In this document: positions 1-64,000 of the stretch, piece by piece | How positions within the stretch are numbered: position 1 is the first letter of the stretch | How the letters are laid out: every line of letters starts with the position of its first letter | Notes under the pieces: generated by a model | What the model was told of the DNA's origin: nothing | The model's database searches: none | Seen by the model: the letters and a program-made list of their open reading frames with translations, nothing else | Made by a program: the position numbers and the translations under genes | NCBI GenBank assembly: GCA_963762055.1 | Contig: CAVXJF010000013.1 | Coordinates: 13,877-77,876 of the forward strand | Direction: 5' to 3' | Source: Vicinamibacterales bacterium | GTDB lineage: Bacteria > Acidobacteriota > Vicinamibacteria > Vicinamibacterales > JAMQPK01 | DNA: 64,000 bases

Positions 1-1
1 G

Positions 2-2689
2 AGCCTGCGAACGCTCACCGAGCTCGCCGACAAACTAATCGTCCGCGGCATCCAGACGGTTAACGGCGTCGGCGAAGTCAGTCTGACCGGCGGACGGGCG
101 CGCGAAATCCACGTCGTAGTCGATATCGAGAAGCTCAACTCGTACGGGTTGTCGATGACCCAGGTGCGTGAAGCGCTCGTCGCTGAAAACGTCGAGGTTC
201 CGGGCGGCACGATCGAGCAGGGCAAAGGCCAGCTCCTCCTGCGAACCCTCGGGCGTATGGACGCCTCGGACGATTTCAACAACATCGTCATCGCCACCAA
301 GGACGGCACGCCGATTCGTGTGGCCGACATCGGCCGCGCCGAAGACACGTCTGAACGGCCAACGAGCGCGGTGTGGCTGGGCGACGCGCCGGCGGTGATG
401 ATCGACATCCGCCGCGCGATGGGGGAAAACACCGTTGCCGTCGTCGAAGGCGTCCGGACGGCGCTCGAGCGCGTCGAGCGCACGCTGCCGCCAGGCGTCG
501 ACGTCACCATCACGCGCGACGACTCGCGCTTCATCTACGCGTCGGTCGCCTCGCTCGAAGAGCATTTGATCTTCGGCGCGCTCTTCGCCGCCATCGTCGT
601 CATGTTTTTCATCCGGAACATCCGGGCGGTCATCATCTCGGCGCTCGCCATTCCCGCGTCGATCATCGCCACCTTCACGCTGATGCGCATCATGGGGTTC
701 ACGCTGAACAACATGACGCTGCTCGCCATTACGCTCGCCGTCGGCATCGTCATCGACGACGCCATCGTCGTGCTCGAGAATATCTTCCGCTACATCGAAG
801 AGAAGAAGATGTCGCCGTTCGATGCGGCGATCCAGGGAACTCGCGAGGTGGCGCTGCCGGTCATGGCGACGACGCTCTCGCTCGTGGTCATCTTCCTGCC
901 GATCGCCTTCATGGAAGGCTACGCCAAGCGGTTCATCTCCCCGTTCGGCTGGACCATGGCGTTCGCGATTTTGGTGTCGATGCTCGTCAGCTTCACGATG
1001 ACGCCGATGCTCAGCTCGCGCTTTCTCAAGGCAGCGGACGGCGAAGCCGATCACAAGTCGAAGGAATCGGGCTTCTTTCATTGGCTCGAGCAGCGCTACA
1101 TGGGCATGCTGAACTGGGCGCTCGATCGTCCGGGCACGATCTTCGCCATCTCGGCCATCACCGTGCTCATGGCCATCCCGCTGAACTCGATGGTGGGCCG
1201 TGAGTTCGTGCCGAACGAAGACATGGGCGAATGGATCGTGCACCTCGACGCGCCAGAAGGCACGTCACTCGAGGGATCGACCGAAGTCGCGTTCAAGCTG
1301 CTGAAAGCGGTGAGTGGGATCGAAGGCGTGGCAGCCATCCAGCCGTCAATCGGCGGGGCCGGCGGCTCCGGTGCGTCTACACATATCCATATGGTTTGCC
1401 AGGCGCTGCCTATCAGCGACCGGAAGAACACCCAGGCCGAAATCATCACCGAGATGCGGCGCCGGCTGGCGGCGTTTCCGGGCTACCGGCCGAGCATCAC
1501 GTCTCGCAACGCGCTTGGCAGCGGCGAAGGCCAGGGCGGTTTCGCGATTTCCGCCAACATCCTCGGGCCCGATCTCGGACAGATTGCCGAATATTCGACG
1601 CGCGCGCTCGCCGAAGCCCAGAAGATGCCGAGCCTGACCGACGTGAAGATCAATCTCAGCCTGTCGAATCCCGAGGTGCACGTAGCCGTGGATCGCAAGC
1701 GCGCCGCTGACCTCGGCGTCCGGATGGCCACGGTCGGCAACACGCTGAGGCTCGCGGTGTCGGGCGACGATCAAATTTCGTTCTACAAGGAGGCAGCCGA
1801 GCAGTATCCCGTCAAGATGCGGGTGCGCGAGGAACAGCGGCGCGACATCGAAGAAATCGGGCGCCTGACGGTGCCCTCGGTGTCTGGCCCGGTGCGCATC
1901 GACAACATCGCCACACTCCGGCGGGGGCTCGGGCCGACGACGCTGGCGCGGTCGAACCGCCAGTTCACCGTCACGCTCATCGCCGACGTCGCGCAGGGCC
2001 ACGCCCTCGACGCCGCGGCGACCGACGTGCGGAGGATGCTCGCGGGGCTCAAGATGCCGCCCACGATGTCGTATAGGCTGCAGGGACAGTCGCGAATTCT
2101 CGACGAGACGACCACGAACCTGATCATGGCGATCGGGCTCGCGATGATCTTCGTCTACATGGTGCTCGCTTCGCAGTTCGAGAGTTTCCTTCAGCCGATC
2201 GTCATCATGATGGCGCTGCCGATTGCGGTGCCCTTCGCGCTCTTCACGCTGTGGGCCACCGGCCGCACGTTGAACCTGTGGAGTGCGCTCGGCATGCTGC
2301 TGCTCCTCGGCATCGTCAAGAAGAACTCGATCCTGCAGGTCGATTACGCCAATGTTCTACGCGCGCGCGGGCTGCCGCGTCGCGAAGCGATCGTCGAATC
2401 GTGCCGCACGCGGCTGCGGCCGATTTTGATGACGACGGCCGCGATCATCGCGGGGCTCATTCCGACTTCGCTGGGCATCGGCATCGGCGGCACTGGCCGC
2501 GCCGCCATCGCGGTGACGATCATCGGCGGGCAGTCGCTGTGCCTGCTTCTCACGCTGCTGCTCGTGCCTGTCGCTTATGTGAAGTTCGACGAGTTCGAAC
2601 GGGCGTTTGTCAGCGAAGGCGCCAAGGCGTGGCTCGGCCGCGTGTCGACGGCGACGATCGGCCGTTTCCGGCCGGCAACGAACGAATAA
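2..2689 (+). CDS. RND-family efflux transporter permease (AcrB/HAE1-like), 5' end outside the window
   Basis: ORF 149..2689 stays open in the same frame back to nt 2 (SLRTLTELADKLIVRGIQTVNGVGEVSLTGG...). It has AcrB-like periplasmic and TM blocks (VLENIFRYIEEKKMSP, LGIVKKNSILQVDYANVLRARG). Confidence 0.9.
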   Translation, partial: SLRTLTELADKLIVRGIQTVNGVGEVSLTGGRAREIHVVVDIEKLNSYGLSMTQVREALVAENVEVPGGTIEQGKGQLLLRTLGRMDASDDFNNIVIATKDGTPIRVADIGRAEDTSERPTSAVWLGDAPAVMIDIRRAMGENTVAVVEGVRTALERVERTLPPGVDVTITRDDSRFIYASVASLEEHLIFGALFAAIVVMFFIRNIRAVIISALAIPASIIATFTLMRIMGFTLNNMTLLAITLAVGIVIDDAIVVLENIFRYIEEKKMSPFDAAIQGTREVALPVMATTLSLVVIFLPIAFMEGYAKRFISPFGWTMAFAILVSMLVSFTMTPMLSSRFLKAADGEADHKSKESGFFHWLEQRYMGMLNWALDRPGTIFAISAITVLMAIPLNSMVGREFVPNEDMGEWIVHLDAPEGTSLEGSTEVAFKLLKAVSGIEGVAAIQPSIGGAGGSGASTHIHMVCQALPISDRKNTQAEIITEMRRRLAAFPGYRPSITSRNALGSGEGQGGFAISANILGPDLGQIAEYSTRALAEAQKMPSLTDVKINLSLSNPEVHVAVDRKRAADLGVRMATVGNTLRLAVSGDDQISFYKEAAEQYPVKMRVREEQRRDIEEIGRLTVPSVSGPVRIDNIATLRRGLGPTTLARSNRQFTVTLIADVAQGHALDAAATDVRRMLAGLKMPPTMSYRLQGQSRILDETTTNLIMAIGLAMIFVYMVLASQFESFLQPIVIMMALPIAVPFALFTLWATGRTLNLWSALGMLLLLGIVKKNSILQVDYANVLRARGLPRREAIVESCRTRLRPILMTTAAIIAGLIPTSLGIGIGGTGRAAIAVTIIGGQSLCLLLTLLLVPVAYVKFDEFERAFVSEGAKAWLGRVSTATIGRFRPATNE

Positions 2690-2695
2690 CGCGCG

Positions 2696-2735
2696 CAGGG
2701 GCTCCCTTTGCCCGGAGCCTCTGCGGTTTGTTCTC
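2696..2735 (+). terminator. Putative intrinsic terminator between the convergent RND gene and a small minus-strand gene
   Basis: 10-bp stem with one mismatch (CAGGGGCTCC / GGAGCCTCTG) and an 8-nt loop, followed by T-rich cggtttgttctctctt. It starts 7 nt after the TAA at 2687-2689. Confidence 0.5.
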
Positions 2736-2737
2736 TC

Positions 2738-2896
2738 TTACCTGCGCTTCCGTGTGCCTTTTTTACGCTTGACGCGCTCGGGCAGCTTCTTCCTGCCGGT
2801 TTCGCGGTTCCATTCTTCGAACGTCTCGGGTGAGATCTCTCCCTTCACCAATAACTCGGCGAATTTACGCCGCTGTGCCTGGCTCTTGAACGGCAT
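2738..2896 (-). CDS. Small basic conserved hypothetical protein (52 aa, MPFKSQAQRRKF...)
   Basis: Internal ATG at 2896 of ORF 2738..3025, preceded by GGAG. The MPxKSxAQ N-terminus resembles small DUF3008-type proteins (from memory, not checked). Confidence 0.5.
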   Translation of the reverse strand: MPFKSQAQRRKFAELLVKGEISPETFEEWNRETGRKKLPERVKRKKGTRKRR

Positions 2897-2918
2897 GGTC
2901 GTCTCCGAAACATAGGGG

Positions 2919-3464
2919 CTATTCGTTCGGGCGGCGGATCTCCGCCAGTTCCTCTTCCGAGAAATCGTATTTCGAGAGAATCGAAAGAACGAAGTCGGTC
3001 TTCCCGTTTGTGTATCGTTCGGCATCCGCCGAGGTCGTGGCGAGCGTTTCCTTCAAGGCGGCGTATGCCGCGAGATCGGCGGGAAACCGGCGCAGATGAT
3101 CGCGAAACGTGAGATGGTTGCGCAGCGCAACGCTGCCGCGCCGGCATACATAGACGTGATGCGGAGGCGAATCAGGTGGCGCGTTGAACACCTCTCTGTT
3201 CTCAATACCCAGATTGCCTTGATGCACGTAACCGAGCCTGGCGAGCCGCCCAATAATAGTGATCACCTTCGCATATTGTGGAATGACCACGTCGATATCG
3301 ATGATCGGCTTCGCCGCCAGGCCGGGCACCGCCGTGCTTCCAATGTGTTCGATAGCGCTCGCCACGTCACCCAGGCATGGCGAAAGCCGAGCGCGCAGTT
3401 CGGTAAACTGCCTCGGCCAATCCGGGTTATACGGGCTGATGTCGATCATCGCCGCGTTTTTCAT
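2919..3464 (-). CDS. GrpB-family protein (nucleotidyltransferase-fold, UPF0157)
   Basis: IDISPYNPDWPRQF...IEHIGSTAVPGLAAKPIIDIDVV...HHVYVC...LTFRDHLR is the typical GrpB signature. The start is taken at MKNAAM (3464); the upstream part of the ORF is Arg-rich junk. Confidence 0.8.
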   Translation of the reverse strand: MKNAAMIDISPYNPDWPRQFTELRARLSPCLGDVASAIEHIGSTAVPGLAAKPIIDIDVVIPQYAKVITIIGRLARLGYVHQGNLGIENREVFNAPPDSPPHHVYVCRRGSVALRNHLTFRDHLRRFPADLAAYAALKETLATTSADAERYTNGKTDFVLSILSKYDFSEEELAEIRRPNE

Positions 3465-3567
3465 TGAAGAGAGCGATAGCCTGCCCGGCCAGGGAGCCGA
3501 CGACCTGAGTCTCGAAACCCGCCGATAGGTTGCTGATATAGCTCTTCCCTCTTGCCAGGAGGCCAGC

Positions 3568-5082
3568 ATGAACCTCACACGGCGCCTCTTCCTCACGCGC
3601 ATCGCCGCCGCAGGCGGTGCGTCGGCCGCCTTCGAGGCGATGACGGGTCTCGGATTGCTGGCTTACCCGACACAGGCACCTTTCAATTTGACAGGTCGCG
3701 CGCCGGGAGTACGGGTACTGGTCCTCGGCGCGGGACTCGCCGGGCTGACCGTCGCATACGAACTAGGCAAGGCCGGCTACGCGTGCCGCGTGCTCGAAGC
3801 TCGTCCCCGGCCGGGCGGCCGCGTGTTCACGGTAAGACGAGGCACCGTCAGCGAAGAAGACGGCTCGCAACAGACGGCCGCGTTCGACGAAGGGCTGTAC
3901 TTCAATGCGGGCCCGATGCGCATCTCGCATCACCACCACACAACCCTCGCCTATTGCCGCGAATTGAACGTGCCCGTCGAAGTTTTCGTGGCGGACTCCG
4001 AAAGTGCGTATCTCTACCAAACCCGCTCGTCCACGCTCAATGGCCAGCGAATTCGTTTGCGCGAGGCACGGGCGGACTTCGACGGTTACATCGCGGAACT
4101 GCTGAGCAAGGCGCTGGCGCAGACGCAGCTCGATCAACCGCTGACCAACGACGACCGTGAGAGGCTGCTCGCGTATCTCCGAAGACTGGGTGCGCTCGAT
4201 CAGCAGAGACAGTACAGGGGGTCGCCGCGCCGCAGCGGATACGAATCGCGGACAGACCCGTTGGCATTGCGTGACTTGCTCGGCGCCAATTTTGATTTCT
4301 ACCTGGGCATCGATTGGGATTCTCAACCCGCCATGATGCAGGTCGCGGGCGGAATGGACCGCTTGCCGGCGGCGCTCGCCTCGCGGCTTGGCAACCGGAT
4401 CGTGTATCGCGCAGCGGTGCGGGAAATCCGCCAGAGCGAGCGCGGCGTGTGGGCCGTTTATGCCGACGAAGATGGGAAACTCCGGCGCGTCGATGCGGAC
4501 TATTGTGTCTGCACGATTCCGCTACCCGTACTCGTCGGCGTCGAGAAGGATCTCTCACAGCCTGTTCAGGCCGCCATTTCCGCCTCCAGTTACGATGGCG
4601 CAGGGAAAATCGGTCTTCAGTTCAAGCGCCGCTTCTGGGAAGAGGACGACGAGATCCACGGCGGCAGGTCGTGGACCGACCAGGAGATCGGGCAGATCAT
4701 TTATCCATCCCACGGCTTCCAGACCCGTAAAGGCGTTCTCGTCGGCTACTACATGGATTTCAAGAGAACCATGCGCGAGCGCACGCCGGCCGAGCGGCAG
4801 CAACTGGCGCTCGAGCAAGGCGCGAGAATTCACCCTCAATACACGAACGAGTTCGAGACAGCGTTTTCCGTATCCTGGCCACGCGTCCAGTGGAATCGCG
4901 GCTCGTGGAGATCTGAAACGCGGGCAGCGCACGAAGCGCTGGCGCTGCTTCGGCAGCCTGACGGACGTATCCACTTCGCCGGCGATTACATGACCGACAT
5001 GAGCTCGTGGATGCAGGGCGCGTTCGAGTCGGCACGCGAGGCGGCGCAAGCGGTGCACAAACGTGCCATTGCACGCGTCTGA
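3568..5082 (+). CDS. Flavin-dependent amine oxidase (monoamine / L-amino-acid oxidase family) with Tat signal
   Basis: Twin-arginine leader MNLTRRLFLTRIAAAGGASAAFEA. FAD dinucleotide fold VLVLGAGLAGLTVAYELGKAGYACRVLEARPRPGGR. C-terminal FAGDY motif. Confidence 0.8.
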   Translation: MNLTRRLFLTRIAAAGGASAAFEAMTGLGLLAYPTQAPFNLTGRAPGVRVLVLGAGLAGLTVAYELGKAGYACRVLEARPRPGGRVFTVRRGTVSEEDGSQQTAAFDEGLYFNAGPMRISHHHHTTLAYCRELNVPVEVFVADSESAYLYQTRSSTLNGQRIRLREARADFDGYIAELLSKALAQTQLDQPLTNDDRERLLAYLRRLGALDQQRQYRGSPRRSGYESRTDPLALRDLLGANFDFYLGIDWDSQPAMMQVAGGMDRLPAALASRLGNRIVYRAAVREIRQSERGVWAVYADEDGKLRRVDADYCVCTIPLPVLVGVEKDLSQPVQAAISASSYDGAGKIGLQFKRRFWEEDDEIHGGRSWTDQEIGQIIYPSHGFQTRKGVLVGYYMDFKRTMRERTPAERQQLALEQGARIHPQYTNEFETAFSVSWPRVQWNRGSWRSETRAAHEALALLRQPDGRIHFAGDYMTDMSSWMQGAFESAREAAQAVHKRAIARV

Positions 5083-5090
5083 AGGTTTGA

Positions 5091-5771
5091 TTGGTGGCTG
5101 GCACGCTCTGGTGGGATTTCGACGGCACACTGGCAAGCCGGCCCAGGATGTGGTCAGAGGCAGCGCTTCGCCTGGCGACGCTCCACTCCCCTGGTCACGA
5201 CGTGTCCGCCAGTCACTTTTTTCGCCAGTTCAAGCGTCAATTCCCATGGCAGCGGGTTACCCACCCCGAGTTGAATACGCCCGAGCTTTGGTGGGAAGCG
5301 GTTCACGCGGCGTATCGACAGGCGTTCGCACGTCTTGGCCTTGACGACCGAGCCGTACCTTTATCTGAGCTTCGCGCCCACATCCTCGACGCGACACGGT
5401 ACCGACTCTTCGACGACGCGGTGCCAGCGCTCGAACAGGCCGCTCAGGATGGCTGGCGTCAGATCATCGTCTCCAATCACGTACCCGAGCTGGCAGCCAT
5501 CGTCGATGCTCTGGGTATCGGCCGGTTTTTCCACAGAGTTATTACTTCAGGGCTGATTGGATACGAGAAGCCTCATGACCGGATCTTCGAAGCAGCCACC
5601 GAGCACTCCGTGCCGGGCGCACCCATCTGGATGATCGGCGACAACCTGGCATGCGACTGCGCTCCTGTGGGTGCGTTCGGCGCCGAGGCCATCCTCGTCC
5701 GTTCGGAATCGCCGGACTTTCGATGCGCGGAGGATCTGAAGCAAGCAGTGAACTTTCTGCAATCTCGGTGA
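5091..5771 (+). CDS. HAD-superfamily hydrolase
   Basis: Motif I WWDFDGTLA at the N-terminus, SNH motif II region and IGDNLACD motif IV. TTG (5091) or GTG (5094) start. Confidence 0.75.
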   Translation: MVAGTLWWDFDGTLASRPRMWSEAALRLATLHSPGHDVSASHFFRQFKRQFPWQRVTHPELNTPELWWEAVHAAYRQAFARLGLDDRAVPLSELRAHILDATRYRLFDDAVPALEQAAQDGWRQIIVSNHVPELAAIVDALGIGRFFHRVITSGLIGYEKPHDRIFEAATEHSVPGAPIWMIGDNLACDCAPVGAFGAEAILVRSESPDFRCAEDLKQAVNFLQSR

Positions 5772-5796
5772 ACTCGTTCCGGAACGAGTGGTTCAC
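5768..5796 (+). terminator. Perfect 18-nt palindrome (ACTCGTTCCGGAACGAGT) right after the HAD stop; possible terminator hairpin
   Basis: Palindrome at 5772-5789 with partly pairing flanks GTGA.../...GGTTCAC. There is no clear T-tract, so function is uncertain. Confidence 0.35.
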
Positions 5797-5867
5797 AGGG
5801 GTGGTGCTAAAGTTCGGGGAGTTCATCGCAACAGGAGAACGAGACGAACGAAAGAACGGCAGCTGGA

Positions 5868-5951
5868 TCAACTGGCTACTAGCTACCGCTGGACGCTGGC
5901 TACTGGCACTAGCCATAGGCTACTGGCTACTGGCTACAGCTACTGGCTAGC
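5868..5951. repeat. GGCTACT-type heptamer tandem array (locus 1 of 4)
   Basis: actggctactagctaccgctggacgctggctactggcactagccataggctactggctactggctacagctactggctagc. It ends 1 nt before the permease stop codon. Confidence 0.85.
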
Positions 5952-5952
5952 T

Positions 5953-8433
5953 TCACTCATACTTCAGCGCTGCCACCGGATCTACCCGAGCGGCACGGCG
6001 CGCTGGAATGCTCGAGGCGATCAGCACGATAGCCAGCAGAACCCCGGCGCCCGCTGCGAACACAACACCATCGAGCGGGGCCACCTCGTAGAGGAGCGAG
6101 CGCACCGTTCGCGTAAGGGCGGCCGCGACCAGCACGCCGGCGACGGCACCCACGCCGCCGAGCGCCAGGCTCCGCACCAACACGGTCCGGAAGAGTCTCG
6201 CAGGTTCCGCCCCGAGAGCCGAACGCAACGCCAGTTCCTGCCGTCGCGCGCGCACGTCGTACGACAACACGCCATATACGCCGACCGCCGCCAGCAGGAG
6301 CGCGACCATCGAAAACGCGACGCTCACACCAAGCGCCGTGCGCTGGCGCGACAACCCTCGCGCCAGCAGGCTGTCCATGGTTTCGCTCCATTCAATCGCC
6401 GCATCCGGCTCGTGGGCGCGGATCGTCTGCGCAATCATCGGCATGATGCGCTCAGGATCTCCAGCCGTTCGGACGATGAGCTTCGGCTGAAAAAAGAAGA
6501 ACTGCTCGCCCGGGAAATACGCGGTCATCCACGGCTTGGTCAACTCGCGGTAACGAGTGTCCCCCACGACGCCAACGACGGTCGTCCAGGGAAACTTTTC
6601 GCCACTGGCCAACTTGAGGCGTTTGCCGATCGCGCTCTGCCCCGGCCAGTACCGATTGGCGACCGCCTGGGTCACGACTGCCACCGGTGCCGCATTGCCA
6701 TCGTCTGCGGCAGAAAATGCGCGCCCCTGCAGGACCGGTATGTCGAGCGTGCGGAAATGCGACGGCAAGATTGGCTCCCACGTCATCCACGGGTTTAGGG
6801 CCGCTTCTGCCGGCGTCTGCCCCTCGAATACCATCGAAGCGCTCAGGCCAACCGTCGCGCTGCCCGGAGACATGTGAACCGTCGAAGCAGCAGCGACCCC
6901 CGATATCGACTCCACGCGCGGGATCAATTCCTTGAAGAACTGCAGCTTCGTGCGCGCGTCCGGATACTCCATGTCCGGCAGGAGCAGCGTGGTGACGATG
7001 AGATTGTGGGGTTGAAAGCCTCTGTCGATTCGCTGCAGATTGATGAACGACCGTAAAAGCAGTCCTGCCCCGATTGCGATGATCACCGCCGCAGCAATCT
7101 CCGCAACCGTGAAAATCCGCAGACTTCCCGTTGCCCGGACAGCGCGAAACGACGACCGGAGCATCGCCGGATCCGGCGCAGCGCGTGAAGCGCTCCAGAT
7201 GGGGGCTGTCCCGAAGATCAGCGCCCACACGGCGGCGATGCCCATGGAAAAGACCAGGACGCGCCAACCGATTTCGGCATCCACCAGGCGCGGAATGTCC
7301 GGCCCCGCCAGCCATTGAGCCGTCCACAACGCAAGAGTCGCGATGCCAGTAGCGAGGGCGACTCCGCCGACTGCGAGCAGCATGCTCTCGACGATCTGTT
7401 GCCGCAGCAGCCGCCTGCGGCTCGCTCCGAGGGCCGTTCGAACAGCCAGCTCCGTTCGACGAGACTCCGACCGCATCAGCAGCAGCGTCGCCACGTTGAC
7501 GCCGGCAATCACAAACACCAGCGCGGCACCGACCGACAGAAATTGCAGAACCTGATCGCTGCTGCCGAGCACCGTGTTCAGCAGCGGCTCAACCGCGGGG
7601 TTGGTCCGGCTCTCATCGTGCGGGTACGTTTCGCCAAAGCGCCGGCACAGAATATCCAGTTCAGCGTCAGCGGCTTGCGGCGTCACGCCGGGGACCAGCC
7701 GGCCGAGCAGCTCGAAGTGGGCGAATTCGTGGCTCTCGATTTGTTGATTGAGCTCGTCGGCACCGGCACCCGCCATGCCGCCGGCGCCGAAAAAGCTCGG
7801 AATCGGCACCCACATGTCGGTGCCCAGCGGATATTCGAAGCCAGCCGGCGCGATGCCGACCACGGTCAGCCTGCGGCCCCCTCCAGCGGCAGCGAGCTGC
7901 CGCCCGACAAATTCCGGTGCACCGCCCGCTGCCTGCCGCCAGAAGCGCTCGCTCACCACCACGACTTGCGCAGCGCCGGGCAATCCGTCGGACCGCTGAA
8001 ACAATCTGCCATGCTGCGGCGTCCCGGCCCTGAGCACATCGAAGAACTCGACCGACACGGGCGTCAACGCCACGGCGGCAGTGCGATCGCCAACCCTAAT
8101 GGCGATCGACAATGTGTCGGCGTAGTTGATAGCGGCGAGCCCTTCGAAACTCTTGGCTTGATCGCGCCACGCGCGGAACTCCGGATACGAGATGAACAGC
8201 CGCTGCTGATCGCCTACACGGTCGCGTTTCCAGATGCGAACGACACGCTCCTGATCCACCACAATCGGGCGCAGCAGTACCGCATCGACGATGGCGAAAA
8301 TCGCGGTGCTGGCACCAATACCAATCGCCAATGTGAGCAGGGCGACGACGGTAAAGGAAGGGCTCTTGCGAAAGCCGCGGAGGGCGAGCCGGACGTCCTG
8401 AGCCAGGCCGGTCATCGTGTGCGTATCTTGCAT
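5953..8433 (-). CDS. ADOP-family duplicated orphan permease (MacB/FtsX-like, two FtsX domains)
   Basis: 826 aa. N-terminus ...LAQDVRLALRGFRKSPSFTVVALLTLAIGIGASTAIF, with two MacB-periplasmic plus FtsX 4-TM halves. No adjacent ATPase. Alternative start at M7 (8415). Confidence 0.85.
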   Translation of the reverse strand: MQDTHTMTGLAQDVRLALRGFRKSPSFTVVALLTLAIGIGASTAIFAIVDAVLLRPIVVDQERVVRIWKRDRVGDQQRLFISYPEFRAWRDQAKSFEGLAAINYADTLSIAIRVGDRTAAVALTPVSVEFFDVLRAGTPQHGRLFQRSDGLPGAAQVVVVSERFWRQAAGGAPEFVGRQLAAAGGGRRLTVVGIAPAGFEYPLGTDMWVPIPSFFGAGGMAGAGADELNQQIESHEFAHFELLGRLVPGVTPQAADAELDILCRRFGETYPHDESRTNPAVEPLLNTVLGSSDQVLQFLSVGAALVFVIAGVNVATLLLMRSESRRTELAVRTALGASRRRLLRQQIVESMLLAVGGVALATGIATLALWTAQWLAGPDIPRLVDAEIGWRVLVFSMGIAAVWALIFGTAPIWSASRAAPDPAMLRSSFRAVRATGSLRIFTVAEIAAAVIIAIGAGLLLRSFINLQRIDRGFQPHNLIVTTLLLPDMEYPDARTKLQFFKELIPRVESISGVAAASTVHMSPGSATVGLSASMVFEGQTPAEAALNPWMTWEPILPSHFRTLDIPVLQGRAFSAADDGNAAPVAVVTQAVANRYWPGQSAIGKRLKLASGEKFPWTTVVGVVGDTRYRELTKPWMTAYFPGEQFFFFQPKLIVRTAGDPERIMPMIAQTIRAHEPDAAIEWSETMDSLLARGLSRQRTALGVSVAFSMVALLLAAVGVYGVLSYDVRARRQELALRSALGAEPARLFRTVLVRSLALGGVGAVAGVLVAAALTRTVRSLLYEVAPLDGVVFAAGAGVLLAIVLIASSIPARRAARVDPVAALKYE

Positions 8434-8440
8434 CCTTTTT

Positions 8441-8483
8441 CCAGCTACAGGCTACCGGCTATAGTTACGGCTACTGGCTAGCC
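8441..8483. repeat. GGCTACT-type heptamer array (locus 2 of 4)
   Basis: ccagctacaggctaccggctatagttacggctactggctagcc, located 8 nt upstream of the permease start codon. Confidence 0.8.
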
Positions 8484-8524
8484 CGATTGCACCCTTTTCG
8501 ACCGTTCCGACGTATTAGGTTCAG

Positions 8525-9097
8525 ATGCTTGCCGCGGCTTCGCCGGTTCCCGTCCCCACCCCGTCCGCGGACGAACTGCTCGACCAGGCTCGGGCCGGCA
8601 GCGAAACGGCCTTTGCGGCCCTCGTGCGGGAGCACCAGGCGATGGTTTTCGGGCTGGCGTACCACTTTCTGCAGAGCTGGAGCCAGGCAGAAGAGCTCGC
8701 GCAGGACGTGTTTCTCGCCCTGCACCAGAACCTGGCGAGGGTCGAGTCGGCAACACACCTGGTGTTCTGGCTGCGGCGCGTCGCCAGCAACCGCTGCATC
8801 GACTGGGTCCGGAGCCCGCGCCATCGGCTCGAGCAGCCGATCGACACGATGCGCGAGCCCGGTGTGATGCCGCGGCTGCGCGACCCGATGCTCGATGCGC
8901 TGTTGCGAAGGCTGGTCGCGGAACTGCCTCCCCAGCCGCGGATCGTCGTCACGCTGCGCTTCCAGGAGGACCTCGATCTGTCGGAAATCGCGACGATACT
9001 CGACATGCCGGTGAACACCGTCAAAAGCCACCTGCGACGCTCGATGGACGCGCTCCGGCGCAAGCTCGTCGAGCAGGGACATTTTTATGAATCTTGA
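8525..9097 (+). CDS. ECF-type RNA polymerase sigma-70 family factor
   Basis: Region 2 (FAALVREHQAMVFGLAYHFL...AEELAQDVFLALHQNL...WLRRVASNRCIDW) and region 4 (RIVVTLRFQEDLDLSEIATILDMPVNTVKSHLRRS). Confidence 0.9.
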   Translation: MLAAASPVPVPTPSADELLDQARAGSETAFAALVREHQAMVFGLAYHFLQSWSQAEELAQDVFLALHQNLARVESATHLVFWLRRVASNRCIDWVRSPRHRLEQPIDTMREPGVMPRLRDPMLDALLRRLVAELPPQPRIVVTLRFQEDLDLSEIATILDMPVNTVKSHLRRSMDALRRKLVEQGHFYES

Positions 9098-9446
9098 ACA
9101 TGACCTTCGTCAGGCGCTGAAGCGCAAGGAGCCGCCGCAGGGCTTCAGCGAGAGAGTGCTGAACAAAATCGGATCGAGCGAGGTCGATGTGCCTCACGCG
9201 CCAACGCGATGGCGCCGCTTCGCGCTTCCGATTGCCGCGTCGCTGATGCTGCTCGCAGGCGGCGGCTACTTTGTGCAGCAGCGCAGTGCGCACCAGGCGC
9301 AGGAACAGCAATCGCAGCAATACCGTCAGACCGCGCAGGCAGCACACGATGTAATGCTCGCACTGCAGATCGCCAGTGAAAAGGTGTCGGCGGTGCAAGC
9401 CAAAGTCCAGGAGATGACCCATCATGAACGTCAGAACGACTATTAG
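9087..9446 (+). CDS. Putative anti-sigma factor (single-pass membrane protein)
   Basis: Overlaps the sigma gene by 11 nt. It has a short cytoplasmic N-terminus, one TM (FALPIAASLMLLAGGGYFV) and a Gln-rich tail. Confidence 0.6.
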   Translation: MNLEHDLRQALKRKEPPQGFSERVLNKIGSSEVDVPHAPTRWRRFALPIAASLMLLAGGGYFVQQRSAHQAQEQQSQQYRQTAQAAHDVMLALQIASEKVSAVQAKVQEMTHHERQNDY

Positions 9447-9972
9447 CCGCTGCCTTGCGCTTGCCGTATTGCTCGCGCCGGCGCCAGCGTTGGCGCAGGG
9501 CGCAAGACTTCAGCTCGATCAGCTCACCCGGCTTGCGGAGAAATCCGAAGAGACTGTCGACGTCAGCGTCGACACGGCAATGCTGAAGCAGGCTGCGGGC
9601 TTTCTTGCCGGGAAGGGCGCCGATGCCGACCAGCTCAACTCGATGGTCAACGACATCAGGGGAATCTATGTGAAGAGCTTCAAGTTCAGCACACCGAATG
9701 CCTATTCGGATTCCGACGTCGAGAGCGTCCGAAAGCAGGTGTCGGGATCGGCGTGGGCACGCGTCGTGAGCGTACGCGAAAAACAGCAGCTCACCGAGAT
9801 TTACATCTTCCGCGAAAAGGAAACCAACGGCGGCCTCGTGGTGCTCACGGCGCAGCCTGAAGAGTTCACGGTCGTCAATATCGTTGGCGAGATCAATCTT
9901 GCGTCGCTTGCCGCGCTGGGACCGATGATACCCAAGCTGCCCGAAGCCATCAGAAAGACCGTCCCGAAATGA
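9424..9972 (+). CDS. DUF4252-like secreted protein
   Basis: Signal peptide ...LLAPAPALAQG. GIYVKSFKF...LTEIYIFREKE...GGLVVLTAQPEEFTVVNIVGEINL matches my recollection of DUF4252, which commonly follows ECF/anti-sigma pairs. Confidence 0.65.
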   Translation: MNVRTTISRCLALAVLLAPAPALAQGARLQLDQLTRLAEKSEETVDVSVDTAMLKQAAGFLAGKGADADQLNSMVNDIRGIYVKSFKFSTPNAYSDSDVESVRKQVSGSAWARVVSVREKQQLTEIYIFREKETNGGLVVLTAQPEEFTVVNIVGEINLASLAALGPMIPKLPEAIRKTVPK

Positions 9973-10804
9973 CTACTTCAGCGCAATCTCGAATACCCGG
10001 GGCCACAGCTTCCCTGTCACGAAGATTCGGTTCTTCTGCTGATCGAACGCGATACCGTTGAGCACGGCATCCGCGCCCAGCTTGGCGTTGGGTGCGCCAA
10101 GCAGACCGGTGAGATTGATCCAGCCGAGCACGCGGCCGTCCTTTGGTGAGATGCGGACGATGTAGTCCGTCTGCCAGACATTCGCCCAGATCTCCCCGCG
10201 CACCACTTCGAGCTCGTTGAGCTGATCGATGGCCACGCCTGCGTCGACGACTTTCAGCTTGCGGCGCTCCTGAAATCGCGTCGGCTCGAGGAAACGCAGC
10301 GTACTGGTTCCGTCGCTCAAGATCAGGCCCGTGGCGTCGTGCGCGAGCCCCCAGCCTTCGCCGAAATAGGTGAAGTTGCGGATGAACTTCATCGTCTTGG
10401 CGTCGTAGACGAAGCCCTGACGATCCTGAAAGGTGACCTGAAACACCTTCCCCTGGGTAATGGTGATCGCCCTCGCCGAAATATTGCGGATGCAGCTTCT
10501 CTTCCTGCACCACTTTCCCGCTCTCGAGCTCGACCTTCCGGAGGGCTGAGCGCCCTTTGAGTCCCGTTCCTTCGTAGAGGAATCCGTCGAAATATTCGAG
10601 CCCTTGCGTAAAGGCGCGGGGGTCGTGTGGAAAGCTGCGGACGACGGTATATCCCGAAACCGGCGCCTTCGACGCGGGCGGTGGAAGGTTTCTCGCCGGC
10701 AGCCCCTTGGGCGCCTGGGCCGAGACGAGGAGGGTGGCGGCCATTGCGAGCGGCAGAGCGCAGCTCAAGGTGCGCCCCACTGGAAAGGACATCAGTTTCG
10801 ACAT
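9973..10804 (-). pseudogene. Glutaminyl-peptide cyclotransferase (beta-propeller, plant/bacterial type) interrupted by a 1-nt frameshift
   Basis: The N-terminal ~110 aa lie in ORF 9950..10804 (...FPHDPRAFTQGLEYFDGFLYEGTGLKGRSALRKVELESGKVV...YFGEG). The C-terminus lies in ORF 9973..10446, whose frame reads ITITQGKVFQVTFQDRQGFVYD... upstream of its GTG. The two join only if one G near 10468-10472 is removed. Confidence 0.8.
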
Positions 10805-10878
10805 AGCGGAATGGTACGCGTTTCCATCGCGGAGTTCCAGCGCGGGCGCGGAAGCTCGAGCACAGTTACAATGGCCGG

Positions 10879-11892
10879 ATGACCACGATGGCCTCGCCCG
10901 CGGGCAGCGTCATTGCCAGCGTCGCGTATTCGAACGGCCGGCGGATCGGCGACGTGCCGCTCGACGACATCAGCGACGTCATCGAACGCGCCGACTCGTT
11001 CGTGTGGATTGGCCTCTTCGAGCCCGACGAGCCGCTCCTTCGCAAGATGCAGGAGGAGTTCGGGCTCCACGATCTCGCGATCGAGGACGCGCTGGCGGCC
11101 CATCAGCGGCCGAAGCTCGAACGTTACGAGAACTCGCTGTTCATCGTGCTCCGGACCGCTCAGATCAAGGATCAGCAACCCACTGAAGCGTGCACCGTTC
11201 AATACGGCGAGATTCACGTGTTCCTCGGGCAGAACTTCATTCTCACCGTCCGCCACGGCTACGCGACCTCGTTTACGAACGTGCGCACGCGGGTCGAGTC
11301 ATTGCCCGAGCTGCTCAAGCTCGGTCCTTCGGTGGCGCTCTACGCGATCATGGACTTCATCGTCGATCAGTACTTTCCGATCGTCGACGCGCTCGGCGAG
11401 GAGCTCGAGATGCTCGAGCAGCGCATCCTCAGCGAGCCGTTCAGCCGGGACAGCACTACGCAGATCTATAAGCTCAAACGCGACCTGATCTCGATGAAGC
11501 GCATCGTCGCCCCGGTCATCGAATTGTCGGGGCGGCTCCAGCGCTTCGAAGATGAAACACTCATCCCGGCGCCGACTCGTCTGTATTTCAGGGATGTCTT
11601 CGACCACACGCTTCGCATCAACGAGATGATCGACAGCGTGCAGGACCTGCTGGGCACCGCGCTCGAAGCGCATCTGTCTATGCTGTCGGTGTCGCAGAAC
11701 GAAGACATGCGCCGCCTGGCCGCGTATGCAGCCATTTTTGCCGTGGCGACGGCTATTGCAGGCATCTACGGCATGAACTTCGAGTACATGCCCGAGTTGC
11801 GCTGGCGGCTGGGATATCCATTCGCCATAGCGCTCATCGGGCTTTCGTGCTGGTGGGTGTATTACCGCTTCAAAAAAGCGAAGTGGTTATAG
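10879..11892 (+). CDS. corA: Magnesium/cobalt transporter CorA
   Basis: 337 aa with the YGMNFEYMPEL (GMN) motif followed by the final TM helix. Confidence 0.9.
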   Translation: MTTMASPAGSVIASVAYSNGRRIGDVPLDDISDVIERADSFVWIGLFEPDEPLLRKMQEEFGLHDLAIEDALAAHQRPKLERYENSLFIVLRTAQIKDQQPTEACTVQYGEIHVFLGQNFILTVRHGYATSFTNVRTRVESLPELLKLGPSVALYAIMDFIVDQYFPIVDALGEELEMLEQRILSEPFSRDSTTQIYKLKRDLISMKRIVAPVIELSGRLQRFEDETLIPAPTRLYFRDVFDHTLRINEMIDSVQDLLGTALEAHLSMLSVSQNEDMRRLAAYAAIFAVATAIAGIYGMNFEYMPELRWRLGYPFAIALIGLSCWWVYYRFKKAKWL

Positions 11893-12028
11893 CCGGTATC
11901 GTTAGAACGAGGACTTGGGCCCTCCAGCCGGCAGCCAGGGGTTCCGAGACGATCCAGGTGGGAACGGGTTGAAGTTTACCGGAGGGGGGGCCGCGTTGGG
12001 CCGGCAGCAGCGTTCGGCGTAGGACAAC

Positions 12029-12057
12029 TTGACGGTTGTTCAAGGCGCAGCGAGAAT
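12029..12057 (+). promoter_or_regulatory. Candidate sigma-70 promoter, possibly giving a leaderless rhodanese mRNA
   Basis: TTGACG (12029-12034), 17-nt spacer, GAGAAT (12052-12057). The GTG start at 12064 lies 6 nt after the -10 and has no Shine-Dalgarno. Confidence 0.3.
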
Positions 12058-12063
12058 AGCGCC

Positions 12064-12435
12064 GTGCCCGTCGAACGCATCAGCAAGGAACAACTCAAAG
12101 AACGCATGGATCAAGGCCAGAAGCCGACGATCCTCGACGTCCGCCTGAAATACGCTTACGAACACAGCACGGTCAAGCTGCCGGGGGCGATTCGAGTGCC
12201 ACCGTATGCAATCGACTCGGTCAGCATCCCGGCCGGCGGCGACATCGTCGCCTACGATTCCGACCCTAACGAGCTGGTCAGCACCCGCGTCGCCGGGGAG
12301 CTGCTGCGCAAGGGCATCAAGGTTCAAGTCCTCAAAGGCGGGGTCCCGGAATGGCTGGCCGCCAACTTCCCCATCGAAACGAAGGAAGCACCACGCTCGG
12401 CGCCACCCGAACCTGGCTCCCTCGCGAAGGGCTAG
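12064..12435 (+). CDS. Rhodanese-like domain protein
   Basis: 123 aa. ...KPTILDVRLKYAYEHSTVKLPGAIRVPP...IVAYDSDPNE...LKGGVPEW has a rhodanese fold pattern. No catalytic Cys is obvious where one is expected. Confidence 0.7.
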   Translation: MPVERISKEQLKERMDQGQKPTILDVRLKYAYEHSTVKLPGAIRVPPYAIDSVSIPAGGDIVAYDSDPNELVSTRVAGELLRKGIKVQVLKGGVPEWLAANFPIETKEAPRSAPPEPGSLAKG

Positions 12436-14291
12436 CTGCCGCACTTCTGGCAGTTGTCGCGTTCTGTTGTTATTACGCGACGCTGCTTCCAGGGCTCGAC
12501 CTCGGCGATAGCTCGTCCTTTCAGACATTCGCCGGTTCTCTCACGCTAACGCCACGTCAGGCTTACCCGCTTTATTACGCGCTCGGCAATCTGTTCGTCT
12601 GGCTGCATCCTGGGGAACCGGCGCGGGCCATGAACTTCGCCTCAGCGGTGTACGGCGCCCTTGCCGTAGGGCTGACGGTCTGGTTGGGAGCCCGGCTGTT
12701 CGACTCGCTCCTCGCCGGCCTTGGGGCCGGCCTCTTCCTCGCGTTTTCCTACACCTTCTGGTCGCAGGCGGTCACCGCAGAGGTGTACACGCTGCACCTG
12801 CTCATTTTTGCCGCCGCCACGATCGCCCTCATCGCCTGGGCCGATCGGCCATCGGCAGGAAAACTCGCGGTCTTTTACGGAATCTACGCCATCGGGTTTG
12901 GCAATCACCTCAGCATGGTGCTGCTGCTCCCGGCGTTCGCGCTGTTTCTGCTGATGCACCGCCGCGTTGCACAACATGGCGATCCGCTGCGCCCTCCATT
13001 AATCGCGCTCGCACTCGGAATAGCGTTTCTCGGCGCGCTCCAATATGCCTGGAACTTCCGCGGCTTGTGGACAACGCTCGAACCGCCCTCTTCCTTCTCA
13101 GAAGGGCTTGGGAAATTCTGGTTCGACGTCACCAAGGCCGACTGGCGTGAAACGCTCGTCATGAGCGTGTCCGAGACCGGACTGCAGACGAGACCGGCCA
13201 TGTATTGGTTCGATCTACGGCAGCAAGTTGGGCTGCCGGGCGTATTCCTGGCGTGCATCGGGTTCGTTTATGCGATGGCCCGCTGGCCGCGGCGGAGTGT
13301 GCTGCTTGCGCTGCTCTTCGCGACAAACATGGCCTTCGCGTGGACGTACAACGTCGGCGACGCGTACATCTTCTTCCTGCCGTCGCATTACGTCATCGCG
13401 CTCTGGGCCGGCGCGGGCCTCGCGGCTGCGGCATGGACGCTCTCGAGAATCGTTTCGCCTGCATTCGCAACTTCGGCCGCAACCCTGCTCTTGTTGTATC
13501 CGGTATGGCGCGGATACGACACCTTTCCTGCCGTTGACCGCAGCTGGGACACACGCGCTGAGTCGCTGCTCTCCGAGTTCACCGCGCGCGAAGATGCGGC
13601 ATACGGCGTCGATACCAACTGGCAAATCCAGAACGCGTTCGAATACTTCATGAAGAGCCGGCGGCCGCACGTGCCGTGGTTCGCAACTGAGGAACTTCCG
13701 TGGGTAGACACCGGCGCATTGGCGAGACTCGTCGATGACAATCATGCGATCGGGCGCGAGGTCATCATCACTCCACACGCATACCGGAAGTTGCACGCTC
13801 GAGGGAATCCCTCCTCCTCGACCGGACCAGACGACTTCATGACCCGCGTAAGAGCGTTGCCGCCCGGCGCGCCTTACGTGCTCGGCATGCTTCGTCCCGA
13901 CTGGGAATTCCCGATCGACAATTCCGAGCTCGCCGAAGCCTGGGCATGGCTCACCGGAGGGTCGACACAGGTCCCGGAGCCACGTAACTTCGTCGTCGTC
14001 GCGGGTCACATCGGTGAAGCGCCCATGCTGTTCCACTCGGCCGACGAGCCGTATCGCGTTCGAGCGCGCCTCGCATCCTTCGACCTCGATATCAGGATGA
14101 CGTCCTGGCTGCCTACCGATACCATCCGCCGGGCGGGGTTCGGTCACGTCATCGTCGACCGGAAACATGCCCTGACGCTCGAGCGGGGGCTGAGTTTCGT
14201 GGCACTCGTACCGGGCGGATACACGGCATATGGCGCGAGCCTCTTCGCCCCTATCCCAAGGCTGCGACTGGGGATAAGGGACGAGCCGTAG
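12351..14291 (+). CDS. DUF2723 / TMEM260-like polytopic membrane protein (GT-C glycosyltransferase-like)
   Basis: YYATLLPGLDLGDSSSFQTFAGSLTLTPRQAYPLYYALGNLF..., multiple TM helices and a large C-terminal soluble domain. The start is uncertain: ATG 12351 overlaps the rhodanese gene by 85 nt, and the only downstream in-frame alternative is CTG 12447. Confidence 0.7.
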   Translation: MAGRQLPHRNEGSTTLGATRTWLPREGLAAALLAVVAFCCYYATLLPGLDLGDSSSFQTFAGSLTLTPRQAYPLYYALGNLFVWLHPGEPARAMNFASAVYGALAVGLTVWLGARLFDSLLAGLGAGLFLAFSYTFWSQAVTAEVYTLHLLIFAAATIALIAWADRPSAGKLAVFYGIYAIGFGNHLSMVLLLPAFALFLLMHRRVAQHGDPLRPPLIALALGIAFLGALQYAWNFRGLWTTLEPPSSFSEGLGKFWFDVTKADWRETLVMSVSETGLQTRPAMYWFDLRQQVGLPGVFLACIGFVYAMARWPRRSVLLALLFATNMAFAWTYNVGDAYIFFLPSHYVIALWAGAGLAAAAWTLSRIVSPAFATSAATLLLLYPVWRGYDTFPAVDRSWDTRAESLLSEFTAREDAAYGVDTNWQIQNAFEYFMKSRRPHVPWFATEELPWVDTGALARLVDDNHAIGREVIITPHAYRKLHARGNPSSSTGPDDFMTRVRALPPGAPYVLGMLRPDWEFPIDNSELAEAWAWLTGGSTQVPEPRNFVVVAGHIGEAPMLFHSADEPYRVRARLASFDLDIRMTSWLPTDTIRRAGFGHVIVDRKHALTLERGLSFVALVPGGYTAYGASLFAPIPRLRLGIRDEP

Positions 14292-14319
14292 GCTCGAGCG
14301 TGTTATCGTGTAATCTACG

Positions 14320-14970
14320 GTGCAGGTCCGTTTCCTCTCGGCAGCCCTAGTTCTCTTTGTATCCGCAGCATCCGCGGCGCAGTCTCCGTCCGCGGAGACG
14401 ACCGCCGCCAATTTGCAGCGGAAATACGATCGCGTCAGCGACTTCTCTACCGATTTCGTTCACAGCTATCGCGGCGGCGTGCTGAAACAACAAGCGACCG
14501 AACGCGGACGCCTGTTGGTGAAGAAGCCAGGAAAGATGCGCTGGGAATACACGTCTCCCGAGAAAAAGCTGTTCGTATCGGACGGACGGAAGATTTATTC
14601 GTACATCCCCCTGGACAAGCAAGTGATCGTCGGGACGATGCCCCAGGGTGATCAGGCGCCGACGCCGGCGCTGTTTCTGACCGGGAGGGGCAATATCACC
14701 CGCGACTTCAACGTGGCATTCGACAAAGTACCTGACGCGCCAGCCGGGTCGGTGGCGCTCAAGCTCACGCCGAAGCGGCGCGAGCCCGAATACGAATCGC
14801 TGACGCTGGTCGTCGATTCCCAGACTTTCAACCTTCAAATGTTGATCACCGTCGACGCGCAGGGAGGTCGGTCCGCCTTCACCTTCTCCAATCTCAAGGA
14901 GAACGTCGGCCTTGCCGATAATCAGTTCGTCTTCCAGATGCCGCGCAATGTCGACGTGGTGACTCAATGA
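14320..14970 (+). CDS. lolA: LolA-like outer-membrane lipoprotein carrier protein
   Basis: Signal peptide, then LQRKYDRVSDFSTDFVHSYRGGVLKQQATERGRLLVKKPGKMRWEYTSPEKKLFVSDGRKIYSYIP, the LolA pattern. Confidence 0.8.
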   Translation: MQVRFLSAALVLFVSAASAAQSPSAETTAANLQRKYDRVSDFSTDFVHSYRGGVLKQQATERGRLLVKKPGKMRWEYTSPEKKLFVSDGRKIYSYIPLDKQVIVGTMPQGDQAPTPALFLTGRGNITRDFNVAFDKVPDAPAGSVALKLTPKRREPEYESLTLVVDSQTFNLQMLITVDAQGGRSAFTFSNLKENVGLADNQFVFQMPRNVDVVTQ

Positions 14971-16820
14971 GCCGGTGCCTCGCCGGGCTCTGGATCCTGG
15001 TGATGCTGTCCGGCTGCGCGACCGCCACGGCCCTCCGCGACGGGCGGCAAGCGGAAGAGCGGCAGGACTACGATCTGGCTGTCGTCGAATACACGCGCGC
15101 CCTGAACAGCGATCCGGACAGCACGACGGCACGCAGCGGCCTGCAGCGTGCCAGGCTGCGCGCCTCACAGGACCACTTCACTCGTGCCCGCCGTCTTTCC
15201 GCCATGGGGCGGCTCGAAGAAGCCGTCGCCGAGTATCAGCTCGCGTCCGAACTGAACCCGGACAACCGCGTCCTTGCCGATGAACTGAAAGCGACGCAGA
15301 ACCTGCTGCGCGCGAAGGTTCCTGTGAATCGCGACGGCAAGACCGAGCTCGAGGCGCTGGTCGAGCGCATGAAAAATCAGCCTGTGCCGGGCATGGTAGT
15401 GCCCGCCGAGCCGCTGCCAGAGTCGATGAGCTTTCGGAGCGCCGGCAGCGACATCGTCATTCGCGCGCTCGCGCAGCTGGCCAAGGTGAACGTAGTGTTC
15501 GATCCGGCGTTTCAGCCGATACCGATCACCATCGACGTGCGCAATCAGACGTTCGGCGAAGCGCTTCAATCGATTACGAACAGCACAAGAACGTTTTATC
15601 GCGTCACTGCACCGCGCACCATTACCATCATTCCGGACACGCCCGCGAAGCGCAAAGAGTACAAAGCGGAAGTGGTGCGGACCTTCTATCTAAGCAACGC
15701 CGATGTGAAGGAAACGATGGATCTGCTGCGCATCGTGATCGACGCGCGCCGCATCGCTGCAATCGCAGGGACCAACGCCATCACGATCACCGACACCGGC
15801 GAGCGCGTCGTCGCCGCCGGGATGTTGATCGACAGGATCGACAAGGCACGTCCGGAAGTGTTGATCGACGTCGAGGTGCTCGAGGTCAATCGCAACAGAC
15901 TTCGCGAATACGGCCTCCAGCTGGCATCGCCGGGCTCTGGAACGGCCGGGATTAGCGGGAGCATCGACGTCAATCAGCCGGGACTGACGCTCGAAGACCT
16001 CGGAAATCTGACGAGCTCGCAGGTGTTCCTCACTGGCGTTCCCGCGTTGTATTACCGTCTGCTGAAAGAGGACCGGACCACCAGGGTGCTGGCGAATCCT
16101 CAGCTTCGGACCATGGTGGGGATTGCGGCACAGGCGCGATTCGGCGAACAGGTTCCGGTGCCGATTACGCAGTTCTCCCCCATCGCAACGGGCGGTATCG
16201 CACAGCAGCCGATTACCTCGTACGACTATCGCGACATCGGCGTCAACATCGACATCACGCCGAGAGTGCACCTCGACAACGACGTCACGCTTACGCTTGC
16301 CGTGTCCGTCACGAGCGTTTCCGGCGTCGGCTTCGGAGGGATCCCTACTTTCGGCAACCGCTCCATCAAGACGCAGATCAGATTGAAAGACGGCGAGACG
16401 AACATGCTCGCCGGGCTCATCCGCGACGATGAACGGCGGGTGCGTGATGGCATCCCGGGGCTGAGCGATTTGCCTGGCGTCGGACGCATGTTCGGCCACT
16501 CGCGCGACGAGCGCCAGCAGACCGACGTCATTCTGGTGCTGACGCCGCGAATCGTCCGCGTCCTGGAGCTGACGGAGGAAGACCTCCGCGCATTTCAAGT
16601 CGGCCGGGATGCGGGGGCACCCTTTGGAGCCGCCGCACCACCCGGCCCTGCGGCTCCGGCTCCTGGCGGAACTGATCTGCCGCTGCCCGGCAGCCCTCAG
16701 CCCTCGGCTCCCGTGCAACCCGGACCGCTTCCAGGCGCGCCCCCAATTGGGCCGATCTTGCCTCCGGCGCCGCCGCCCCTTCAGCCGCCCCCAAATCCGA
16801 ACCAACCTGCGCCGCAATAA
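14967..16820 (+). CDS. Lipoprotein secretin (GspD/PilQ family) with N-terminal TPR and a Pro-rich C-terminal tail
   Basis: Lipobox LSGC. TPR-like segment. Secretin core LANPQLRTMVG...GETNMLAGLIRDDERRVRDGIPGLSDLPGVGRMFG...DVILVLTPRIV. Final ~60 aa are P-rich. Its ATG overlaps the lolA stop (ATGA). Confidence 0.85.
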   Translation: MSRCLAGLWILVMLSGCATATALRDGRQAEERQDYDLAVVEYTRALNSDPDSTTARSGLQRARLRASQDHFTRARRLSAMGRLEEAVAEYQLASELNPDNRVLADELKATQNLLRAKVPVNRDGKTELEALVERMKNQPVPGMVVPAEPLPESMSFRSAGSDIVIRALAQLAKVNVVFDPAFQPIPITIDVRNQTFGEALQSITNSTRTFYRVTAPRTITIIPDTPAKRKEYKAEVVRTFYLSNADVKETMDLLRIVIDARRIAAIAGTNAITITDTGERVVAAGMLIDRIDKARPEVLIDVEVLEVNRNRLREYGLQLASPGSGTAGISGSIDVNQPGLTLEDLGNLTSSQVFLTGVPALYYRLLKEDRTTRVLANPQLRTMVGIAAQARFGEQVPVPITQFSPIATGGIAQQPITSYDYRDIGVNIDITPRVHLDNDVTLTLAVSVTSVSGVGFGGIPTFGNRSIKTQIRLKDGETNMLAGLIRDDERRVRDGIPGLSDLPGVGRMFGHSRDERQQTDVILVLTPRIVRVLELTEEDLRAFQVGRDAGAPFGAAAPPGPAAPAPGGTDLPLPGSPQPSAPVQPGPLPGAPPIGPILPPAPPPLQPPPNPNQPAPQ

Positions 16821-16821
16821 C

Positions 16822-18372
16822 ATGCGCCGGCAGGGAGTCGCGGCATTGCCTCCTGTGGTGGCGCGCGCGAGCGCTCATGGCACGCGCGTGGCCATCATCG
16901 ACACGCAAGGCTCATACACATACGAGCAGCTCGATCGGTCGTCCTCGGAGATCGCTATCCGGATCCTTGATGGCCGCGAAGATCTCAACGAGAACCGCGT
17001 CGCGTTCCTGATCACTCCCGGGTTCAACTGGGTCGCCGTGCAATGGGCCATCTGGCGCGCGGGCGGGATTTGCGTGCCGTTGCCGATGAACCACCCGCCA
17101 GCCGAGCTCGACTACCTGATTCGGGACGCCGAAACGTCAATCGTTCTCGCCGACGCCGACAATGCCGCGGTTGGCGAGCCCCTCGCGCGATCCTCCGGAG
17201 CGGTGTTTCACACGATTGACCCGCACCCGTCGCATCCAGCAAATGTACGTAGTGTCCGCCTTCAGGCGGACGCGGCGAGTCCGGTTAAAGCCGGACACTA
17301 CGCACAAATGGAAAACGCTCGCGCAACGATCGTTTACACGAGTGGCACGACGGGGCGTCCGAAAGGCGTGGTGACGACACATGCGGCGCTGAACGCGCAG
17401 ATCGAATCGCTCGTCACGGCGTGGGAATGGACCGCTTCAGATCGCACCCTACTGACGCTGCCGCTGCATCACGTCCACGGTATTCTCAACGTCGTGTGCT
17501 GCGCGCTACACAGCGGCGCCGTACTCGAGATGCTGCCGAAATTCGACAGTGAAACTGTGTGGAATCGTCTGTCGTCGGGAGAGCTGACCGTGTTCAGCGC
17601 GGTGCCGACCATCTACCACCGCCTGATTCGTTCATGGGAGGCGGCGAGCCCTGATGTCCAGCAGGCACGTTCTCGCGGATGCCGTGCGATGCGTCTGATG
17701 ATGTCGGGGTCGGCCGCGCTCCCGCGGACTGTTCTCGATCGCTGGCACGAAATCACCGGGCACGTGCTGCTCGAGCGGTATGGCATGACGGAAGTCGGCA
17801 TGGCGCTGTCGAACCCGCTACACGGCACGCGCCGCCCGGGCTTTGTCGGCCAGCCGCTGCCCGGTGTTTCGGCGCGAATCGTCGACGGCGAGCTCCAGCT
17901 GAAAGGACCGGGCGTGTTCTCGGAATATTGGCGGCAGCCCGAGAGCACCGGGGAATCGTTCGTCGATGGCTGGTTTCGCACCGGTGACGCCGCCGTCGTG
18001 GAAGACGGCGCTTACAGGCTGCTCGGACGAACGAGCGTCGACATTCTCAAGAGCGCAGGGCACAAGATCTCTGCGCTCGAAATCGAAGAGGTGCTTCGCA
18101 CGCATCCTTCGATCTCTGAATGTGTGGTCGTCGGTGTCGAGGACGTCGAATGGGGACAGCGCGTCTGCTGCGCGGCCGAACTTCGTGAGGGCGGCACTCT
18201 CGATCTTGACGAGCTGCGGGCGTGGGCCAGGACGCGCCTGGCCCCTTACAAAATCCCGAGGGATCTGGCGTGCGTCAGGCACCTCCCCAGAAATGCCATG
18301 GGCAAAGTCGTCAAACCTGAGGTACTGACACTCTTTGCTCCACCTGCTCGACCTGGGCCCCAAGCATCTTGA
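16822..18372 (+). CDS. AMP-dependent acyl-CoA synthetase/ligase
   Basis: Start at ATG 16822, 2 nt after the secretin TAA. AMP-binding motif IVYTSGTTGRPKGV; GYGMTE-like ERYGMTEVG; C-terminal KIPR...GKV. Confidence 0.85.
   Translation: MRRQGVAALPPVVARASAHGTRVAIIDTQGSYTYEQLDRSSSEIAIRILDGREDLNENRVAFLITPGFNWVAVQWAIWRAGGICVPLPMNHPPAELDYLIRDAETSIVLADADNAAVGEPLARSSGAVFHTIDPHPSHPANVRSVRLQADAASPVKAGHYAQMENARATIVYTSGTTGRPKGVVTTHAALNAQIESLVTAWEWTASDRTLLTLPLHHVHGILNVVCCALHSGAVLEMLPKFDSETVWNRLSSGELTVFSAVPTIYHRLIRSWEAASPDVQQARSRGCRAMRLMMSGSAALPRTVLDRWHEITGHVLLERYGMTEVGMALSNPLHGTRRPGFVGQPLPGVSARIVDGELQLKGPGVFSEYWRQPESTGESFVDGWFRTGDAAVVEDGAYRLLGRTSVDILKSAGHKISALEIEEVLRTHPSISECVVVGVEDVEWGQRVCCAAELREGGTLDLDELRAWARTRLAPYKIPRDLACVRHLPRNAMGKVVKPEVLTLFAPPARPGPQAS
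17248..17302 (+). repeat. REP-like hairpin dimer embedded in frame in the acyl-CoA synthetase CDS
   Basis: cGTAGTGTCCGCCttcaGGCGGACgcggcgaGTCCGGttaaagCCGGACACTACg. It has 11-bp outer inverted arms and two inner hairpins. The second hairpin is the same motif as at 28519-28537 and 36909-36928. Confidence 0.8.
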
Positions 18373-19591
18373 GGCGTTCGACAAGCCGTCCGTAGCCGCG
18401 TTCCACGGTCTCCACAGGGCTGAGACGGCTCTGCCCTTCCGCAGCAAGGCCAGCGGCGATCAGCGCCATTCCCGATCGAAGATCGCGGCTATCCAGCTTC
18501 CGCCCCCTCAGCTTGCTCGGCCCCGTAACGATAATGCGGTGTGGATCGCAGAGGAAAAGATCGGCACGCATGCCGCTGAGCTGCTCGAGCGCGAACAGCC
18601 GGAGCTCGTACATCCAGTCGTGAATCAACGTGCGCCCATCGGCTTGCGTGGCAAGCACGGTCACGAGACTCACGAAGTCGCTGGGAAAGCTCGGCCACAA
18701 CCCTGTGGTGATCCTTCCCGCGGCGACCGGTTTCGATTTCTCGATGGTCATCAGCCCGTCTTCGAACTCGCACGCCACGTTCATCCGCTTCAAGACGAAC
18801 GCGATACCCTCGACGTCTTCGGCACGTGCGCCGCGCACCTCGATTTCGCCGCCGGTCACGGCGGCGACGACGGCCCAGCTGCCGGCTTCGATGTAATCGC
18901 CATGCAGCTCGTGCTTCGCGCCGCGAGGCCGTTGCGTGCCTTCGACGCGGATCGTGGACGACCCGGCGCCCGTAATGCCGACGCCCATGCTCTGCAGGAA
19001 CTCGCACACTTCGACGACATGCGGCTCGGTGGCAGCGTGGCGTATTTCCGTAACCCCTTCGACCATCGCGGCGGCGAGCAGCGCCGTCTCCGTTCCGGTC
19101 ACCGATGCTTCGTCGAGGTACATCGATGCCGCGCGCAGCCCGCCGGGTGCCTCGAGGGCGTGACCGGTTGACGGCAGGACGGTTGCCCCCAGGTGCACGA
19201 GCGCGTCGATGTGCGTGCCGATCGTCCGGCGCGCCGGAAAATCTCCGCCCGGCATGCCGAGGATGGCGCGCCCGGTCCGCGCGAGGAGCGGGCCGAGCAG
19301 CAGCACGGATCCGCGCAGCTTCCCGACCAGCTCCGTGCTCGGCTCGGACGTCTTGATCTCGCGACACCGCACGCGCACGGTCGTCGTGCCGAGACCATGC
19401 ACTTCGGCGCCGATCTCCGTCAGCAGCTTGGCCATGACCACGACGTCGCCGATGCGTGGCATGTTGGTGAGGACGCATTCTTCTGTCGTCAGCAGGCACG
19501 CAGCCAGCAGCGGCAGCGCCGCGTTCTTGTTCCCTTCGACCTCGATCGAGCCGGAGATCGGGCGTCCTCCTTCAATCAGCAGACTCGACAT
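18311..19591 (-). CDS. murA: UDP-N-acetylglucosamine 1-carboxyvinyltransferase
   Basis: MSSLLIEGGRPISGSIEVEGNKNAALPLLAACLLT..., full-length MurA pattern. The start shares one nt with the murB stop (TGATG). Confidence 0.9.
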   Translation of the reverse strand: MSSLLIEGGRPISGSIEVEGNKNAALPLLAACLLTTEECVLTNMPRIGDVVVMAKLLTEIGAEVHGLGTTTVRVRCREIKTSEPSTELVGKLRGSVLLLGPLLARTGRAILGMPGGDFPARRTIGTHIDALVHLGATVLPSTGHALEAPGGLRAASMYLDEASVTGTETALLAAAMVEGVTEIRHAATEPHVVEVCEFLQSMGVGITGAGSSTIRVEGTQRPRGAKHELHGDYIEAGSWAVVAAVTGGEIEVRGARAEDVEGIAFVLKRMNVACEFEDGLMTIEKSKPVAAGRITTGLWPSFPSDFVSLVTVLATQADGRTLIHDWMYELRLFALEQLSGMRADLFLCDPHRIIVTGPSKLRGRKLDSRDLRSGMALIAAGLAAEGQSRLSPVETVERGYGRLVERLKMLGAQVEQVEQRVSVPQV

Positions 19592-20541
19592 CAAAACTCT
19601 CCAATGTAGACGATCTCTTCCTGCAGGCCGACGCCGAACTGTTCGCGGACCCGCGTTCTGCACACATCGATGAGCGCGCGAATGTCGGCCGCCGTGGCGT
19701 TGCCCTCATTGACGATGAAGTTTCCGTGCGCGGTGGACACGCGCGCCCCGCCCCGCGACTCACCTTTCAGCCCGGCACGATCGACGAGCGCGCCAGCAGA
19801 AGCGGGGATGCCTTCGGGCACGTCGTGCCGATCGGGGTTCTGAAAAATGCAACCGGCGCTCGGAGTGTCGAGCGGCTGCGTCTGTTTTCTGTAAGCAAGC
19901 GACTGGCGGGCCACTTCGCGAAGCGCTGCCGGATCGCCGGACGAGACGCGGAACACGGCCGACAGAAGCACTTCGCCGGTTTTCTGCAAGCGGCTTCGAT
20001 CGTACCCGAATTCCATCTCGTCGCGGGGAAGATCACGCGTTGCGCCGTTCAGTTCGGCAAGCCGCACCGATTCCACGAGCTCGCTGATGAGGCGGCCGCC
20101 GAAATGCGCGTTCCCGTAGATGGCGCCGCCCACCGTGCCGGGAGTGCCCGCCCATGCCTCGAGTCCAGCGATGCCGCGTTGAACCGTCCAGCGAACCAGT
20201 CCGTTGATTGTCGTCGCCGCGTCGGCACGAACCCGGCCGGCGTTGACTTGTTCGATGACACCACCTCGGGGTCTGATCACGAGACCGCGCACTCCGCGGT
20301 CGCCAATCAACACGTTCGAGCCGCCACCCAGAAGCGTGACGTGCACGCTGTTGGCGTGCGCAATTCGAAGCGCGTCGAGAACGTCTTCAGACGAGCGCGT
20401 CTCGATGAGCCACTCGGCCGGACCGCCGACCTTGAAGGTCGTCAGCGGCGCAAGGGGGATGTCGTTTCTCAGCACGTCGCCAAAGCGGGCACGCATCTGC
20501 CCGGCGAAGACGGTGTCACGCGATGCCAAGCTGCGCGTCAT
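19591..20541 (-). CDS. murB: UDP-N-acetylenolpyruvoylglucosamine reductase
   Basis: Start at MTRSLASRD (20541), overlapping the mpl stop (ATGA). LAPLTTFKVGGPAEWL...VTLLGGGSNVLI...SAGCIFQNP are MurB motifs. The upstream part of ORF 19591..21135 is out-of-frame overlap with mpl. Confidence 0.9.
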   Translation of the reverse strand: MTRSLASRDTVFAGQMRARFGDVLRNDIPLAPLTTFKVGGPAEWLIETRSSEDVLDALRIAHANSVHVTLLGGGSNVLIGDRGVRGLVIRPRGGVIEQVNAGRVRADAATTINGLVRWTVQRGIAGLEAWAGTPGTVGGAIYGNAHFGGRLISELVESVRLAELNGATRDLPRDEMEFGYDRSRLQKTGEVLLSAVFRVSSGDPAALREVARQSLAYRKQTQPLDTPSAGCIFQNPDRHDVPEGIPASAGALVDRAGLKGESRGGARVSTAHGNFIVNEGNATAADIRALIDVCRTRVREQFGVGLQEEIVYIGEF

Positions 20542-21935
20542 CCCCTGAGGGTTTGCAGCGTCTTCTGGTGCACGCCGCCGAAGCCGCCATTGGACATGAA
20601 CACCACCAGGTCGCCTGGCTTCTTTTCGTTGACGATCGTCGCGACGATGTCGTCGATCGAGGAGGCAGCCCTGGCGCGCTGGCCGGCGCCCTTGAGATCG
20701 GCGACGAGCTGCTGTGCCGACAACCGCTCTCCTTCCGGAAGATTCGTCCGGAACACGGGCGCGATGATCACTTCGTCGGCCGGCCCGAACGACCGCGCGA
20801 AATCCTGCTGGAATACCCGTCGGCTGGACGAAGCCGATCGCGGTTCGAAAATCGCCCATATGCGCCGATGCGGATTCGCGGCGCGAAGCCCCGCCAGCGT
20901 TTCGGCGATGGCCGTCGGATGGTGCGCAAAGTCGTCGTACACGGTCACACCGGCAGCTTCGCCGTAGATCTCGAGCCGCCGCTTGACGCCTTTGAATTGT
21001 CGCAGTCCCTCTGCCATCGTCGCGGCAGGAATCGAAACGGTGTGCGCAACCGCAATCGCCGCCAGCGCGTTTCGGACATTGTGGAGACCGAACAGCGGGA
21101 TTTCCATGTTCGCGAACCGCGTTCCGCCGTGCCATACGGTGAACGCCTGCCCCGCCGCCGATACCGTCACGTGGGTCGCGCGCCAGTCGGAGCCCTCGCT
21201 CAGGCCAAAGGTTTCCACCGGGCTGACAGCCGCTTTTTTCAACGCCGCGGCATCCTGAGAATCGGCTCCAAGCAACAGCAGTCCCGATCGAGGGACGAGA
21301 TTTGCGAGCCGCCGGAACGCCAGCCGAACCGCATCGAGGTCGGCGTAGATGTCGGCGTGATCGAACTCGACGTTGTTGATGACCGCGATGTCCGGCAGAT
21401 ATTTCAGGAACTTCGCGGTCTTGTCGAAGAATGCGCTGTCGTATTCATCGCCTTCGATGACGAAGTCGCGACCCTTCCCCAGCCGGTAGCTCGACCCGTC
21501 CTCGCCGAGGTTTCGCGCGATGCCGCCCACCAGAACGCTGGGATCGGCTCCACCATGCACGAGCAACCAGCCCGTCAACGACGTCGTCGTTGTTTTCCCG
21601 TGGGTACCGGCGATGACGATCGAACGGGCTTTCCACAGGAAGTGCTCGCGCACCGCCTCTGGAAGCGAGCAATACCGCATCTTCCGGTCGAGTACCGCTT
21701 CGAGCTCGGCGTTGCCGCGCGAGATCGCATTGCCGACAACCACCATGTCGATCGACGCGGTGATGTGATCGGCGGAGTAGCCGGTCAGTGTGCGGATCCG
21801 CTCCGATTCGAGAAATGTGCTCATCGGCGGATACACGTTTTCATCCGAGCCCTGGACGTCGTGCCCCTGCCGTTTCAGCAAGGCGGCTAACGTCGCCATC
21901 GCCGTGCCACACACACCAATGAAGTGAATCGTCAC
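20538..21935 (-). CDS. mpl: UDP-N-acetylmuramate:L-alanyl-gamma-D-glutamyl-meso-DAP ligase (murein peptide ligase)
   Basis: NVYPPMSTFLE, GTHGKTTTT, IEGDEYDSAFFDK, VYDDFAHHPTAI and MSNGGFGGVHQK match E. coli Mpl rather than MurC. GTG start overlaps the ldcA stop (GTGA). Confidence 0.85.
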   Translation of the reverse strand: MTIHFIGVCGTAMATLAALLKRQGHDVQGSDENVYPPMSTFLESERIRTLTGYSADHITASIDMVVVGNAISRGNAELEAVLDRKMRYCSLPEAVREHFLWKARSIVIAGTHGKTTTTSLTGWLLVHGGADPSVLVGGIARNLGEDGSSYRLGKGRDFVIEGDEYDSAFFDKTAKFLKYLPDIAVINNVEFDHADIYADLDAVRLAFRRLANLVPRSGLLLLGADSQDAAALKKAAVSPVETFGLSEGSDWRATHVTVSAAGQAFTVWHGGTRFANMEIPLFGLHNVRNALAAIAVAHTVSIPAATMAEGLRQFKGVKRRLEIYGEAAGVTVYDDFAHHPTAIAETLAGLRAANPHRRIWAIFEPRSASSSRRVFQQDFARSFGPADEVIIAPVFRTNLPEGERLSAQQLVADLKGAGQRARAASSIDDIVATIVNEKKPGDLVVFMSNGGFGGVHQKTLQTLRG

Positions 21936-22858
21936 TCGACCGCGGCCTCTTCGATAATCAAGCGTGGATGATCGTGTGCGACGACCCGGGCGCGCACGCC
22001 GAACGGCAGCGTCACCAGCGGGTGTGCGGTATGTCCTGACGGGAACCCGTAAACGACCGGTCCCTCGAAGTCCCTCAGCAGATTGGCAAGTACTCCGCGC
22101 GCCGACGGCTCACCGCGAGGCTCGTCGCATTCGACGAACTCGCCAAGCACGATGGCCGACGCCTTGGCCAGAACACCGGCGAGCCGCAGTTGCGTGAGCA
22201 TTCTGTCGAGCTTGTACGGCCGTTCGCCTGTGTCTTCGAGAAACAGCACGTGCCCGTCCGGAGGCCGCACCGCGTAAGGCGTCCCGAGTGAGGCCACGAG
22301 TTGTGCGAGCGTGCCTCCAATCAACGGGCCAGCCGCTTCGCCGGACCGTAATGTTTCGAGATTACTGGTAGCCAGCTCTCCTGCCGGCTCCGCCTCGCTC
22401 AGTGCGCGCAGGAATGAACCGCGGTCGTACGCGGCGATGCCGCGCGACAAGCGGCGGTCGAGCATCGGGCCGTGGAACGACACGATGCCGCACGACGTCG
22501 TGAGATACGTCAGCACCGTTGTCAGATCGCTGTATCCGATGAAGGCCTTCGGCGTCCGGCGCAGATCCACGCCGGCAAAGTGCGGCAGCAGGTGGATGCT
22601 GCCATAGCCCCCGCGCACGGCGATCAGAGCTTTCACGGACGGATCGGTCCACGCTCGAAGGAACGCCTGGGCGCGCACCGTCCCTTCGCCCGAGAGATAT
22701 CCAGCGTGCCGCGCGAAGACGCTTTCTTCGAAAACCGGCTCGAATCCGAGCTGCGCCAGCTCGGCGACCCCTTTGTCGAACTCCTCGCGGGCAAATGGGC
22801 TGGCGGGCGCAACAATCGCAATCCGGTCGCCGGAACGCAGTCGCTGCGGTTTCAGCAT
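21932..22858 (-). CDS. ldcA: LD-carboxypeptidase (muramoyltetrapeptide carboxypeptidase, peptidase S66)
   Basis: MLKPQRLRSGDRIAIVAPASPF..., ...IGYSDLTTVL..., ...FPSGHT.... Start chosen at 22858, downstream of the nagZ stop. Confidence 0.8.
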   Translation of the reverse strand: MLKPQRLRSGDRIAIVAPASPFAREEFDKGVAELAQLGFEPVFEESVFARHAGYLSGEGTVRAQAFLRAWTDPSVKALIAVRGGYGSIHLLPHFAGVDLRRTPKAFIGYSDLTTVLTYLTTSCGIVSFHGPMLDRRLSRGIAAYDRGSFLRALSEAEPAGELATSNLETLRSGEAAGPLIGGTLAQLVASLGTPYAVRPPDGHVLFLEDTGERPYKLDRMLTQLRLAGVLAKASAIVLGEFVECDEPRGEPSARGVLANLLRDFEGPVVYGFPSGHTAHPLVTLPFGVRARVVAHDHPRLIIEEAAVE

Positions 22859-22863
22859 CCGGA

Positions 22864-23979
22864 TCAGACGAACTCCGCCATCTGTTCCGAGATCACCCGA
22901 TGTTGTTCCGAGCCGATCATGTGCCGCAGGTCGGCAGCCGAAGGCGGCCGCCACCCGTGCCACCTCGACCCATACCGTTCCTTCGCAACCCGGTTACGCT
23001 GCAGCGCGGCTTCGACCTGCTTCACGGACAACGTCTCGTCCTCCACGGCGTGAACGATCGCTTCCAGGGCCTGTGCCTGCAGCTCGATGTCGGCAACTTT
23101 CCCGTGGCCGCACATGAGCACGGCGTCGCAACCAGCGGCAATGGCCAGCACAGCGGCCTCCGCCGGTGCATAGCTGTTGGCGATGGCTTTCATCTGGAGG
23201 TCGTCCGAGACGATCACACCATTGAACCCGAGCTCCTCCCTGAGGAGCCGCTGGACAATTCTTGGAGACAGCGTCGCCGGACGCTCTTCGTCGAGCGCGG
23301 GCACGAGAACGTGCGCCGTCATGATGAACGCCACTCCCGCATCGATAGCGGCCTTGAACGGCACGAATTCGACAGCTCTCAGCCTGTCAGGCGGATGTTC
23401 CACCAGCGGCAGCTCGAAATGGGAATCGGCCGCGGTGTCGCCGTGACCCGGAAAGTGCTTTCCGCAGGCGGCCACTCCCGCCCGCTGCAGCTCTTCGATA
23501 ATGGCGGTGCCCAGCCTGGCGACGACATCGGGCTTCTCACCGAGGGCGCGATCGCCGATCACCAGGTTTTTGGGATTGGTGTGAATATCGAGCACGGGCG
23601 CGTAATCGAGCGAAATCCCCACCGCTTTGAGCTCGGCGGCCAGCGCCGCGGCAAACTTCTTTGCCAGCGCGTCATTGCCGCTTCGTCCGAGTGCCGCCAT
23701 CGGCGGCCACTCGGTGAACGGCGCCCGCAGGCGCGCCACTTGCCCGCCCTCCTGGTCGATGCCGACCCACCCCGGCCTTTCCACGCCCAGGGCGCGAATA
23801 TCGAACGACAACCCCGCCACCTGCTCGGGCGATTCGATGTTTCCGAGCCTGCCGAAGAGCGTGATTCCACCGAGATCGAACTCGCGGGCGAGCGATTTCA
23901 TCTCGACAGGAACGTCCGATCCTGTGAAGCTGCCGATGAGCAACTGGCCGACGCGGCGGCGAAGCGGTTGAGGCGACAC
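22864..23979 (-). CDS. nagZ: Beta-N-acetylhexosaminidase (GH3)
   Basis: GQLLIGSF...GGITLF..RN...IDQEGGQVARL...KHFPGHGDT. GTG start. Confidence 0.85.
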   Translation of the reverse strand: MSPQPLRRRVGQLLIGSFTGSDVPVEMKSLAREFDLGGITLFGRLGNIESPEQVAGLSFDIRALGVERPGWVGIDQEGGQVARLRAPFTEWPPMAALGRSGNDALAKKFAAALAAELKAVGISLDYAPVLDIHTNPKNLVIGDRALGEKPDVVARLGTAIIEELQRAGVAACGKHFPGHGDTAADSHFELPLVEHPPDRLRAVEFVPFKAAIDAGVAFIMTAHVLVPALDEERPATLSPRIVQRLLREELGFNGVIVSDDLQMKAIANSYAPAEAAVLAIAAGCDAVLMCGHGKVADIELQAQALEAIVHAVEDETLSVKQVEAALQRNRVAKERYGSRWHGWRPPSAADLRHMIGSEQHRVISEQMAEFV

Positions 23980-24010
23980 GACTTATCATTATAGAGTTGA
24001 TGGCCAGTTG

Positions 24011-25348
24011 ATGGAGCAGCCCGCCACCGTCGTCACTCCAGACCCCGAGTGGGATCGCCGCAGCCTTCCCGAGGTTCACGGCAGTATCCCTATCCCGGTC
24101 ACCGGCCCGCCGTGGAAAAAGATGCTGGCGTTCGCGGGGCCGGGTTATCTGGTGGCTGTCGGCTACATGGACCCGGGCAACTGGGCCACCGACATTGCCG
24201 GCGGCGCGAAGTTCGGGTACACGCTGCTGAGCGTCATCATGCTCTCCAACCTGATGGCGATTCTGCTGCAGTCGCTCTCCGCGCGCCTCGGCATCGCCAG
24301 CGGCCGCGACCTCGCGCAGGCGTGCCGCGCCGCCTATTCTCCGCGGACGACGTTCGTGTTGTGGATCCTGTGCGAGATAGCGATTGCGGCGTGCGACCTC
24401 GCGGAGGTCCTCGGTGCCGCTATCGCACTGCAGCTGCTCTTCGACATTCCCCTGCTCTGGGGTGTGTGTCTTACGGCGACCGACGTGTTCCTGGTGCTGT
24501 ACCTTCAGAACCGCGGATTCCGGTATGTCGAAGCGATCGTGCTGACATTGATCTTCGGCATCGCCGGCTGCTTTGCCATCGAGCTATGGATGGCGCAGCC
24601 CGATATGCCGGCGCTTGCGGTCGGTCTGATTCCGCGCGCGGAGATCCTGCGGAATCCGGAAATGCTCTACATCTCGATCGGCATATTGGGCGCCACGGTC
24701 ATGCCGCATAATCTGTATCTGCACTCCTCGATCGTGCAGACCCGGCGATACGGCGACTCGTACGAGGGCAAGAAAGAAGCGATCCGCTACGCCACGATCG
24801 ACTCGACCGTGGCGCTGATGTCCGCCCTTTTCATCAACGGCGCAATCCTCGTCATGGCCGCCGCGGTCTTCCACGGCACGCCGCACGAAAACGTCGCAGA
24901 TATCGGCGACGCGTATCTCCTGCTCGATCCACTGCTCGGCGCGACCGTCGCCAGCACGCTGTTCGCCGTGGCGCTCCTCTTCTCGGGGCAGAACGCGACG
25001 CTGACCGGCACGCTGGCGGGTCAGATCGTCATGGAGGGATTCCTCAACATCCGCCTGCGCCCATGGCTGCGCCGGCTCATCACGCGCCTGATTGCCATCG
25101 TGCCGGCGGTAGTGGTCATCGCCATCAAAGGCGAGGAGGGCTCCGGTCCTCTGCTGGTGCTGAGCCAGGTCATCCTCAGCCTCCAGCTGCCGTTTGCCAT
25201 CTTTCCGCTCGTGCAGTTCACGAGCAGTGAGAAGATGATGGGACCGTTTGCCAGCAAGTTCTGGGTGAAGGCGCTCGCGTGGCCTGTCTGCATAATCATC
25301 GCCGCGCTCAACGTATACCTGCTGTACCAGACGTTTGCCGGGGCCTGA
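24011..25348 (+). CDS. mntH: Nramp-family divalent metal (Mn2+/Fe2+) transporter
   Basis: GPGYLVAVGYMDPGNWATDIAGGAKFGY and MPHNLYLHS motifs, with ~11 TM helices. ATG 24011 is preferred over TTG 24008. Confidence 0.9.
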   Translation: MEQPATVVTPDPEWDRRSLPEVHGSIPIPVTGPPWKKMLAFAGPGYLVAVGYMDPGNWATDIAGGAKFGYTLLSVIMLSNLMAILLQSLSARLGIASGRDLAQACRAAYSPRTTFVLWILCEIAIAACDLAEVLGAAIALQLLFDIPLLWGVCLTATDVFLVLYLQNRGFRYVEAIVLTLIFGIAGCFAIELWMAQPDMPALAVGLIPRAEILRNPEMLYISIGILGATVMPHNLYLHSSIVQTRRYGDSYEGKKEAIRYATIDSTVALMSALFINGAILVMAAAVFHGTPHENVADIGDAYLLLDPLLGATVASTLFAVALLFSGQNATLTGTLAGQIVMEGFLNIRLRPWLRRLITRLIAIVPAVVVIAIKGEEGSGPLLVLSQVILSLQLPFAIFPLVQFTSSEKMMGPFASKFWVKALAWPVCIIIAALNVYLLYQTFAGA

Positions 25349-25349
25349 C

Positions 25350-25775
25350 GTGTATCAGCACATCCTCGTCGCCGTGGAACATTCGAAGGCGGACGAAGCC
25401 ATCCTCGAGCACATCGTCCTTCTGGCTCGGATGACACAGGCTCGCCTCCTGCTCGTACACGTGGCAGACGGCTTCGCCGCCCGCCACTTCGCTGACCTCG
25501 AGCTTCGCGAGTCGGACGAGATTCGCGACGACCGCGCCTACCTTGCGAAACGCAGCGAGGAGCTGCGCGGCAAGGGATTTCAGGTCGATTCGCGGCTGGC
25601 CATGGGCGACCCCGCCACGGAAATCATCCGCATTGCCGCCGAAGAGCGCGTCGATCTGATTGCGATGTCCACACACGGCCATCGCTTCCTGTCGGATATC
25701 GTGCACGGTACGACGGTGGACAAGGTACGCCACACCGTGCGCGTGCCGGTGCTGCTGCTCCGCGCCCACGCATGA
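25350..25775 (+). CDS. Universal stress protein (UspA family)
   Basis: YQHILVAVEHS...LLLVHV...DLIAMSTHGHRFLSDIVHGTTVDKVRHTVRVPVLLLR. GTG 25350 lies just after the mntH stop; the ORF-track TTG 25335 would overlap mntH. Confidence 0.8.
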   Translation: MYQHILVAVEHSKADEAILEHIVLLARMTQARLLLVHVADGFAARHFADLELRESDEIRDDRAYLAKRSEELRGKGFQVDSRLAMGDPATEIIRIAAEERVDLIAMSTHGHRFLSDIVHGTTVDKVRHTVRVPVLLLRAHA

Positions 25776-26800
25776 CGCAGATTCGCAGCTCCGCCCCCAC
25801 ACGCATCGATCTGGCCGGCGGCACCCTCGACATCTGGCCGCTGTATCTGTTTCACGAAAACGCTCAGACGCTCAACGCCGCCATCAGCCTGCGCGCACAC
25901 GCCGAGATCGTTCCCCGAACCGACGGCCGGGTCGTGCTCGAGTCTGTCGACACGGCCAAGACCGTAGACGTCGCAGGGTGGCACGAGCTCGCCAACGGCA
26001 ATGGGCTGCCGCTTCTCAGCAAGCTCGCGTACTTCTTCCGCGCCCAAAACCTCACGCTCAGGACGCGCGGGGAGTCGCCCACGGGAGCGGGCATCGCCGG
26101 CTCGTCGGCGCTGAACGTCGCTGTGTGCGGGGCGCTGGCGGAATGGGCGGGCATGGCGGTCGACGGCGAAACGCTCCTCACTATCGCCATGAATGTCGAA
26201 GCGCAGGTGATCAACGTGCCGACCGGCCTGCAGGACTATCGTCCCGCGTATTACGGCGGCGTCGCGGCAATCGAGTTGAGACCCGACGGCGTCAGGCGTA
26301 CCGCGATCGACGTCGACCCCGGCGAGCTCCAGCGCAGAATCGCGCTGGCCTACACTGGCGCCCCACACTTCTCGGGGACGAACAACTGGGAGATCACCAA
26401 GCGCCATATCGACGGCGATCGGCACGTCTTCGACTGTTTCGAGCGCATTTGCAGCGCGGCGAACGGCCTGCGTGAGACGCTGACGCGCGGAGACTGGGAC
26501 GGCGTCGCGCGCCAGATCGCCATGGAGTGGGATGCGCGGAAAACGCTGGCACCAGGTGTGACTACGCCGATGATTGAAAGTTTGATCGCCGGCGCAACGG
26601 CTGCCGGCGCGAAGGCCGCGAAAGTCTGCGGCGCAGGTGGCGGAGGCTGTCTCTTCTGTATCGCGGAACCCGAAGACATTCCCGCCGTCAAACAGGCGCT
26701 CTCTTCGGGCGGAGCCAGACTGCTCGATACCAGATTGAAACCGAGGGACTGCGGGTATGGAGAACCTAGCCATCGCGCATATCTTTTCGGAGATCGCTGA
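25772..26800 (+). CDS. GHMP-family sugar kinase (heptose-phosphate / fucose-kinase-like)
   Basis: SAPTRIDLAGGTLDIWP..., GHMP motif PTGAGIAGSSALNVAV, and KVCGAGGGGCLF. The C-terminal ~25 aa may be out of frame (see findings). Confidence 0.75.
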   Translation: MTQIRSSAPTRIDLAGGTLDIWPLYLFHENAQTLNAAISLRAHAEIVPRTDGRVVLESVDTAKTVDVAGWHELANGNGLPLLSKLAYFFRAQNLTLRTRGESPTGAGIAGSSALNVAVCGALAEWAGMAVDGETLLTIAMNVEAQVINVPTGLQDYRPAYYGGVAAIELRPDGVRRTAIDVDPGELQRRIALAYTGAPHFSGTNNWEITKRHIDGDRHVFDCFERICSAANGLRETLTRGDWDGVARQIAMEWDARKTLAPGVTTPMIESLIAGATAAGAKAAKVCGAGGGGCLFCIAEPEDIPAVKQALSSGGARLLDTRLKPRDCGYGEPSHRAYLFGDR

Positions 26801-28506
26801 TCTGCTCGAAATCAAGAACGAAAACCCTTTCAAGATACGCGCCTATCGAAATGCGTCCGAGACGATCGCTCACGCGACGGAACGTCTCGCGCTTCTCGAC
26901 GAAGACAAGCTGCGCGCGATTCCCGGCATCGGGAAGGATCTCGCGGCGAAGATTCGGGAGATCGCCGAAACCGGAGACGCGCGTTTTCACCGGGAGCTGC
27001 TGGAGCAGTTTCCTCCGACGGTTCTCGATCTCCTCCATCTACAGGGCGTGGGTCCCAAAACGGTCGCACAGCTCTACACCGAGCTCGGTATCAAGACCAT
27101 CGAAGAGCTCGAGGCCGCGTGCGCCGACGGCCGCGTCCGCGGCCTCAAAGGCCTCGGTAAGAAAAAAGAAGAAATGATTCTTGAAGGCCTGCGCGGAGCG
27201 CAAGCAGCACAGCGGCAGGCAACTGCTTCCCGACGCGCACGAGGCGGCGATGCTCCTCCTCGGTTACCTCCGCGCGGAATGCCCCACGGTCGTGTTCGAA
27301 CACGTCGGCAGCATCCGCCGCGGCGCGGAGACCTCCGGTGACATCGACATTCTCGCATCGGTCCCTCAACCAGGCTCGGGAGATGGGCATGACTCGCCGG
27401 TGATGTCCACGTTCACGACCTACAAGCTCGTCGAGCGGATCCTCGGACAGGGCGACACGAAATCGAGCGTGCGCTTGCAGGGCGGCATCCAGGCGGACCT
27501 GCGGCTCGTGCCTGAGGAAAGCCGCGGAGCAGCAATGCAATATTTCACCGGTTCGAAATCACACAACATCGCACTCCGCGACAGAGCCATCTCGCGGGGG
27601 TTCAAACTCAACGAGTACGGACTATTCCGGGTAGAGGAAGGGAACGCGGTTGCCGGACGAACCGAGGCGGAGATCTACGCGGCGCTGGGTCTGCCTGAGA
27701 TTGCGCCCGAGCTTCGAGAGGGACGCGGCGAGATTGAGGCGGCCGAGCGCGGGGCGCTTCCGGATCTGGTGAGGCTCGAAGACATTCAGGGGGACATCCA
27801 CGCACACACGACCGAATCGGATGGCCGCGACGACATCGAAACGATGGCCCTGGCTGCGCGCCAGGCAGGGCTGAAGTACCTCGCGATTACCGATCACAGC
27901 AAGTCGCTCGCGATGGCCAACGGCCTCGACGAATCTCGAGTCCGTCAGCACGCGCGGCGGGTGCGGGAGATCAGCGGCAGGCTCGAGGGTATCACGCTGC
28001 TCGCCGGCATCGAATGCGACATCAGGCCGGACGGCTCGATGGACCTGGCCGATGACTGCCTCGCCGAGCTCGACGTCGTCATCGCATCAGTACATTCCGC
28101 GTTCAACCAGGAAGCAGCGCAGATGACGGAACGCGTGCTGCGGGCGATCTCGAATCCGTTCGTCGATATCCTCGGCCATCCTACCGGGCGCATTCTGCTG
28201 CGCCGCGAACCGTACAAGCTGGACATCAACGCTGTCATCGATACCGCGATCGCCACAGGTGTTGCTCTCGAGATCAACGCACAGGTCGACCGACTGGATT
28301 TGTCGGACGTCAACGCCAGGGCCGCACGCGACCGCGGCGCGAAGCTGGTGGTCAGCACCGACGCGCACAGCAAGAGCGCCTTCGGGAGAATGAAATGGGG
28401 CGTACAAGTCGCCCGCCGCGCCTGGCTTACGAAGGACGATGTGCTGAACACGCGCGATAGGGAAGGGTTTAAAGCCGCGCTGAGGAGAAACAGAAGGTCC
28501 GGGTAA
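26757..28506 (+). pseudogene. polX: Family X DNA polymerase with C-terminal PHP domain (PolX), interrupted by a 1-nt frameshift
   Basis: HhH/8-kDa and fingers part in ORF 26757..27341 (ENPFKIRAYRNA...IPGIGKDLAAKI...LQGVGPKTV...GLGKKKEEMILEGL). It continues in the +1 frame, ORF 27181..28506 (ERKQHSGRQLLPDAHEAAMLLLGYL, GDIDIL, PHP HAHTTESDG...DHS...SVHS...STDAH). The junction is at the GG at 27195-27196. Confidence 0.85.
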
Positions 28507-28867
28507 GGTCCGGCAGAAGTCCGGCTAAAGCCGGAACTACGTTTTCGATTGTCGACCGTCGACTTTCGACTCTCGACCTCGAGTTTCGACTCTCGACTTT
28601 CGACTTTTGACTCTCGACTTTTGACTTTCGCCTTTCGCCTTTCGCCTTTCGACTCTTCGGCCCACCCCGCTCCCTCGCCCAGTCCGACCGCATCTGCGCG
28701 AGCCCGTCCATGTAGACCGCAACCCGCTCGCGTTCCTCTTCGCTCTGCATCGACTTCAACAAATCGATTGCCTTCGCGAAATCTTCGGCAATCGTCGCGC
28801 GCGAGGTCTGGTAATACAGCCGTTTGATCTCGGCGTGTTTGTCGTCCGCCGACAACATCCTGATCAT
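28469..28867 (-). CDS. Hypothetical protein; structured N-terminus (~65 aa) plus a K/R/S/E tail encoded by the heptamer array
   Basis: MIRMLSADDKHAEIKRLYYQTSRATIAEDFAKAIDLLKSMQSEEERERVAVYMDGLAQMRSDWARE looks protein-like. The rest (KSKVESQKSKVESRNSRSRVESR...) is read-through of the 7-nt repeat. Its ATG overlaps the upstream stop (ATGA). Confidence 0.45.
   Translation of the reverse strand: MIRMLSADDKHAEIKRLYYQTSRATIAEDFAKAIDLLKSMQSEEERERVAVYMDGLAQMRSDWARERGGPKSRKAKGERRKSKVESQKSKVESRNSRSRVESRRSTIENVVPALAGLLPDLTRTFCFSSARL
28507..28540 (+). repeat. REP-like hairpin (GTCCGGCTAAAGCCGGAAC) with a duplicated half-site
   Basis: ggtccggcagaaGTCCGGCtaaaGCCGGAac, immediately after the PolX TAA. The same motif occurs at 36909-36928 and 17279-17296. 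Confidence 0.75.
28541..28660. repeat. TCGACTT/TCGCCTT heptamer tandem array (~16 units)
   Basis: ...tcgactt tcgactc tcgacc tcgagtt tcgactc tcgactt tcgactt ttgactc tcgactt ttgactt tcgcctt tcgcctt tcgcctt tcgactc... Confidence 0.9.
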
Positions 28868-28992
28868 GACGATTTCTGGCCGGATACGATCCGCTTGCGG
28901 ACGAGGATCGCACGCTCCTCTTTTGTGCCCTTCATCGCCACCTTCATGCGCTGGGCAACGTTGAGCCCGCCGAGGCGCTGGCTCGCGCTCAT
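28864..28992 (-). CDS. Micro-ORF (42 aa, MSASQRLGGLNVAQRMKVAMKGTKEERAILVRK...), translationally coupled on both sides
   Basis: Its ATG overlaps the stop of the upstream ORF (ATGA) and its TGA overlaps the next ATG (ATGA). It is below the ORF-track size cutoff. Confidence 0.35.
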   Translation of the reverse strand: MSASQRLGGLNVAQRMKVAMKGTKEERAILVRKRIVSGQKSS

Positions 28993-29375
28993 CCGCTCAC
29001 CGTCGGTCGCCTCGCCCCCGCCGCGGGCCTCCGGCTGCCCGGTGTCGGGCTGGTGTCGACCAGCGGCTCGTCCTCCTCGATATCCGCTCCGGGCGCCGGC
29101 TCGACGCCGCGTCCACGGAAGAACTCCCGCATCCCCTCGGAGACATCCGTGCGGCCAAGAAATCCGGCCAGAGAATCAGCCGGAATCGACGCGAGCGTGG
29201 CTTCGGCCGCGGCGCGTATTTCCTCGTCACCGTCTTCGGTCAGCAGCGCGAGCAGTGCCATCTGCTCGTGCGCCCGCGGCGCCAGCGCTCCGCGCGCCGC
29301 CAGCAGACGAACATCTTTTGCGACTTCTCCACGTTTGAAGAAATCCACTAGTGGGCTGCGAACTCCGAGCTCCAT
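28989..29375 (-). CDS. Hypothetical HEAT-repeat-like protein (128 aa)
   Basis: Start at MELGVRSPLVDFFKRGEVAKDVRLLAARGALAPRAHEQMALLALLTEDGDEEIRAAAEATLASIP. Its ATG shares one nt with the rodZ stop (TGATG). The upstream part of ORF 28989..29603 is overlap junk. Confidence 0.5.
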   Translation of the reverse strand: MELGVRSPLVDFFKRGEVAKDVRLLAARGALAPRAHEQMALLALLTEDGDEEIRAAAEATLASIPADSLAGFLGRTDVSEGMREFFRGRGVEPAPGADIEEDEPLVDTSPTPGSRRPAAGARRPTVSG

Positions 29376-30202
29376 CAGGGTGTAATGAAGTCGTTGAGGT
29401 TGGCAGGTGTGATGCGCCCGCTGACCACGTCGCCCGGGGCGCCCAGGGGCCGTCCCGCGCGGCCGTTGAGCGTAAACGCAAATGCGCCGGCGTCGCCGAC
29501 GTTGAACGTGATTTGCTCCTTCGCGTGCACGACCTGCCTGTCGCCGGGACGCATCAACCCGGAAAACGCCGGTTCTCCGTCGGCCGTCACCGATACCCAG
29601 CATGCGCCGCGCGGCGAGATCTCCATGATCAATCCCGCGGCCGCCACGCTGCTGGTCGGTGCGCTGGCCACGGACGGCGACGCTGCTTCAGCACCCTGGG
29701 GCTCAGCACCGGGGCCGCCGGCTGTCTCTGGCGCCGCGGCTGCGGACTCGACAGGCGACGGGGCGCTCATATCCGCGGCAGGACCCCGGAGGCCAAAATA
29801 AACGACCAATCCGATGATCGGCAGGCTTACCGCCGCGAGCCGCATGGCTGTGGCGACGGCTCTGCGGTCACTCTCGAGCTGCTCGCCGTCTTCGGTCATG
29901 ACCGAACGGGCGGTCGCATTTGCCGCCTCGGGCGGAAGCTCGGCAATGAAGTCCTGCATCGTGCGATCGGGATCGAGGCCGACTTCCTCTGCATAGGCGC
30001 GAATGAACGCGCGCGTGAAGATCCCCCCAGGCAGGCGTGACAAATCGCTGCGCTCGAGGGCCTCGAGCGACATCACAGAAATGCGGGTACTGTTCGCAAT
30101 CTGCCGGAGAGACACGCCACGCCTTTCGCGCGCCTCGCGCAGGCGGGCGCCGACTGTCCGGGCTGGGGGAGCCTGGGTCATCAGCTCTGATTTGCGGTCC
30201 AT
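29375..30202 (-). CDS. rodZ: RodZ-like cytoskeleton protein (HTH + TM + DUF4115)
   Basis: XRE-type HTH (VGARLREARERRGVSLRQIANSTRISVMSLEALE), one TM (LAAVSLPIIGLVVYF) and a C-terminal DUF4115-like beta domain (ACWVSVTADGEPAFSGLMRPGDRQVV...FAFTLNG). Confidence 0.75.
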   Translation of the reverse strand: MDRKSELMTQAPPARTVGARLREARERRGVSLRQIANSTRISVMSLEALERSDLSRLPGGIFTRAFIRAYAEEVGLDPDRTMQDFIAELPPEAANATARSVMTEDGEQLESDRRAVATAMRLAAVSLPIIGLVVYFGLRGPAADMSAPSPVESAAAAPETAGGPGAEPQGAEAASPSVASAPTSSVAAAGLIMEISPRGACWVSVTADGEPAFSGLMRPGDRQVVHAKEQITFNVGDAGAFAFTLNGRAGRPLGAPGDVVSGRITPANLNDFITP

Positions 30203-30203
30203 G

Positions 30204-30878
30204 TTAGGGAACGGCCTCGCATGTGTCAAACACCCGACGCAGCGCAGTGGCAACCGCCCGCACGTGGGCGTCGGGCGATGCACCGTCTGGGGGGATGAAC
30301 AGGCCGATGGCGGCGATCCCCGCCGCGCCCGCTCGAACGGCTGCCGCGGCGCGCTCGACGGTCATCCCGCCGATTGCCAGCACCGGAACGGTGCCGCGGG
30401 CCGCCGCACACGCCGCCGCCAGCTCGGCAACGGGCGTGAGCGGATAAGGTCCGTGTTTCGATGGCGTGGGGAACAACGTGCCGAAGATCAGGTAGTCCAC
30501 TCCGCCTTCTCGCGCAATCGCCGCGGCCTCAGCCGCGGTGTGCACGGAGCGCCCCACCAGGGCGCCAGCCGGCAACAGCTCCCGAACCCGCCGTGCCTCG
30601 ATCGAGTCGCCACGCAGATGCACACCATGTGCGCCGGCCGCGAGCGCGACGTCGGTGCGATCGTTCACCACAACCCTGGCCGGCGTGCCTTTCACGGCCG
30701 CAACGCAGCGTGCCGTGAGGCTCACGAGCTCGGCGGTGCTGAGATCTCGCTCGCGAATCTGGATCACGTCAATCCCGGCGGCTGCCGCGGCGTGTACGAC
30801 CGACACCAGCCGATCGAGGGCGTCGAGCTCATCGGGGCCGGCCGACCAGCGCCGGCGGTCGCTGACCAGGCTGATCAT
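30204..30878 (-). CDS. thiE: Thiamine-phosphate synthase
   Basis: Start at MISLVSD (30878). ...IDVIQIRERDLS...VVNDRTDVALAAGAHGVHL...GRSVHT...VDYLIFGTLFPTPSK...PVLAIGG. Confidence 0.8.
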   Translation of the reverse strand: MISLVSDRRRWSAGPDELDALDRLVSVVHAAAAAGIDVIQIRERDLSTAELVSLTARCVAAVKGTPARVVVNDRTDVALAAGAHGVHLRGDSIEARRVRELLPAGALVGRSVHTAAEAAAIAREGGVDYLIFGTLFPTPSKHGPYPLTPVAELAAACAAARGTVPVLAIGGMTVERAAAAVRAGAAGIAAIGLFIPPDGASPDAHVRAVATALRRVFDTCEAVP

Positions 30879-31135
30879 GACTGCTCGATCGTTTCCATCG
30901 TCTCCATCCGCCGGCGCGCCATCAGCACCGCCGCGAGTTCGTTGAATCCCATCAGCAGGTTCACGACGCCCAGTCCCGACACCGCGCCGCGCACGTAGTT
31001 GTTGCGGATGACGTCGTGAAGAACGGGCAGAGCCGTGACGAAGTAGTTGCGATCCCAGAAAGACGACCACGGCACGAGCACGAGGACGAGCCCCACCTCG
31101 ATGAAGTACGCGACGAGAAGCAGCCGTCTCAACAC
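30875..31135 (-). CDS. Small hydrophobic membrane protein (86 aa)
   Basis: Two predicted TM segments (LLLVAYFIEVGLVLVLVPW; GAVSGLGVVNLLMGF). Its stop overlaps the thiE ATG (ATGA). Confidence 0.45.
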   Translation of the reverse strand: MLRRLLLVAYFIEVGLVLVLVPWSSFWDRNYFVTALPVLHDVIRNNYVRGAVSGLGVVNLLMGFNELAAVLMARRRMETMETIEQS

Positions 31136-31338
31136 GCTGCTCCGCCTGTCTGAATCTTCAATTGTTCGAGCCCGGCACGAAACGCATGCGCGGAATGCGC
31201 CCGCGATTCGACCATCAACCCCTGTTTCGCCGAAAGGTCGCCGAGCTGCAGCATGGAGTTTTCTTCGTCGGGCTCGATCTTCAGGATCGGGAGCAGCTTC
31301 TCCGCGTTGCGGAACGTTTCCTCGCGATCGAATGGCAC
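31129..31338 (-). CDS. Short TPR-like ORF (69 aa), possibly a gene fragment
   Basis: MPFDREETFRNAEKLL...KIEPDEENSMLQLGDLSAKQG resembles the N-terminus of large TPR proteins but is far too short. Confidence 0.3.
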   Translation of the reverse strand: MPFDREETFRNAEKLLPILKIEPDEENSMLQLGDLSAKQGLMVESRAHSAHAFRAGLEQLKIQTGGAAC

Positions 31339-31354
31339 AGGTCAGGCGAGAACG

Positions 31355-31987
31355 TCAATCAATCGTATCAAATTCCAACGGCAGCGTCGGCGGACTGAAC
31401 GACTGACGGTGGACCGTGGAATAACCAAATTGTCTGACGGCGGCGAGATGTTCCGCTGTGGCGTACCCCTTGTGGCGTGCAAATCCGTAACGGGGATCCT
31501 GCGCGTGCAGGTCGCGCATCTGCCGGTCGCGCGTCACCTTGGCGACAATCGATGCAGCGGCAATGGCCGCGCAGCGCTGATCGCCGTGCACGACGCCGCG
31601 CTGCGCCATGAGCAGGTCGGGGATGCGGAACGCATCGACGAGCACCAGATCGGGAAGGGGGGCCATCGACATGACCGCTCGCCGCATCGCCTGCAGCGAC
31701 GCCTGATGGATATTGATCCGATCGATCTCGGTCGGCGATGCCTCGGCGACCGCCCACGCGAGCGCGCGCGAGGTAATCTCCTGGAAGAGCTCCTCGCGCT
31801 CGTCGGCCGGGACGGTCTTCGAGTCGCTCAACCCGCGAATATGCCGATCGGGGTGCAGCACCACGGCTCCGGCGACGACAGGGCCAGCCAGGCACCCGCG
31901 GCCGACCTCGTCTACGCCGCACACCCGATTGAATCCCAGCTTGCGGAGAACGTTCTCCAAAGTACGCGTGGCCGATACGCGAACCAT
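31355..31987 (-). CDS. rnhB: Ribonuclease HII
   Basis: GVDEVGRGCLAGPVVAGAVVL..., DSK, and a ...HKGYAT... C-terminal region. Confidence 0.9.
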   Translation of the reverse strand: MVRVSATRTLENVLRKLGFNRVCGVDEVGRGCLAGPVVAGAVVLHPDRHIRGLSDSKTVPADEREELFQEITSRALAWAVAEASPTEIDRINIHQASLQAMRRAVMSMAPLPDLVLVDAFRIPDLLMAQRGVVHGDQRCAAIAAASIVAKVTRDRQMRDLHAQDPRYGFARHKGYATAEHLAAVRQFGYSTVHRQSFSPPTLPLEFDTID

Positions 31988-32017
31988 CTCGGGAATTATA
32001 CGGATCCGCGGGGTCTC

Positions 32018-32359
32018 TTATTTGCCGCTTTCCCGCATGCGGGCGGCTTTGCCCTTGAGATCGCGGAGGAAGTACAGCTTCGCGCGGCGCACTCTCGCCG
32101 TCCGCACGACCTCCACTTTCTGAATAATCGGCGAGTGCAAGGGGAAAATGCGCTCGACGCCCTGGCCGAACGACACCTTGCGGACGGTAAACGACGAACG
32201 CACACCGCCCCGGTGCATGCCGATGACCATGCCTTCGAACACCTGAATGCGCTCTTTGTCTCCCTCGCGCACCTTCACGTGCACTTTAACTGTGTCTCCG
32301 GCCTTCAGCTGCGGCCGTTCGGTCATCTGTGTCTTGTCAACCAGCTCAATCGCGCCCAT
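32018..32359 (-). CDS. rplS: 50S ribosomal protein L19
   Basis: [62 protein letters not shown]. Confidence 0.95.
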
Positions 32360-33104
32360 GGGCGACTCCCTTCTTCGCTTCCATCAATTCTCGCAGGATT
32401 TCCTGCTCTTCCACATCCAGCTCTGCATCCGCCAGCAGATCCGGCCGCCGCAGCAGCGTCAGCTCGATCGCCTGCCGCTTTCGCCACTTGCGAATCTCGC
32501 CGTGATGGCCCGAGACGAGCACATCCGGCACCTTCCACTCCCTGAACTCCGACGGCCGCGTGTAATGCGGGTAATCCAGCAGGCCGCGCGAGAACGAATC
32601 GCCTTCGACCGACGCCTCGTCTCCGACCACTCCCGGTATCAGCCTCGCCACCGCGTCCACGATGACCATCGCCGGAAGCTCTCCACCGCTGAGCACGTAG
32701 TCGCCGATCGACAGCTCCTCGGTCGCCAGATACTGGCGGACGCGATCGTCGATCCCTTCGTATCGGCCGCAGAGGATCACTACGCGATCCAGCATCGCGA
32801 GCCGCGCCGCCTCGGCCTGCGAAAAATGCCGCCCGTGCGGCGACACCATCACAATCGCCTGCGGCTCACCCACGTCCTTGCGAATCGCATCGACCGCTTT
32901 GAACACCGGCTCCGGCTTCAGGACCATGCCAGGGCCGCCGCCGTACGGCACGTCGTCAACCGTACGGTGCCGATCTTCGGTGAAGTCGCGAAGGTCGCGC
33001 GCGCTCACCGTCAGCAGGTCGCGCTGTATCGCCTTCGCAAGTATGCCGTCCGCAACCGCCGCCTCGATCATCCGAGGGAAGATCGTGACGATATCAAAGC
33101 GCAT
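32346..33104 (-). CDS. trmD: tRNA (guanine37-N1)-methyltransferase
   Basis: [12 protein letters not shown]...[18 protein letters not shown]...[13 protein letters not shown]...[16 protein letters not shown]. Confidence 0.95.
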
Positions 33105-33651
33105 TAGACCGCCGTTTCGTGATGTTCAAGTCCAGCAGCCCGTCGGGCGGCTCGACAACGATCTTTCTACGAGCGGTATCGACCTCGAGGCAGATGCCTT
33201 CCACGAGCGGAATCAGCACTTCACCGTCGCTGCCGCTCTGAACGATCAACCGGCTCCCGGCCCCGTCCCCCTCGACCCCAGTAACAACGCCGATCGAATC
33301 CCCTCGCGGTGTCTCCACCGAGCATCCGATCAGGTCGTGGCGATAAAACGATCCCGGAGGCAGCGGCTGCAGCGACTCGGCATCGATCCGGAGCTCGCTT
33401 CCCGCCAGCGCCTCTGCCGCGTCCATCGTCGCCACGCCGGCAAGGCCGATGATCGGCCGGCCGCGATGAAACCGCACGCTCTCGACCGTCAGGGCCTCGA
33501 TGACGCCGGCCCGCTGCATGAGCAGCACCGAGCCCGGCCTGAACCGCTCTTCCGGAAAATCCGTCGCCGGATCGACGATGACCTGGCCGCGATTCCCATG
33601 CGCACGCGCAACGCGCCCGACCAGCACCATCTCGTCCCAATCTCCAGCCAT
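33094..33651 (-). CDS. rimM: 16S rRNA processing protein RimM
   Basis: [18 protein letters not shown]...FPEERF..., PRC-barrel C-terminus ...[15 protein letters not shown]. Confidence 0.9.
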
Positions 33652-33741
33652 CGCGACTTTGGACTCTGGACTCTTTGGACTCTCGGACTCTGGACTCTTG
33701 GACTCTTGGACTCTTTCGACTCCCAGACTCCCCGACTCCCC
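33652..33741. repeat. GGACTCT (7/8-nt) tandem array occupying the whole KH-rimM intercistronic spacer
   Basis: gactttggactctggactctttggactctcggactctggactcttggactcttggactctttcgactcccagactccccgactcccc. It is bounded by the rimM ATG (33651) and the KH-protein stop (33742). Confidence 0.9.
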
Positions 33742-33981
33742 TCAGTCCCTGACTTCCAGATTCACCTTCTTGCCCAGCCGCTCCCCTGTCATCGCCGCGA
33801 TGGTGCGCATGGCCTGAATGGTGCGGCCCTGGCGCCCGATCAGCTTGCCGACGTCGGGAGGAGCAACGGACACTTCGACGAGCGTCGTGCCGGAATGTTC
33901 GGTTTCCGTCACAGAGACTCGCTGCGGTGAATCTGCGAGCGCCTTCGCGACAGTTTCGATGACGTCGCGAACGGCTGTCAC
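33742..33981 (-). CDS. KH-domain RNA-binding protein (UPF0109)
   Basis: 79 aa with PPDVGKLIGRQGRTIQAMRTI. It sits at the conserved position between rpsP and rimM. Confidence 0.9.
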   Translation of the reverse strand: MTAVRDVIETVAKALADSPQRVSVTETEHSGTTLVEVSVAPPDVGKLIGRQGRTIQAMRTIAAMTGERLGKKVNLEVRD

Positions 33982-34265
33982 GCCGTCGCTCCAGCCGGCT
34001 TGCCCGCCGTGGCAGCCTCGGCCGCGGGAGTGGGCATGTGCCGCTTCAGCAGCGTGCGGACCGTGTCGGACAGCTTCGCGCCCTTCCCAACCCAGTGGGC
34101 GATCCGCTCGCGGTCGATCAGCACCTTCGCCGGCTTCAGACGCGGGTTGTAGTGCCCCACGATCTCCACGAAACTGCTGTCGCGCGCCGCGCGCGAATCA
34201 GTGACGACCACGCGGAAGAACGGCCGCTTCTTCGAGCCCATCTTTCTCATCCGAATCACTAACAT
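33978..34265 (-). CDS. rpsP: 30S ribosomal protein S16
   Basis: MLVIRMRKMGSKKRPFFRVVVTDSRAARDSSFVEIVGHYNP. Confidence 0.95.
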   Translation of the reverse strand: MLVIRMRKMGSKKRPFFRVVVTDSRAARDSSFVEIVGHYNPRLKPAKVLIDRERIAHWVGKGAKLSDTVRTLLKRHMPTPAAEAATAGKPAGATA

Positions 34266-34333
34266 GTACTGCTTCTCCTCACTGAACTACGAACTAAGGT
34301 CTACACTGCGAACCAAGTCGACCGTGATTATCC

Positions 34334-34368
34334 AGATCTTAGGTCTCAGATCCTGAGATCTCAGAATC
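34334..34368. repeat. AGATCTN heptamer array (5 units) between ffh and rpsP
   Basis: agatctt aggtctc agatcct gagatct cagaatc. It contains the TCTCAG/CTGAGA hairpin. Confidence 0.6.
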
Positions 34369-34378
34369 CGCGTACGTC

Positions 34379-35740
34379 TTACCTCCGCCCCATCAAGGAA
34401 CTCAACTTCGCCCGCGCTTTCCAGTCCGGCTTGCCGCTGGTCATGCCACCCATCATCTTGAGCATCTTGCGCATCTGCACGAACTGCTTGAGCAGCCGGT
34501 TGACTTCTTCGACGGTGGTGCCGCTGCCCCGCGCGATGCGCTTACGGCGGCTGCCGTTGATCACGTCGCTGCGGCGGCGCTCGTGCGGCGTCATGGAACT
34601 GATGATGGCTTCGATGCGCGCGATCTGCTTATCGTCGGGCTTCTGCCCGGCAAGCTGTTTGATGTTGCCCATGCCCGGGATCATCCCGATGATCTGCTCG
34701 AGTGGTCCCATCTTCTTGATCGCCTGAAGCTGCTCCCGGAAATCTTCGAGGGTGAACTCGTCCTTCCTGACTTTCTCTTCGAGCTTCTGCGCTTCTTCGA
34801 TGTCGATCGCCTGCTCGGCGCGCTCGATGAGCGACAGCACGTCGCCCATGCCGAGCAGTCTCGACACAAGGCGATCGGGATAAAACTGCTCGAGATCCTC
34901 CAGCCGCTCGCCGCTGCCGATGAAGGCGATCGGCACGCCCACGACGGCGACAACCGACAGCGCCGCGCCGCCGCGCGCATCGCCGTCGAGCTTGGTCAGG
35001 ATGACGCCGCTCACGCCGAGGCGCCGGTTGAACTCGCCGGCGCTCTTGATGGCGTCCTGCCCGGTCATCGCATCGGCAACATAGAGCAGGTCCGATGCGC
35101 TGGTCGTATCACGAATCGCCTCGAGCTCGGTCATCAGCTCATCGTCGATATGCAGACGGCCGGCGGAGTCGACGATGACGACGTCGTAACCGAGATTCGT
35201 GGCTTCGGCGACGGCGCCCTTGGCGCGCGCCACCGGATCCATCTGACCGGCAGGATCGTGCACGCGAACGCCGAGACCGGCTTTCTGCGCGACCACGCTG
35301 AGCTGCTGAATGGCGGCCGGGCGCTTTACGTCGGTGGAAACGAGGAGGGCGTGTTTCCCCTGCTTCGTCAGCCATTTCGCCAGCTTGCCGGCGGTCGTGG
35401 TCTTGCCGGCACCCTGCAATCCAAGCAGCAGGATGACGCGGGGACGCTGCGTGCCGGGCTTGAGCCCGCCCTGGGTGTCGCCGAACAGCGCCACCATCTC
35501 GTCGCGGACGATCTTGACGACCTGCTGCGAAGGCGACAGGCTGCGCAACACGTCCTGCCCGAGCGCGCGGTCGCGTACCCGATCGACAAATGCCTTGACG
35601 ACCTTGAAGTTGACGTCGGCTTCGAGCAGAGCCAGACGGATCTCACGCAGCGCGGCCTCGACGTTTTCCGGGGTCAGCCGTGTTTCGCCGCGGAGGCTCT
35701 TGAAGACGTCTTGAAGACGGGTACTTAGTGAGTCAAACAT
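34379..35740 (-). CDS. ffh: Signal recognition particle protein Ffh
   Basis: MFDSLSTRLQDVFKSLRG..., GLQGAGKTTT, DTAGRL-type (DSAGRL), and an M-domain with a Met-rich C-terminus. Start at 35740. Confidence 0.95.
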   Translation of the reverse strand: MFDSLSTRLQDVFKSLRGETRLTPENVEAALREIRLALLEADVNFKVVKAFVDRVRDRALGQDVLRSLSPSQQVVKIVRDEMVALFGDTQGGLKPGTQRPRVILLLGLQGAGKTTTAGKLAKWLTKQGKHALLVSTDVKRPAAIQQLSVVAQKAGLGVRVHDPAGQMDPVARAKGAVAEATNLGYDVVIVDSAGRLHIDDELMTELEAIRDTTSASDLLYVADAMTGQDAIKSAGEFNRRLGVSGVILTKLDGDARGGAALSVVAVVGVPIAFIGSGERLEDLEQFYPDRLVSRLLGMGDVLSLIERAEQAIDIEEAQKLEEKVRKDEFTLEDFREQLQAIKKMGPLEQIIGMIPGMGNIKQLAGQKPDDKQIARIEAIISSMTPHERRRSDVINGSRRKRIARGSGTTVEEVNRLLKQFVQMRKMLKMMGGMTSGKPDWKARAKLSSLMGRR

Positions 35741-35783
35741 TCCGGGATCCGATGCGCGCAACTAACTGCGCGCCACCGCGCAC

Positions 35784-35811
35784 CCGGAACCGGAACTCGG
35801 AACCAGGAACC
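35784..35811. repeat. CGGAACN heptamer array (4 units)
   Basis: ccggaac cggaact cggaacc aggaacc. Confidence 0.6.
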
Positions 35812-35880
35812 ATTGGTAGCGCTAAGCTGCTCTAGCGCAAACGCTTATCGTAGCGGATGGGAGGGGAAACTGTCAATTGA

Positions 35881-35949
35881 AAGGGGTTAGGGGTGAAGGG
35901 CAAGGGGCAATGGTTTTACCCCTCGCCCCCTCACCCCTTGCCCCTTTTC
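35881..35949. repeat. Inverted G-rich / C-rich heptamer arms (AGGGGTN x4 ... CCCCTNN x4); G-quadruplex motif on each strand
   Basis: Plus strand: GGGGttaGGGGtgaaGGGcaaGGGG (35883-35907). Minus strand: GGGGcaaGGGGtgaGGGGGcgaGGGG (35944-35919). The arms are separated by caatggtttta, directly 3' of the cupin gene stop. Confidence 0.8.
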
Positions 35950-36894
35950 TTATTTCGGATTCTGTGCCTCGTAGGAATGCGACAGATCCGTAAAGCCATT
36001 CATCGCAAGGCGGCACGACATGCTGTCGCCCGCGAAACTTGCGAGATGGAACCGCTGTTTCGGCACGTACACGATGTCGCCCTGGTCGGCCTCGAACACC
36101 TGCATTCCTTCGATGTTGTATCGAATCTTTCCGAGCAGGATGAACCAGAACTCGGCGCTTTCCGGATGGAAATGGCCGCGCTCGGTGAGGGGCGGCGGCG
36201 GAATGCCCTTTCCGAGGATGATGTTCGCGACCGCGCGATCGTCGTGTACGAAACGGCGCGTGTCGTCCTTGCCTGCAACGACAGCGTTGAAATCGACATA
36301 CGGCTTATTGCCTTCGGTGTAGGTGCCCTGCCCGGGCACGCGAACGGGCACAAAGGTGAATCCGGCGAGCGGCACGGGCTTCACGTCCATCGGATACATC
36401 TTCCGGGCCTTCGCGATGTTCACTTCGTACCGCAGAGAAGGCCGGTCGCCGACGGTCTCCATCTCATACATGGTGCGATACGGCACCTGAACGAGGTACC
36501 CCTTCGACGCCACGAACGGCTGCTGGCCGTCGATGGTGAAGCGAATCTGTCCGTCCTGAACCACCCACCATTCGCGGGTGTCGGCGTTCATACGGCGAGG
36601 CGTCTTGTTGCCCGGAGCCATCGCGATATAGGCGGCGTGGAGCGTGTCATCGTCGACGATGACTTCGGTCCAGTCGGCGTGCCCTTTGTGCTTCGCCAGC
36701 ACGTCGACGAGCTTCGTGTGGGGCTTGTGCGGCGGCACCCACTCATTCAGCTTGATCCCTTTCGGGGCCCAGACCATCTGACCCGGAGGGGGCCCGCCTC
36801 CGCGCCGCGCGGGCGGCGCCTGGGGCGCTTCCTGCGCCGAGACAACAGCAAACCCGGCGAGGATCACGGCGAGTCCGACTGCGCGTATTTTCAT
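35950..36894 (-). CDS. Secreted bicupin-domain protein
   Basis: Signal peptide MKIRAVGLAVILAGFAVVSAQE and two cupin-like halves (REWWVVQDGQIRFTIDG...; AEFWFILLGKIRYNIEG...GDIVYVP). Confidence 0.65.
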   Translation of the reverse strand: MKIRAVGLAVILAGFAVVSAQEAPQAPPARRGGGPPPGQMVWAPKGIKLNEWVPPHKPHTKLVDVLAKHKGHADWTEVIVDDDTLHAAYIAMAPGNKTPRRMNADTREWWVVQDGQIRFTIDGQQPFVASKGYLVQVPYRTMYEMETVGDRPSLRYEVNIAKARKMYPMDVKPVPLAGFTFVPVRVPGQGTYTEGNKPYVDFNAVVAGKDDTRRFVHDDRAVANIILGKGIPPPPLTERGHFHPESAEFWFILLGKIRYNIEGMQVFEADQGDIVYVPKQRFHLASFAGDSMSCRLAMNGFTDLSHSYEAQNPK

Positions 36895-36908
36895 GGGTAT
36901 CTCCTTAA

Positions 36909-36951
36909 GGTCCGGCTAAAGCCGGACCACTTTCGACTTTCCACTTTCGCC
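36909..36951 (+). repeat. REP hairpin (GGTCCGGCtaaaGCCGGACC) followed by ACTTTCG heptamers
   Basis: Perfect 8-bp stem with a 4-nt loop at 36909-36928, then actttcg actttcc actttcg cc. This is the same architecture and orientation as 28507-28660. Confidence 0.85.
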
Positions 36952-38199
36952 TTACACCGAAGATAGCTTATGCCCCATCTTGTCCTTCTTCGTCTTCAAA
37001 TATCGCCTCGTGGAGTCCGACGCGGGGATCTCCAGCGGAATCCACTCCGAGATGCTCAACCCGTAGCCCTCGATGCCGACCAGCTTGCGCGGATTATTAC
37101 TCAGCAGCCGCATCGAGCGCACGCCTAACTCTCTGAGAATCTGCACCCCGATGCCGTAGTCCCGCTGGTCCGCCTTGAAGCCGAGCTTTTCGTTCGCTTC
37201 TACCGTGTCCAGCCCCTGATCTTGCAGCTCGTACGCGCGAATCTTGTTCGCCAGGCCGATGCCCCGCCCCTCCTGGTTGAGATACAGGAGCACGCCGCGA
37301 CCTTCCTCCGAAATCCGCTGCATCGCCGCATCGAGCTGGCCGCCGCAATCGCACCGCAGCGAATGGAGCACGTCACCGGTGAGGCACTGTGAATGCACGC
37401 GCACGATGACGTCCGTTCCGGAACCGATGTCGCCGGCGACAAGCGCGACGTGCGTCTGCTTGTCGAGCTGGTTCTCGAAGGCATGCATCTCGAACTCGCC
37501 GAACTGGGTGGGCAGCTTCGCCTTCGCCACCTCCTTCACCATCGACTCGTTGTGCATCCGGTACTTGATCAAATCCGCGATCGTGATCATCAGCAGACCG
37601 TGGCGCTTCCCGAACTTCGTCAGTTCCGGCACGCGCGCCATGGAGCCGTCATCGTTCATGATTTCGCAGATGACGCCCGCTGGATACAGTCCGGCGATGC
37701 GCGCCAGATCCACGGCCGCTTCGGTCTGGCCGGCGCGCACCAGGACGCCGCCTGACTGGGCGCGGAGCGGAAACATGTGGCCCGGGCGGGCGAGGTCTGA
37801 CGGCTTCGTGCGGGGATCGATCGCGGCGAGCACCGTGTTGGCCCGATCGCCGGCCGAGATGCCGGTGGACGTCGAATGTTTCGCTTCGATCGTGACGCAG
37901 AACGCCGTGCCCAGGCGCGCCGTGTTCTGATTCACCATCAGAGGAATGTCGAGCTCATCCAGCCGCTCGCCCGTCATCGGCATGCAGATCAGCCCGCGGC
38001 CGTACTTGGCCATGAAGTTGACGGCTGTCGGCGTCACCCGCTCGGCCGCAAGCGTGAGATCTCCTTCGTTCTCGCGATCTTCGTCGTCGCAGACGATGAT
38101 GATCTCGCCGGCGCGGAATGCTTCGATCGCGTCTTCGACGCGCGCGAACGGACTGCCCTTCTTCTTGCGGCCTTTGGCGATTTTCAGCGGTGGGGTCAT
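36952..38199 (-). CDS. ribBA: Bifunctional 3,4-dihydroxy-2-butanone-4-phosphate synthase / GTP cyclohydrolase II
   Basis: IIVCDDEDRENEGDL..., HSTSTGISAGDRA, and the cyclohydrolase part VRVHSQCLTGDVLHSLRCDCGGQL...EGRGIGL. Start at MTPPLK (38199). Confidence 0.9.
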   Translation of the reverse strand: MTPPLKIAKGRKKKGSPFARVEDAIEAFRAGEIIIVCDDEDRENEGDLTLAAERVTPTAVNFMAKYGRGLICMPMTGERLDELDIPLMVNQNTARLGTAFCVTIEAKHSTSTGISAGDRANTVLAAIDPRTKPSDLARPGHMFPLRAQSGGVLVRAGQTEAAVDLARIAGLYPAGVICEIMNDDGSMARVPELTKFGKRHGLLMITIADLIKYRMHNESMVKEVAKAKLPTQFGEFEMHAFENQLDKQTHVALVAGDIGSGTDVIVRVHSQCLTGDVLHSLRCDCGGQLDAAMQRISEEGRGVLLYLNQEGRGIGLANKIRAYELQDQGLDTVEANEKLGFKADQRDYGIGVQILRELGVRSMRLLSNNPRKLVGIEGYGLSISEWIPLEIPASDSTRRYLKTKKDKMGHKLSSV

Positions 38200-38227
38200 A
38201 ACAATCTCGTCTACTGAACCGCGGCGC

Positions 38228-38839
38228 TCAGCGCCGGGGAATCGAACTCGATAGCTCCAACGCGCGCACGACGTATTTGCCAACCATATCGCACTCGAGG
38301 TTCACGCGATCGCCGGCGCGCGCGGCGCGCAGGTTGGTGTGCGACCACGTGAACGGCACAACCTGAACGTCGAACGACGCCGCGTCGAGCTTCGCAATCG
38401 TGAGGCTGATGCCATCTACGGCAATCGAGCCGCGATGAATCAGATACGGCGCAAGCGACGCGGGAAAGCTGACGGTCACCCAATAGAAGTCCGCCTCGGG
38501 CCGAATGGACTGCACCGTGCCGGCCGCGTCGACATGACCGAGCACCATGTGACCGCCAAAACGCCCGTTCGCGGCCATTGCGCGCTCCAGGTTCACGAGC
38601 GAGCCATTGGTAAGCGTTCCGAGGCTCGTCACTTTCGCGGTCTCGGGACCGATTTCCGCGGAGAACCGCTGTGAGCCGGCGTCTGTGTCGACGACCGTCA
38701 GGCAGACGCCGTTCACCGACACGCTTTCACCGAGGCGCAGATCGGCTGCCACCTCTGTCGTGATGTCGAGCGCGTAGCCGCCGGCGATCGGTTTCACGTC
38801 GGCGATTGTGCCGACGGATTCAATCAATCCCGTGAACAT
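38228..38839 (-). CDS. ribE: Riboflavin synthase (alpha chain)
   Basis: MFTGLIESVGTI...SVSVNGVCLTV...GHMVLGHVD...GSIAVDGISLTI. Start at 38839, overlapping the ribD end by 20 nt. Confidence 0.9.
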   Translation of the reverse strand: MFTGLIESVGTIADVKPIAGGYALDITTEVAADLRLGESVSVNGVCLTVVDTDAGSQRFSAEIGPETAKVTSLGTLTNGSLVNLERAMAANGRFGGHMVLGHVDAAGTVQSIRPEADFYWVTVSFPASLAPYLIHRGSIAVDGISLTIAKLDAASFDVQVVPFTWSHTNLRAARAGDRVNLECDMVGKYVVRALELSSSIPRR

Positions 38840-39908
38840 ACCCTTCCATGAACATATCGGGACCGAGCGGCGTCGTGCGCCGATCGGCCAGAGCCGTAAC
38901 CGGTACCACCGCCGGATCGAGCCAGGCAACGGCATCGGCGCCCAACGAGACAGGCGCTACGTAAAGATGGACCGCATCGACCAACCCGAGGGACCAGGCG
39001 GCAGACTGCAACGCGGTCCCTCCTTCGAGCATCAGCGACATGATCTGCCGTTGGCCGAGATGCGCAAGAGCGTCCGTCAGGCTTCCACCGGCAATCGTCA
39101 CAATTTCGGCGCCGGCAGCTGACAACTGACCCGCGCGTTGGGCGTTGCTCGCCATACTCTCGGGCGTGGTGACGATTATCACCGGTCCCGCGGCGAGCGT
39201 CGAGAACACGCGGGCCGTCGGGTCCACCCGGAGCCGGCGGTCGAAAATCACCCTCGAGAGCGGCCGTCGGCGATAGACGTCGCGCGCCGTCAGCAGCGGA
39301 TCGTCCACGAGAACTGTTTCGGATCCAACGCCGATGGCGTCCACTTCGGCGCGCACGCCATGGGCGTGACGCAGCGATTCTTCGGAACTGATGCGCGTCC
39401 GCTCGCCCGGCTTCGCTGCGATGCGGTTGTCGAGGCTCGTTGCCGCCTTGATGATGACGAAGGGCCGGTGCTTTGTCTTGTAGGTGAAGTACGCGCGATT
39501 CAGTCGCAGCGCGCGATCCCGCCCCGGACCGACCGATACGGCAATGCCCTTTTGCCGCAGGAAATCGAATCCGCGGCCGTTGACCCGCGCGTCTGCGTCT
39601 GCCGTTGCGGCGACGACGCGAGAAATACCGGCGCGGCTCACCCGTTCTACACACGGGCCGGTGCGTCCGACGTGGCTGCAGGGCTCGAGCGTGCAATACA
39701 GTGACGCGCCGCGCGCGAGATCGCCGGCTTCGTCGAGCGCGCGGACTTCTGCATGCGGTCCCCCCGCCACTTCGTGGTAGCCCTGCCCCACAATCGTGCC
39801 ATCCTCGCGGACCACGACCGCGCCGACCATCGGATTGGGGCTGGTCGTCCCGCGCCCGCGCTCGGCCAGATCGAGCGCGCGGTTCATGTAATCAATGTCC
39901 GCCAGCAT
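38820..39908 (-). CDS. ribD: Bifunctional riboflavin biosynthesis deaminase/reductase
   Basis: MNRALDLAERGRGTTSPNPMVGAVVV...HAEVRAL...TLEPCSH.GRTGPC, plus the reductase half. Confidence 0.9.
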   Translation of the reverse strand: MLADIDYMNRALDLAERGRGTTSPNPMVGAVVVREDGTIVGQGYHEVAGGPHAEVRALDEAGDLARGASLYCTLEPCSHVGRTGPCVERVSRAGISRVVAATADADARVNGRGFDFLRQKGIAVSVGPGRDRALRLNRAYFTYKTKHRPFVIIKAATSLDNRIAAKPGERTRISSEESLRHAHGVRAEVDAIGVGSETVLVDDPLLTARDVYRRRPLSRVIFDRRLRVDPTARVFSTLAAGPVIIVTTPESMASNAQRAGQLSAAGAEIVTIAGGSLTDALAHLGQRQIMSLMLEGGTALQSAAWSLGLVDAVHLYVAPVSLGADAVAWLDPAVVPVTALADRRTTPLGPDMFMEGYVHGID

Positions 39909-39942
39909 TTACGCAAAACGTAAAAAGAGGGTCAGACCCCAT

Positions 39943-40866
39943 TTACCACTTCTGTTCGAAGAGGGCGTCGACGTACTCGTTCACGTCGAACGGGATCAGA
40001 TCGTCGATCGACTCGCCGACACCGACATAGCGGATGGGCAACTTCAGCTCGCACGCGATGGCGACGGCAATGCCGCCCTTGGCCGTTCCGTCCAGCTTCG
40101 CCAACACGACGCCGTTGACGCCGGCGACGTTCATGAACTCGCGGGCCTGACTCAGACCGTTCTGCCCGACGGTGGCGTCGAGCACGAGGAGCACTTCATG
40201 GGGCGCGCCCGCCACCTCGCGCGACGCAACGCGGCGGATCTTCTCGAGCTCGTTCATGAGGTTCACCTTGGTGTGAAGGCGTCCTGCCGTGTCCACGAGG
40301 ATCGGCGTGCGGCCCTTCGCCTTCGCCGACGCGATCCCGTCGAACACGACCGCAGCGGGATCGGCCCCGTCGCGCGCGCGGATGAGGTCGACGCCCGCTC
40401 GCCGGGCCCACACCTCGAGCTGCTCCACGGCGGCGGCGCGAAACGTGTCGGCCGCCACGACCAGCGGTTGCTTGCCCGAAGATTTCAGCAGCTGCGCCAG
40501 CTTTCCGACCGTCGTCGTCTTTCCGGTGCCGTTCACGCCGACGATCAACACCACCTGCGGCGTGTGCCCATTCAACGCGGCGGCCGGTACGGACGCGAAA
40601 ATCGCGCGGATCTCGTCTTTGACCGCATCGCGGAGGCTCTTGCCCGACGCCGTCTGCTTTTTCACCGCCGCGATGATCCGATCCGTTGCCGCAACGCCGA
40701 CGTCGGCCATAATCAGCAGCTCTTCGAGCGCCTCGATCGTGTCGACATCGATCGGACGGCCACGGCGCTCCGGCGCTTCTGCCTGCGAGACGATCTCGTC
40801 GAATCGCTGAACGATCTGCTGTTTGGTCTTGGAGAGCCCTTCTCGAATTCGATCGAAAAATCCCAT
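39943..40866 (-). CDS. ftsY: Signal recognition particle receptor FtsY
   Basis: VGVNGTGKTTTVGKLA, DTAGRLH, LAKLDGTAKGG, and VGVGE..DDL.PF at the C-terminus. Confidence 0.95.
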   Translation of the reverse strand: MGFFDRIREGLSKTKQQIVQRFDEIVSQAEAPERRGRPIDVDTIEALEELLIMADVGVAATDRIIAAVKKQTASGKSLRDAVKDEIRAIFASVPAAALNGHTPQVVLIVGVNGTGKTTTVGKLAQLLKSSGKQPLVVAADTFRAAAVEQLEVWARRAGVDLIRARDGADPAAVVFDGIASAKAKGRTPILVDTAGRLHTKVNLMNELEKIRRVASREVAGAPHEVLLVLDATVGQNGLSQAREFMNVAGVNGVVLAKLDGTAKGGIAVAIACELKLPIRYVGVGESIDDLIPFDVNEYVDALFEQKW

Positions 40867-40872
40867 TAGGTC

Positions 40873-41877
40873 CTAGCGATATTCCTGTTCGGTTTTCTGC
40901 GGCCGCAGCATCAGCTCTTCGACGGCGCCGGCGGCGCTCCGTGTGCCCGCCAGCACTTCGGCCATCTGCGTGGCGATCGGCAGCTCGACGCCATATTTCT
41001 TTCCGAGCGCCAGCGCCGCACCTGTTGTTTTCACACCTTCGGCAACCATCTTCATTCCCGCGACGACGTCGCCGATGCTGCGCCCGCGCGCCAGCTCGAC
41101 GCCGACATGACGGTTGCGGCTCAGCGATCCCGTGCACGTCAGCACCAGATCGCCCAGGCCGCTCAATCCCGCCAGCGTCTCCCGGCGTCCGCCGGCCGCG
41201 CACGCGAGACGTGTAATCTCGGCGAGTCCCCGCGTGATCAGCGCCGCGAGCGCGTTCTGACCAAGACCCAGCCCTTCGACAACCCCAGCGGCAATCGCGA
41301 TGATGTTTTTGAGCGCGCCGCCTATCTCGACGCCGACGACGTCGGTGCTCGCATAGAGCCTGAAGTAGGTCGCGCGGAACTCGCGCTGCACGTCTTCGGC
41401 AAGCACGGGATCCGCGCAGGCGACCGAGACCGCCGTCGGAAGGCCGCGCGCCACTTCCATCGCGAAACTCGGTCCGGACAACACCGCGATCGGCCGCGCG
41501 CCGCGAACTTCCTGCGCGATCACTTCGGACACGCGCTGGAACGTATCCTGCTCGATCCCCTTCGTGGCGCTGACGATGAGCGCCTGGCGCGGAATGAGCG
41601 GCGCCGCCGAGCGGATGACACCCCGCGTGCCGTGCGACGGCATCGCCGCGATGACGAAGTCCGCGCGTTCGAGCGCCTCCTCGAGCGATGTGGTGGGCCG
41701 AACGCCCACCGGCAGCACAATGTCGGGAAGGTACACAGCATTGGCGCGCCGCGACTTCATCTCATGAATGAGATCCGCATTGCGTCCCCACAGCCGTACG
41801 TCGTGCCCGACATTCGCAAGATGCGCTGCGATCGCCGTGCCCCAACTTCCTGCTCCCAATATCGCGACGTTTTTCAT
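40873..41877 (-). CDS. gpsA: NAD(P)H-dependent glycerol-3-phosphate dehydrogenase
   Basis: MKNVAILGAGSWGTAIA..., GPSFA.EVA, ...GALKNIIAIAAG.... Confidence 0.95.
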   Translation of the reverse strand: MKNVAILGAGSWGTAIAAHLANVGHDVRLWGRNADLIHEMKSRRANAVYLPDIVLPVGVRPTTSLEEALERADFVIAAMPSHGTRGVIRSAAPLIPRQALIVSATKGIEQDTFQRVSEVIAQEVRGARPIAVLSGPSFAMEVARGLPTAVSVACADPVLAEDVQREFRATYFRLYASTDVVGVEIGGALKNIIAIAAGVVEGLGLGQNALAALITRGLAEITRLACAAGGRRETLAGLSGLGDLVLTCTGSLSRNRHVGVELARGRSIGDVVAGMKMVAEGVKTTGAALALGKKYGVELPIATQMAEVLAGTRSAAGAVEELMLRPQKTEQEYR

Positions 41878-42467
41878 GCGCGCTGTCCTATCCTCCGCTC
41901 AATGCCGGCAAATACGCGTTTCAAGTTCGATCGATGGCGATGGATCACGATGGCCGCCACGATGACCGCGGCGATGACCGTCACTTCGGGCCCGCCGAAC
42001 AGATACGCGAGCGGCGCCAGGATGACCGAACCGGCAACCGATCCCAGCGAGATGTAGCGTGTCCACCACACGAGCACGAGAAACACGAGCGTGGCGATCA
42101 GCGTCGCCTGTGGCGCAAGGATCGAAAACACGCCGCAGGTCGTCGCCACCCCTTTTCCACCGCGAAAGCCGAGCCATACGGGATAAATGTGGCCGAGTAC
42201 CGCGGCGATGCCCGCGAATGCGGGACCGCTGCCGCCGCTGTCGATGAGCCGTGCGACAAGCACGCTCGCGACGCCCTTCGCGACGTCGAGCGCCATCGCG
42301 CTGACGCCGATTTTTCGCGTGGTCGTGCGCAGCAGGTTCGCGGCTCCCACGTTGCCGCTGCCCGCCAGGCGCAGATCGATCCCGCGGTGCCGGCGCGCCA
42401 GCAGATAGGCAAACGGAATCGAGCCCAGCAGATATCCGACGATCAGGACGATGACGATGTCGGGCAT
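41874..42467 (-). CDS. plsY: Glycerol-3-phosphate acyltransferase PlsY
   Basis: GYLLGSIPFAYLLAR...GSGNVGAAN...FRGGKGVAT. It overlaps gpsA by 4 nt. Confidence 0.9.
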   Translation of the reverse strand: MPDIVIVLIVGYLLGSIPFAYLLARRHRGIDLRLAGSGNVGAANLLRTTTRKIGVSAMALDVAKGVASVLVARLIDSGGSGPAFAGIAAVLGHIYPVWLGFRGGKGVATTCGVFSILAPQATLIATLVFLVLVWWTRYISLGSVAGSVILAPLAYLFGGPEVTVIAAVIVAAIVIHRHRSNLKRVFAGIERRIGQRA

Positions 42468-42560
42468 GTCAGAGGCGCCTCCGCGAGTGGCAAATAGGCC
42501 GGGCCCGCGGGTGAGAGGCGGCTTTCGTACAAGGTTACACGATGATCCTGGATGGCAGGA

Positions 42561-42592
42561 CTAATCGCTACTGGCTATCGGCTACTGGTTAG
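42561..42592. repeat. GGCTACT-type heptamer array (locus 3 of 4)
   Basis: ctaatcgctactggctatcggctactggttagg, located 3' of cinA. Confidence 0.7.
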
Positions 42593-42607
42593 GACAAGCG
42601 CCACCGA

Positions 42608-43873
42608 TCAGGCGTCCTCCAGCATCCAGCGCCTCACCATGTCGAGCGCGGCCTGCGACGCCTGAAAGCGAACCATCTCGCGTCCGCCAACGAAGTTGAA
42701 GGTGCGCACGCGCGACGAAACAGCACCGTCGCGCGACCATGCCGCGGCAATCGCCACCATCCCGACAGGTTTTTCGGGGGTGCCGCCCGATGGTCCCGCT
42801 ATGCCGGTGACGCCGACAGCCAGATCTGTCCCGGCGACGCGCGCCATTCCTTTGGCCATCGCCTCGGCCACCGGCTCGCTGACGGCACCGTGGTCCCGTA
42901 TCAGACTTTCCGGCACTCCGAGCAAGTCGATCTTCGACTCATTCGTGTAGACGACAACGCCACGGTCAACGTACGCGGAACTGCCGGGCACTTCGGTGAG
43001 GCGCGCCATCACGAGGCCGCCGGTGCACGATTCTGCGGCCGAGATCGTCAGACCTCGCGTGCGGCAAAGCTCGCCGATAATCTGCGGCATCGTTTCGCCG
43101 CCAACACTGAACAGATCGCGACCCAGCGTCCGCTGCACGTCGCCCACCGCTGCGTCGAGCGCCCGCTGCCCATCTTCGGGGTTCGACGCGGCAGCGGTGA
43201 GATGGAGCTCTATCTGGCCGAGCGATGCGAGGATCGTCGTCGAGATCCTGACCGGCGCCGACAGCCACGTTGCGTAGAGCGGCTGCATGTTCTCTTCGAC
43301 GGACGATTCGCTTTGACCCGTGATCCGCAGCAGCCTGCGAAACAGACGCGACGAACCGGTGCGGCTCGACAACCGTTCCTGGACGACCGCCTCGAACATC
43401 GGCTTCAGCTCGCGCGGCGGGCCCGGCAGCAGCACGATCAACTTGCCGTCATGTTCGATCCACAAGCCCGGCGCCGTGCCGTTCTTGTTCGGCAGCACCA
43501 CCGCCCCGCGGGGCACCATGGCCTGACGACGATTGATGGCCGGCGTGCGAAGTCCGCGGGCGGAAAACCGCTTGTCGATCTGCTCGAAGATGTGCGCGTG
43601 ATATTCGAGCGGCTGCCCGATCACATCGGCAACGACGTCCCTCGTCAGATCGTCGTCCGTTGGGCCGAGGCCGCCGGTGAAGATCAGGAGATCGGTCCGG
43701 CGGAGCGCGTCGGCCACGATGGATTTCAGCGTCTCGCGATCGTCGCCGGCCACCGACTTCGCCTGGAGATCGATGCCGAGCTCGTTCAGGCGTTCGGTAA
43801 TGAACAACGAGTTGGTGTCGATATGGGTCGGCGTCAGCATCTCGCTGCCGACGGCGACGACTTCCGCTCTCAT
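42608..43873 (-). CDS. cinA: CinA-family competence/damage-inducible protein (MoCF + nicotinamide-nucleotide amidase domains)
   Basis: MRAEVVAVGSEMLTP...TNS.FI...FTGGLGPTDDDLT..., and a C-terminal PncC-like part ...ESCTGGL.... Confidence 0.9.
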   Translation of the reverse strand: MRAEVVAVGSEMLTPTHIDTNSLFITERLNELGIDLQAKSVAGDDRETLKSIVADALRRTDLLIFTGGLGPTDDDLTRDVVADVIGQPLEYHAHIFEQIDKRFSARGLRTPAINRRQAMVPRGAVVLPNKNGTAPGLWIEHDGKLIVLLPGPPRELKPMFEAVVQERLSSRTGSSRLFRRLLRITGQSESSVEENMQPLYATWLSAPVRISTTILASLGQIELHLTAAASNPEDGQRALDAAVGDVQRTLGRDLFSVGGETMPQIIGELCRTRGLTISAAESCTGGLVMARLTEVPGSSAYVDRGVVVYTNESKIDLLGVPESLIRDHGAVSEPVAEAMAKGMARVAGTDLAVGVTGIAGPSGGTPEKPVGMVAIAAAWSRDGAVSSRVRTFNFVGGREMVRFQASQAALDMVRRWMLEDA

Positions 43874-44334
43874 GACAAAAGGCCAGGCGCGAGAAAGTAC
43901 GCGCCCCGAAGCAGCAGATTCCCGTAAATCGCCGCCATCGCATCGTCAGCCATCACGCCGTATCCTCCGGGCAGCCGCTCGAACTGACGAGCCGGAAACG
44001 GCTTGACGACGTCGAGGGCGCGGAACAATAGAAATCCCAGGAGGAGGCCGCCAGCTCCGACGGGAATCATGAACAGCGTCATCAGCATTCCCATCACTTC
44101 ATCTATCACAATCGGGCCGGGATCGGTACATCGCAGGTCTTCTTCGCATGGCGGCACCAGCACCACACCGGCAACGGCGAGCAGCACGATCAGAAAAAGG
44201 TCGAGATGGGGGATCGCGGTCCATCTTGCCGCAAGGTACACGACGATTCCAGCGGCGGAGCCAACAGTGCCCGGCGCAAACGGGAAAAAACCGATATAGC
44301 CAAAACTGCAGATGAAAACCGCGAGACGCCGCAT
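43870..44334 (-). CDS. pgpA: Phosphatidylglycerophosphatase A
   Basis: Start at MRRLAVFICSFGYIGFFPFAPGTVGS.... ...IVIDEVMGM..., ...DVVKPFP.... Its stop overlaps the cinA ATG (ATGA). Confidence 0.85.
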   Translation of the reverse strand: MRRLAVFICSFGYIGFFPFAPGTVGSAAGIVVYLAARWTAIPHLDLFLIVLLAVAGVVLVPPCEEDLRCTDPGPIVIDEVMGMLMTLFMIPVGAGGLLLGFLLFRALDVVKPFPARQFERLPGGYGVMADDAMAAIYGNLLLRGAYFLAPGLLS

Positions 44335-44344
44335 GCGCAGTCGG

Positions 44345-45238
44345 CTACGTCGATGACGGACGGACGACTCGCGTGTGCGCAAGCCGATCGTGGAGCGCGA
44401 GGCGGTCGGGGCTGAACACGCCGGGCAGGAATCCGGCGCCAAGCGGAAGCGCCGAGACGAAATACGCGAGCGTGCGAAGGGTTGCGCGGCCGATCGGGAC
44501 CGAGCCGTCTTCCTGATCGATCACTTTGATCCCAAGCGCCATCTTGCCGATGGACTGCCCGCCGACGGCTGTAAAGGCGATGAAGTACCCGCCGTTCAAC
44601 AACAGGAAAAATGCGGCAAGCGGGAGCAGCGGTAACTGAAGGACGTCCCCGGTCCTGAGGCCGAGCAGCCGCACGGTGAAATACACGACCAACGCATCAA
44701 GAGCCCCGAGCAGAGCTATGTCGATCAGCGCGGCGATGACGCGCCTGACCGGGCCGGCGAGCGAATCGCCCGACGCGGTCACATGCTGGCGCGGTTCGAA
44801 TCGCTCGCCGACAACGGCAGCGGGCGGCATCTCGAAGAGCGTCTCTGAATGTCCTGCCGGCGTGATCCGCGCCTTGGCGCGCGGGATCTCCGGCGTGGCG
44901 CGGCGGACGCCAAGCGGCGCACGCGGCGTCTGCGGTACCGTGATCAACGGAGCATCGTCTACGGCAGTCCGGGAAACGCCGCTTCGAACGCGCCTGGTTG
45001 CCGCGGCCGGCTGTTGGGGGTCGACACCCGGAGGTGCAAAAAGAGGCAGATCGCCGGCGCCGTCGGTCTCGACGTCGCCGATGATGCGCTCGAGATCCAG
45101 CGGCGGCCGGGGCTCGGGCGTTGAATCAAGCTCCAGGTCGAATGCCGGCGCGGGTGATGTCAGCGAAAATTCGTAACCGCAGTTCCGGCAGCGATCGCCG
45201 CTTTCAAACGCCAGGTACTCGCACTTTGGACATTTCAT
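44345..45238 (-). CDS. RDD-family membrane protein with N-terminal zinc ribbon
   Basis: MKCPKCEYLAFESGDRCRNCGYEF, a disordered linker, then RRVIAALIDIALLGALDALVVYF...GQSIGKMALGIKV. Confidence 0.75.
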   Translation of the reverse strand: MKCPKCEYLAFESGDRCRNCGYEFSLTSPAPAFDLELDSTPEPRPPLDLERIIGDVETDGAGDLPLFAPPGVDPQQPAAATRRVRSGVSRTAVDDAPLITVPQTPRAPLGVRRATPEIPRAKARITPAGHSETLFEMPPAAVVGERFEPRQHVTASGDSLAGPVRRVIAALIDIALLGALDALVVYFTVRLLGLRTGDVLQLPLLPLAAFFLLLNGGYFIAFTAVGGQSIGKMALGIKVIDQEDGSVPIGRATLRTLAYFVSALPLGAGFLPGVFSPDRLALHDRLAHTRVVRPSST

Positions 45239-46056
45239 GGCGTCTGGTGCGCGAGCAGCTCGCGCTGGATGACCGCCTTCAACTTGTCGGCGTCGACCCG
45301 AAGGGGATCGGTCGGACGCACGAGCTCGACGGCGCGCATCGCGTCGTGCAGACGCCCCGATTCGAACAGGGCGCGCGCACGATCCATCGCTGTCTCAGAG
45401 CTTCGCGGGACGATCAGCGGCTCCTGTGCCGTTCGCGTCGGCGCGAGCCCATCCTCAGCACCGCTGCGCAGCGCGGGAATCCACGTCGGAAGCTGGTCCC
45501 AGGAGGCGGCGACTCCGCCGGCGAGGGCGACGATGACCAGAGCAACGAGCGCACTGCTCCACCGCGATCGAACCGGCTCGGCGGCAACTGTCCTCGACCT
45601 GAACGGCGGTGACGGAGCCGCTGGCACCGGAGCGGGAGCAACCGGCGCAACCGCGCTCAGCCGATCGATCCGAGTCAGAAACGCCAGCGCCACGTCGTGC
45701 GCCCCACCGCGCTGAACCGCCGCATTCAGGAGTTGGCGCGCCGCCTCGATCTCGCCACGTTCAAACGCCGCGATGCCGTTGTGCAGCAACTCGTCCGATT
45801 CCCGCTGCTTCTCCGCCATCGCGCTGCGCGCGCGCTCGATGTACGCGCGGGCGCGGGCATGATTGCGATCCAGGAAGAGCGCACGTGTCCAGACGTCGAT
45901 CGCCTGCGCGTAGTTGGCGGCGAAGTAATGATCAAGTCCGGCGATCAGCAGGCTTTCGATCTTGGCGTCGCGATCGGCATCGCTGTCGCCCGGCAATCTG
46001 GCGTCGCTGATTGGATTCGTGCGAAGCGGATCGGACATAGGGTCTGACGCCAGCAT
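45235..46056 (-). CDS. TPR-like / membrane-anchored hypothetical protein
   Basis: LIAGLDHYFAANYAQAIDVWTRALFLDRNHARARAYIERARS...GIAAFERGEIEAARQLL, then a TM (ALVALVIVALAGGV). The start is uncertain (46056 or 46038). Its stop overlaps the RDD ATG (ATGA). Confidence 0.6.
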   Translation of the reverse strand: MLASDPMSDPLRTNPISDARLPGDSDADRDAKIESLLIAGLDHYFAANYAQAIDVWTRALFLDRNHARARAYIERARSAMAEKQRESDELLHNGIAAFERGEIEAARQLLNAAVQRGGAHDVALAFLTRIDRLSAVAPVAPAPVPAAPSPPFRSRTVAAEPVRSRWSSALVALVIVALAGGVAASWDQLPTWIPALRSGAEDGLAPTRTAQEPLIVPRSSETAMDRARALFESGRLHDAMRAVELVRPTDPLRVDADKLKAVIQRELLAHQTP

Positions 46057-46076
46057 GTCAGCGCAGATTCGGGGGC

Positions 46077-47054
46077 GTGCCAGGTGCAATGAATCTCGTC
46101 ATCACGTGGCGCGCAAATTATGAGGCAGAACGACTTGTGATACAAGGACTTCCCGTGCCGCTGATTGAATGTGTGCCGAACGTGAGCGATGGACGCCGTG
46201 CCGATGTCATTGCCGCGCTCGAAGCCGCGATTGCCGTCCCTGGCGTGCATCTGCTCGATCAGACGTCCGACCTGTCGCACAACCGATCCGTTTTTACGTT
46301 CGCGGGCGAGCCAAATATTGTGCAAGAAGCCGTACTTCGGCTGTTCGACACCGCCATCAATGCAATCGACCTCCGGACGCACGAAGGCGTACACCCGCGA
46401 ATCGGCGCCGTGGACGTCGTCCCGTTCGTTCCGCTCCGCGATGCGACGATGGAACTGTGCGTCGCAGTGGCGGCCGAGGTCGGCAGGACCGTGGCCGGCC
46501 GCTTTGGCCTGCCCGTATTTCTGTATGAAGAGGCCGCATCATCGGACGACCGGCGGAACCTCGCGGAAGTGCGGCGTGGGGGTCTCAACGGGCTCGCGCA
46601 TCGTATGCGGCAACCCGAGTGGAAACCCGACTTCGGTCCCGACCAACCGCACCCCAGCGCAGGCGCAACGGCGATCGGTGCTCGCCCGATCCTGATCGCG
46701 TACAACGTGAACCTCGCCACCACCCGTCTGAGCGTCGCGAAGCGCATCGCTTCGGTCATCCGTGCCAGCGGCGGCGGTCTGCCGTTCGTCAAGGCGATGG
46801 GCGTGCCTCTGGAGAATCGAGGGGTGGTTCAGGTATCGATGAACCTGACGAACTACCAGGAAACGTCGATGGTCACGGTGTTCGACGCGATCGCGAAAGA
46901 GGCATCGGCGGACGGCGTGCGAATACTCGAAAGCGAAATCGTCGGGCTCGTCCCGTCAAACGCGCTTCCTAACGAGCCCGCGAGGCGCCTGAAGCTGCGC
47001 TCTGAAGATCTCGGCAAGACATTGGAAGCGCGGCTAGCTGGCACTAGCCAGTAG
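46077..47054 (+). CDS. Glutamate formimidoyltransferase (FtcD N-terminal type)
   Basis: LIECVPNVSDGRRADVI...NRSVFTFAG...HPRIGAVDVVPFVP.... The start is uncertain (GTG 46077, ATG 46089 or GTG 46154). The last 7 codons lie inside the GGCTACT-type array. Confidence 0.8.
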   Translation: MPGAMNLVITWRANYEAERLVIQGLPVPLIECVPNVSDGRRADVIAALEAAIAVPGVHLLDQTSDLSHNRSVFTFAGEPNIVQEAVLRLFDTAINAIDLRTHEGVHPRIGAVDVVPFVPLRDATMELCVAVAAEVGRTVAGRFGLPVFLYEEAASSDDRRNLAEVRRGGLNGLAHRMRQPEWKPDFGPDQPHPSAGATAIGARPILIAYNVNLATTRLSVAKRIASVIRASGGGLPFVKAMGVPLENRGVVQVSMNLTNYQETSMVTVFDAIAKEASADGVRILESEIVGLVPSNALPNEPARRLKLRSEDLGKTLEARLAGTSQ

Positions 47055-47120
47055 CTACCGACTCGCTTTGCTACCAGCCTCAGGACTACCGGCCACTGGC
47101 TATTGGCTACTGGCTAGCTG
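47032..47120. repeat. GGCTACT-type heptamer array (locus 4 of 4), partly in both orientations
   Basis: ggctagctggcactagccagtagctaccgactcgctttgctaccagcctcaggactaccggccactggctattggctactggctagctg. It sits between convergent genes. Confidence 0.8.
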
Positions 47121-47131
47121 CACCGCACCCA

Positions 47132-48529
<1,398 letters not shown>

Positions 48530-48543
48530 TGTGGTTTGTACTT

Positions 48544-48615
48544 CACCGCAGAGGCGCGGCGGCGCAAAGAGTTTTTTCTAAAGGCAATTTGCAGCGTCCC
48601 CGCGTCTCTGCGGTG
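48544..48615. repeat. 16-nt inverted repeat in the kinase-regulator intergenic spacer
   Basis: CACCGCAGAGGCGCGG (48544-48559) and CCGCGTCTCTGCGGTG (48600-48615), with one mismatch and a 40-nt loop. Confidence 0.6.
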
Positions 48616-48626
48616 AGATTCCGTAC

Positions 48627-50843
48627 TCAACATGGCAGCTCGATCGTGAACTTGGTCCCGCGCGGCAGGTTGTCCCCGGCCTCGATCGTGCCGCCGTGTT
48701 CGGCGACGATACGCCGGACGATCGCGAGACCAAGGCCGCTGCCGCGGCGCTTGGTCGAATAATACGGCATGAACAGCTTCTCTCTTTCGGCCGCGGGAAT
48801 CCCGGGGCCGTCGTCGGCAACGACGAGGCGCACCATCGATGCGCTCGGATCGTGGCACGTTTCGACGGTGATGACGCCGGAACGATTCATTGCTTCGATC
48901 GCGTTGTCGACCAGATTGATGACCACCCGCCGGATCTGCTCGCCGTCGACGCGGACCTTCGGAAGTTTGTCCGCGAAATGCCGCTCGAACTGGACATCGC
49001 CCAGCAGGCCCGAATAAAGCGCGAGCGCCTCGTTGAGCACGGCGTGCAGGTCGGTCGGCACCGCGCGAGGCGCGGGCATGCGGGCGAACTGCGAGAACTC
49101 GTCCACCAGCGCCTTGAGCGAGTCCACTTCGCCGACGATGGTCGACGTGCATTCTTCGACGAGCGCCTGGGTCGGTCCGGATGCGGTGTTGAAGTGCCGG
49201 CGGATGCGTTCTGCGCACAACTGAATCGGCGTCAACGGATTTTTGATTTCGTGCGCGAGCCGGCGCGCGACCTCGCGCCATGCCGCCACCTTCTGGGCAC
49301 GGATCAGCGGCGTGACGTCGTCGACGACCAGCACCATGCCGTCGGTGCCTTCGCTGCCGCGCAGTGCCGTGGCAATGGCGGCGAGCTGGAGCTCGCGGTC
49401 GTCGCGCGACAACGCAATCTCCTGGGCTGAAGGCTCGGCCTTCCCGGTGGCCGCCGCGCGCAGCAGGGCCCCGAATGGCTGGAGATCTTCGCGCCCGAAC
49501 ACGTCCGTCGCCGGCAGGCCGACGGCCGAGGGACCGAGACCGAGCAGCCGCATGGCGGCGGTGTTGAGCGTGCTCACGTTGCCCGCTGCGTCGATCGACA
49601 CGACGCCGGTAGCGATGCGCTCGAGAATTGTCTCGATGTAGCGGCGGCGCCCCTCGACCTCTACGTGTTTGCGTTCCAGATCGACAGTCGAGCGTTCGAG
49701 CCGCCTGCGGCTCTTCCCGACCTCGTTGGCCATGCTGTTGAACGCCTCGACGAGCGACCCGAACTCATCGTCGCTCACCGTCTCCCGGTCCACTCGATAG
49801 TCCAGATGGCCTGCTTCGATTTCCCGCGCCGCCGTCGCCAGCCGCCGCACGGGTTCGGTAATCCGCTTCGCGAGATAGAGCCCCATCCATGTCGCGCCGA
49901 CGAGAATCATCAGCGTCATCATGAGGAAAAAAGAAAGATATACGCCGGCGAGCGGGCGCCGCAGCACCTCGAGCTGCCGGTAATCCTCATAGGCATCGGT
50001 AATGCGCCGCGCGCGCGAGGCGAGCTCGCCCGTCAAAAAGTCGCTGACGACCACGACCGCTGCAGGCGGCCCTGAGCCTTGTCGGCGCACGATGGCCGAC
50101 GCGCGGATCAGTTCTCCGCCGTCAGGCAGCTGTTCCGGCGTCGGTGGCTCGTTCTGGCCAACCGCGGCACGACTCGCCATGTGGTCGGCCACGGCTTTCG
50201 TATAGCCGCGCGGCATGTCGGGAGCCGCCACATCGACATACGGCATCGCTTCGGGAGGATCGGTGCCGGGCGTGACGCGATACACCTCGACCATCTTCAC
50301 GCGGCCCTGCCTCACCTCGGGCAGAATGCGATCGCGCACGGCGCCGACGTTGGTCCCTTCGAATGACGCCTCGGACAGAGCACTGGCCAGACGCTGGGCT
50401 TCGGCGGTGACGCGCGCCTGCCGCTCGCGGTAATAGTCGCTGGCGATCAGATCGGCCGCTGTCAGCACTTCGTCCACGGGCGCGTTGAACCAACGGCCCA
50501 CGCTGTTGCGAATCAGCTCGCTACCAACCAGCAGAACGAGCACGGCAGGCACCAGCGTCATGCCGAGCAGCACCGCCACGAGCTTGCCTCGAAAACGTGC
50601 GAACGGCAGCGCGCGGCGGCGTTCGACGATCAGCTTGATGACGTTGCGCGCGAGAACGAATGTGAGGCCCAGGAGGATCGTGAGGTCGGCGACCCATAAT
50701 CCGTAGAGGACGAACTCGGTGAGGAAATCGGGAGACAGCCCGGCAGACCGGTTGGCGAGCGAGACGATCCCGGCCAGGGCCGCCAGCAGCAGGATTATCC
50801 CGGCAAGAATGAGCCGCGGATTATCGCGCAGCGGTCTTTTCAT
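48627..50843 (-). CDS. Sensor histidine kinase (NtrY-like: 4 TM, HAMP, PAS, HisKA, HATPase)
   Basis: Start at MKRPLRDNP (50843), overlapping the nrdR stop (ATGA). H-box [16 protein letters not shown] boxes [26 protein letters not shown]. Confidence 0.9.
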
Positions 50844-51298
50844 TCTTTCGCGTTCAGCAGATCTTTCAGCTCGGTCATGAATTCCCCGATATCGCGGAAA
50901 TGGCGGTAGACCGATGCGAACCGCACGTAGGCAACCTTGTCGAGTTTCTTGAGCTCCTGCATGACGAACGCGCCAATCTCGTTCGTGGTGATTTCCTTCT
51001 CGGTGCGCTCCTGCAGCGTGCTCTCCACGCGATCGGCAATCGCTTCGAGCGATGAGACGCTCACCGGGCGCTTCTCGCACGCTTTCAGAAGCCCGGTGAC
51101 GAGCTTCTGCCGCTCGAACCGTTCCCGCGTGCCGTCTTTTTTGACGACCATGTAGGGAATTTCGTCGATGCGCTCGTAGCTCGTGAAGCGCTTCCCGCAG
51201 CCAAGACATTCGCGACGCCGGCGGATGACTTCGCCCTCGCGACTCTCGCGCGAGTCGACGACTTTATCCCCCAGATGCGCGCAATACGGACATTTCAT
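50840..51298 (-). CDS. nrdR: Transcriptional repressor NrdR
   Basis: [36 protein letters not shown] plus an ATP-cone. Confidence 0.95.
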
Positions 51299-51320
51299 CG
51301 CCAGTACCCGTAACAAGAGC

Positions 51321-51378
51321 CCAGGAGATCAGGAGGTCCTGGCATTTTTGAAAAGATCTCCTGACCTTTTGATCTCCT
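51321..51378. repeat. Palindromic AGGAGATC / GATCTCCT repeat block
   Basis: ccAGGAGATCAGGAGGTCctggcatttttgaaaaGATCTCCTGACCttttGATCTCCTg, between the membrane-protein stop and the nrdR start. Confidence 0.65.
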
Positions 51379-51380
51379 GT

Positions 51381-52406
51381 TCAAGGTTCCCCCTCAGCCG
51401 CTGCGTGCGCGAGATTGCGAACCGCGCCGATACCGAGACCGTCTTGAATCAGAAACAGCGCGCCGAGCACGACCGTGGGCAGCAGCGACACCGCATGGAG
51501 CACGAGCGCGGCGCCGACGGCTCGATCGTTCGGCACGCCATAAAACGAGGTGAGGCCAATTTGCACCGCCGCCTCGAATCCGCCGACCCCGCCGGGCGTG
51601 GGCACCGACACGCCGACGACCAGCAGCGCGATGATGAGAAACGATCCGGTGAACGGCATGTCGATATTGAACGCCCGGGTCACCATCCAGATGCCCGCGC
51701 CTATCGACAGCCACAGGGGAAACGACCACAGAAGCGCCGAGGCAAGACGTCTGGGAGTGCGGACGACAGCAAGGCCCTCGGAAAACTTCAGCAGCACTCC
51801 CGCCAGCTTGTGCGTCAGACGTCCCGGCAGCAGATGTTCGAGCTTGTACGCCCATCGGCCGGCGGCCTCAGGATCTCGCGCGGCGACGAACATCGCCCAC
51901 AGCGCCGCCAGCGCCAATACGCCGACAATGAGCGCACCGAGCTCGACGAGCCCGTACAGCCGGCTGTCGGCGCGATCCATCCCGGGATCGAAAAACAGCA
52001 CGAACGAAGCGAGCAGCATCACGCACGTGATCGCGTCGAGCAGACGCTCAATGATGATGGTGGCGAACGTCGCCGTCGCGCTCAAGCCTTCCTGCCGGGC
52101 GAGCAGATATGGGCGAATGACCTCACCGGCGCGAGCCGGAAGCACCGCACTGGCAGCAAAGCCGATCATCGTCGTGCGGAATGCCGGGCCAAACCGCGCC
52201 GGGCCGATCGGCGCGAGCAGGTACTGCCACCTGAGCGCGCGGAACACCATCGTCAGCACGGTGATGGCGCTTGACAGGGCCAGCAGCCATTGTTCGGCGC
52301 CCTTGATCTCGGCCCAGACCACGTCGAGGTGCGCCCCGCGCAAGAAAAGCGCGAAGAGGCCGACAGACAGCGCGATGACGATTATGGTGCGGGCGTGTTT
52401 TCGCAT
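51381..52406 (-). CDS. Flippase-like / lysylphosphatidylglycerol-synthase-TM-region family membrane protein (UPF0104)
   Basis: 341 aa, ~8 TM. MRKHARTIIVIALSVGLFALFLRG...RALRWQYLL... pattern. Confidence 0.65.
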   Translation of the reverse strand: MRKHARTIIVIALSVGLFALFLRGAHLDVVWAEIKGAEQWLLALSSAITVLTMVFRALRWQYLLAPIGPARFGPAFRTTMIGFAASAVLPARAGEVIRPYLLARQEGLSATATFATIIIERLLDAITCVMLLASFVLFFDPGMDRADSRLYGLVELGALIVGVLALAALWAMFVAARDPEAAGRWAYKLEHLLPGRLTHKLAGVLLKFSEGLAVVRTPRRLASALLWSFPLWLSIGAGIWMVTRAFNIDMPFTGSFLIIALLVVGVSVPTPGGVGGFEAAVQIGLTSFYGVPNDRAVGAALVLHAVSLLPTVVLGALFLIQDGLGIGAVRNLAHAAAEGEP

Positions 52407-52542
52407 GAATTACCGGGAAAAACGGCGCGTCTACTATAAGGGGGGTTGCGGGGATTACCAAGAGCGCATTAGTAGTGGTGTTGCTACTCGGTAGCGTCCC
52501 CGGTAAAATCCCCTCTTCCTTTTTGGCTTCTGAGGTCTCGCA

Positions 52543-53464
52543 TTGGCATCCTCCTCACTCATTCTTGAAACATCTCTGGACGGCCTTACCCGGCACAATC
52601 AGGGAAAGGTTCGCGATATTTACGCGTTTCCCGACGACCCCAGCGTCCTTCTGATCGTCGCGACCGACCGTATCTCGGCGTTCGATTACGTGCTGGGATC
52701 CGGCATTCCCGACAAGGGGAAGGTGCTCACGCAGCTTTCGGCTTTCTGGTTCGGCGAAACGAGCGACATCGTCGCCAATCACATGCGCTCGACGCGCGTC
52801 GAGGATTTCCCGGCGATCGCACGGAAGCACCACGAAGCGCTGCAGGGCCGTTCGATGCTCGTCCGCAAGACCGAGCCCTTCCCGATCGAGTGTGTGGCGC
52901 GCGGTTATCTTTCCGGTTCAGGCTGGAAGGAGTATCAGCAGTCGGGCTCGGTCTGCGGGATACGGCTGCCGGAAAGCCTTCGTGAATCCGATCGGCTTCC
53001 CGAACCGATCTTCACGCCCGCAACCAAGGCCACGACCGGCCACGACGTGAACATATCGGAGGAAGAAGCCGGGCGGATCGTCGGACGGGAGACGATTGAA
53101 AAGCTGCGCGACATGACGTTGCGCCTGTATTCGCGGGGCGCGGCCCACGCCGAACATCGCGGCATCATCGTCGCCGACACGAAGTTCGAGTTCGGCCGGA
53201 TCCTCGACGGGCCCAATGCCGGTGAGATTCTCCTGATCGACGAAGGTGCTCACCCCGGACTCGTCGCGCTTCTGGCCGCGCGATATCTACGCGCCCGGCG
53301 GTCCCCAGCCAAGCTTCGACAAACAGTTCGTTCGCGACTATCTCGAGTCCATTCGGTGGAACAAACAGCCGCCGGTGCCTTCACTCCCGGAGGATGTCAT
53401 CGTCAAGACGCGCGAGAAATACATCCAGGCGTTCCGGCTCTTGAGCAGCCTCGAGCTCGAATGA
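52543..53464 (+). pseudogene. purC: Phosphoribosylaminoimidazole-succinocarboxamide synthase, interrupted by a 1-nt frameshift
   Basis: Residues 1-234 are in ORF 52543..53670 (GKVRDIY...ATDRISAFD...ARGYLSGSGWKEY...FTPATK...ADTKFEFG...ILLIDE). The remainder is in the +1 frame, ORF 53246..53464 ([11 protein letters not shown]...[10 protein letters not shown]...). The junction is at the GG at 53245-53246. Confidence 0.85.
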
Positions 53465-53670
53465 ACGAACGTTTGGACCGGCTGATTGAAGAGATGGTCG
53501 CGAAGGGGATTCGATTTCCCGACGCCACGCGAGAGTTCGAGAAGCGGTTCATCACCCGCGTGCTGGCTGCCTCGGACGGCAACCTGTCAAAAGCGGCCGA
53601 CGTGCTGGGACTCCACCGAAACACGCTCAGCCGCAAGATTGCCGAGCACCGCATCAAGAGGAGACCCTGA
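53461..53670 (+). CDS. Fis-family helix-turn-helix DNA-binding protein (69 aa)
   Basis: [13 protein letters not shown]...[35 protein letters not shown]. Its ATG overlaps the purC stop (ATGA). Confidence 0.75.
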
Positions 53671-53688
53671 AAACCCCCTTCCCACTTT

Positions 53689-53716
53689 TTAAGCACTCAC
53701 CCCTTGACAGTGCTAA
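53689..53716 (+). promoter_or_regulatory. Degenerate CIRCE-like inverted repeat overlapping the -35 box
   Basis: TTAAGCACTC-acccc ttga-CAGTGCTAA, compared with the consensus TTAGCACTC-N9-GAGTGCTAA. Confidence 0.5.
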
Positions 53717-53732
53717 TTCGGAGGGTTAAATT
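53704..53732 (+). promoter_or_regulatory. Sigma-70-type promoter of groES-groEL
   Basis: TTGACA (53704-53709), 17-nt spacer, TAAATT (53727-53732). Confidence 0.6.
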
Positions 53733-53757
53733 AGCACTCTTGTAAGGCGAGTGCTAA
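53731..53757 (+). promoter_or_regulatory. CIRCE operator (HrcA binding site)
   Basis: Perfect match: TTAGCACTC-ttgtaaggc-GAGTGCTAA. Confidence 0.9.
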
Positions 53758-53868
53758 AGCCTGTCTGGGCCCGGTCCGAGCAGTAAGGACTATGGCCAGG
53801 CAGGGCGCCTCGGAGAATTCCTTTTTCGTTCGAGAAAACACGTAATTCACTCACAGCTGGAGCGACCT

Positions 53869-54180
53869 ATGAACGCAAGACCGCTACACGACCGCATCCT
53901 CGTTCAGCGCATCGAGGAAGGGGAACAGAAGATCGGCGGGATTATCATCCCCGACTCCGCCAAGGAAAAACCGCAGCAGGGCAAAGTCGTTGCCGTGGGC
54001 AACGGCAAGGTGAAGGACGACGGCGGGCGTATCCCCCTCGATGTCAAGGCCGGCGACCTCATTCTGTTCGGCAAGTACTCGGGGCAGGAGATCAAGCTCG
54101 ACGGCGACGAATACCTCATCATGCGCGAAGACGAAGTGCTCGCGGTGATCGATTCGGGCAGCGGCAGCAAAAAGAAGTAA
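53869..54180 (+). CDS. groES: Co-chaperonin GroES
   Basis: [43 protein letters not shown]. Confidence 0.97.
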
Positions 54181-55830
<1,650 letters not shown>

Positions 55831-55842
55831 CTGACGCTGTAA

Positions 55843-55960
55843 GTAAAAAGTCGAAAGTAGAAAGTAGAAAGTGTAAAGGCCCGGCGGAGAAACTCTGCCG
55901 GGCCTTTACTTTTTACTTCTTACTTTTTACTTTTTACTTTTACTTTCGACTTTCGACTAC
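55843..55960. repeat. Inverted heptamer arms (GTNGAAA x5 ... TTTNNAC x8) flanking the groEL terminator
   Basis: Left arm: gtaaaaa gtcgaaa gtagaaa gtagaaa gtgtaaa. Right arm: cctttac tttttac ttcttac tttttac tttttac ttttac tttcgac tttcgac. Confidence 0.85.
55873..55915 (+). terminator. Rho-independent terminator of groEL (bidirectional with tonB)
   Basis: GTAAAGGCCCGGC-ggagaaactct-GCCGGGCCTTTAC followed by TTTTT. Confidence 0.85.
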
Positions 55961-55966
55961 CCCGCA

Positions 55967-56818
55967 TCACCTAAGCGTGAACGCGATCGCGATTGTGACG
56001 AGCACCGGGACCGGCTCGCCTTTGCGCGTGCCGGGCGCGAAGCGCCATTGACGCGCCGCGACGATGGCTTCCTGGTCGAGGCCGAAGGTCGGATCGAGCG
56101 ACCGCACGACGCGGATGTTGCCGACGGTGCCGTCGGGCTGTACCACGCATTCGAGCAGCACTTCGCCCTGGATTTTCGCGCGCATCGCGGGGGCAGTGTA
56201 TTTCGGCTTCACTTCCCTGAGGAGCCGCGGCGTCTCGACACCATTGCCGGGCCGGTACGCGCCGCCGCCGGTGCCACCGCCGCTGCCGGGTCCAAGTCCC
56301 GAGCCCTGGCCGGGACCGATACCCGTGCCAACGCCCGTTCCCGCACCACCCTCACGGCCGAGCCCCAGCGATTCGCTGGACGGGATTCCCTCCATCGCTC
56401 CGGCTTGCGCCAGGTCGGCCGACGCGAGCGTCTGCGCGGGAATGGTGAGGTTCTGCATCGGATCTTCCGGCGGCTTTTCCTTGGGCGGCTGAATGTCCAC
56501 TGGTTTCGCGACCGGAACGGTCAGCTTGTCCTCACCTTTCAGCTCGGCTTTCTTGATGGGCTCGGGCCTCTCGTTTCCACCGCCGCCACCGCCGCCGCCG
56601 GGACCAGCGACGTCGAGCCAGACGATCTGATCGCTGAGATCGTTGAATGCCGCATTCGCGGCGGGCGCCACCGATGGATGGCGCGCAACCCAGATCGCGA
56701 GCGCGAACAGAACGGCGTGGACTCCCAGCGAAACGGCAAGGGAGCCGCCCGAACGCTTCCGCGACTCCTGAAACAGGAATCGAACTTCCGCCGGTGCGTC
56801 TATGCGAAGATCACTCAT
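55967..56818 (-). CDS. tonB: Energy transducer TonB
   Basis: N-terminal TM, a Pro/Gly-rich linker, and the C-terminal TonB domain (PKYTAPAMRAKIQGEVLLECVVQPDGTVGNIRVVRSLD...LDQEAIVAARQWRFAPG). Confidence 0.85.
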   Translation of the reverse strand: MSDLRIDAPAEVRFLFQESRKRSGGSLAVSLGVHAVLFALAIWVARHPSVAPAANAAFNDLSDQIVWLDVAGPGGGGGGGGNERPEPIKKAELKGEDKLTVPVAKPVDIQPPKEKPPEDPMQNLTIPAQTLASADLAQAGAMEGIPSSESLGLGREGGAGTGVGTGIGPGQGSGLGPGSGGGTGGGAYRPGNGVETPRLLREVKPKYTAPAMRAKIQGEVLLECVVQPDGTVGNIRVVRSLDPTFGLDQEAIVAARQWRFAPGTRKGEPVPVLVTIAIAFTLR

Positions 56819-56908
56819 GTAATGGGAATTGCGAGCCAGATCCTATTCTGCGCCCTCGTCTGGCGAGGTGCAAGTCGGCAAATGTAGTTCCGTACTCCGC
56901 ACGAATTC

Positions 56909-57367
56909 TCAGACCCGTCCTGTCCAGGCTCCAATCGCGGCGTTGCCGCCACCATAGGAGTGCAGCACAGCGAGGGCATCGGCGGCCCGGGGCTCACTGT
57001 GGATTGCCACCAGCACACCACCACGGCCTGTGAGGACATGAAAAATCCGGCCGTCATGCTGCTGGAATCCGACGCGGCGCATCGTGCCGGCAATGCCGGC
57101 TTTCGTCAGCCCCTGATCGCTACCCTGCAGGGCGGCGACCAGCGGGCCGCGCCCCACCGCGGGGCCGAGATCGTGAATCTCGAACGATTGTGGCCCTCCG
57201 AGGGCTTGCTCGATGAACGCCGACATCTCTGGCGAGGCTTTGCCGATGATCGACAACGCCTCCACGGCAATCCCTTGTGCGCGGAGCGCCTGGACGCCCT
57301 TCTCCGCCCATGCGATGTCCTGAAACACGCCCACGGTGAAACGGCCGGTATCTGTCTCGACTGCCAT
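56909..57367 (-). CDS. YflT / general-stress-protein-17M-like domain protein
   Basis: VGVFQDIAWAEKGVQALRAQGIAVEALSIIGK... at the N-terminus and a Gly-rich middle. It is a paralogue of the upstream neighbour. Confidence 0.5.
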   Translation of the reverse strand: MAVETDTGRFTVGVFQDIAWAEKGVQALRAQGIAVEALSIIGKASPEMSAFIEQALGGPQSFEIHDLGPAVGRGPLVAALQGSDQGLTKAGIAGTMRRVGFQQHDGRIFHVLTGRGGVLVAIHSEPRAADALAVLHSYGGGNAAIGAWTGRV

Positions 57368-57380
57368 CTACCCTCGCCTT

Positions 57381-57899
57381 TCAGTCAGCGTCCCACTCGG
57401 TCGCGACGACCGGGCCCGCGCTGTGTTTCATCAGCGCCGCTTCGACGCGGCGGCTGTCCACGCCCCGCGCGTGTGCGCCAAGCAAAATCATCTCGCCGCT
57501 CTCGATCTGCGCGCGCCATCGCCCGGCTTCAGCCTCGGGGACGCCGGCTTTGACCAGCGCCGCTTTGAGGTCGCCGGCAAGGTGCCCCGCCACTTCTCCC
57601 AACTCAGCCGCAAGCGGTCCGGCGGCCACCACTGCGCCAGTGCCCGGAAGGCCGATGGCAATGGCGGCGAGCACATACCCACTCAACTCGCCGAGACGCG
57701 CCGCCATGGGAGAGTCTCCGATTTCCGACCCCGGGCTGCCGTCGATCTGCTGGGCGATTTGTTCCTCGGCCGCATGGTCGCGGGCGACGATCGAAAGATC
57801 CGCCGCGCCCAACCCGAGTTGATGCAGCTCTCGCGCAGCCCCGGCGGCAGCGCTGACGTCCTGGAAGAGGGCCATTAACAATGGGTGCGGCATTGGCAC
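57381..57899 (-). CDS. YflT / general-stress-protein-17M-like domain protein (paralogue)
   Basis: MALFQDVSAAAGAARELHQLGLGAADLSIVAR..., then a hydrophobic Gly/Ala segment (GYVLAAIAIGLPGTGAVVAAGPLAA). The start may be M9 (57875). Confidence 0.5.
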   Translation of the reverse strand: MPMPHPLLMALFQDVSAAAGAARELHQLGLGAADLSIVARDHAAEEQIAQQIDGSPGSEIGDSPMAARLGELSGYVLAAIAIGLPGTGAVVAAGPLAAELGEVAGHLAGDLKAALVKAGVPEAEAGRWRAQIESGEMILLGAHARGVDSRRVEAALMKHSAGPVVATEWDAD

Positions 57900-58007
57900 G
57901 TTAATCTATCGGTACTCGCTGGCATTGCTGGTACAATCAGACGCGTCGATTTGTCCCACGGACGCTAGATTTCACGTCAGTTTCAGTCAGCCAGCAAGGA
58001 GCCAGCA

Positions 58008-58169
58008 ATGGGTCGGATTGGTTTGCCGGAGCTTTTCATCATCCTCTTCATCGTCGTTCTGATCTTCGGCGCGAACCGCCTGCCGCAGCTCGCCACGGGC
58101 ATCGGCAAGTCGATTCGCAGCTTCAAAGACGGGATGAAAGAGGGCGACGACAACAACAAGAACGGCTAA
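58008..58169 (+). CDS. tatA: Twin-arginine translocase subunit TatA/E (53 aa; below the ORF-track cutoff)
   Basis: MGRIGLPELFIILFIVVLIFGANRLPQLATGIGKSIRSFKDGMKEGDD..., preceded by AAGGAG 7 nt upstream. Confidence 0.85.
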   Translation: MGRIGLPELFIILFIVVLIFGANRLPQLATGIGKSIRSFKDGMKEGDDNNKNG

Positions 58170-60436
58170 CGCCGTCCTCGTCCACCCTTCTGTCTTTCGC
58201 GCCGCCCCGGCCGCTGCTTGCGGCGCTTCACGGGGCTGCGCTGCTCGCGTTTCGGCTTCGCCTTGCTGTGGCTGGGCCCGCGCCGCCGCTCGTCGGCCCT
58301 CACCGTTTCAAGAATCTCCACCAGTCCGAGGTCAATCTGGCGCCGCTCCATGTCGACGCGCACGACCTGCACCTCGACGCGATCGCCGAGCTGATACACC
58401 TTCTGCGTGTTCTCCCCGCGCAGCGAATGGCTCTTCTCGAGGAAGCGGTAGTAATCGTCCGCCATGCTCGACACGTGCACGAGGCCTTCGACGTAGTGCT
58501 CGACGAGCTGCACGAACAGCCCGAACGCCGCCACTCCCGTGATGTAGCCGACGAACTCGTCGCCGACCTTGTCGGCCATGAAGCGCACCTTCTTCCATTG
58601 CACCAGCTCGCGCTCGGCCTCGTCGGCGCGGCGCTCCATGTCTGAGCAGTGGCGGGCCATCTCGGGCAGATCGGCCTCGAGCTCCTCGACCCGCTCCATA
58701 TCGATGCCCTTGTGACGCAGCTCCCGGAGCATGCGATGGACGATCAGATCCGGATAGCGGCGGATCGGCGACGTGAAGTGCGTATATGAGTCGGCGGCGA
58801 GGCCGAAATGGCCGAGGTTCCGCTCGGCATAACGCGCCTTCTGCATCGTGCGGAGCATCAGAAACGCAATCGGACGCTCCTCGGGCTTGCCGTGCAGCTT
58901 CTCGAGCAGCCGCTGGAAATTCCGCGGCCGCACGGCGCCGGGAGGCGCGGCCAGCGAGTAGCCGAACCCGGAAATGAACTCTTCGAACTCCTCTACTTTC
59001 AACGGATCGGGCTGCTCGTGGATGCGGTACAGGCACGGCATGCCGCGCCCCTCGACGTAGGTCGCCACGGTTTCGTTCGCCAGCAGCATGAACTCTTCTA
59101 TCAGCTTGTGGGCGATGTTCCGCTGGGCTTCCACGATCGATTCAACCTTGCCCGCATCGTCGAGGATCACTTCCGCCTCGGGCAGATCGAAATCAATCGA
59201 CCCGCGGCGTTTCCGGCGCGTGTTCAGCACCTGAAACAGCTGCCCCATCAGCTCGAACTTCGGCACCAGATCGCGATATTTCTCCATCAGCTCCGGCGGC
59301 TTGACCGTGAGAATCGCGTTGACGTCTGTGTAGGTCATGCGCGCGGCGGTGTTGATGACGCCGTCGTGAAATTCAGATCGCACCACCGAGCCGTTCGAGT
59401 CCACTTCCATCAGGCACGTCTGCACGAGACGGTCCACCTGCGGATTCAGGCTGCAGATTCCAGTCGCGAGCTCGGAGGGAAACATGTGAACCGCGCGATC
59501 GGGGAAGTACACCGACGTGGCGCGCTCGTAGCCCTCGAGGTCGAGCGCCGTACCTCCGGTCACGTAATGCGCGACGTCCGCGATGTGCACGCCCAGCCAG
59601 TAGTGCCCGTTCGGCAGCTTCTCGATGCTGATCGCGTCGTCGAAATCGCGGGCGTGCTCTCCGTCGATGGTCACCGTTACCGTCGTTCTGAAATCCGTGC
59701 GTCCTTCCGTGTCTTTCGCAGTGACGGGGCCGAAGCGGAGGGCCTCTTCGATCGCGGCTTCGCCATGCGCGTCGGGAATGCCGAACTTGCGGATGATGAT
59801 CTCGGTGTCGACGCCCTGCTCGTTGACATCGCCGAGCACTTCGAGCACCTTGCCAACCGGACCGCGCGTCGCCGTCGGCCAGGTGGTGATCTGGACGACC
59901 ACCATTTCTCCAGGCTCAGCTGCTCCCGACTGCCCGGTCGGGATATGCACGTCGGTGAGCAGCCGCTTGTCGAATGGCTGCACGAACCCGAGGCCCGAGC
60001 CCTCCACGTCGAAGCGGCCGACGATGGTCTCATTGCCGCGCTGCATCACGCGGATGATGCGTCCCTCGACGCGGTCGTCGCTCGTCCGCCGCTCGATGCG
60101 CGCAAGCACGCGGTCGCCGTGCATCGCTTCTTTGACGTTACCGGCGGAGACATAGACATCAGGCGCATCGCCGTCCGACTTGTCGGGAACGACAAATCCA
60201 AAACCGCTCGCATGCGTCTGCAGGCGCCCGACGACGAGGTCCATTTTTTCGGGGAGGCCGACGCGTTCGCCTTTCGTCTGGACCAGCTCGCCCGTGCTGA
60301 CAAGCGCCTTCAACAGACGGCGGAACGTTGCCCGCTCTTCGCGCGGCACTTTCAAGATGCGGATTAATTCGCGCGGTGTTGCCGGATGCGTAACCTTGTC
60401 GCGCAGCGACTGGACGATCTGTTCTCGAGACAGCAT
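58166..60436 (-). CDS. rnr: Ribonuclease R
   Basis: 756 aa. Cold-shock/OB N-terminus, RNB domain (DFDDAISIE..., HFGL...YTHFTSPIRRYPDL), S1 domain and a basic K/R tail. Confidence 0.92.
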   Translation of the reverse strand: MLSREQIVQSLRDKVTHPATPRELIRILKVPREERATFRRLLKALVSTGELVQTKGERVGLPEKMDLVVGRLQTHASGFGFVVPDKSDGDAPDVYVSAGNVKEAMHGDRVLARIERRTSDDRVEGRIIRVMQRGNETIVGRFDVEGSGLGFVQPFDKRLLTDVHIPTGQSGAAEPGEMVVVQITTWPTATRGPVGKVLEVLGDVNEQGVDTEIIIRKFGIPDAHGEAAIEEALRFGPVTAKDTEGRTDFRTTVTVTIDGEHARDFDDAISIEKLPNGHYWLGVHIADVAHYVTGGTALDLEGYERATSVYFPDRAVHMFPSELATGICSLNPQVDRLVQTCLMEVDSNGSVVRSEFHDGVINTAARMTYTDVNAILTVKPPELMEKYRDLVPKFELMGQLFQVLNTRRKRRGSIDFDLPEAEVILDDAGKVESIVEAQRNIAHKLIEEFMLLANETVATYVEGRGMPCLYRIHEQPDPLKVEEFEEFISGFGYSLAAPPGAVRPRNFQRLLEKLHGKPEERPIAFLMLRTMQKARYAERNLGHFGLAADSYTHFTSPIRRYPDLIVHRMLRELRHKGIDMERVEELEADLPEMARHCSDMERRADEAERELVQWKKVRFMADKVGDEFVGYITGVAAFGLFVQLVEHYVEGLVHVSSMADDYYRFLEKSHSLRGENTQKVYQLGDRVEVQVVRVDMERRQIDLGLVEILETVRADERRRGPSHSKAKPKREQRSPVKRRKQRPGRRERQKGGRGRR

Positions 60437-60467
60437 TAACGTGAATATAGTCGGAAGTGGGGGGGCA

Positions 60468-60517
60468 GGAATTGAAAATTGAAAATTGAAAATTGAGGAT
60501 TGGGGATTGGGGATTCG
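60468..60517. repeat. AATTGAA x4 then GATTGGG x3 heptamer array
   Basis: gg aattgaa aattgaa aattgaa aattgag gattggg gattggg gattcgc, between the rnr start and the stop of the glycerate kinase gene. Confidence 0.85.
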
Positions 60518-60519
60518 CG

Positions 60520-61806
60520 TTAGCGAAACAGAACGACCTGCAGGTCGCCGACGTTCGTCGTCGAGGGTCCGGTGACGATCAAGTCGCCAAGCTGTTGGAA
60601 GAATGCATACGCGTTGTTGTCGGCCAGGTACGCGCCCGCATCGAGCGCCTGCTCGCGTGCACGGGCAATCGTGGTCGTATCGGAATACGCGCCGGCGGCA
60701 TCCGTCGGGCCGTCGATGCCGTCCGTTCCGATGCTGCCGACCGCGATTTCTTGCGCTTCCTGCGCGAGCGCCGTTGCGACGGAAAGCGCGATTTCCTGAT
60801 TACGGCCGCCTTTCCCGCGGCCGACGACTTTGACTGTCGTTTCACCGCTCGCGATGACCGCCAGTGGCCTGGCGCGTCCGGCGGCGAGCGCGCGGGCGCG
60901 CTCGAGCACGACGGGGCCCATCGTGCGCGCGTCACCGACCACTGGATCATCGATCGTCGCGACGTCGTAGCCAAGCGCGCGGGCCGTGTCGGCGGCGCCG
61001 GCCATCGCGTTAAAGCGGCCGCCGATCACCTTCGTAACGGACCGTTCGCAGCGTGGGTCGCCCGCCTTCAGTGTCTCGTCGATCTTTCCTTCGAGACCGG
61101 CGCGCAGATAGTTCGTCGCCGCGCTGGTGAGCAGGCCCTCGACCCCGAACCGCTCGACATAGTCCCATGCGTCGCGAAACGTGGACGGGTCCGGCACCGT
61201 CGGCCCCGAACCGATGACACTGAGGTCATCGCCCACGACGTCGGAGATCGCGAGACACACCGTCGGGCCGGCAGCGGCCGCAGCCAGCCGGCCTCCTTTG
61301 ACCGCAGACAGATGTTTGCGAATCGTGTTGAGCGCGGTGATGTCGGCACCCGCCTTCAGCAAGGCGTTGACCGCGGTGCGCTTGTCTTCGAGCGTGAGGT
61401 TCCCCGCTGGGACCGCCATCAAAGCCGACGCACCACCCGAGAGCAGCACGACGAGCGTCTCCCCGGGATCGGTACGGCGAGCCACCTCGAGCGCGCGGCG
61501 TCCCGCGGCCACGCTTCGCTCGTCGGGCAGCGGATGACTGGACGGAATCCATTCGAGCCGCACAGGCAAGTCGATGGGAAGATGCGTACCGATGACGATG
61601 CCGTCGCGAATGCGATCGCCGGCGAGCCGCGCGAAAGTGCCCGCCATGAACGGCGCAGCCTTGCCGACAGCGATCACCCGCAGGGGCTTCGCCAGGAGCG
61701 GCGCGATCGCCGGATCCAGGATGGCTCGATCGATCAGATGCTGCGGCGAAGCGGCGTCGATGGCGCCGCGCGCGATAGTGAGAAAATCCTGGCGGAACTT
61801 CGACAG
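60520..61806 (-). CDS. Glycerate 2-kinase / hydroxypyruvate reductase-like (DUF4147 + MOFRL)
   Basis: ...IAVGKAAPFMAG..., LLSGGASALM, and a MOFRL C-terminus (GGETTV.V.G.GKGGRNQE...TDGIDGPTDAAGA). Homology clearly extends upstream of the track's GTG (61677): LSKFRQDFLTIARGAIDAASPQHLIDRAIL. No ATG or GTG is available there, so the start (CTG 61806?) is unresolved. Confidence 0.75.
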   Translation of the reverse strand: MSKFRQDFLTIARGAIDAASPQHLIDRAILDPAIAPLLAKPLRVIAVGKAAPFMAGTFARLAGDRIRDGIVIGTHLPIDLPVRLEWIPSSHPLPDERSVAAGRRALEVARRTDPGETLVVLLSGGASALMAVPAGNLTLEDKRTAVNALLKAGADITALNTIRKHLSAVKGGRLAAAAAGPTVCLAISDVVGDDLSVIGSGPTVPDPSTFRDAWDYVERFGVEGLLTSAATNYLRAGLEGKIDETLKAGDPRCERSVTKVIGGRFNAMAGAADTARALGYDVATIDDPVVGDARTMGPVVLERARALAAGRARPLAVIASGETTVKVVGRGKGGRNQEIALSVATALAQEAQEIAVGSIGTDGIDGPTDAAGAYSDTTTIARAREQALDAGAYLADNNAYAFFQQLGDLIVTGPSTTNVGDLQVVLFR

Positions 61807-61816
61807 AGTCGAGGTC

Positions 61817-62086
61817 TCAGTGAAGGTTCTTCGGATCGGTCCAGCGCGAAAGGCCGGTGACCACGTTGAACTTGCGAAGGAGCCCGCTGACGAACTGGTC
61901 GGCGTCCTGTTTGGTTGAAAGACGATCGAGCTGGGAAAGAATACGTGTGAGGGCGGCTTCGACGGGCATGATCGCGCTGTCTGAGTAGTACTCGCGTTGC
62001 TGCTCGAGACAGCGTCGATGCTTGAGGAACTCTTCCCGATAAAAATCGGTCAGATTGGACCCGGGCCGTGCCTTCGGCTGCGTCAT
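61817..62086 (-). CDS. Hypothetical protein (89 aa)
   Basis: Balanced, non-repetitive composition (NLTDFYREEFLKHRRCLEQQREYYSDSAIMPVEAALTRILSQLDRL...). I do not recognise a family. Confidence 0.4.
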   Translation of the reverse strand: MTQPKARPGSNLTDFYREEFLKHRRCLEQQREYYSDSAIMPVEAALTRILSQLDRLSTKQDADQFVSGLLRKFNVVTGLSRWTDPKNLH

Positions 62087-62125
62087 CTAGGGGTAAATCC
62101 AGTCTACGAAGCAGGCGTGCGCGTG

Positions 62126-62389
62126 TCAACGAAATTTCATCGAATCTTCATCCTCAGTCCGCAATTTCTCTCGTGCTCCGGCGTGCATCAGCCGTTCGAA
62201 TCCACTGGCGATCGTAGCGAATGTCGGCAACGCCCGGGAGCTGCGCGGCCGTCGTGGCCAGCGCTTCCACCGCGGCGTGGATCGGCTTGGTACAGAAGAC
62301 GCACTCCCCTTTTTCGATGCGAATCGAGAGATCGCGAGCGCGTACACGCCGCGGCTGTAGAGCTTCGAAAGATTGTGGGTTTCGATCAA
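62126..62389 (-). pseudogene. Relic of a cell-division ABC pair (ftsE N-terminus fused to an ftsX-like fragment)
   Basis: Frame a: MIETHNLSKLYSRGVYAL. Frame c: RDLSIRIEKGECVFCT (as in FtsE ...GEFVFLTG) then KPIHAAVEALATTAAQLPGVADIRYDRQW. Frame a again: FERLMH.... No Walker A is present and at least two frame changes occur within 264 nt. Confidence 0.5.
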
Positions 62390-63828
62390 GCGCTTAATTG
62401 TAGTTCGCGACGCAAGAGCTCATTCACCAGTTTCGGGTTCGCCTTGCCGCCTGTCGCCTTCATCACCTGGCCCACCAGGAACCCGAAGGTCCCCGTCTTG
62501 CCGTTCCGAATCTGCGAGACCGCATCCTGGTTCGCGGCGATCACCGTGCGGACGCTCGACAAGATCGCGTCCTCGTCGCCGATCTGCGCCAGCCCGTCCG
62601 CGGCGACGATGTCGTCGGCCACGCGGCCGGTGTCATACATGCGTTCGAAGACCGTCTTCCCGATCGACGCGCTGATGATCGATTTATCCACCAGGGCAAT
62701 CAATCGGGCGAGCGCGGCGGCCGGCATGCGCGCGCGGTCGAACCGCTCGCCCAGTTCGTTCAGCTTGCGCGCGACTTCGCCCGAGACCCAGTTGAACGCG
62801 GCGCGCGGGTTGCCGGAGGCGCGGGCCGTCTCTTCGAACAGCGCCGTCAGCGATGTGTTTTCGAGCGCATTGACCTCGAGCTCCGACAAGGCGTATTCCA
62901 CCATGACGCGCTGACGCCGCGCCTCGGGCAACTCAGAGACGGACTCGCGAATCTGCGCGATACGCTCGGGCGTCATCTGCACCGGCGGCAGATCGGGTTC
63001 AGGAAAGTAACGGTAGTCATGCGCGTCTTCCTTGCTGCGCATCGACACCGTCTCCCGCGCCGCGGCGTCCCACAACCGCGTCTCCTGCACGATCGTGCCG
63101 CCCTGCTCGACGATCTCCGTCTGACGCTCGATCTCGTATTCGAGCGCCTTTTCGAGATAGCGGAACGAGTTGATGTTCTTGACCTCGGCTTTCGTGCCCA
63201 GCCGGGTTGCGCCTTCGGGCCGCACCGAGACGTTGGCGTCGCACCGGAGGCTCCCCTCCTCCATGTTGCCGTCGTTTACGCCGATGGATATCAGAATCTC
63301 CCGGAGCCGGCGGAACGCCTCGGCCGCGTCGGCGGCCGAATGCAGGTCGGGCTCGGTCACAATTTCGATGAGCGGAGTCCCGCTGCGGTTGAAGTCGAGG
63401 TAGGTCTTGCGGTCGGAATCGGGGAACCCCTCGTGCAGCGACTTGCCGGCGTCTTCTTCCATGTGCACGCGGGTAATCCGCACGCGTTTGGCCCGGCCGC
63501 CGGCCGAATATTCGAGGGCGCCGCGGGTGGCGAGCGGCAGCTCGTATTGGGAGATCTGGTATCCCTTGGGCAGATCGGGGTAAAAGTAGTTTTTCCGGGC
63601 AAAAATCGAGCGTTCCTGGACCTCGCAGTTGAGGGCAAGCGCCGCCTTGGCGGCAAAATCGACTGCCCGCCGGTTGAGGACCGGCAGCGCGCCCGGAAAG
63701 CCCAGACAGACCGGACAGACATTGGTATTCGGGGCGTGGCCGAACCGCGTGCTGCAGCCGCAGAAAATCTTGGTCTCAGTGAGCAGGCGGGCGTGTATTT
63801 CGAGCCCGATTACGGGTTCAAATCCCAC
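62386..63828 (-). CDS. gatB: Asp-tRNA(Asn)/Glu-tRNA(Gln) amidotransferase subunit B
   Basis: FEPVIGLEIHARL.TETKIFCGCS...PNTNVCPVCLGFPGALPVLN...CDANVSVR...KNINSF. Confidence 0.95.
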   Translation of the reverse strand: MGFEPVIGLEIHARLLTETKIFCGCSTRFGHAPNTNVCPVCLGFPGALPVLNRRAVDFAAKAALALNCEVQERSIFARKNYFYPDLPKGYQISQYELPLATRGALEYSAGGRAKRVRITRVHMEEDAGKSLHEGFPDSDRKTYLDFNRSGTPLIEIVTEPDLHSAADAAEAFRRLREILISIGVNDGNMEEGSLRCDANVSVRPEGATRLGTKAEVKNINSFRYLEKALEYEIERQTEIVEQGGTIVQETRLWDAAARETVSMRSKEDAHDYRYFPEPDLPPVQMTPERIAQIRESVSELPEARRQRVMVEYALSELEVNALENTSLTALFEETARASGNPRAAFNWVSGEVARKLNELGERFDRARMPAAALARLIALVDKSIISASIGKTVFERMYDTGRVADDIVAADGLAQIGDEDAILSSVRTVIAANQDAVSQIRNGKTGTFGFLVGQVMKATGGKANPKLVNELLRRELQLSA

Positions 63829-64000
63829 CGGTGGATGCTATCATCAATGCATCAGGTTTCCGGCCCCAAAACCCCCTAACCGCCTGTAAATGAAAGGCCA
63901 GCGTAGTCGTATAGATGAGTAGGCACGATCCGATGACGGCTGGCGGCTCCGCCCTTCCGGCTTCCCCGCGGGACGCGACGCGCGAAGACTCTCCCGCGCC

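Follow-up and report, generated by a model that had tools for sequence, protein, structure and literature searches.

Tandem arrays of heptanucleotide units, variable between strains, in the gene spacers of a Vicinamibacterales genome

Distribution, units and period of the arrays

The window, i.e. the whole 64-kb stretch of DNA analysed here, belongs to a genome that is about 95% coding and contains 12 loci with short tandem repeat arrays, each of them in non-coding DNA or in a low-complexity tail. Searches with Tandem Repeats Finder (TRF) and pattern matches found arrays wherever an earlier note on this DNA had located them. That note had placed almost all of them exactly between a stop codon and the next gene; 28541-28660, however, is the 3' part of a minus-strand ORF, and 47032-47054 overlaps the end of a gene.

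The unit GGCTACT was found by pattern search at four loci, all in one orientation. The first array (5868-5951, plus strand; TRF 5896-5949, 8 copies) lies right after the stop codon of an ADOP-family duplicated permease gene (5953-8433, minus strand; TIGR03434 at 728 bits for a cutoff of 622; Pfam MacB_PCD and FtsX). This gene stands between two direct GGCTACT arrays, the second of which (8441-8483, plus strand; TRF 8444-8480) is located between the ADOP start codon and an ECF sigma factor gene, in a divergent spacer. The third array, a short one between the cinA stop and the plsY start (42561-42592, plus strand), falls under the TRF threshold, yet gave three overlapping GGCTACTGGCTA matches in the pattern search. 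The fourth (47086-47120; TRF 47086-47116) shares the convergent formiminotransferase/NtrC-like spacer (47032-47120) with a partial inverted copy at 47032-47060, which has a minus-strand match at 47045-47056, supplies the formiminotransferase stop codon and overlaps the end of that gene.

Units of the GACTTTC/GACTCTC type also occur at four loci (28541, 33652, 36929 and 55841-55960). The longest array of the window, (TTTCGAC)n with about 17 units (28541-28660, plus strand; TRF 28543-28659, 16.7 copies, score 120), is separated from the PolX stop codon by a GC hairpin, TCCGGCTAAAGCCGGA (28520-28535), a terminator-like site belonging to a REP-like hairpin family. A hairpin of the same sequence precedes the ACTTTCG array of 3.6 units between the ribBA stop and the start of a cupin gene (36911-36951, plus strand; TRF 36929-36953). 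In the rpsP operon, the 11 units of the GGACTCT / GGACTCTT array (33652-33741, plus strand; TRF 33655-33741, period 7/8), each consisting of a GACTC core and a linker of 2-4 nt, occupy the whole spacer from the stop of a KH-protein gene to the rimM start. The convergent groEL/tonB spacer carries inverted (AAGTAGA)n and (TTTACTT)n/(ACTTTCG)n arrays (55843-55960; TRF 55841-55872 and 55905-55958) around a 17-bp GC-rich core hairpin at 55873-55909.

Three loci surround ffh: a short AGATCTN array in the spacer from the ffh stop to the rpsP start (34334-34368; TRF 34333-34365, period 15, as 7+8), about four CGGAACN units in the ffh 5' leader (35784-35811, plus strand, same interval in TRF), and an AGGGGTN / CCCCTNN inverted pair (35881-35949, minus strand; TRF 35919-35945), which forms a long, terminator-like hairpin just 3' of the cupin gene stop. 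The leader array is downstream of the conserved ffh promoter, a promoter-like site at 35876-35847 that is also conserved in relatives. Finally, (AATTGAA)4 followed by (GATTGGG)3 lies between the glycerate kinase stop and the RNase R start (60468-60517, plus strand; TRF 60470-60515, 100% and 94% matches). From 60437 to about 60514 the mRNA strand has no G, and the whole 60437-60519 spacer is predicted to be unstructured (MFE 0 kcal/mol).

A lag-match test on the whole window gave five regions for period 7, 0-1 for the other periods and none in shuffles. Restricted to the intergenic DNA (ca. 3.1 kb), it detected seven strong regions of period 7, one of period 8 and none of period 6, with none in 200 dinucleotide shuffles, so that the excess over neighbouring periods and shuffled sequence, proposed beforehand as a check, held. 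No period-7 region was detected by this test in the 60.8 kb of coding DNA. The intervals listed in the earlier note total about 0.78 kb, or approximately one quarter of what is non-coding on a rough gene map. Rfam 15 at the gathering threshold gave no match in the window, and a tRNA and tmRNA search of the window found none. A CRISPR array was ruled out, the units being contiguous and 7-8 nt long rather than repeats of 23-50 nt with unique spacers of similar length.

Two generalisations of the earlier note, that each locus has its own unit and that the 7-nt period rather than the sequence is the constant feature, did not survive. GGCTACT and GACTTTC-like units each recur at four loci, and recurrent units were also seen in L042, L056 and L057. 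As for the period, the modal unit length is 7 nt, with spacings of 6 to 9 nt inside some arrays; in sister Vicinamibacterales, 8-nt units are found in L004-L006 and a mixture of 7, 8 and 9 nt in L007 and L011. Concerning strong arrays, nine of period 7 and 12 of period 8 were counted in 344 kb of other Vicinamibacterales loci, while those of period 7 number 14 in 488 kb of other Acidobacteriota and one in 576 kb of other phyla.

When aligned, the GGCTACT loci proved to have in common a motif of about 39 nt, longer than the unit itself, and an end, CTGGCTAGC, that is conserved; outside the simple unit they share CAGGACTAnnnGCnACTGGCTAT...GGCTACTGGCTAGC. The 39-nt motif of the 47032-47120 locus is in common with the 42561 locus and with L085. 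(GGCTACT)n is present in more than 120 metagenome contigs, with GC contents from 0.37 to 0.73, and the conserved end motif was absent from these metagenome copies. The window units were not found in other Vicinamibacterales loci. Across 69 metagenome contigs, (GGCTACT)n had no orientation bias relative to neighbouring genes (20 vs. 25 at 3' ends, 13 vs. 14 at 5' ends), and thus no sign of an RNA-level sequence function. As a whole, many different units coexist per genome, and ACTG, CTGA and AACT are 4-5 fold enriched in acidobacterial units.

Variation among strains and relatives

Four conspecific assemblies, 98.5-99.7% identical, were compared. Differences per site amount to 12-17% in the arrays, 0.65-0.8% in genes and 0.5-3.2% in other non-coding DNA, i.e. 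a density in arrays 15-25 times that of genes, although one assembly (L082) is clearly error-rich and some of the inter-strain differences could be long-read assembly errors. Changes by whole units are not the usual type of assembly error. The KH-rimM spacer measures 90 nt in the window, 83 in L082, 96 in L083 and 75 in L084, in whole-unit steps, and the interval 28507-28665, whose unit variants also differ, measures 159 nt in the window and 144, 142 and 144 nt in the three assemblies L082-L084. The locus at 36911-36951 is rewritten and that at 42561-42592 strongly different in L083, while four of the 25 differences from L001 fall in the 55843-55960 array. Short arrays (3-5 units) are invariant among the strains, as expected if slippage depends on copy number; 34334-34368 is identical in L082-L084, 35784-35811 does not vary, and the inverted pair at 35881-35949 is nearly invariant. 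The long arrays thus differ by whole units between strains about 99% identical, which bears out the copy-number polymorphism anticipated earlier and agrees with the suggestion of a slipped-strand, copy-number-variable spacer, slippage being the probable cause.

At a larger distance, the orthologous KH-rimM spacer is 11-77 nt long in 13 of the 17 relatives; in the window, L002, L004 and L011, unrelated repeat units bring it to 90-143 nt. Arrays adjoin ffh in several genomes, with a different unit in each, and their presence at orthologous spacers is patchy.

A change on the scale of a gene was found in L085, a conspecific strain without the 2.5-kb ADOP permease gene. The BLAST alignment skips window positions 5950-8440, and the breakpoints fall inside both flanking GGCTACT arrays (left 5868-5951, right 8441-8483).

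The conserved small ORF at 28469-28867 (minus strand) has tblastn matches in 12 Vicinamibacterales loci beyond the conspecific contigs and no match in Pfam. Its K/R/E/S-rich C-terminal tail derives from the 28541-28660 array, which reads (GTCGAAA)n on the minus strand and encodes VESRKSK repeats; in each of the three frames, a perfect unit yields one and the same periodic K/R/E/S-rich peptide. The protein has 132 aa in the window, 104 in L084 and 97 in L083, differing in tail length and exit frame. Gene callers disagree on where it ends.

Slippage, hairpins and competing explanations

The arrays are probably hypermutable, microsatellite-like repeats of 7-nt units (6-9 nt occurs), the acidobacterial counterpart of the short tandemly repeated repetitive (STRR) sequences of cyanobacteria and of "long simple sequence repeats" (long SSRs), mostly near-neutral and in some cases with consequences. 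The features of such repeats were all found: head-to-tail units of about 7 nt in at least three copies and in statistical excess, many dispersed non-coding copies (the one exception being a low-complexity protein tail), a small set of units recurring per genome, and copy-number instability among close strains. Arrays would grow, shrink and be rewritten via slipped-strand mispairing and unequal exchange between units, a process that fits the unit indels observed, and a published suggestion for the 7-nt preference is a DNA-polymerase footprint favouring slippage. As a 7-nt unit breaks the reading frame, arrays would persist only where frame is irrelevant, i.e. in spacers and in one disordered basic protein tail, where a change of units gives the small protein a tail of another length and exit frame at the sequence level. 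The majority would probably be near-neutral filler between real signals (terminator, promoter, leader, ribosome-binding site). Judging by the folds, inverted pairs would lengthen hairpin stems after stops and probably serve as terminators or as structures protecting 3' ends. Direct arrays of one unit at different loci may also act as recombination substrates that remove or add whole genes, the ADOP permease indel being the one case observed.

Pure local slippage, however, predicts unrelated units at each locus, and the recurrence of GGCTACT and of GACTTTC-like units, four loci each, counts against it, as do the metagenome contigs with (GGCTACT)n and the enrichment of ACTG, CTGA and AACT. Nor does strictly neutral junk sit easily with arrays that account for about one quarter of the spacers in so densely coding a genome. 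The occurrence of the same unit in both arms of inverted pairs needs a putative extra process, either template switching or selection for pairing.

It is possible, though we do not favour it, that the arrays are primarily functional RNA elements under selection, with hairpins as terminators or 3'-end stabilisers, unstructured tracts as UTR spacers, and repeats as a means to build long stems. Three loci (35881-35949, 47032-47120 and 55843-55960) are inverted array pairs rather than simple direct arrays. Their predicted folds reach -53.4 kcal/mol (z = -7.15) for the RNA of 35881-35949 and -64.8 and -60.0 kcal/mol (z = -9.6 and -9.2) for the hairpin at 55831-55966, with z = -2.7 for the plus strand of 47032-47120; repeat-built hairpins in relatives have z = -3.3 to -8.3. 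Very stable predicted hairpins of inverted pairs thus lie just after stops at these three loci and at least four loci in relatives, and the position upstream of ffh has a repeat-built hairpin both in the window and in L005, made of different units. At 55873-55909 the plus strand matches the intrinsic-terminator consensus and is the best terminator-like site of its segment (40-60 kb), and the groEL/tonB spacer looks like a bidirectional terminator; the 35881-35949 hairpin is followed only by UUU, vs. the U-rich tract of the consensus. The inverted pairs are nearly invariant between strains while direct arrays vary, but this may just reflect short arms of 4-6 units. At most loci, moreover, the arrays are direct and fold weakly or not at all, orthologous spacers carry them only patchily, and terminator-like sites overall do not exceed shuffle expectation. 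The transcript-end structure considered in the earlier note is consistent with the three inverted pairs, as far as prediction goes.

Instead of arising by local slippage, the arrays might have been spread, by mobility or recombination, as copies of a small dispersed element of the MITE or REP kind, but this is unlikely. Such an origin would suit the single orientation of the four GGCTACT loci and their shared sequence outside the unit, the wide metagenomic occurrence of GGCTACT, the strain-variable 2.5-kb gene between two of its arrays, and the genuine REP-like hairpin family (TCCGGCTAAAGCCGGA) adjoining two arrays. It agrees poorly with the many different units per genome, the single-unit length differences between strains, the metagenome copies devoid of the conserved end and the absence of the units from other Vicinamibacterales loci. 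Neither terminal inverted repeats nor target-site duplications nor a transposase came to light at the window loci, and instead of an element conserved over its full length with such repeats or with a RAYT/transposase, the GGCTACT loci share only the 39-nt motif and one end. REP/BIME, small dispersed palindromic repeats, are likewise intergenic, hairpin-forming and often located after stops, and can mediate rearrangements; however, REPs have a conserved 20-40 nt sequence and a RAYT transposase, whereas the array hairpins consist of variable tandem units with no sequence conserved across loci.

A more speculative proposal, which we hold improbable, regards the arrays as the output of, or target for, a conserved sequence-biased process across phyla, in which a lineage-specific replication/repair enzyme or single-strand-binding protein would set unit length and sequence, and arrays would serve as recombination sites for accessory genes (e.g. 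ADOP permeases) and as terminator hairpin modules. It is based on a limited vocabulary (an ACTG/AACTGA-type core, GGCTACT, GGGGATT as in Nostoc, AACTGAG near TAACTGA) and on a period set per lineage, 7 in Terriglobia and 8 in some Vicinamibacterales.

Contingency (phase-variation) loci, in which copy-number changes switch or tune adjacent genes or alter a protein, share with the arrays the copy-number instability by slippage. Polymorphic copy number, arrays adjoining start codons (rimM at 33651, ADOP at 8433) and the altered tail of the small protein would fit, but we consider this quite unlikely: the neighbouring genes are mostly housekeeping ones, no window array is placed within N-terminal coding sequence or between -35 and -10 elements, and the tail array yields a similar peptide in all frames and hence no on/off switch. 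Array positions are instead 3' of stops, in leaders or in a C-terminal tail. In host-adapted bacteria, contingency loci have units of mostly 1-5 nt and act as on/off switches of surface-structure genes from within their coding regions or promoter spacers, a placement not seen in the window. The organism, a free-living soil bacterium, also contrasts with the link of host adaptation to long SSRs of 1-4 nt, not 7 (PMC4060949).

Still less credible are phased protein-binding or DNA-curvature elements, in which selection would have acted on the 7-bp period (two-thirds of a helical turn). Period 7 is strongly preferred here and is the sole period in Terriglobia loci, and a cold-shock protein bound to a single strand covers about one heptamer (PMC4679880). 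The helical-phase argument of the earlier note nevertheless finds no support, since unit spacing within arrays ranges between 6 and 9 nt and, at equivalent places, units of 8 or 9 nt are found in sister genomes; unconstrained copy number, the lack of orientation bias and the many unrelated unit sequences argue against it as well. Lastly, an assembly or sequencing artefact, suggested by frameshift-type errors typical of long-read assemblies in related ENA contigs, is refuted for practical purposes, independent ENA assemblies having the same arrays at the same loci and similar arrays occurring in short-read JGI metagenomes and many MAGs.

Related repeats and consequences for the genome

Cyanobacterial STRR heptanucleotide sequences were reportedly described by Mazel et al. 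in 1990, and the units of STRR1-3 in heterocystous cyanobacteria are CCCCAGT, TTGGTCA and CAACAGT. Like the present arrays, they are tandem 7-nt units, dispersed, nearly all intergenic, with few recurring units, sometimes inverted; STRR1 and STRR3 contain the ACTG/CAGT core that is also enriched in acidobacterial units. They differ in phylum and units, in the 8-nt variants of the window and in the preference of its sisters for 8 nt, and, per kb of spacer, arrays look very dense in this genome, of which about 95% is coding. STRRs sensu stricto were ruled out, the units being different and the organism one of the Vicinamibacterales, Acidobacteriota. The nearest Ffh relatives are indeed Vicinamibacterales, and the ADOP gene also speaks for this placement, in line with the earlier assignment of STRR-like repeats to a high-GC acidobacterial genome. 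STRR sequences are also mentioned in PMC4692102.

Heptamer arrays are already known from cyanobacteria, Xanthomonas and others; a description for Acidobacteriota was not found in a literature search, nor had the earlier note known of one. The bacterial heptanucleotide excess was published by Mrazek et al. (2007), who, as cited in PMC4679880 and PMC4692102, found heptanucleotide SSRs to be the commonest long SSR class in most genomes and proposed polymerase slippage. Long SSRs with 5-11 nt units resemble the window arrays in a 7-nt excess confined to non-coding DNA, the proposed slippage, and no tie to pathogen phase variation. In the survey of Huang & Mrazek (2014; PMC4060949), perfect repeats of at least three units (7n3) were "normally represented" in its four acidobacterial genera, whereas the window arrays are imperfect and far denser, and strain-level unit gain and loss and a gene-scale indel could be observed directly for them.

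The Xanthomonas GGGAATC and Nostoc GGGGA(C/T)T repeats (PMC4692102) are likewise heptamer arrays in spacers, frequently as inverted pairs where genes converge; they persist between the same genes, but with extensive length and sequence variation among close relatives. The GGGGATT unit of the window array at 60492-60515 is that of Nostoc. Those repeats were studied as G-quadruplex formers, whereas most window units are not G-rich and many unit families coexist. The TAACTGA repeats of marine Beggiatoaceae, cyanobacteria and Bacteroidetes (PMC4679880) are spacer heptamer direct repeats of scattered phylogeny, for which a link to local gene rearrangement was suggested, and AACTGAG arrays in Terriglobia loci are one base away from them. 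Unlike the window, with its many units and no positional or orientation rule, they have one dominant unit mostly just upstream of starts.

If a quarter of the spacer DNA is hypermutable repeat, gene calling would be affected, as open frames run through arrays, as would promoter and terminator annotation, assembly and strain typing; the arrays could in turn serve as VNTR markers. Acidobacteriota, which rank among the most abundant bacteria of soil, are genetically poorly studied. The lineage-specific unit length of 7 or 8 nt, together with the same units in unrelated bacteria, would offer a handle on why bacteria favour heptanucleotide repeats, and the array-bounded loss of the ADOP permease gene could be a concrete route for repeats to drive differences in gene content between strains.

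Period-7 arrays in the spacers

Tandem Repeats Finder detected period-7 arrays at all but one of the loci listed in the earlier note, namely 5896-5949, 8444-8480, 28543-28659 (16.7 copies, score 120), 35784-35811, 35919-35945, 36929-36953, 47086-47116, 55841-55872, 55905-55958 and 60470-60515, as well as a 7/8-nt mixture at 33655-33741 and a 7+8 array at 34333-34365. The remaining locus, 42561-42592, lies below the threshold of the program and was recovered through three overlapping GGCTACTGGCTA matches. According to a gene map built on codon usage and checked with Pfam, ca. 3.1 kb of the 64 kb window is intergenic, and the listed intervals, totalling ca. 0.78 kb, make up about one quarter of all spacer DNA. 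The genes around the arrays are ordinary housekeeping genes by Pfam, and scans of the window found no tRNA, tmRNA or Rfam family.

In a lag-autocorrelation test over periods 2 to 15, the whole window gave five strong regions at period 7 and at most one at any other period; its dinucleotide-preserving shuffles gave none. Within the intergenic DNA, seven regions have period 7, one has period 8 and none has period 6, while 200 intergenic shuffles gave essentially zero regions; no period-7 region is present in the 60.8 kb of coding DNA. The excess over periods 6 and 8 and over shuffled sequence, on which the first reading had been made to depend, therefore holds.

As for the units, the initial view that each locus has its own had to be abandoned: GGCTACT occurs at four loci of the window, all in one common orientation, and GACTTTC/GACTCTC-type units occur at 28541, 33652 and 36929 and in both arms of the 55843-55960 locus.

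Variation among conspecific strains

Conspecific contigs from four other assemblies, found by exact-protein match, are 99.7, 99.1, 98.8 and 98.5% identical to the window; since none of these ENA assemblies matches it exactly, the window comes from another strain or another assembly of this species. A fifth locus, on an error-rich contig, is 91.8% identical, and the GroEL of the window is encoded identically on ENA contig ERZ25039504:contig_8799. In the comparison of ENA contigs L082, L083 and L001, single-base indels split genes such as groES and rimM, as expected of long-read assemblies.

The spacer at 33652 measures 90 nt (11 units) in the window, 83 nt (10) in L082, 96 nt (12) in L083 and 75 nt (9) in a further conspecific contig, L084; these whole-unit differences bear out the suggestion of a copy-number-variable spacer. 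The interval 28507-28665, which holds the 28541 array, is 159 nt long in the window, 144 nt in L082 and L084, and 142 nt in L083, and its unit variants also differ by strain. L083 has rewritten versions of the 36929 and 42561 arrays, and the short arrays at 34334, 35784 and 35881 do not change among strains. The arrays show 12-17% differences per aligned site, the genes 0.65-0.8% and the remaining non-coding DNA 0.5-3.2%; in the groEL spacer, the 118-nt array accounts for four of the 25 differences counted over 7.6 kb. Such a pattern corresponds to slippage-prone microsatellite behaviour, with an instability rising with copy number, and slippage is the probable cause of the unit changes.

The minus-strand gene at 5953-8433, located between two GGCTACT arrays, codes for a permease of the ADOP family, a hallmark of acidobacteria. 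In the conspecific contig L085 (98.5% identical), the one strain compared at this locus, the HAD hydrolase gene is directly followed by the ECF sigma gene and window positions 5950-8440, i.e. the whole permease gene, are missing. Each of the two window arrays, at 5916-5949 and at 8441-8474, can be aligned with positions 3916-3949 of L085, which places the indel junction within the GGCTACT repeats. The gene may have been deleted by recombination between the direct arrays, or it may have arrived within an array.

Not every array is plain spacer DNA: the longest (28541) forms the 3' part of a minus-strand ORF starting at 28867 (28469-28867). The first ca. 68 residues of the encoded small protein, for which no Pfam family was found, show conservation in 12 further Vicinamibacterales loci, conspecific contigs not counted, and a short K/R-rich tail ends every homologue. 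In the window species, (GTCGAAA)n codes for this basic C-terminus; where perfect, the array gives a VESRKSK heptapeptide repeat, identical in all three frames. Predicted lengths are 132 aa for the window protein, 104 aa for that of L084 and 97 aa for that of L083, with different exit frames.

Units and periods across the clade

Among 185,579 species genomes, the closest relatives by Ffh are Vicinamibacterales / Acidobacteriota MAGs (57-82% identity). Strong arrays (TRF score of at least 38 and at least 3.5 copies) with periods 7, 8 and 9 number 9, 12 and 5 in 344 kb of other Vicinamibacterales loci, 14, 0 and 0 in 488 kb of other Acidobacteriota, mostly Terriglobia, and 1, 0 and 3 in 576 kb of other phyla. 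The phenomenon is thus broadly acidobacterial. The second group takes in L029, a contig labelled Candidatus Dormibacterota with units seen in acidobacterial loci: GTCAGTG, CGAGTAC and CCAACGA are shared with the Terriglobia loci L022, L031 and L032. The trait would then reach beyond Acidobacteriota, unless this contig is mis-binned.

Contrary to the proposal that the 7-nt period is the constant feature, spacer arrays of sister Vicinamibacterales are built of 8-nt units and in part of 9-nt units, frequently arranged as inverted pairs with long hairpins (e.g. L004 1432-1548, L005 9797-9889 and L006 6613-6709): L004-L006 have 8-nt units only, and L007 and L011 combine 7, 8 and 9. Between the KH-domain gene and rimM, 13 of 17 relatives have a spacer of 11-77 nt; in the window and in the relatives L002, L004 and L011, unrelated repeat units have lengthened it in independent events. 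The unit sequences thus show complete turnover, and the period follows a preference of the lineage; this speaks against the helical-phase role initially put forward for a period of seven.

GGCTACT and GACTTTC were not found in the Ffh loci of other genomes. An exact 19-mer of (GGCTACT)n, i.e. at least 2.7 perfect units, matches at least 120 JGI metagenome contigs which, among the matches listed, range in GC from 0.37 to 0.73 and belong to many contig series, and thus to many samples. In 400 kb of these contigs, 160 period-7 arrays were counted vs. two to four each for periods 6, 8 and 9. On the metagenome contigs L089-L168, 80 further period-7 arrays have units other than GGCTACT, with almost none of periods 6, 8 or 9.

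By rough gene calls on 69 high-GC metagenome contigs, the two orientations of (GGCTACT)n relative to neighbouring genes number 20 and 25 at 3' ends of genes, and 13 and 14 at 5' ends; this lack of bias is evidence against a sequence-specific RNA function. A read-through trap, in which arrays are oriented to transcription so that the mRNA-sense AGTAGCC places TAG in all frames, was rejected: the five window cases agree with it but are confounded by gene strand bias, the 69 contigs have no bias, and other units are stop-free. CsrA-type GGA motifs were discarded on sequence inspection, since at 33652 and 35784 they lie on the non-transcribed strand. Palindromic TCGA, GATC, CCGG or AATT in units might suggest methylation-site arrays, but about one third of random heptamers would contain one.

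Compared with letter-shuffled units, the 4-mers ACTG, CTGA and AACT show a 4-5 fold enrichment in a set of 38 acidobacterial genome-unit combinations. The ACTG enrichment is clear among the Ffh loci; in the metagenome set without GGCTACT-like units, the top 4-mers are CGAA, ATTC, CCCG, CTCA and CTGA, with ACTG not among them, and it is retained only as a lead.

According to Mrazek et al. 2007, as cited in PMC4679880 and PMC4692102, no class of long SSR is more abundant in most bacterial genomes than the heptanucleotide repeats, and polymerase slippage was proposed as the reason. The arrays known from Xanthomonas and Nostoc lie between genes, are frequently inverted and differ in length between close relatives (PMC4692102), and TAACTGA repeats have been tentatively linked to local rearrangement (PMC4679880); the acidobacterial AACTGAG unit is one base apart from the latter. 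A 2014 survey found perfect 7-nt repeats normally represented in its four acidobacterial genera (PMC4060949). As in the earlier note, whose author was unaware of a description for a high-GC, probably acidobacterial genome, the literature searched contains no link of heptamer repeats with Acidobacteria and no mention of the GGCTACT unit.

The window also contains GGGGATT, the Nostoc unit of PMC4692102. At 60459-60515, a G7 run and an AATTGAA array precede (GGGGATT)3, which shares its unit with the G-quadruplex-forming Nostoc repeat; this tract belongs to the non-transcribed strand at the RNase R leader, and the mRNA-strand complement of the leader is almost G-free and predicted to be unstructured.

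Folding, neighbouring signals and proposed origin

Inverted array pairs are present at three window loci. The groEL/tonB spacer is predicted to fold at -64.8 kcal/mol on the plus strand (z = -9.6) and -60.0 kcal/mol on the minus strand (z = -9.2), 35870-35955 at -53.4 kcal/mol on the minus strand (z = -7.2), and 47028-47131 on the plus strand with z = -2.7. Direct arrays fold weakly, and for the RNase R leader (60437-60519, minus strand) no structure at all is predicted. Repeat-built hairpins also occur in L004, L005 and L006 and, weaker, in L002 (z from -3.1 to -8.3). Totals of a consensus terminator scan were not above shuffles, and information comes from single sites only; the groEL hairpin ranks first among the terminator-like sites of its segment, and array hairpins may, from their predicted folding, act as terminators.

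Upstream of ffh, the minus-strand order is cupin gene stop, repeat-built hairpin, TTGACA-N18-TACGAT promoter, CGGAAC-array leader and ffh. This order, together with a promoter and leader core kept across Vicinamibacterales, indicates that arrays are placed between real signals. The promoter core, TTGAC(A)-N17/18-TACGATAAGGGTTTGCGC, lies at 35847-35876 (minus strand) in the window and within the 250 nt that precede ffh in L002-L017; arrays flank it, inserted on either side in different genomes. A special enrichment of arrays beside ffh was dismissed, being only ca. 2-fold and explained by the length of those spacers.

Other structures were also noted. A REP-like double hairpin at 17244-17306 (GTAGTGTCCGCC..GGCGGAC / GTCCGGTTAAAGCCGGACACTAC) lies in frame within an acyl-CoA synthetase ORF (16609-18372), and the same TCCGGCTAAAGCCGGA hairpin, at 28520-28535 and 36911-36926, adjoins two ACTTTCG arrays, with additional GGACACTACGTAC copies at both loci in L083. 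Two spacer hairpins were absent from the initial list: one at 48543-48616, between NtrC-like and NtrY-like genes, with a 23-nt inverted repeat (87% complementary), and one at 51312-51381, whose arms are two CAGGAGATC-type motif copies around a T-rich loop. Upstream of groES-groEL, a perfect CIRCE operator, TTAGCACTC-N9-GAGTGCTAA, at 53731-53757 and a degenerate second copy at 53690-53716 both overlap a TTGACA-N17-TAAATT promoter; judged by its sequence, 53690-53757 is a classic HrcA-type heat-shock control region.

As a whole, we consider it likely that the arrays are hypermutable, STRR-like short-unit repeats, which slippage and exchange between units would create and remodel, and which would be tolerated where the reading frame is irrelevant. 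Some may have been recruited as the long arms of hairpins behind stop codons, with template switching possibly keeping the arms matched, and arrays could mediate gene-scale indels and vary a protein tail. Their interest would grow should the unit vocabulary and the lineage-specific period turn out to depend on a dedicated molecular process.

What the first reader, a model, noticed from the sequence alone, without database searches (positions are those of the whole stretch)
17248..17302. REP-like hairpin dimer sits in frame inside an acyl-CoA synthetase coding sequence
The 55-nt element cGTAGTGTCCGCCttcaGGCGGACgcggcgaGTCCGGttaaagCCGGACACTACg has 11-bp terminal inverted arms and two internal hairpins. 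The second hairpin (GTCCGG-ttaaag-CCGGAC) is the intergenic REP motif seen at 28519-28537 and 36909-36928.

It lies about 40 nt upstream of the AMP-binding P-loop (IVYTSGTTGRPKGV) and is translated as ...NVRSVRLQADAASPVKAGHYAQ... without breaking the frame. Both other strands and frames read the SGF.RT..VRLK.DTT-type peptide, which looks like a recurrent artefact peptide of this repeat.

An extragenic palindrome tolerated inside an enzyme gene suggests a recent insertion into a surface loop. Alternatively, the RNA hairpins may have a function such as translational pausing or mRNA processing inside the ORF.
Basis: partly seen in the sequence, partly recalled or inferred. Interest (0 to 1): 0.62.

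Follow-up and report, generated by a model that had tools for sequence, protein, structure and literature searches.

The report
In-frame REP doublet inside acyl-CoA synthetase
A small mobile DNA hairpin pair (a REP doublet) that normally sits between genes has landed in frame in a floppy, fast-changing loop of an acyl-CoA synthetase in a soil acidobacterium; this kind of "decorated" protein has been described before, so it is a clean example and not a new phenomenon.

Summary
Window 17245-17305 is a complete inverted doublet (REPIN-like) of a GTAG-tagged REP family. The unit is GTAC-GTAGT-GTCCGGC-TTTA-GCCGGAC, with about 300 units in about 209 clusters in this 5.2-Mb Vicinamibacterales MAG. 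It is one of 16 doublets with the same build.

It is read in frame as about 21 residues (VRSVRLQADAASPVKAGHYAQ) of an intact malonyl-CoA-synthetase-like enzyme, just before the P-loop. Among roughly 100 fetched orthologous loci (about 20 from the same genus), only the nearest relative (G011) has it at this site, with the second arm already decayed. Two other species, G012 and G007, carry a separate hairpin insert at a different site. The other same-genus orthologues read at DNA level carry variable 9-nt tandem arrays at the doublet site.

An AlphaFold model puts the insert in an unstructured, low-confidence loop. REPs are otherwise strongly excluded from coding sequence here (a handful of 209 clusters, against 44% of random positions).

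RAYT transposase genes flanked by these REPs exist in five relatives. This genome keeps only a 48-codon relic.

Best reading: a RAYT-mobilised insertion in the G000/G011 ancestor, kept because it is stop-free, length-compatible and lies in a tolerant loop. A selected RNA-hairpin function is unlikely.

In-frame intragenic GTAG REP dimers are already described (Di Nocera 2013). This is a new member of a known kind.

The parts
17245..17305 (+). Complete inverted REP doublet (REPIN-like), 61 nt: GTAC-GTAGT-[hairpin 1]-GCGGCGA-[hairpin 2]-ACTAC-GCAC. Translated in frame as residues V143-Q163 of the synthetase (numbering from 16819).
   Evidence: Same build as 15 other doublets in the genome: tags outside, 6-9 nt spacer, one GCC-type arm and one GGC-type arm.
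17249..17271 (+). REP arm 1: GTAGT tag plus GCC-type hairpin GTCCGCC-TTCA-GGCGGAC. An exact copy of the family's GCC/TTCA variant.
   Evidence: There are 13 identical tagged copies genome-wide. It is identical in G011. In the reading frame used, the master TTTA loop would give a TAG stop, whereas TTCA gives CAG.
17272..17278 (+). 7-nt spacer (GCGGCGA) between the two arms.
   Evidence: The spacer range in the family is 6-9 nt.
17279..17301 (+). REP arm 2 in opposite orientation: hairpin GTCCGG(T)TAAAGCCGGAC plus ACTAC tag. It carries a unique C>T change at the top of the stem.
   Evidence: It is the only GTCCGGTTAAAGCCGGA copy, against 148 with C at that position. It is shortened by about 20 nt in G011.
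16822..18372 (+). Host gene: an intact AMP-binding (ANL-superfamily) acyl-CoA synthetase. It is closest to malonyl-CoA synthetases.
   Evidence: ORF. Pfam AMP-binding 2.9e-64 and AMP-binding_C 1.9e-17. NCBIfam best match is the malonyl-CoA synthase subfamily, below cut-off. PDB 4FUQ/3NYQ at about 1e-68. It aligns end to end with 11 same-genus orthologues with all core motifs invariant.
17218..17319 (+). Hypervariable loop-coding segment (residues about 134-167) that hosts the doublet. In the other same-genus orthologues read at DNA level it consists of 9-nt tandem arrays.
   Evidence: Alignments A1 and A2. G001 and G016 DNA. TRF gives about 10 copies of a 9-nt unit in G005 and G016 and none in this window. 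AF2 gives pLDDT below 50 and coil for residues 137-166.
17335..17367 (+). P-loop (A3) motif YTSGTTGRPKG, intact, starting 30 nt downstream of the doublet.
28519..28541 (+). Intergenic REP unit of the same family (GTCCGGCTAAAGCCGGAA-CTACG), followed by a heptamer array.
36910..36927 (+). Intergenic REP hairpin of the same family (GTCCGGCTAAAGCCGGAC).

Best explanation
The element is a REPIN-type inverted doublet of a genus-specific, GTAG-tagged REP family.

Inferred: it was inserted by the family's RAYT (an HUH/Y1 single-strand transposase) into the coding sequence of an acyl-CoA synthetase, in the common ancestor of this genome (G000) and its nearest sequenced relative (G011).

Shown:
- The landing site is a disordered, length-variable loop just upstream of the P-loop strand. 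In the other same-genus orthologues read at DNA level, this loop consists of in-frame 9-nt simple-sequence arrays.
- This copy is stop-free in the frame it landed in. That is partly because arm 1 is the TTCA-loop variant and not the TTTA master, which would read TAG.
- The net length keeps the frame, so the enzyme remains intact and carries about 21 repeat-encoded residues.

The insert is a tolerated passenger. It drifts like unconstrained coding sequence: arm 2 is mutated in G000 and partly deleted in G011. A similar older hairpin insert at another loop of the same gene is intact in G012 and has lost its symmetry in G007.

In G000 the cognate RAYT is now only a relic. On this assembly the family therefore has no intact mobilising gene.
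For: Family membership:
- About 145 exact TAAA-loop hairpins, 43 TGAA-loop and 17 GCC-type hairpins.
- 306 tagged units in 209 clusters, with a conserved GTAC-GTAGT 5' extension.
- 16 doublets of identical build, including this one.
- The family occurs in 16 of 19 genomes of the genus and in 0 of 12 genomes of other genera of the order.

Transposase link:
- Y1_Tnp genes are flanked on both sides by these REPs in G004, G014, G018, G001 and G003.
- G000 keeps only codons 5-48 of that gene, capped by REPs, at C16:286215-286346.

Insertion:
- The hairpin core is absent from all other fetched orthologous loci except G011, which has it at the same site. G012 has a hairpin at a different site.
- G000 and G011 are 93% identical over the gene. 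Arm 1 is identical and arm 2 is shortened by about 20 nt.

Tolerant loop:
- AF2 residues 137-166 have pLDDT below 50 and are coil, between strand 129-133 and strand 168-174.
- Segment length varies from 22 to 40 aa across the genus, with 9-nt arrays at the site.

Selection filter:
- Only a handful of the 209 REP clusters lie inside coding sequence, against 44% of random positions. One further case is confirmed by Pfam domains on both sides of the insert.
- Only 22 of 96 doublet-by-frame combinations in the family are stop-free.

Host gene intact.
Against: - The exact pre-insertion sequence cannot be rebuilt, because the host segment is hypervariable. The 61-nt element is not a multiple of 3, so an extra 2 nt or a compensating indel has to be assumed.
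- A CAAAT direct repeat flanks a 60-nt core (17240-44 and 17305-09). It could be a target duplication, although 65 nt would break the frame and other copies show no such duplication.
- RAYT-mediated mobilisation is inferred from genomic association, not shown.
- The G011 assembly has several 1-nt indels in this gene. Whether its copy is in frame, or a pseudogene, is therefore unknown.
- The AF2 model rests on only 12 sequences (mean pLDDT 65).
- G000 is 93% complete, so an intact RAYT could lie in the missing part.
Confidence: 0.85

Rival explanations
1. The hairpins are kept because they work at the RNA or DNA level inside the ORF. Possible roles are a translational pause before the P-loop strand, an RNase processing or stabilising site, or a gyrase or IHF target. 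On this reading the peptide is a by-product.
For: The transcript segment folds very stably (-35.6 kcal/mol, z = -4.5). Arm 1 is 27/27 identical between G000 and G011. REPs elsewhere are reported to act as RNA elements (PMC3733652).
Against: All other fetched orthologous loci lack it at this site. In G011 the second arm has lost about 20 nt, so the long hairpin and hairpin 2 are not conserved. With 93% overall identity, 27/27 conserved positions is expected about 14% of the time by chance. The older insert shared by G012 and G007 has lost its palindrome in G007.
Confidence: 0.06
2. The insert is recent or polymorphic in the population, or was acquired independently in G000 and G011 at a hot spot, and is not an inherited ancestral insertion.
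For: Arm 1 is an exact copy of the family variant in both genomes. The same gene took a second hairpin at another site in other species, so the gene or its loops may be recurrent targets. G000 holds one of the largest counts of near-exact copies in the genus (167).
Against: Both genomes have the same position, the same orientation, the same GCC-type arm first and the same left junction (CCAGCAAAT|GTACGTAGT). Arm 2 in both carries lineage-specific decay. The cognate RAYT in G000 is a relic.
Confidence: 0.07
3. Assembly artefact: a REP doublet wrongly placed or collapsed into the gene by the long-read assembler.
For: The related MAGs of this project show 1-nt indel errors.
Against: The ORF is uninterrupted through the element. 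An independent MAG from another sample has the element at the same site. Typical long-read errors are 1-nt indels, not 60-nt insertions.
Confidence: 0.02

Closest known systems
Intragenic GTAG-tagged REPs and REP dimers ('REP-decorated proteins'), Di Nocera, De Gregorio & Rocco 2013, BMC Genomics 14:522 (PMC3733652)
   Same: It is a short stem-loop with a GTAG tag, mostly intergenic. A minority lie wholly within ORFs of known proteins. The paper reports that more than half of such inserts are dimers or groups encoding 20-30 aa. The authors propose neutral placement in linkers or loops. Here the insert is a dimer encoding about 21 aa in a loop.
   Different: The lineage is new (uncultured Vicinamibacterales, Acidobacteriota). 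The host is a metabolic enzyme and not one of the DNA-repair genes stressed in that paper. The landing site is an intragenic simple-sequence array. Presence or absence across about 20 congeneric genomes dates the event.
REPIN-RAYT systems (Bertels & Rainey 2011, PLoS Genet 7:e1002132, PMC3116915; Nunvar et al. RAYTs)
   Same: Two REPs in inverted orientation form a larger hairpin. There are hundreds of copies. The family is vertically inherited within a genus. A Y1/HUH transposase gene is flanked by the same REPs.
   Different: By my recollection of that literature, which I did not re-read here, REPINs in Pseudomonas are described as almost wholly extragenic. Here one is translated. The two arms are systematically different variants (GGC and GCC). 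The cognate RAYT is deleted down to a relic in this genome.
Rickettsia palindromic elements (RPEs; Ogata et al. 2000, as cited in PMC3733652)
   Same: They are palindromic repeats inserted in frame in genes that stay functional, adding a peptide segment at the protein surface.
   Different: RPE-1 is much longer. According to PMC3733652, RPE-4 and RPE-6 are CGTC-tagged, not GTAG-tagged. RPEs occur in an obligate intracellular alphaproteobacterium. The comparison is one of mechanism, not of family membership.
Malonyl-CoA synthetase MatB (PDB 4FUQ, 3NYQ)
   Same: The host protein aligns over residues 57-499 at about 1e-68 with all ANL core motifs.
   Different: The scores against the NCBIfam malonyl-CoA synthase model are below its cut-off (339 against 558 bits), so the substrate is not established. 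The pre-P-loop segment is low-complexity in this genus.

Membership tests
GTAG-tagged REP family | Short perfect stem-loop with a conserved GTAG tetranucleotide at one end | tested here: met
   The unit is GTAC-GTAGT-GTCCGGC-TTTA-GCCGGAC. The tag positions are conserved in about 180-210 of 306 units. Both arms of the element carry the tag.
GTAG-tagged REP family | Many dispersed copies, predominantly extragenic | tested here: met
   There are 306 units in 209 clusters on all large contigs. Only a handful of clusters lie inside coding frames, against 44% of random positions.
REPIN (REP doublet forming hairpin) | Two REPs in inverted orientation at a short, fixed distance, recurring as a unit | tested here: met
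   There are 16 doublets with tags outside and a spacer of 6-9 nt in 15 of the 16 (one has none), including C13:31125-31177, which is this element. The predicted long hairpin is -35.6 kcal/mol.
REPIN-RAYT system | A RAYT (Y1/HUH transposase) gene flanked by the same REPs | tested here: inconclusive
   Met in relatives: G004, G014, G018, G001 and G003 have Y1_Tnp ORFs of about 160-180 aa bracketed by these REPs, and the HUH motif PDHVHLL is seen in G004. In G000 itself there is only a 48-codon relic between REPs. The genome's single intact Y1_Tnp (C17:975392-975736) is flanked by a different hairpin, GGGGTCAGACCC.
REPIN-RAYT system | Mobilisation of the REPIN by the RAYT | not testable with these tools
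   This needs an excision or insertion assay, or population data.
In-frame intragenic REP ('REP-decorated protein') | The element lies wholly inside the ORF of a recognisable protein with the frame preserved | tested here: met
   The ORF is uninterrupted. The AMP-binding domain match spans residues 15-370 across the insert, and AMP-binding_C lies downstream.
In-frame intragenic REP ('REP-decorated protein') | The element is absent from orthologues, so it is an insertion and not an ancestral sequence | tested here: met
   It is present only in G000 and G011 among about 100 fetched orthologous loci, of which about 20 are from the same genus.
In-frame intragenic REP ('REP-decorated protein') | The element lies in a loop or linker of the protein | tested here: met
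   In the AF2 model, residues 137-166 are coil with pLDDT about 30, between confidently modelled neighbours. The caveats are a shallow alignment and a mean pLDDT of 65.
MITE (TIR plus target-site duplication) | Target-site duplication flanking each copy | tested here: not met
   The flanks of the 16 doublets show only the element's own GTAC extension and no copy-specific direct repeats. The CAAAT repeat at this copy is isolated and would give a 65-nt, frame-breaking insert.
Rickettsia RPE / CGTC-tagged REPs | CGTC tag (RPE-4 and RPE-6, according to PMC3733652) | tested here: not met
   The tag here is GTAG.
ANL-superfamily acyl-CoA synthetase (host gene) | AMP-binding N-domain with P-loop motif, plus the C-terminal domain | tested here: met
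   Pfam PF00501 at 217.7 bits and PF13193 at 64.4 bits. YTSGTTGRPKG, the TGD motif and the C-terminal K (GKVVK) are invariant across orthologues.
Malonyl-CoA synthetase (MatB) | Score above the NCBIfam subfamily cut-off | tested here: not met
   NF005702 scores 339.4 bits against a cut-off of 558. It is the closest family, but the substrate is unassigned.

The most novel reading that the evidence does not exclude
The pre-P-loop loop of this synthetase could be a genuine 'landing pad' in Vicinamibacterales. On this reading, simple-sequence arrays and REP or REPIN insertions are repeatedly taken up and translated. The loop would then act as a contingency-like, rapidly evolving module (length or charge tuning of the enzyme, or an mRNA structure that sets translation rate), and not as neutral junk. 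The REPIN would be one state of a selected hypervariable region.
Probability: 0.07. Interest if true: 0.6.

Novelty: new member of a known kind. Interest (0 to 1): 0.3.

Why it matters
This is a well-dated, clean example of how a REP or REPIN can enter a protein-coding gene and be turned into peptide sequence. It comes from a little-studied soil phylum.

- It shows the filters involved: a stop-free variant and frame, and a tolerant low-complexity loop.
- It shows the after-life of such inserts, which decay like neutral coding sequence.
- It documents a REPIN family with its RAYT in Vicinamibacterales, and loss of that RAYT in one species while hundreds of near-identical REPs remain. This bears on models of REPIN population persistence.
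- For annotation, it explains the recurrent 'VVSGFSRT / VRLKPDTT / PAEAGHY' peptides and the spurious antisense ORFs in these genomes.

It does not open a new class of biology.

Tried and rejected
1. REPs preferentially landing next to ACGAAC-type simple-sequence words, which would make the intragenic 9-nt array a natural target. A 6-mer enrichment test on the 40-nt flanks of 209 clusters showed only REP fragments and AT-rich intergenic words. ACGAAC was not among the enriched words. The idea was dropped.

2. Target-site duplication. None was seen in the 16 doublets.

3. Unusual conservation of arm 1 between G000 and G011 as a sign of selection or gene conversion. It is not significant given 93% overall identity.

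4. The genome's single intact Y1 transposase as the mobilising enzyme. It is flanked by a different hairpin family and scores below the RayT cut-off (66.8 against 80 bits).

5. My first codon-usage threshold (0.2) missed the element's own gene, whose flank scores are 0.15 and 0.16. Candidates were therefore inspected by hand. Two pattern hits (C17:199615 and C4:341319) were false REPs.

Full report
**Observation**

The 55-nt string reported at 17248-17302 is present exactly as written. Hairpin 1 is GTCCGCC-TTCA-GGCGGAC at 17254-17271. Hairpin 2 is GTCCGG-TTAAAG-CCGGAC at 17279-17296. As RNA the segment folds into one long imperfect hairpin of -35.6 kcal/mol, z = -4.5 against dinucleotide shuffles.

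Hairpin 2 matches the intergenic copies at 28519 and 36910. That is 4 matches in the window against 0.03 expected.

The element lies inside ORF 16609..18372 (+) and is translated without a stop. The minus strand over the same bases reads VVSGFNRTRRVRLKADTT inside a spurious 81-aa ORF.

**What the repeat is**

The whole assembly is G000: 5.17 Mb, 17 contigs, 63% G+C. The window is C13:13877-77876.

The hairpin core occurs in three main forms:
- about 145 times as GTCCGGC-TAAA-GCCGGAC;
- 43 times with a TGAA loop;
- 17 times as the GCC variant, GTCCGCC-TTCA-GGCGGAC.

The copies are asymmetric. One side always carries GTAC-GTAGT, and its mirror on the other strand is ACTAC-GTAC. This is the hallmark of GTAG-tagged REPs (PMC3733652).

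I counted 306 tagged units in 209 clusters: 128 single, 66 double, 14 triple and 1 quadruple.

Sixteen clusters are inverted doublets with the tags outside. Fifteen have a spacer of 6-9 nt and one has none. Each has one GGC-type arm and one GCC-type arm. The element in the gene (C13:31125-31177) is one of these sixteen. With the GTAC extension it spans window 17245-17305 (61 nt).

It is therefore a full REPIN-like member of the family, not a chance palindrome.

**Family distribution and transposase**

The tagged unit (up to 1 mismatch) is found in 16 of 19 genomes of the same genus, at 2 to about 200 copies. It is found in none of 12 genomes from other genera of the order. Record titles place the genus in Vicinamibacterales, Acidobacteriota. 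Most are long-read soil MAGs.

Y1_Tnp (PF01797) genes bracketed by these REPs occur in G004, G014, G018, G001 and G003. In G004 a 160-aa ORF with the HUH motif PDHVHLL is preceded by three direct REPs. It ends in an inverted REP that overlaps its stop codon. That is a classical REPtron.

In G000, tblastn with that protein finds only codons 5-48 (61% identity) at C16:286215-286346. This remnant is preceded by two REPs and cut short by an inverted REP, so it is an internally deleted relic.

The only intact Y1_Tnp in G000 is at C17:975392-975736 (40.9 bits; RayT model 66.8 bits against a cut-off of 80). It is flanked by a different hairpin, GGGGTCAGACCC. G000 is 93% complete, so a missing RAYT copy cannot be excluded.

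**The host gene**

From the ATG at 16822 the ORF encodes a 516-aa AMP-binding enzyme:
- Pfam gives PF00501 at 2.9e-64 and PF13193 at 1.9e-17.
- The nearest NCBIfam models are malonyl-CoA synthase and acyl-CoA synthetase subfamilies, both below cut-off.
- The nearest solved structures are malonyl-CoA synthetases 4FUQ and 3NYQ, at about 1e-68.

It aligns end to end with 11 same-genus orthologues at 67-76% identity, and all core motifs are invariant. The 450-aa neighbouring ORF recurs next to the orthologue in the two loci checked, L002 and L003. The gene looks functional.

**Insertion or ancestral?**

In alignment A1 the stretch between the strand ..FHT and the P-loop strand is the only hypervariable part of the protein.

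In other species it consists of peptide tandem repeats: PTHPTH.., PTNFTNPTN.., PTIPTIPTI.., PTFPTFPTPP.., HLSHLSHPSHP... These are encoded by 9-nt tandem arrays. TRF finds about 10 copies of a 9-nt unit in G005 and G016, and none in this window. Segment length ranges from 22 to 40 aa. G000 has 34 aa.

Searching all fetched loci (about 100 orthologous loci) for the hairpin core finds it at this site only in G000 and G011.

G011 is the closest relative, at 93% nucleotide identity over the gene. It has the same left junction (CCAGCAAAT|GTACGTAGT) and an identical arm 1. Its arm 2 is reduced to CCGGAAAGCGGACAC by about 20 nt of deletions.

The doublet was therefore gained after the split from the G001/G016 lineages (82-84% protein identity) and before the G000/G011 split. 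It has since been decaying.

In G000, arm 2 carries a unique C>T at the top of the stem (1 copy against 148) and a T>C in the tail.

The G011 assembly also shows several 1-nt indels in this gene. Whether its copy is in frame cannot be judged.

**A second, independent event in the same gene**

G012 has a 9-aa insertion, SQVRLQADL, at another place, between helix 35-50 and strand 60-64 of the model. It is encoded by CCAG-GTCCGCCTTCAGGCGGAC-CTGG, an exact GCC-type hairpin core.

G007 has an insert of the same length at the same site, but only 16 of 21 bases match and the palindrome is lost.

Translated REP hairpins thus arise repeatedly in this genus and then drift.

**Why this copy survived**

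I built a codon-usage log-odds model from 727 long ORFs. By this test, 44% of random positions lie in an open, coding-like frame extending at least 60 codons each way. Among the 209 REP clusters only a handful do:
- this one;
- an ABC-F protein, with the REP between the second ABC domain and the C-terminal domain, confirmed by Pfam;
- an SDR-family protein;
- a PD40-repeat protein;
- an S9 peptidase, at the N-terminal signal region;
- two cases at C-termini.

REPs are therefore strongly purged from genes. The survivors sit in linkers or at ends.

Stop codons add a second filter. Across the 16 doublets, only 22 of 96 orientation-by-frame combinations are stop-free. This copy is open in 3 of 6.

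In the frame actually used, the master TTTA loop would read CTT-TAG. The TTCA loop of the GCC arm reads CTT-CAG instead.

**Structure**

The AlphaFold2 model was built from the 12-sequence alignment (mean pLDDT 65, pTM 0.59). It gives confident strands and helices up to residue 133. Residues 137-166 are coil with pLDDT about 30, followed by the P-loop strand 168-174.

The repeat-encoded residues are 143-163, so the insert maps to a disordered loop. This fits the length variation seen across the genus.

**Mechanism and its status**

Shown:
- identity of the element as a REPIN-family member;
- in-frame translation in an intact gene;
- presence only in two sister genomes;
- location in a variable loop;
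- depletion of REPs from coding sequence;
- REP-flanked RAYTs in relatives and a relic in G000.

Inferred:
- that the RAYT moved it, by analogy with IS200/IS605-type HUH enzymes, which make no target duplications; this is consistent;
- that the insert is selectively neutral.

Not resolved: the exact pre-insertion sequence. The element is 61 nt, so 63 nt must have been added net, or a nearby indel compensated.

**Rivals**

- A selected RNA or DNA function is unlikely. The structure is absent from nearly all orthologues and is not maintained in G011.
- Independent or recent gain is possible, but it is disfavoured by the identical junction and orientation, the shared decay, and the dead RAYT.
- An assembly artefact is very unlikely, given an independent MAG with the same insert.

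**Comparison with what is known**

Di Nocera et al. 2013 (PMC3733652) describe GTAG and CGTC REPs located within ORFs in several species. [quoted passage not shown] They suggest neutral placement in flexible linkers or loops, and they recall the in-frame Rickettsia RPEs.

Bertels & Rainey 2011 (PMC3116915, listed) define REPINs and RAYTs.

I did not re-test it.

The present case therefore fits an established category. What it adds:
- the lineage;
- the enzyme and the site next to the P-loop;
- the replacement of an intragenic 9-nt array;
- dating by congeneric comparison;
- the RAYT relic.

**Verdict**

This is a new member of a known kind, of modest interest.

Noticed in passing
Orthologous loci L002-L012, L014 (1490-1560, minus strand), L015 (1375-1474), L007 (1892-1984); equivalent to window 17218-17319: In the same-genus orthologues examined other than G000 and G011, the loop before the P-loop of this synthetase is encoded by an in-frame 9-nt tandem array. 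There are about 10 copies, and the unit differs between species: ACGAACCNN, CCYACGATC, CGACTCTCC, and the units encoding SHL/SHP. These give (PTN)n, (PTI)n, (PTF/PTP)n and (HLS)n peptides. A hypervariable simple-sequence region inside a conserved enzyme may deserve its own look.
   Followed up: partly
L010 2854-2871 (G012) and L011 about 2225-2255 (G007), minus strand: There is a second, independent in-frame REP hairpin (CCAG-GTCCGCCTTCAGGCGGAC-CTGG, 9 aa SQVRLQADL) in another loop of the same gene in G012. The G007 copy at the same site has lost the palindrome (16 of 21 bases match).
   Followed up: yes
G000 C16:286190-286430 (outside the window): This is a relic of the REP family's own RAYT. 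Two REPs are followed by codons 5-48 of the transposase, then an inverted REP. The HUH motif and the catalytic Tyr are deleted. Even so, G000 has one of the largest near-exact REP populations in the genus (167 copies).
   Followed up: yes
G000 C17:975392-975736 (outside the window): This is the only intact Y1_Tnp gene of the genome (213 aa; RayT model 66.8 bits against a cut-off of 80). It is flanked by GGGGTCAGACCC / GGGGTCTGACCCC hairpins, which belong to a second, smaller repeat family (13 strict and 68 loose copies).
   Followed up: partly
G000 C17:445707-445734; C17:277059-277081; C15:415019-415041; C17:303758-303780; C15:44696-44718; C4:524816-524869: These are other REPs read through in coding frames. 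The first is in an ABC-F protein, in the linker before ABC_tran_CTD (..VVSGSSENVVSGFSRTPARKK..). The second is in the N-terminal extension of an SDR protein. The third is in a PD40-repeat protein. The fourth is in the signal-peptide region of an S9 peptidase. The last two are at C-terminal ends. Two of them are preceded by a partial duplicate (VVSGS..).
   Followed up: partly
window 28519-28620 and 36910-36950: The intergenic REP hairpins are followed directly by TTTCGAC/TCTCGAC heptamer arrays. This was also seen by earlier readers.
   Followed up: no
L013 / L070 (G011) against window 16822-18372: The G011 copy of the gene differs from G000 by several 1-nt indels (for example CCATCCCGC against CCACCCGC), which split it into three frames. 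The cause is either long-read homopolymer errors or a pseudogene.
   Followed up: no
window 17137-17382 (minus strand): An 81-aa antisense ORF spans the element. It is spurious and exists only because the palindrome is also stop-free on the other strand. Gene callers may annotate such ORFs.
   Followed up: yes
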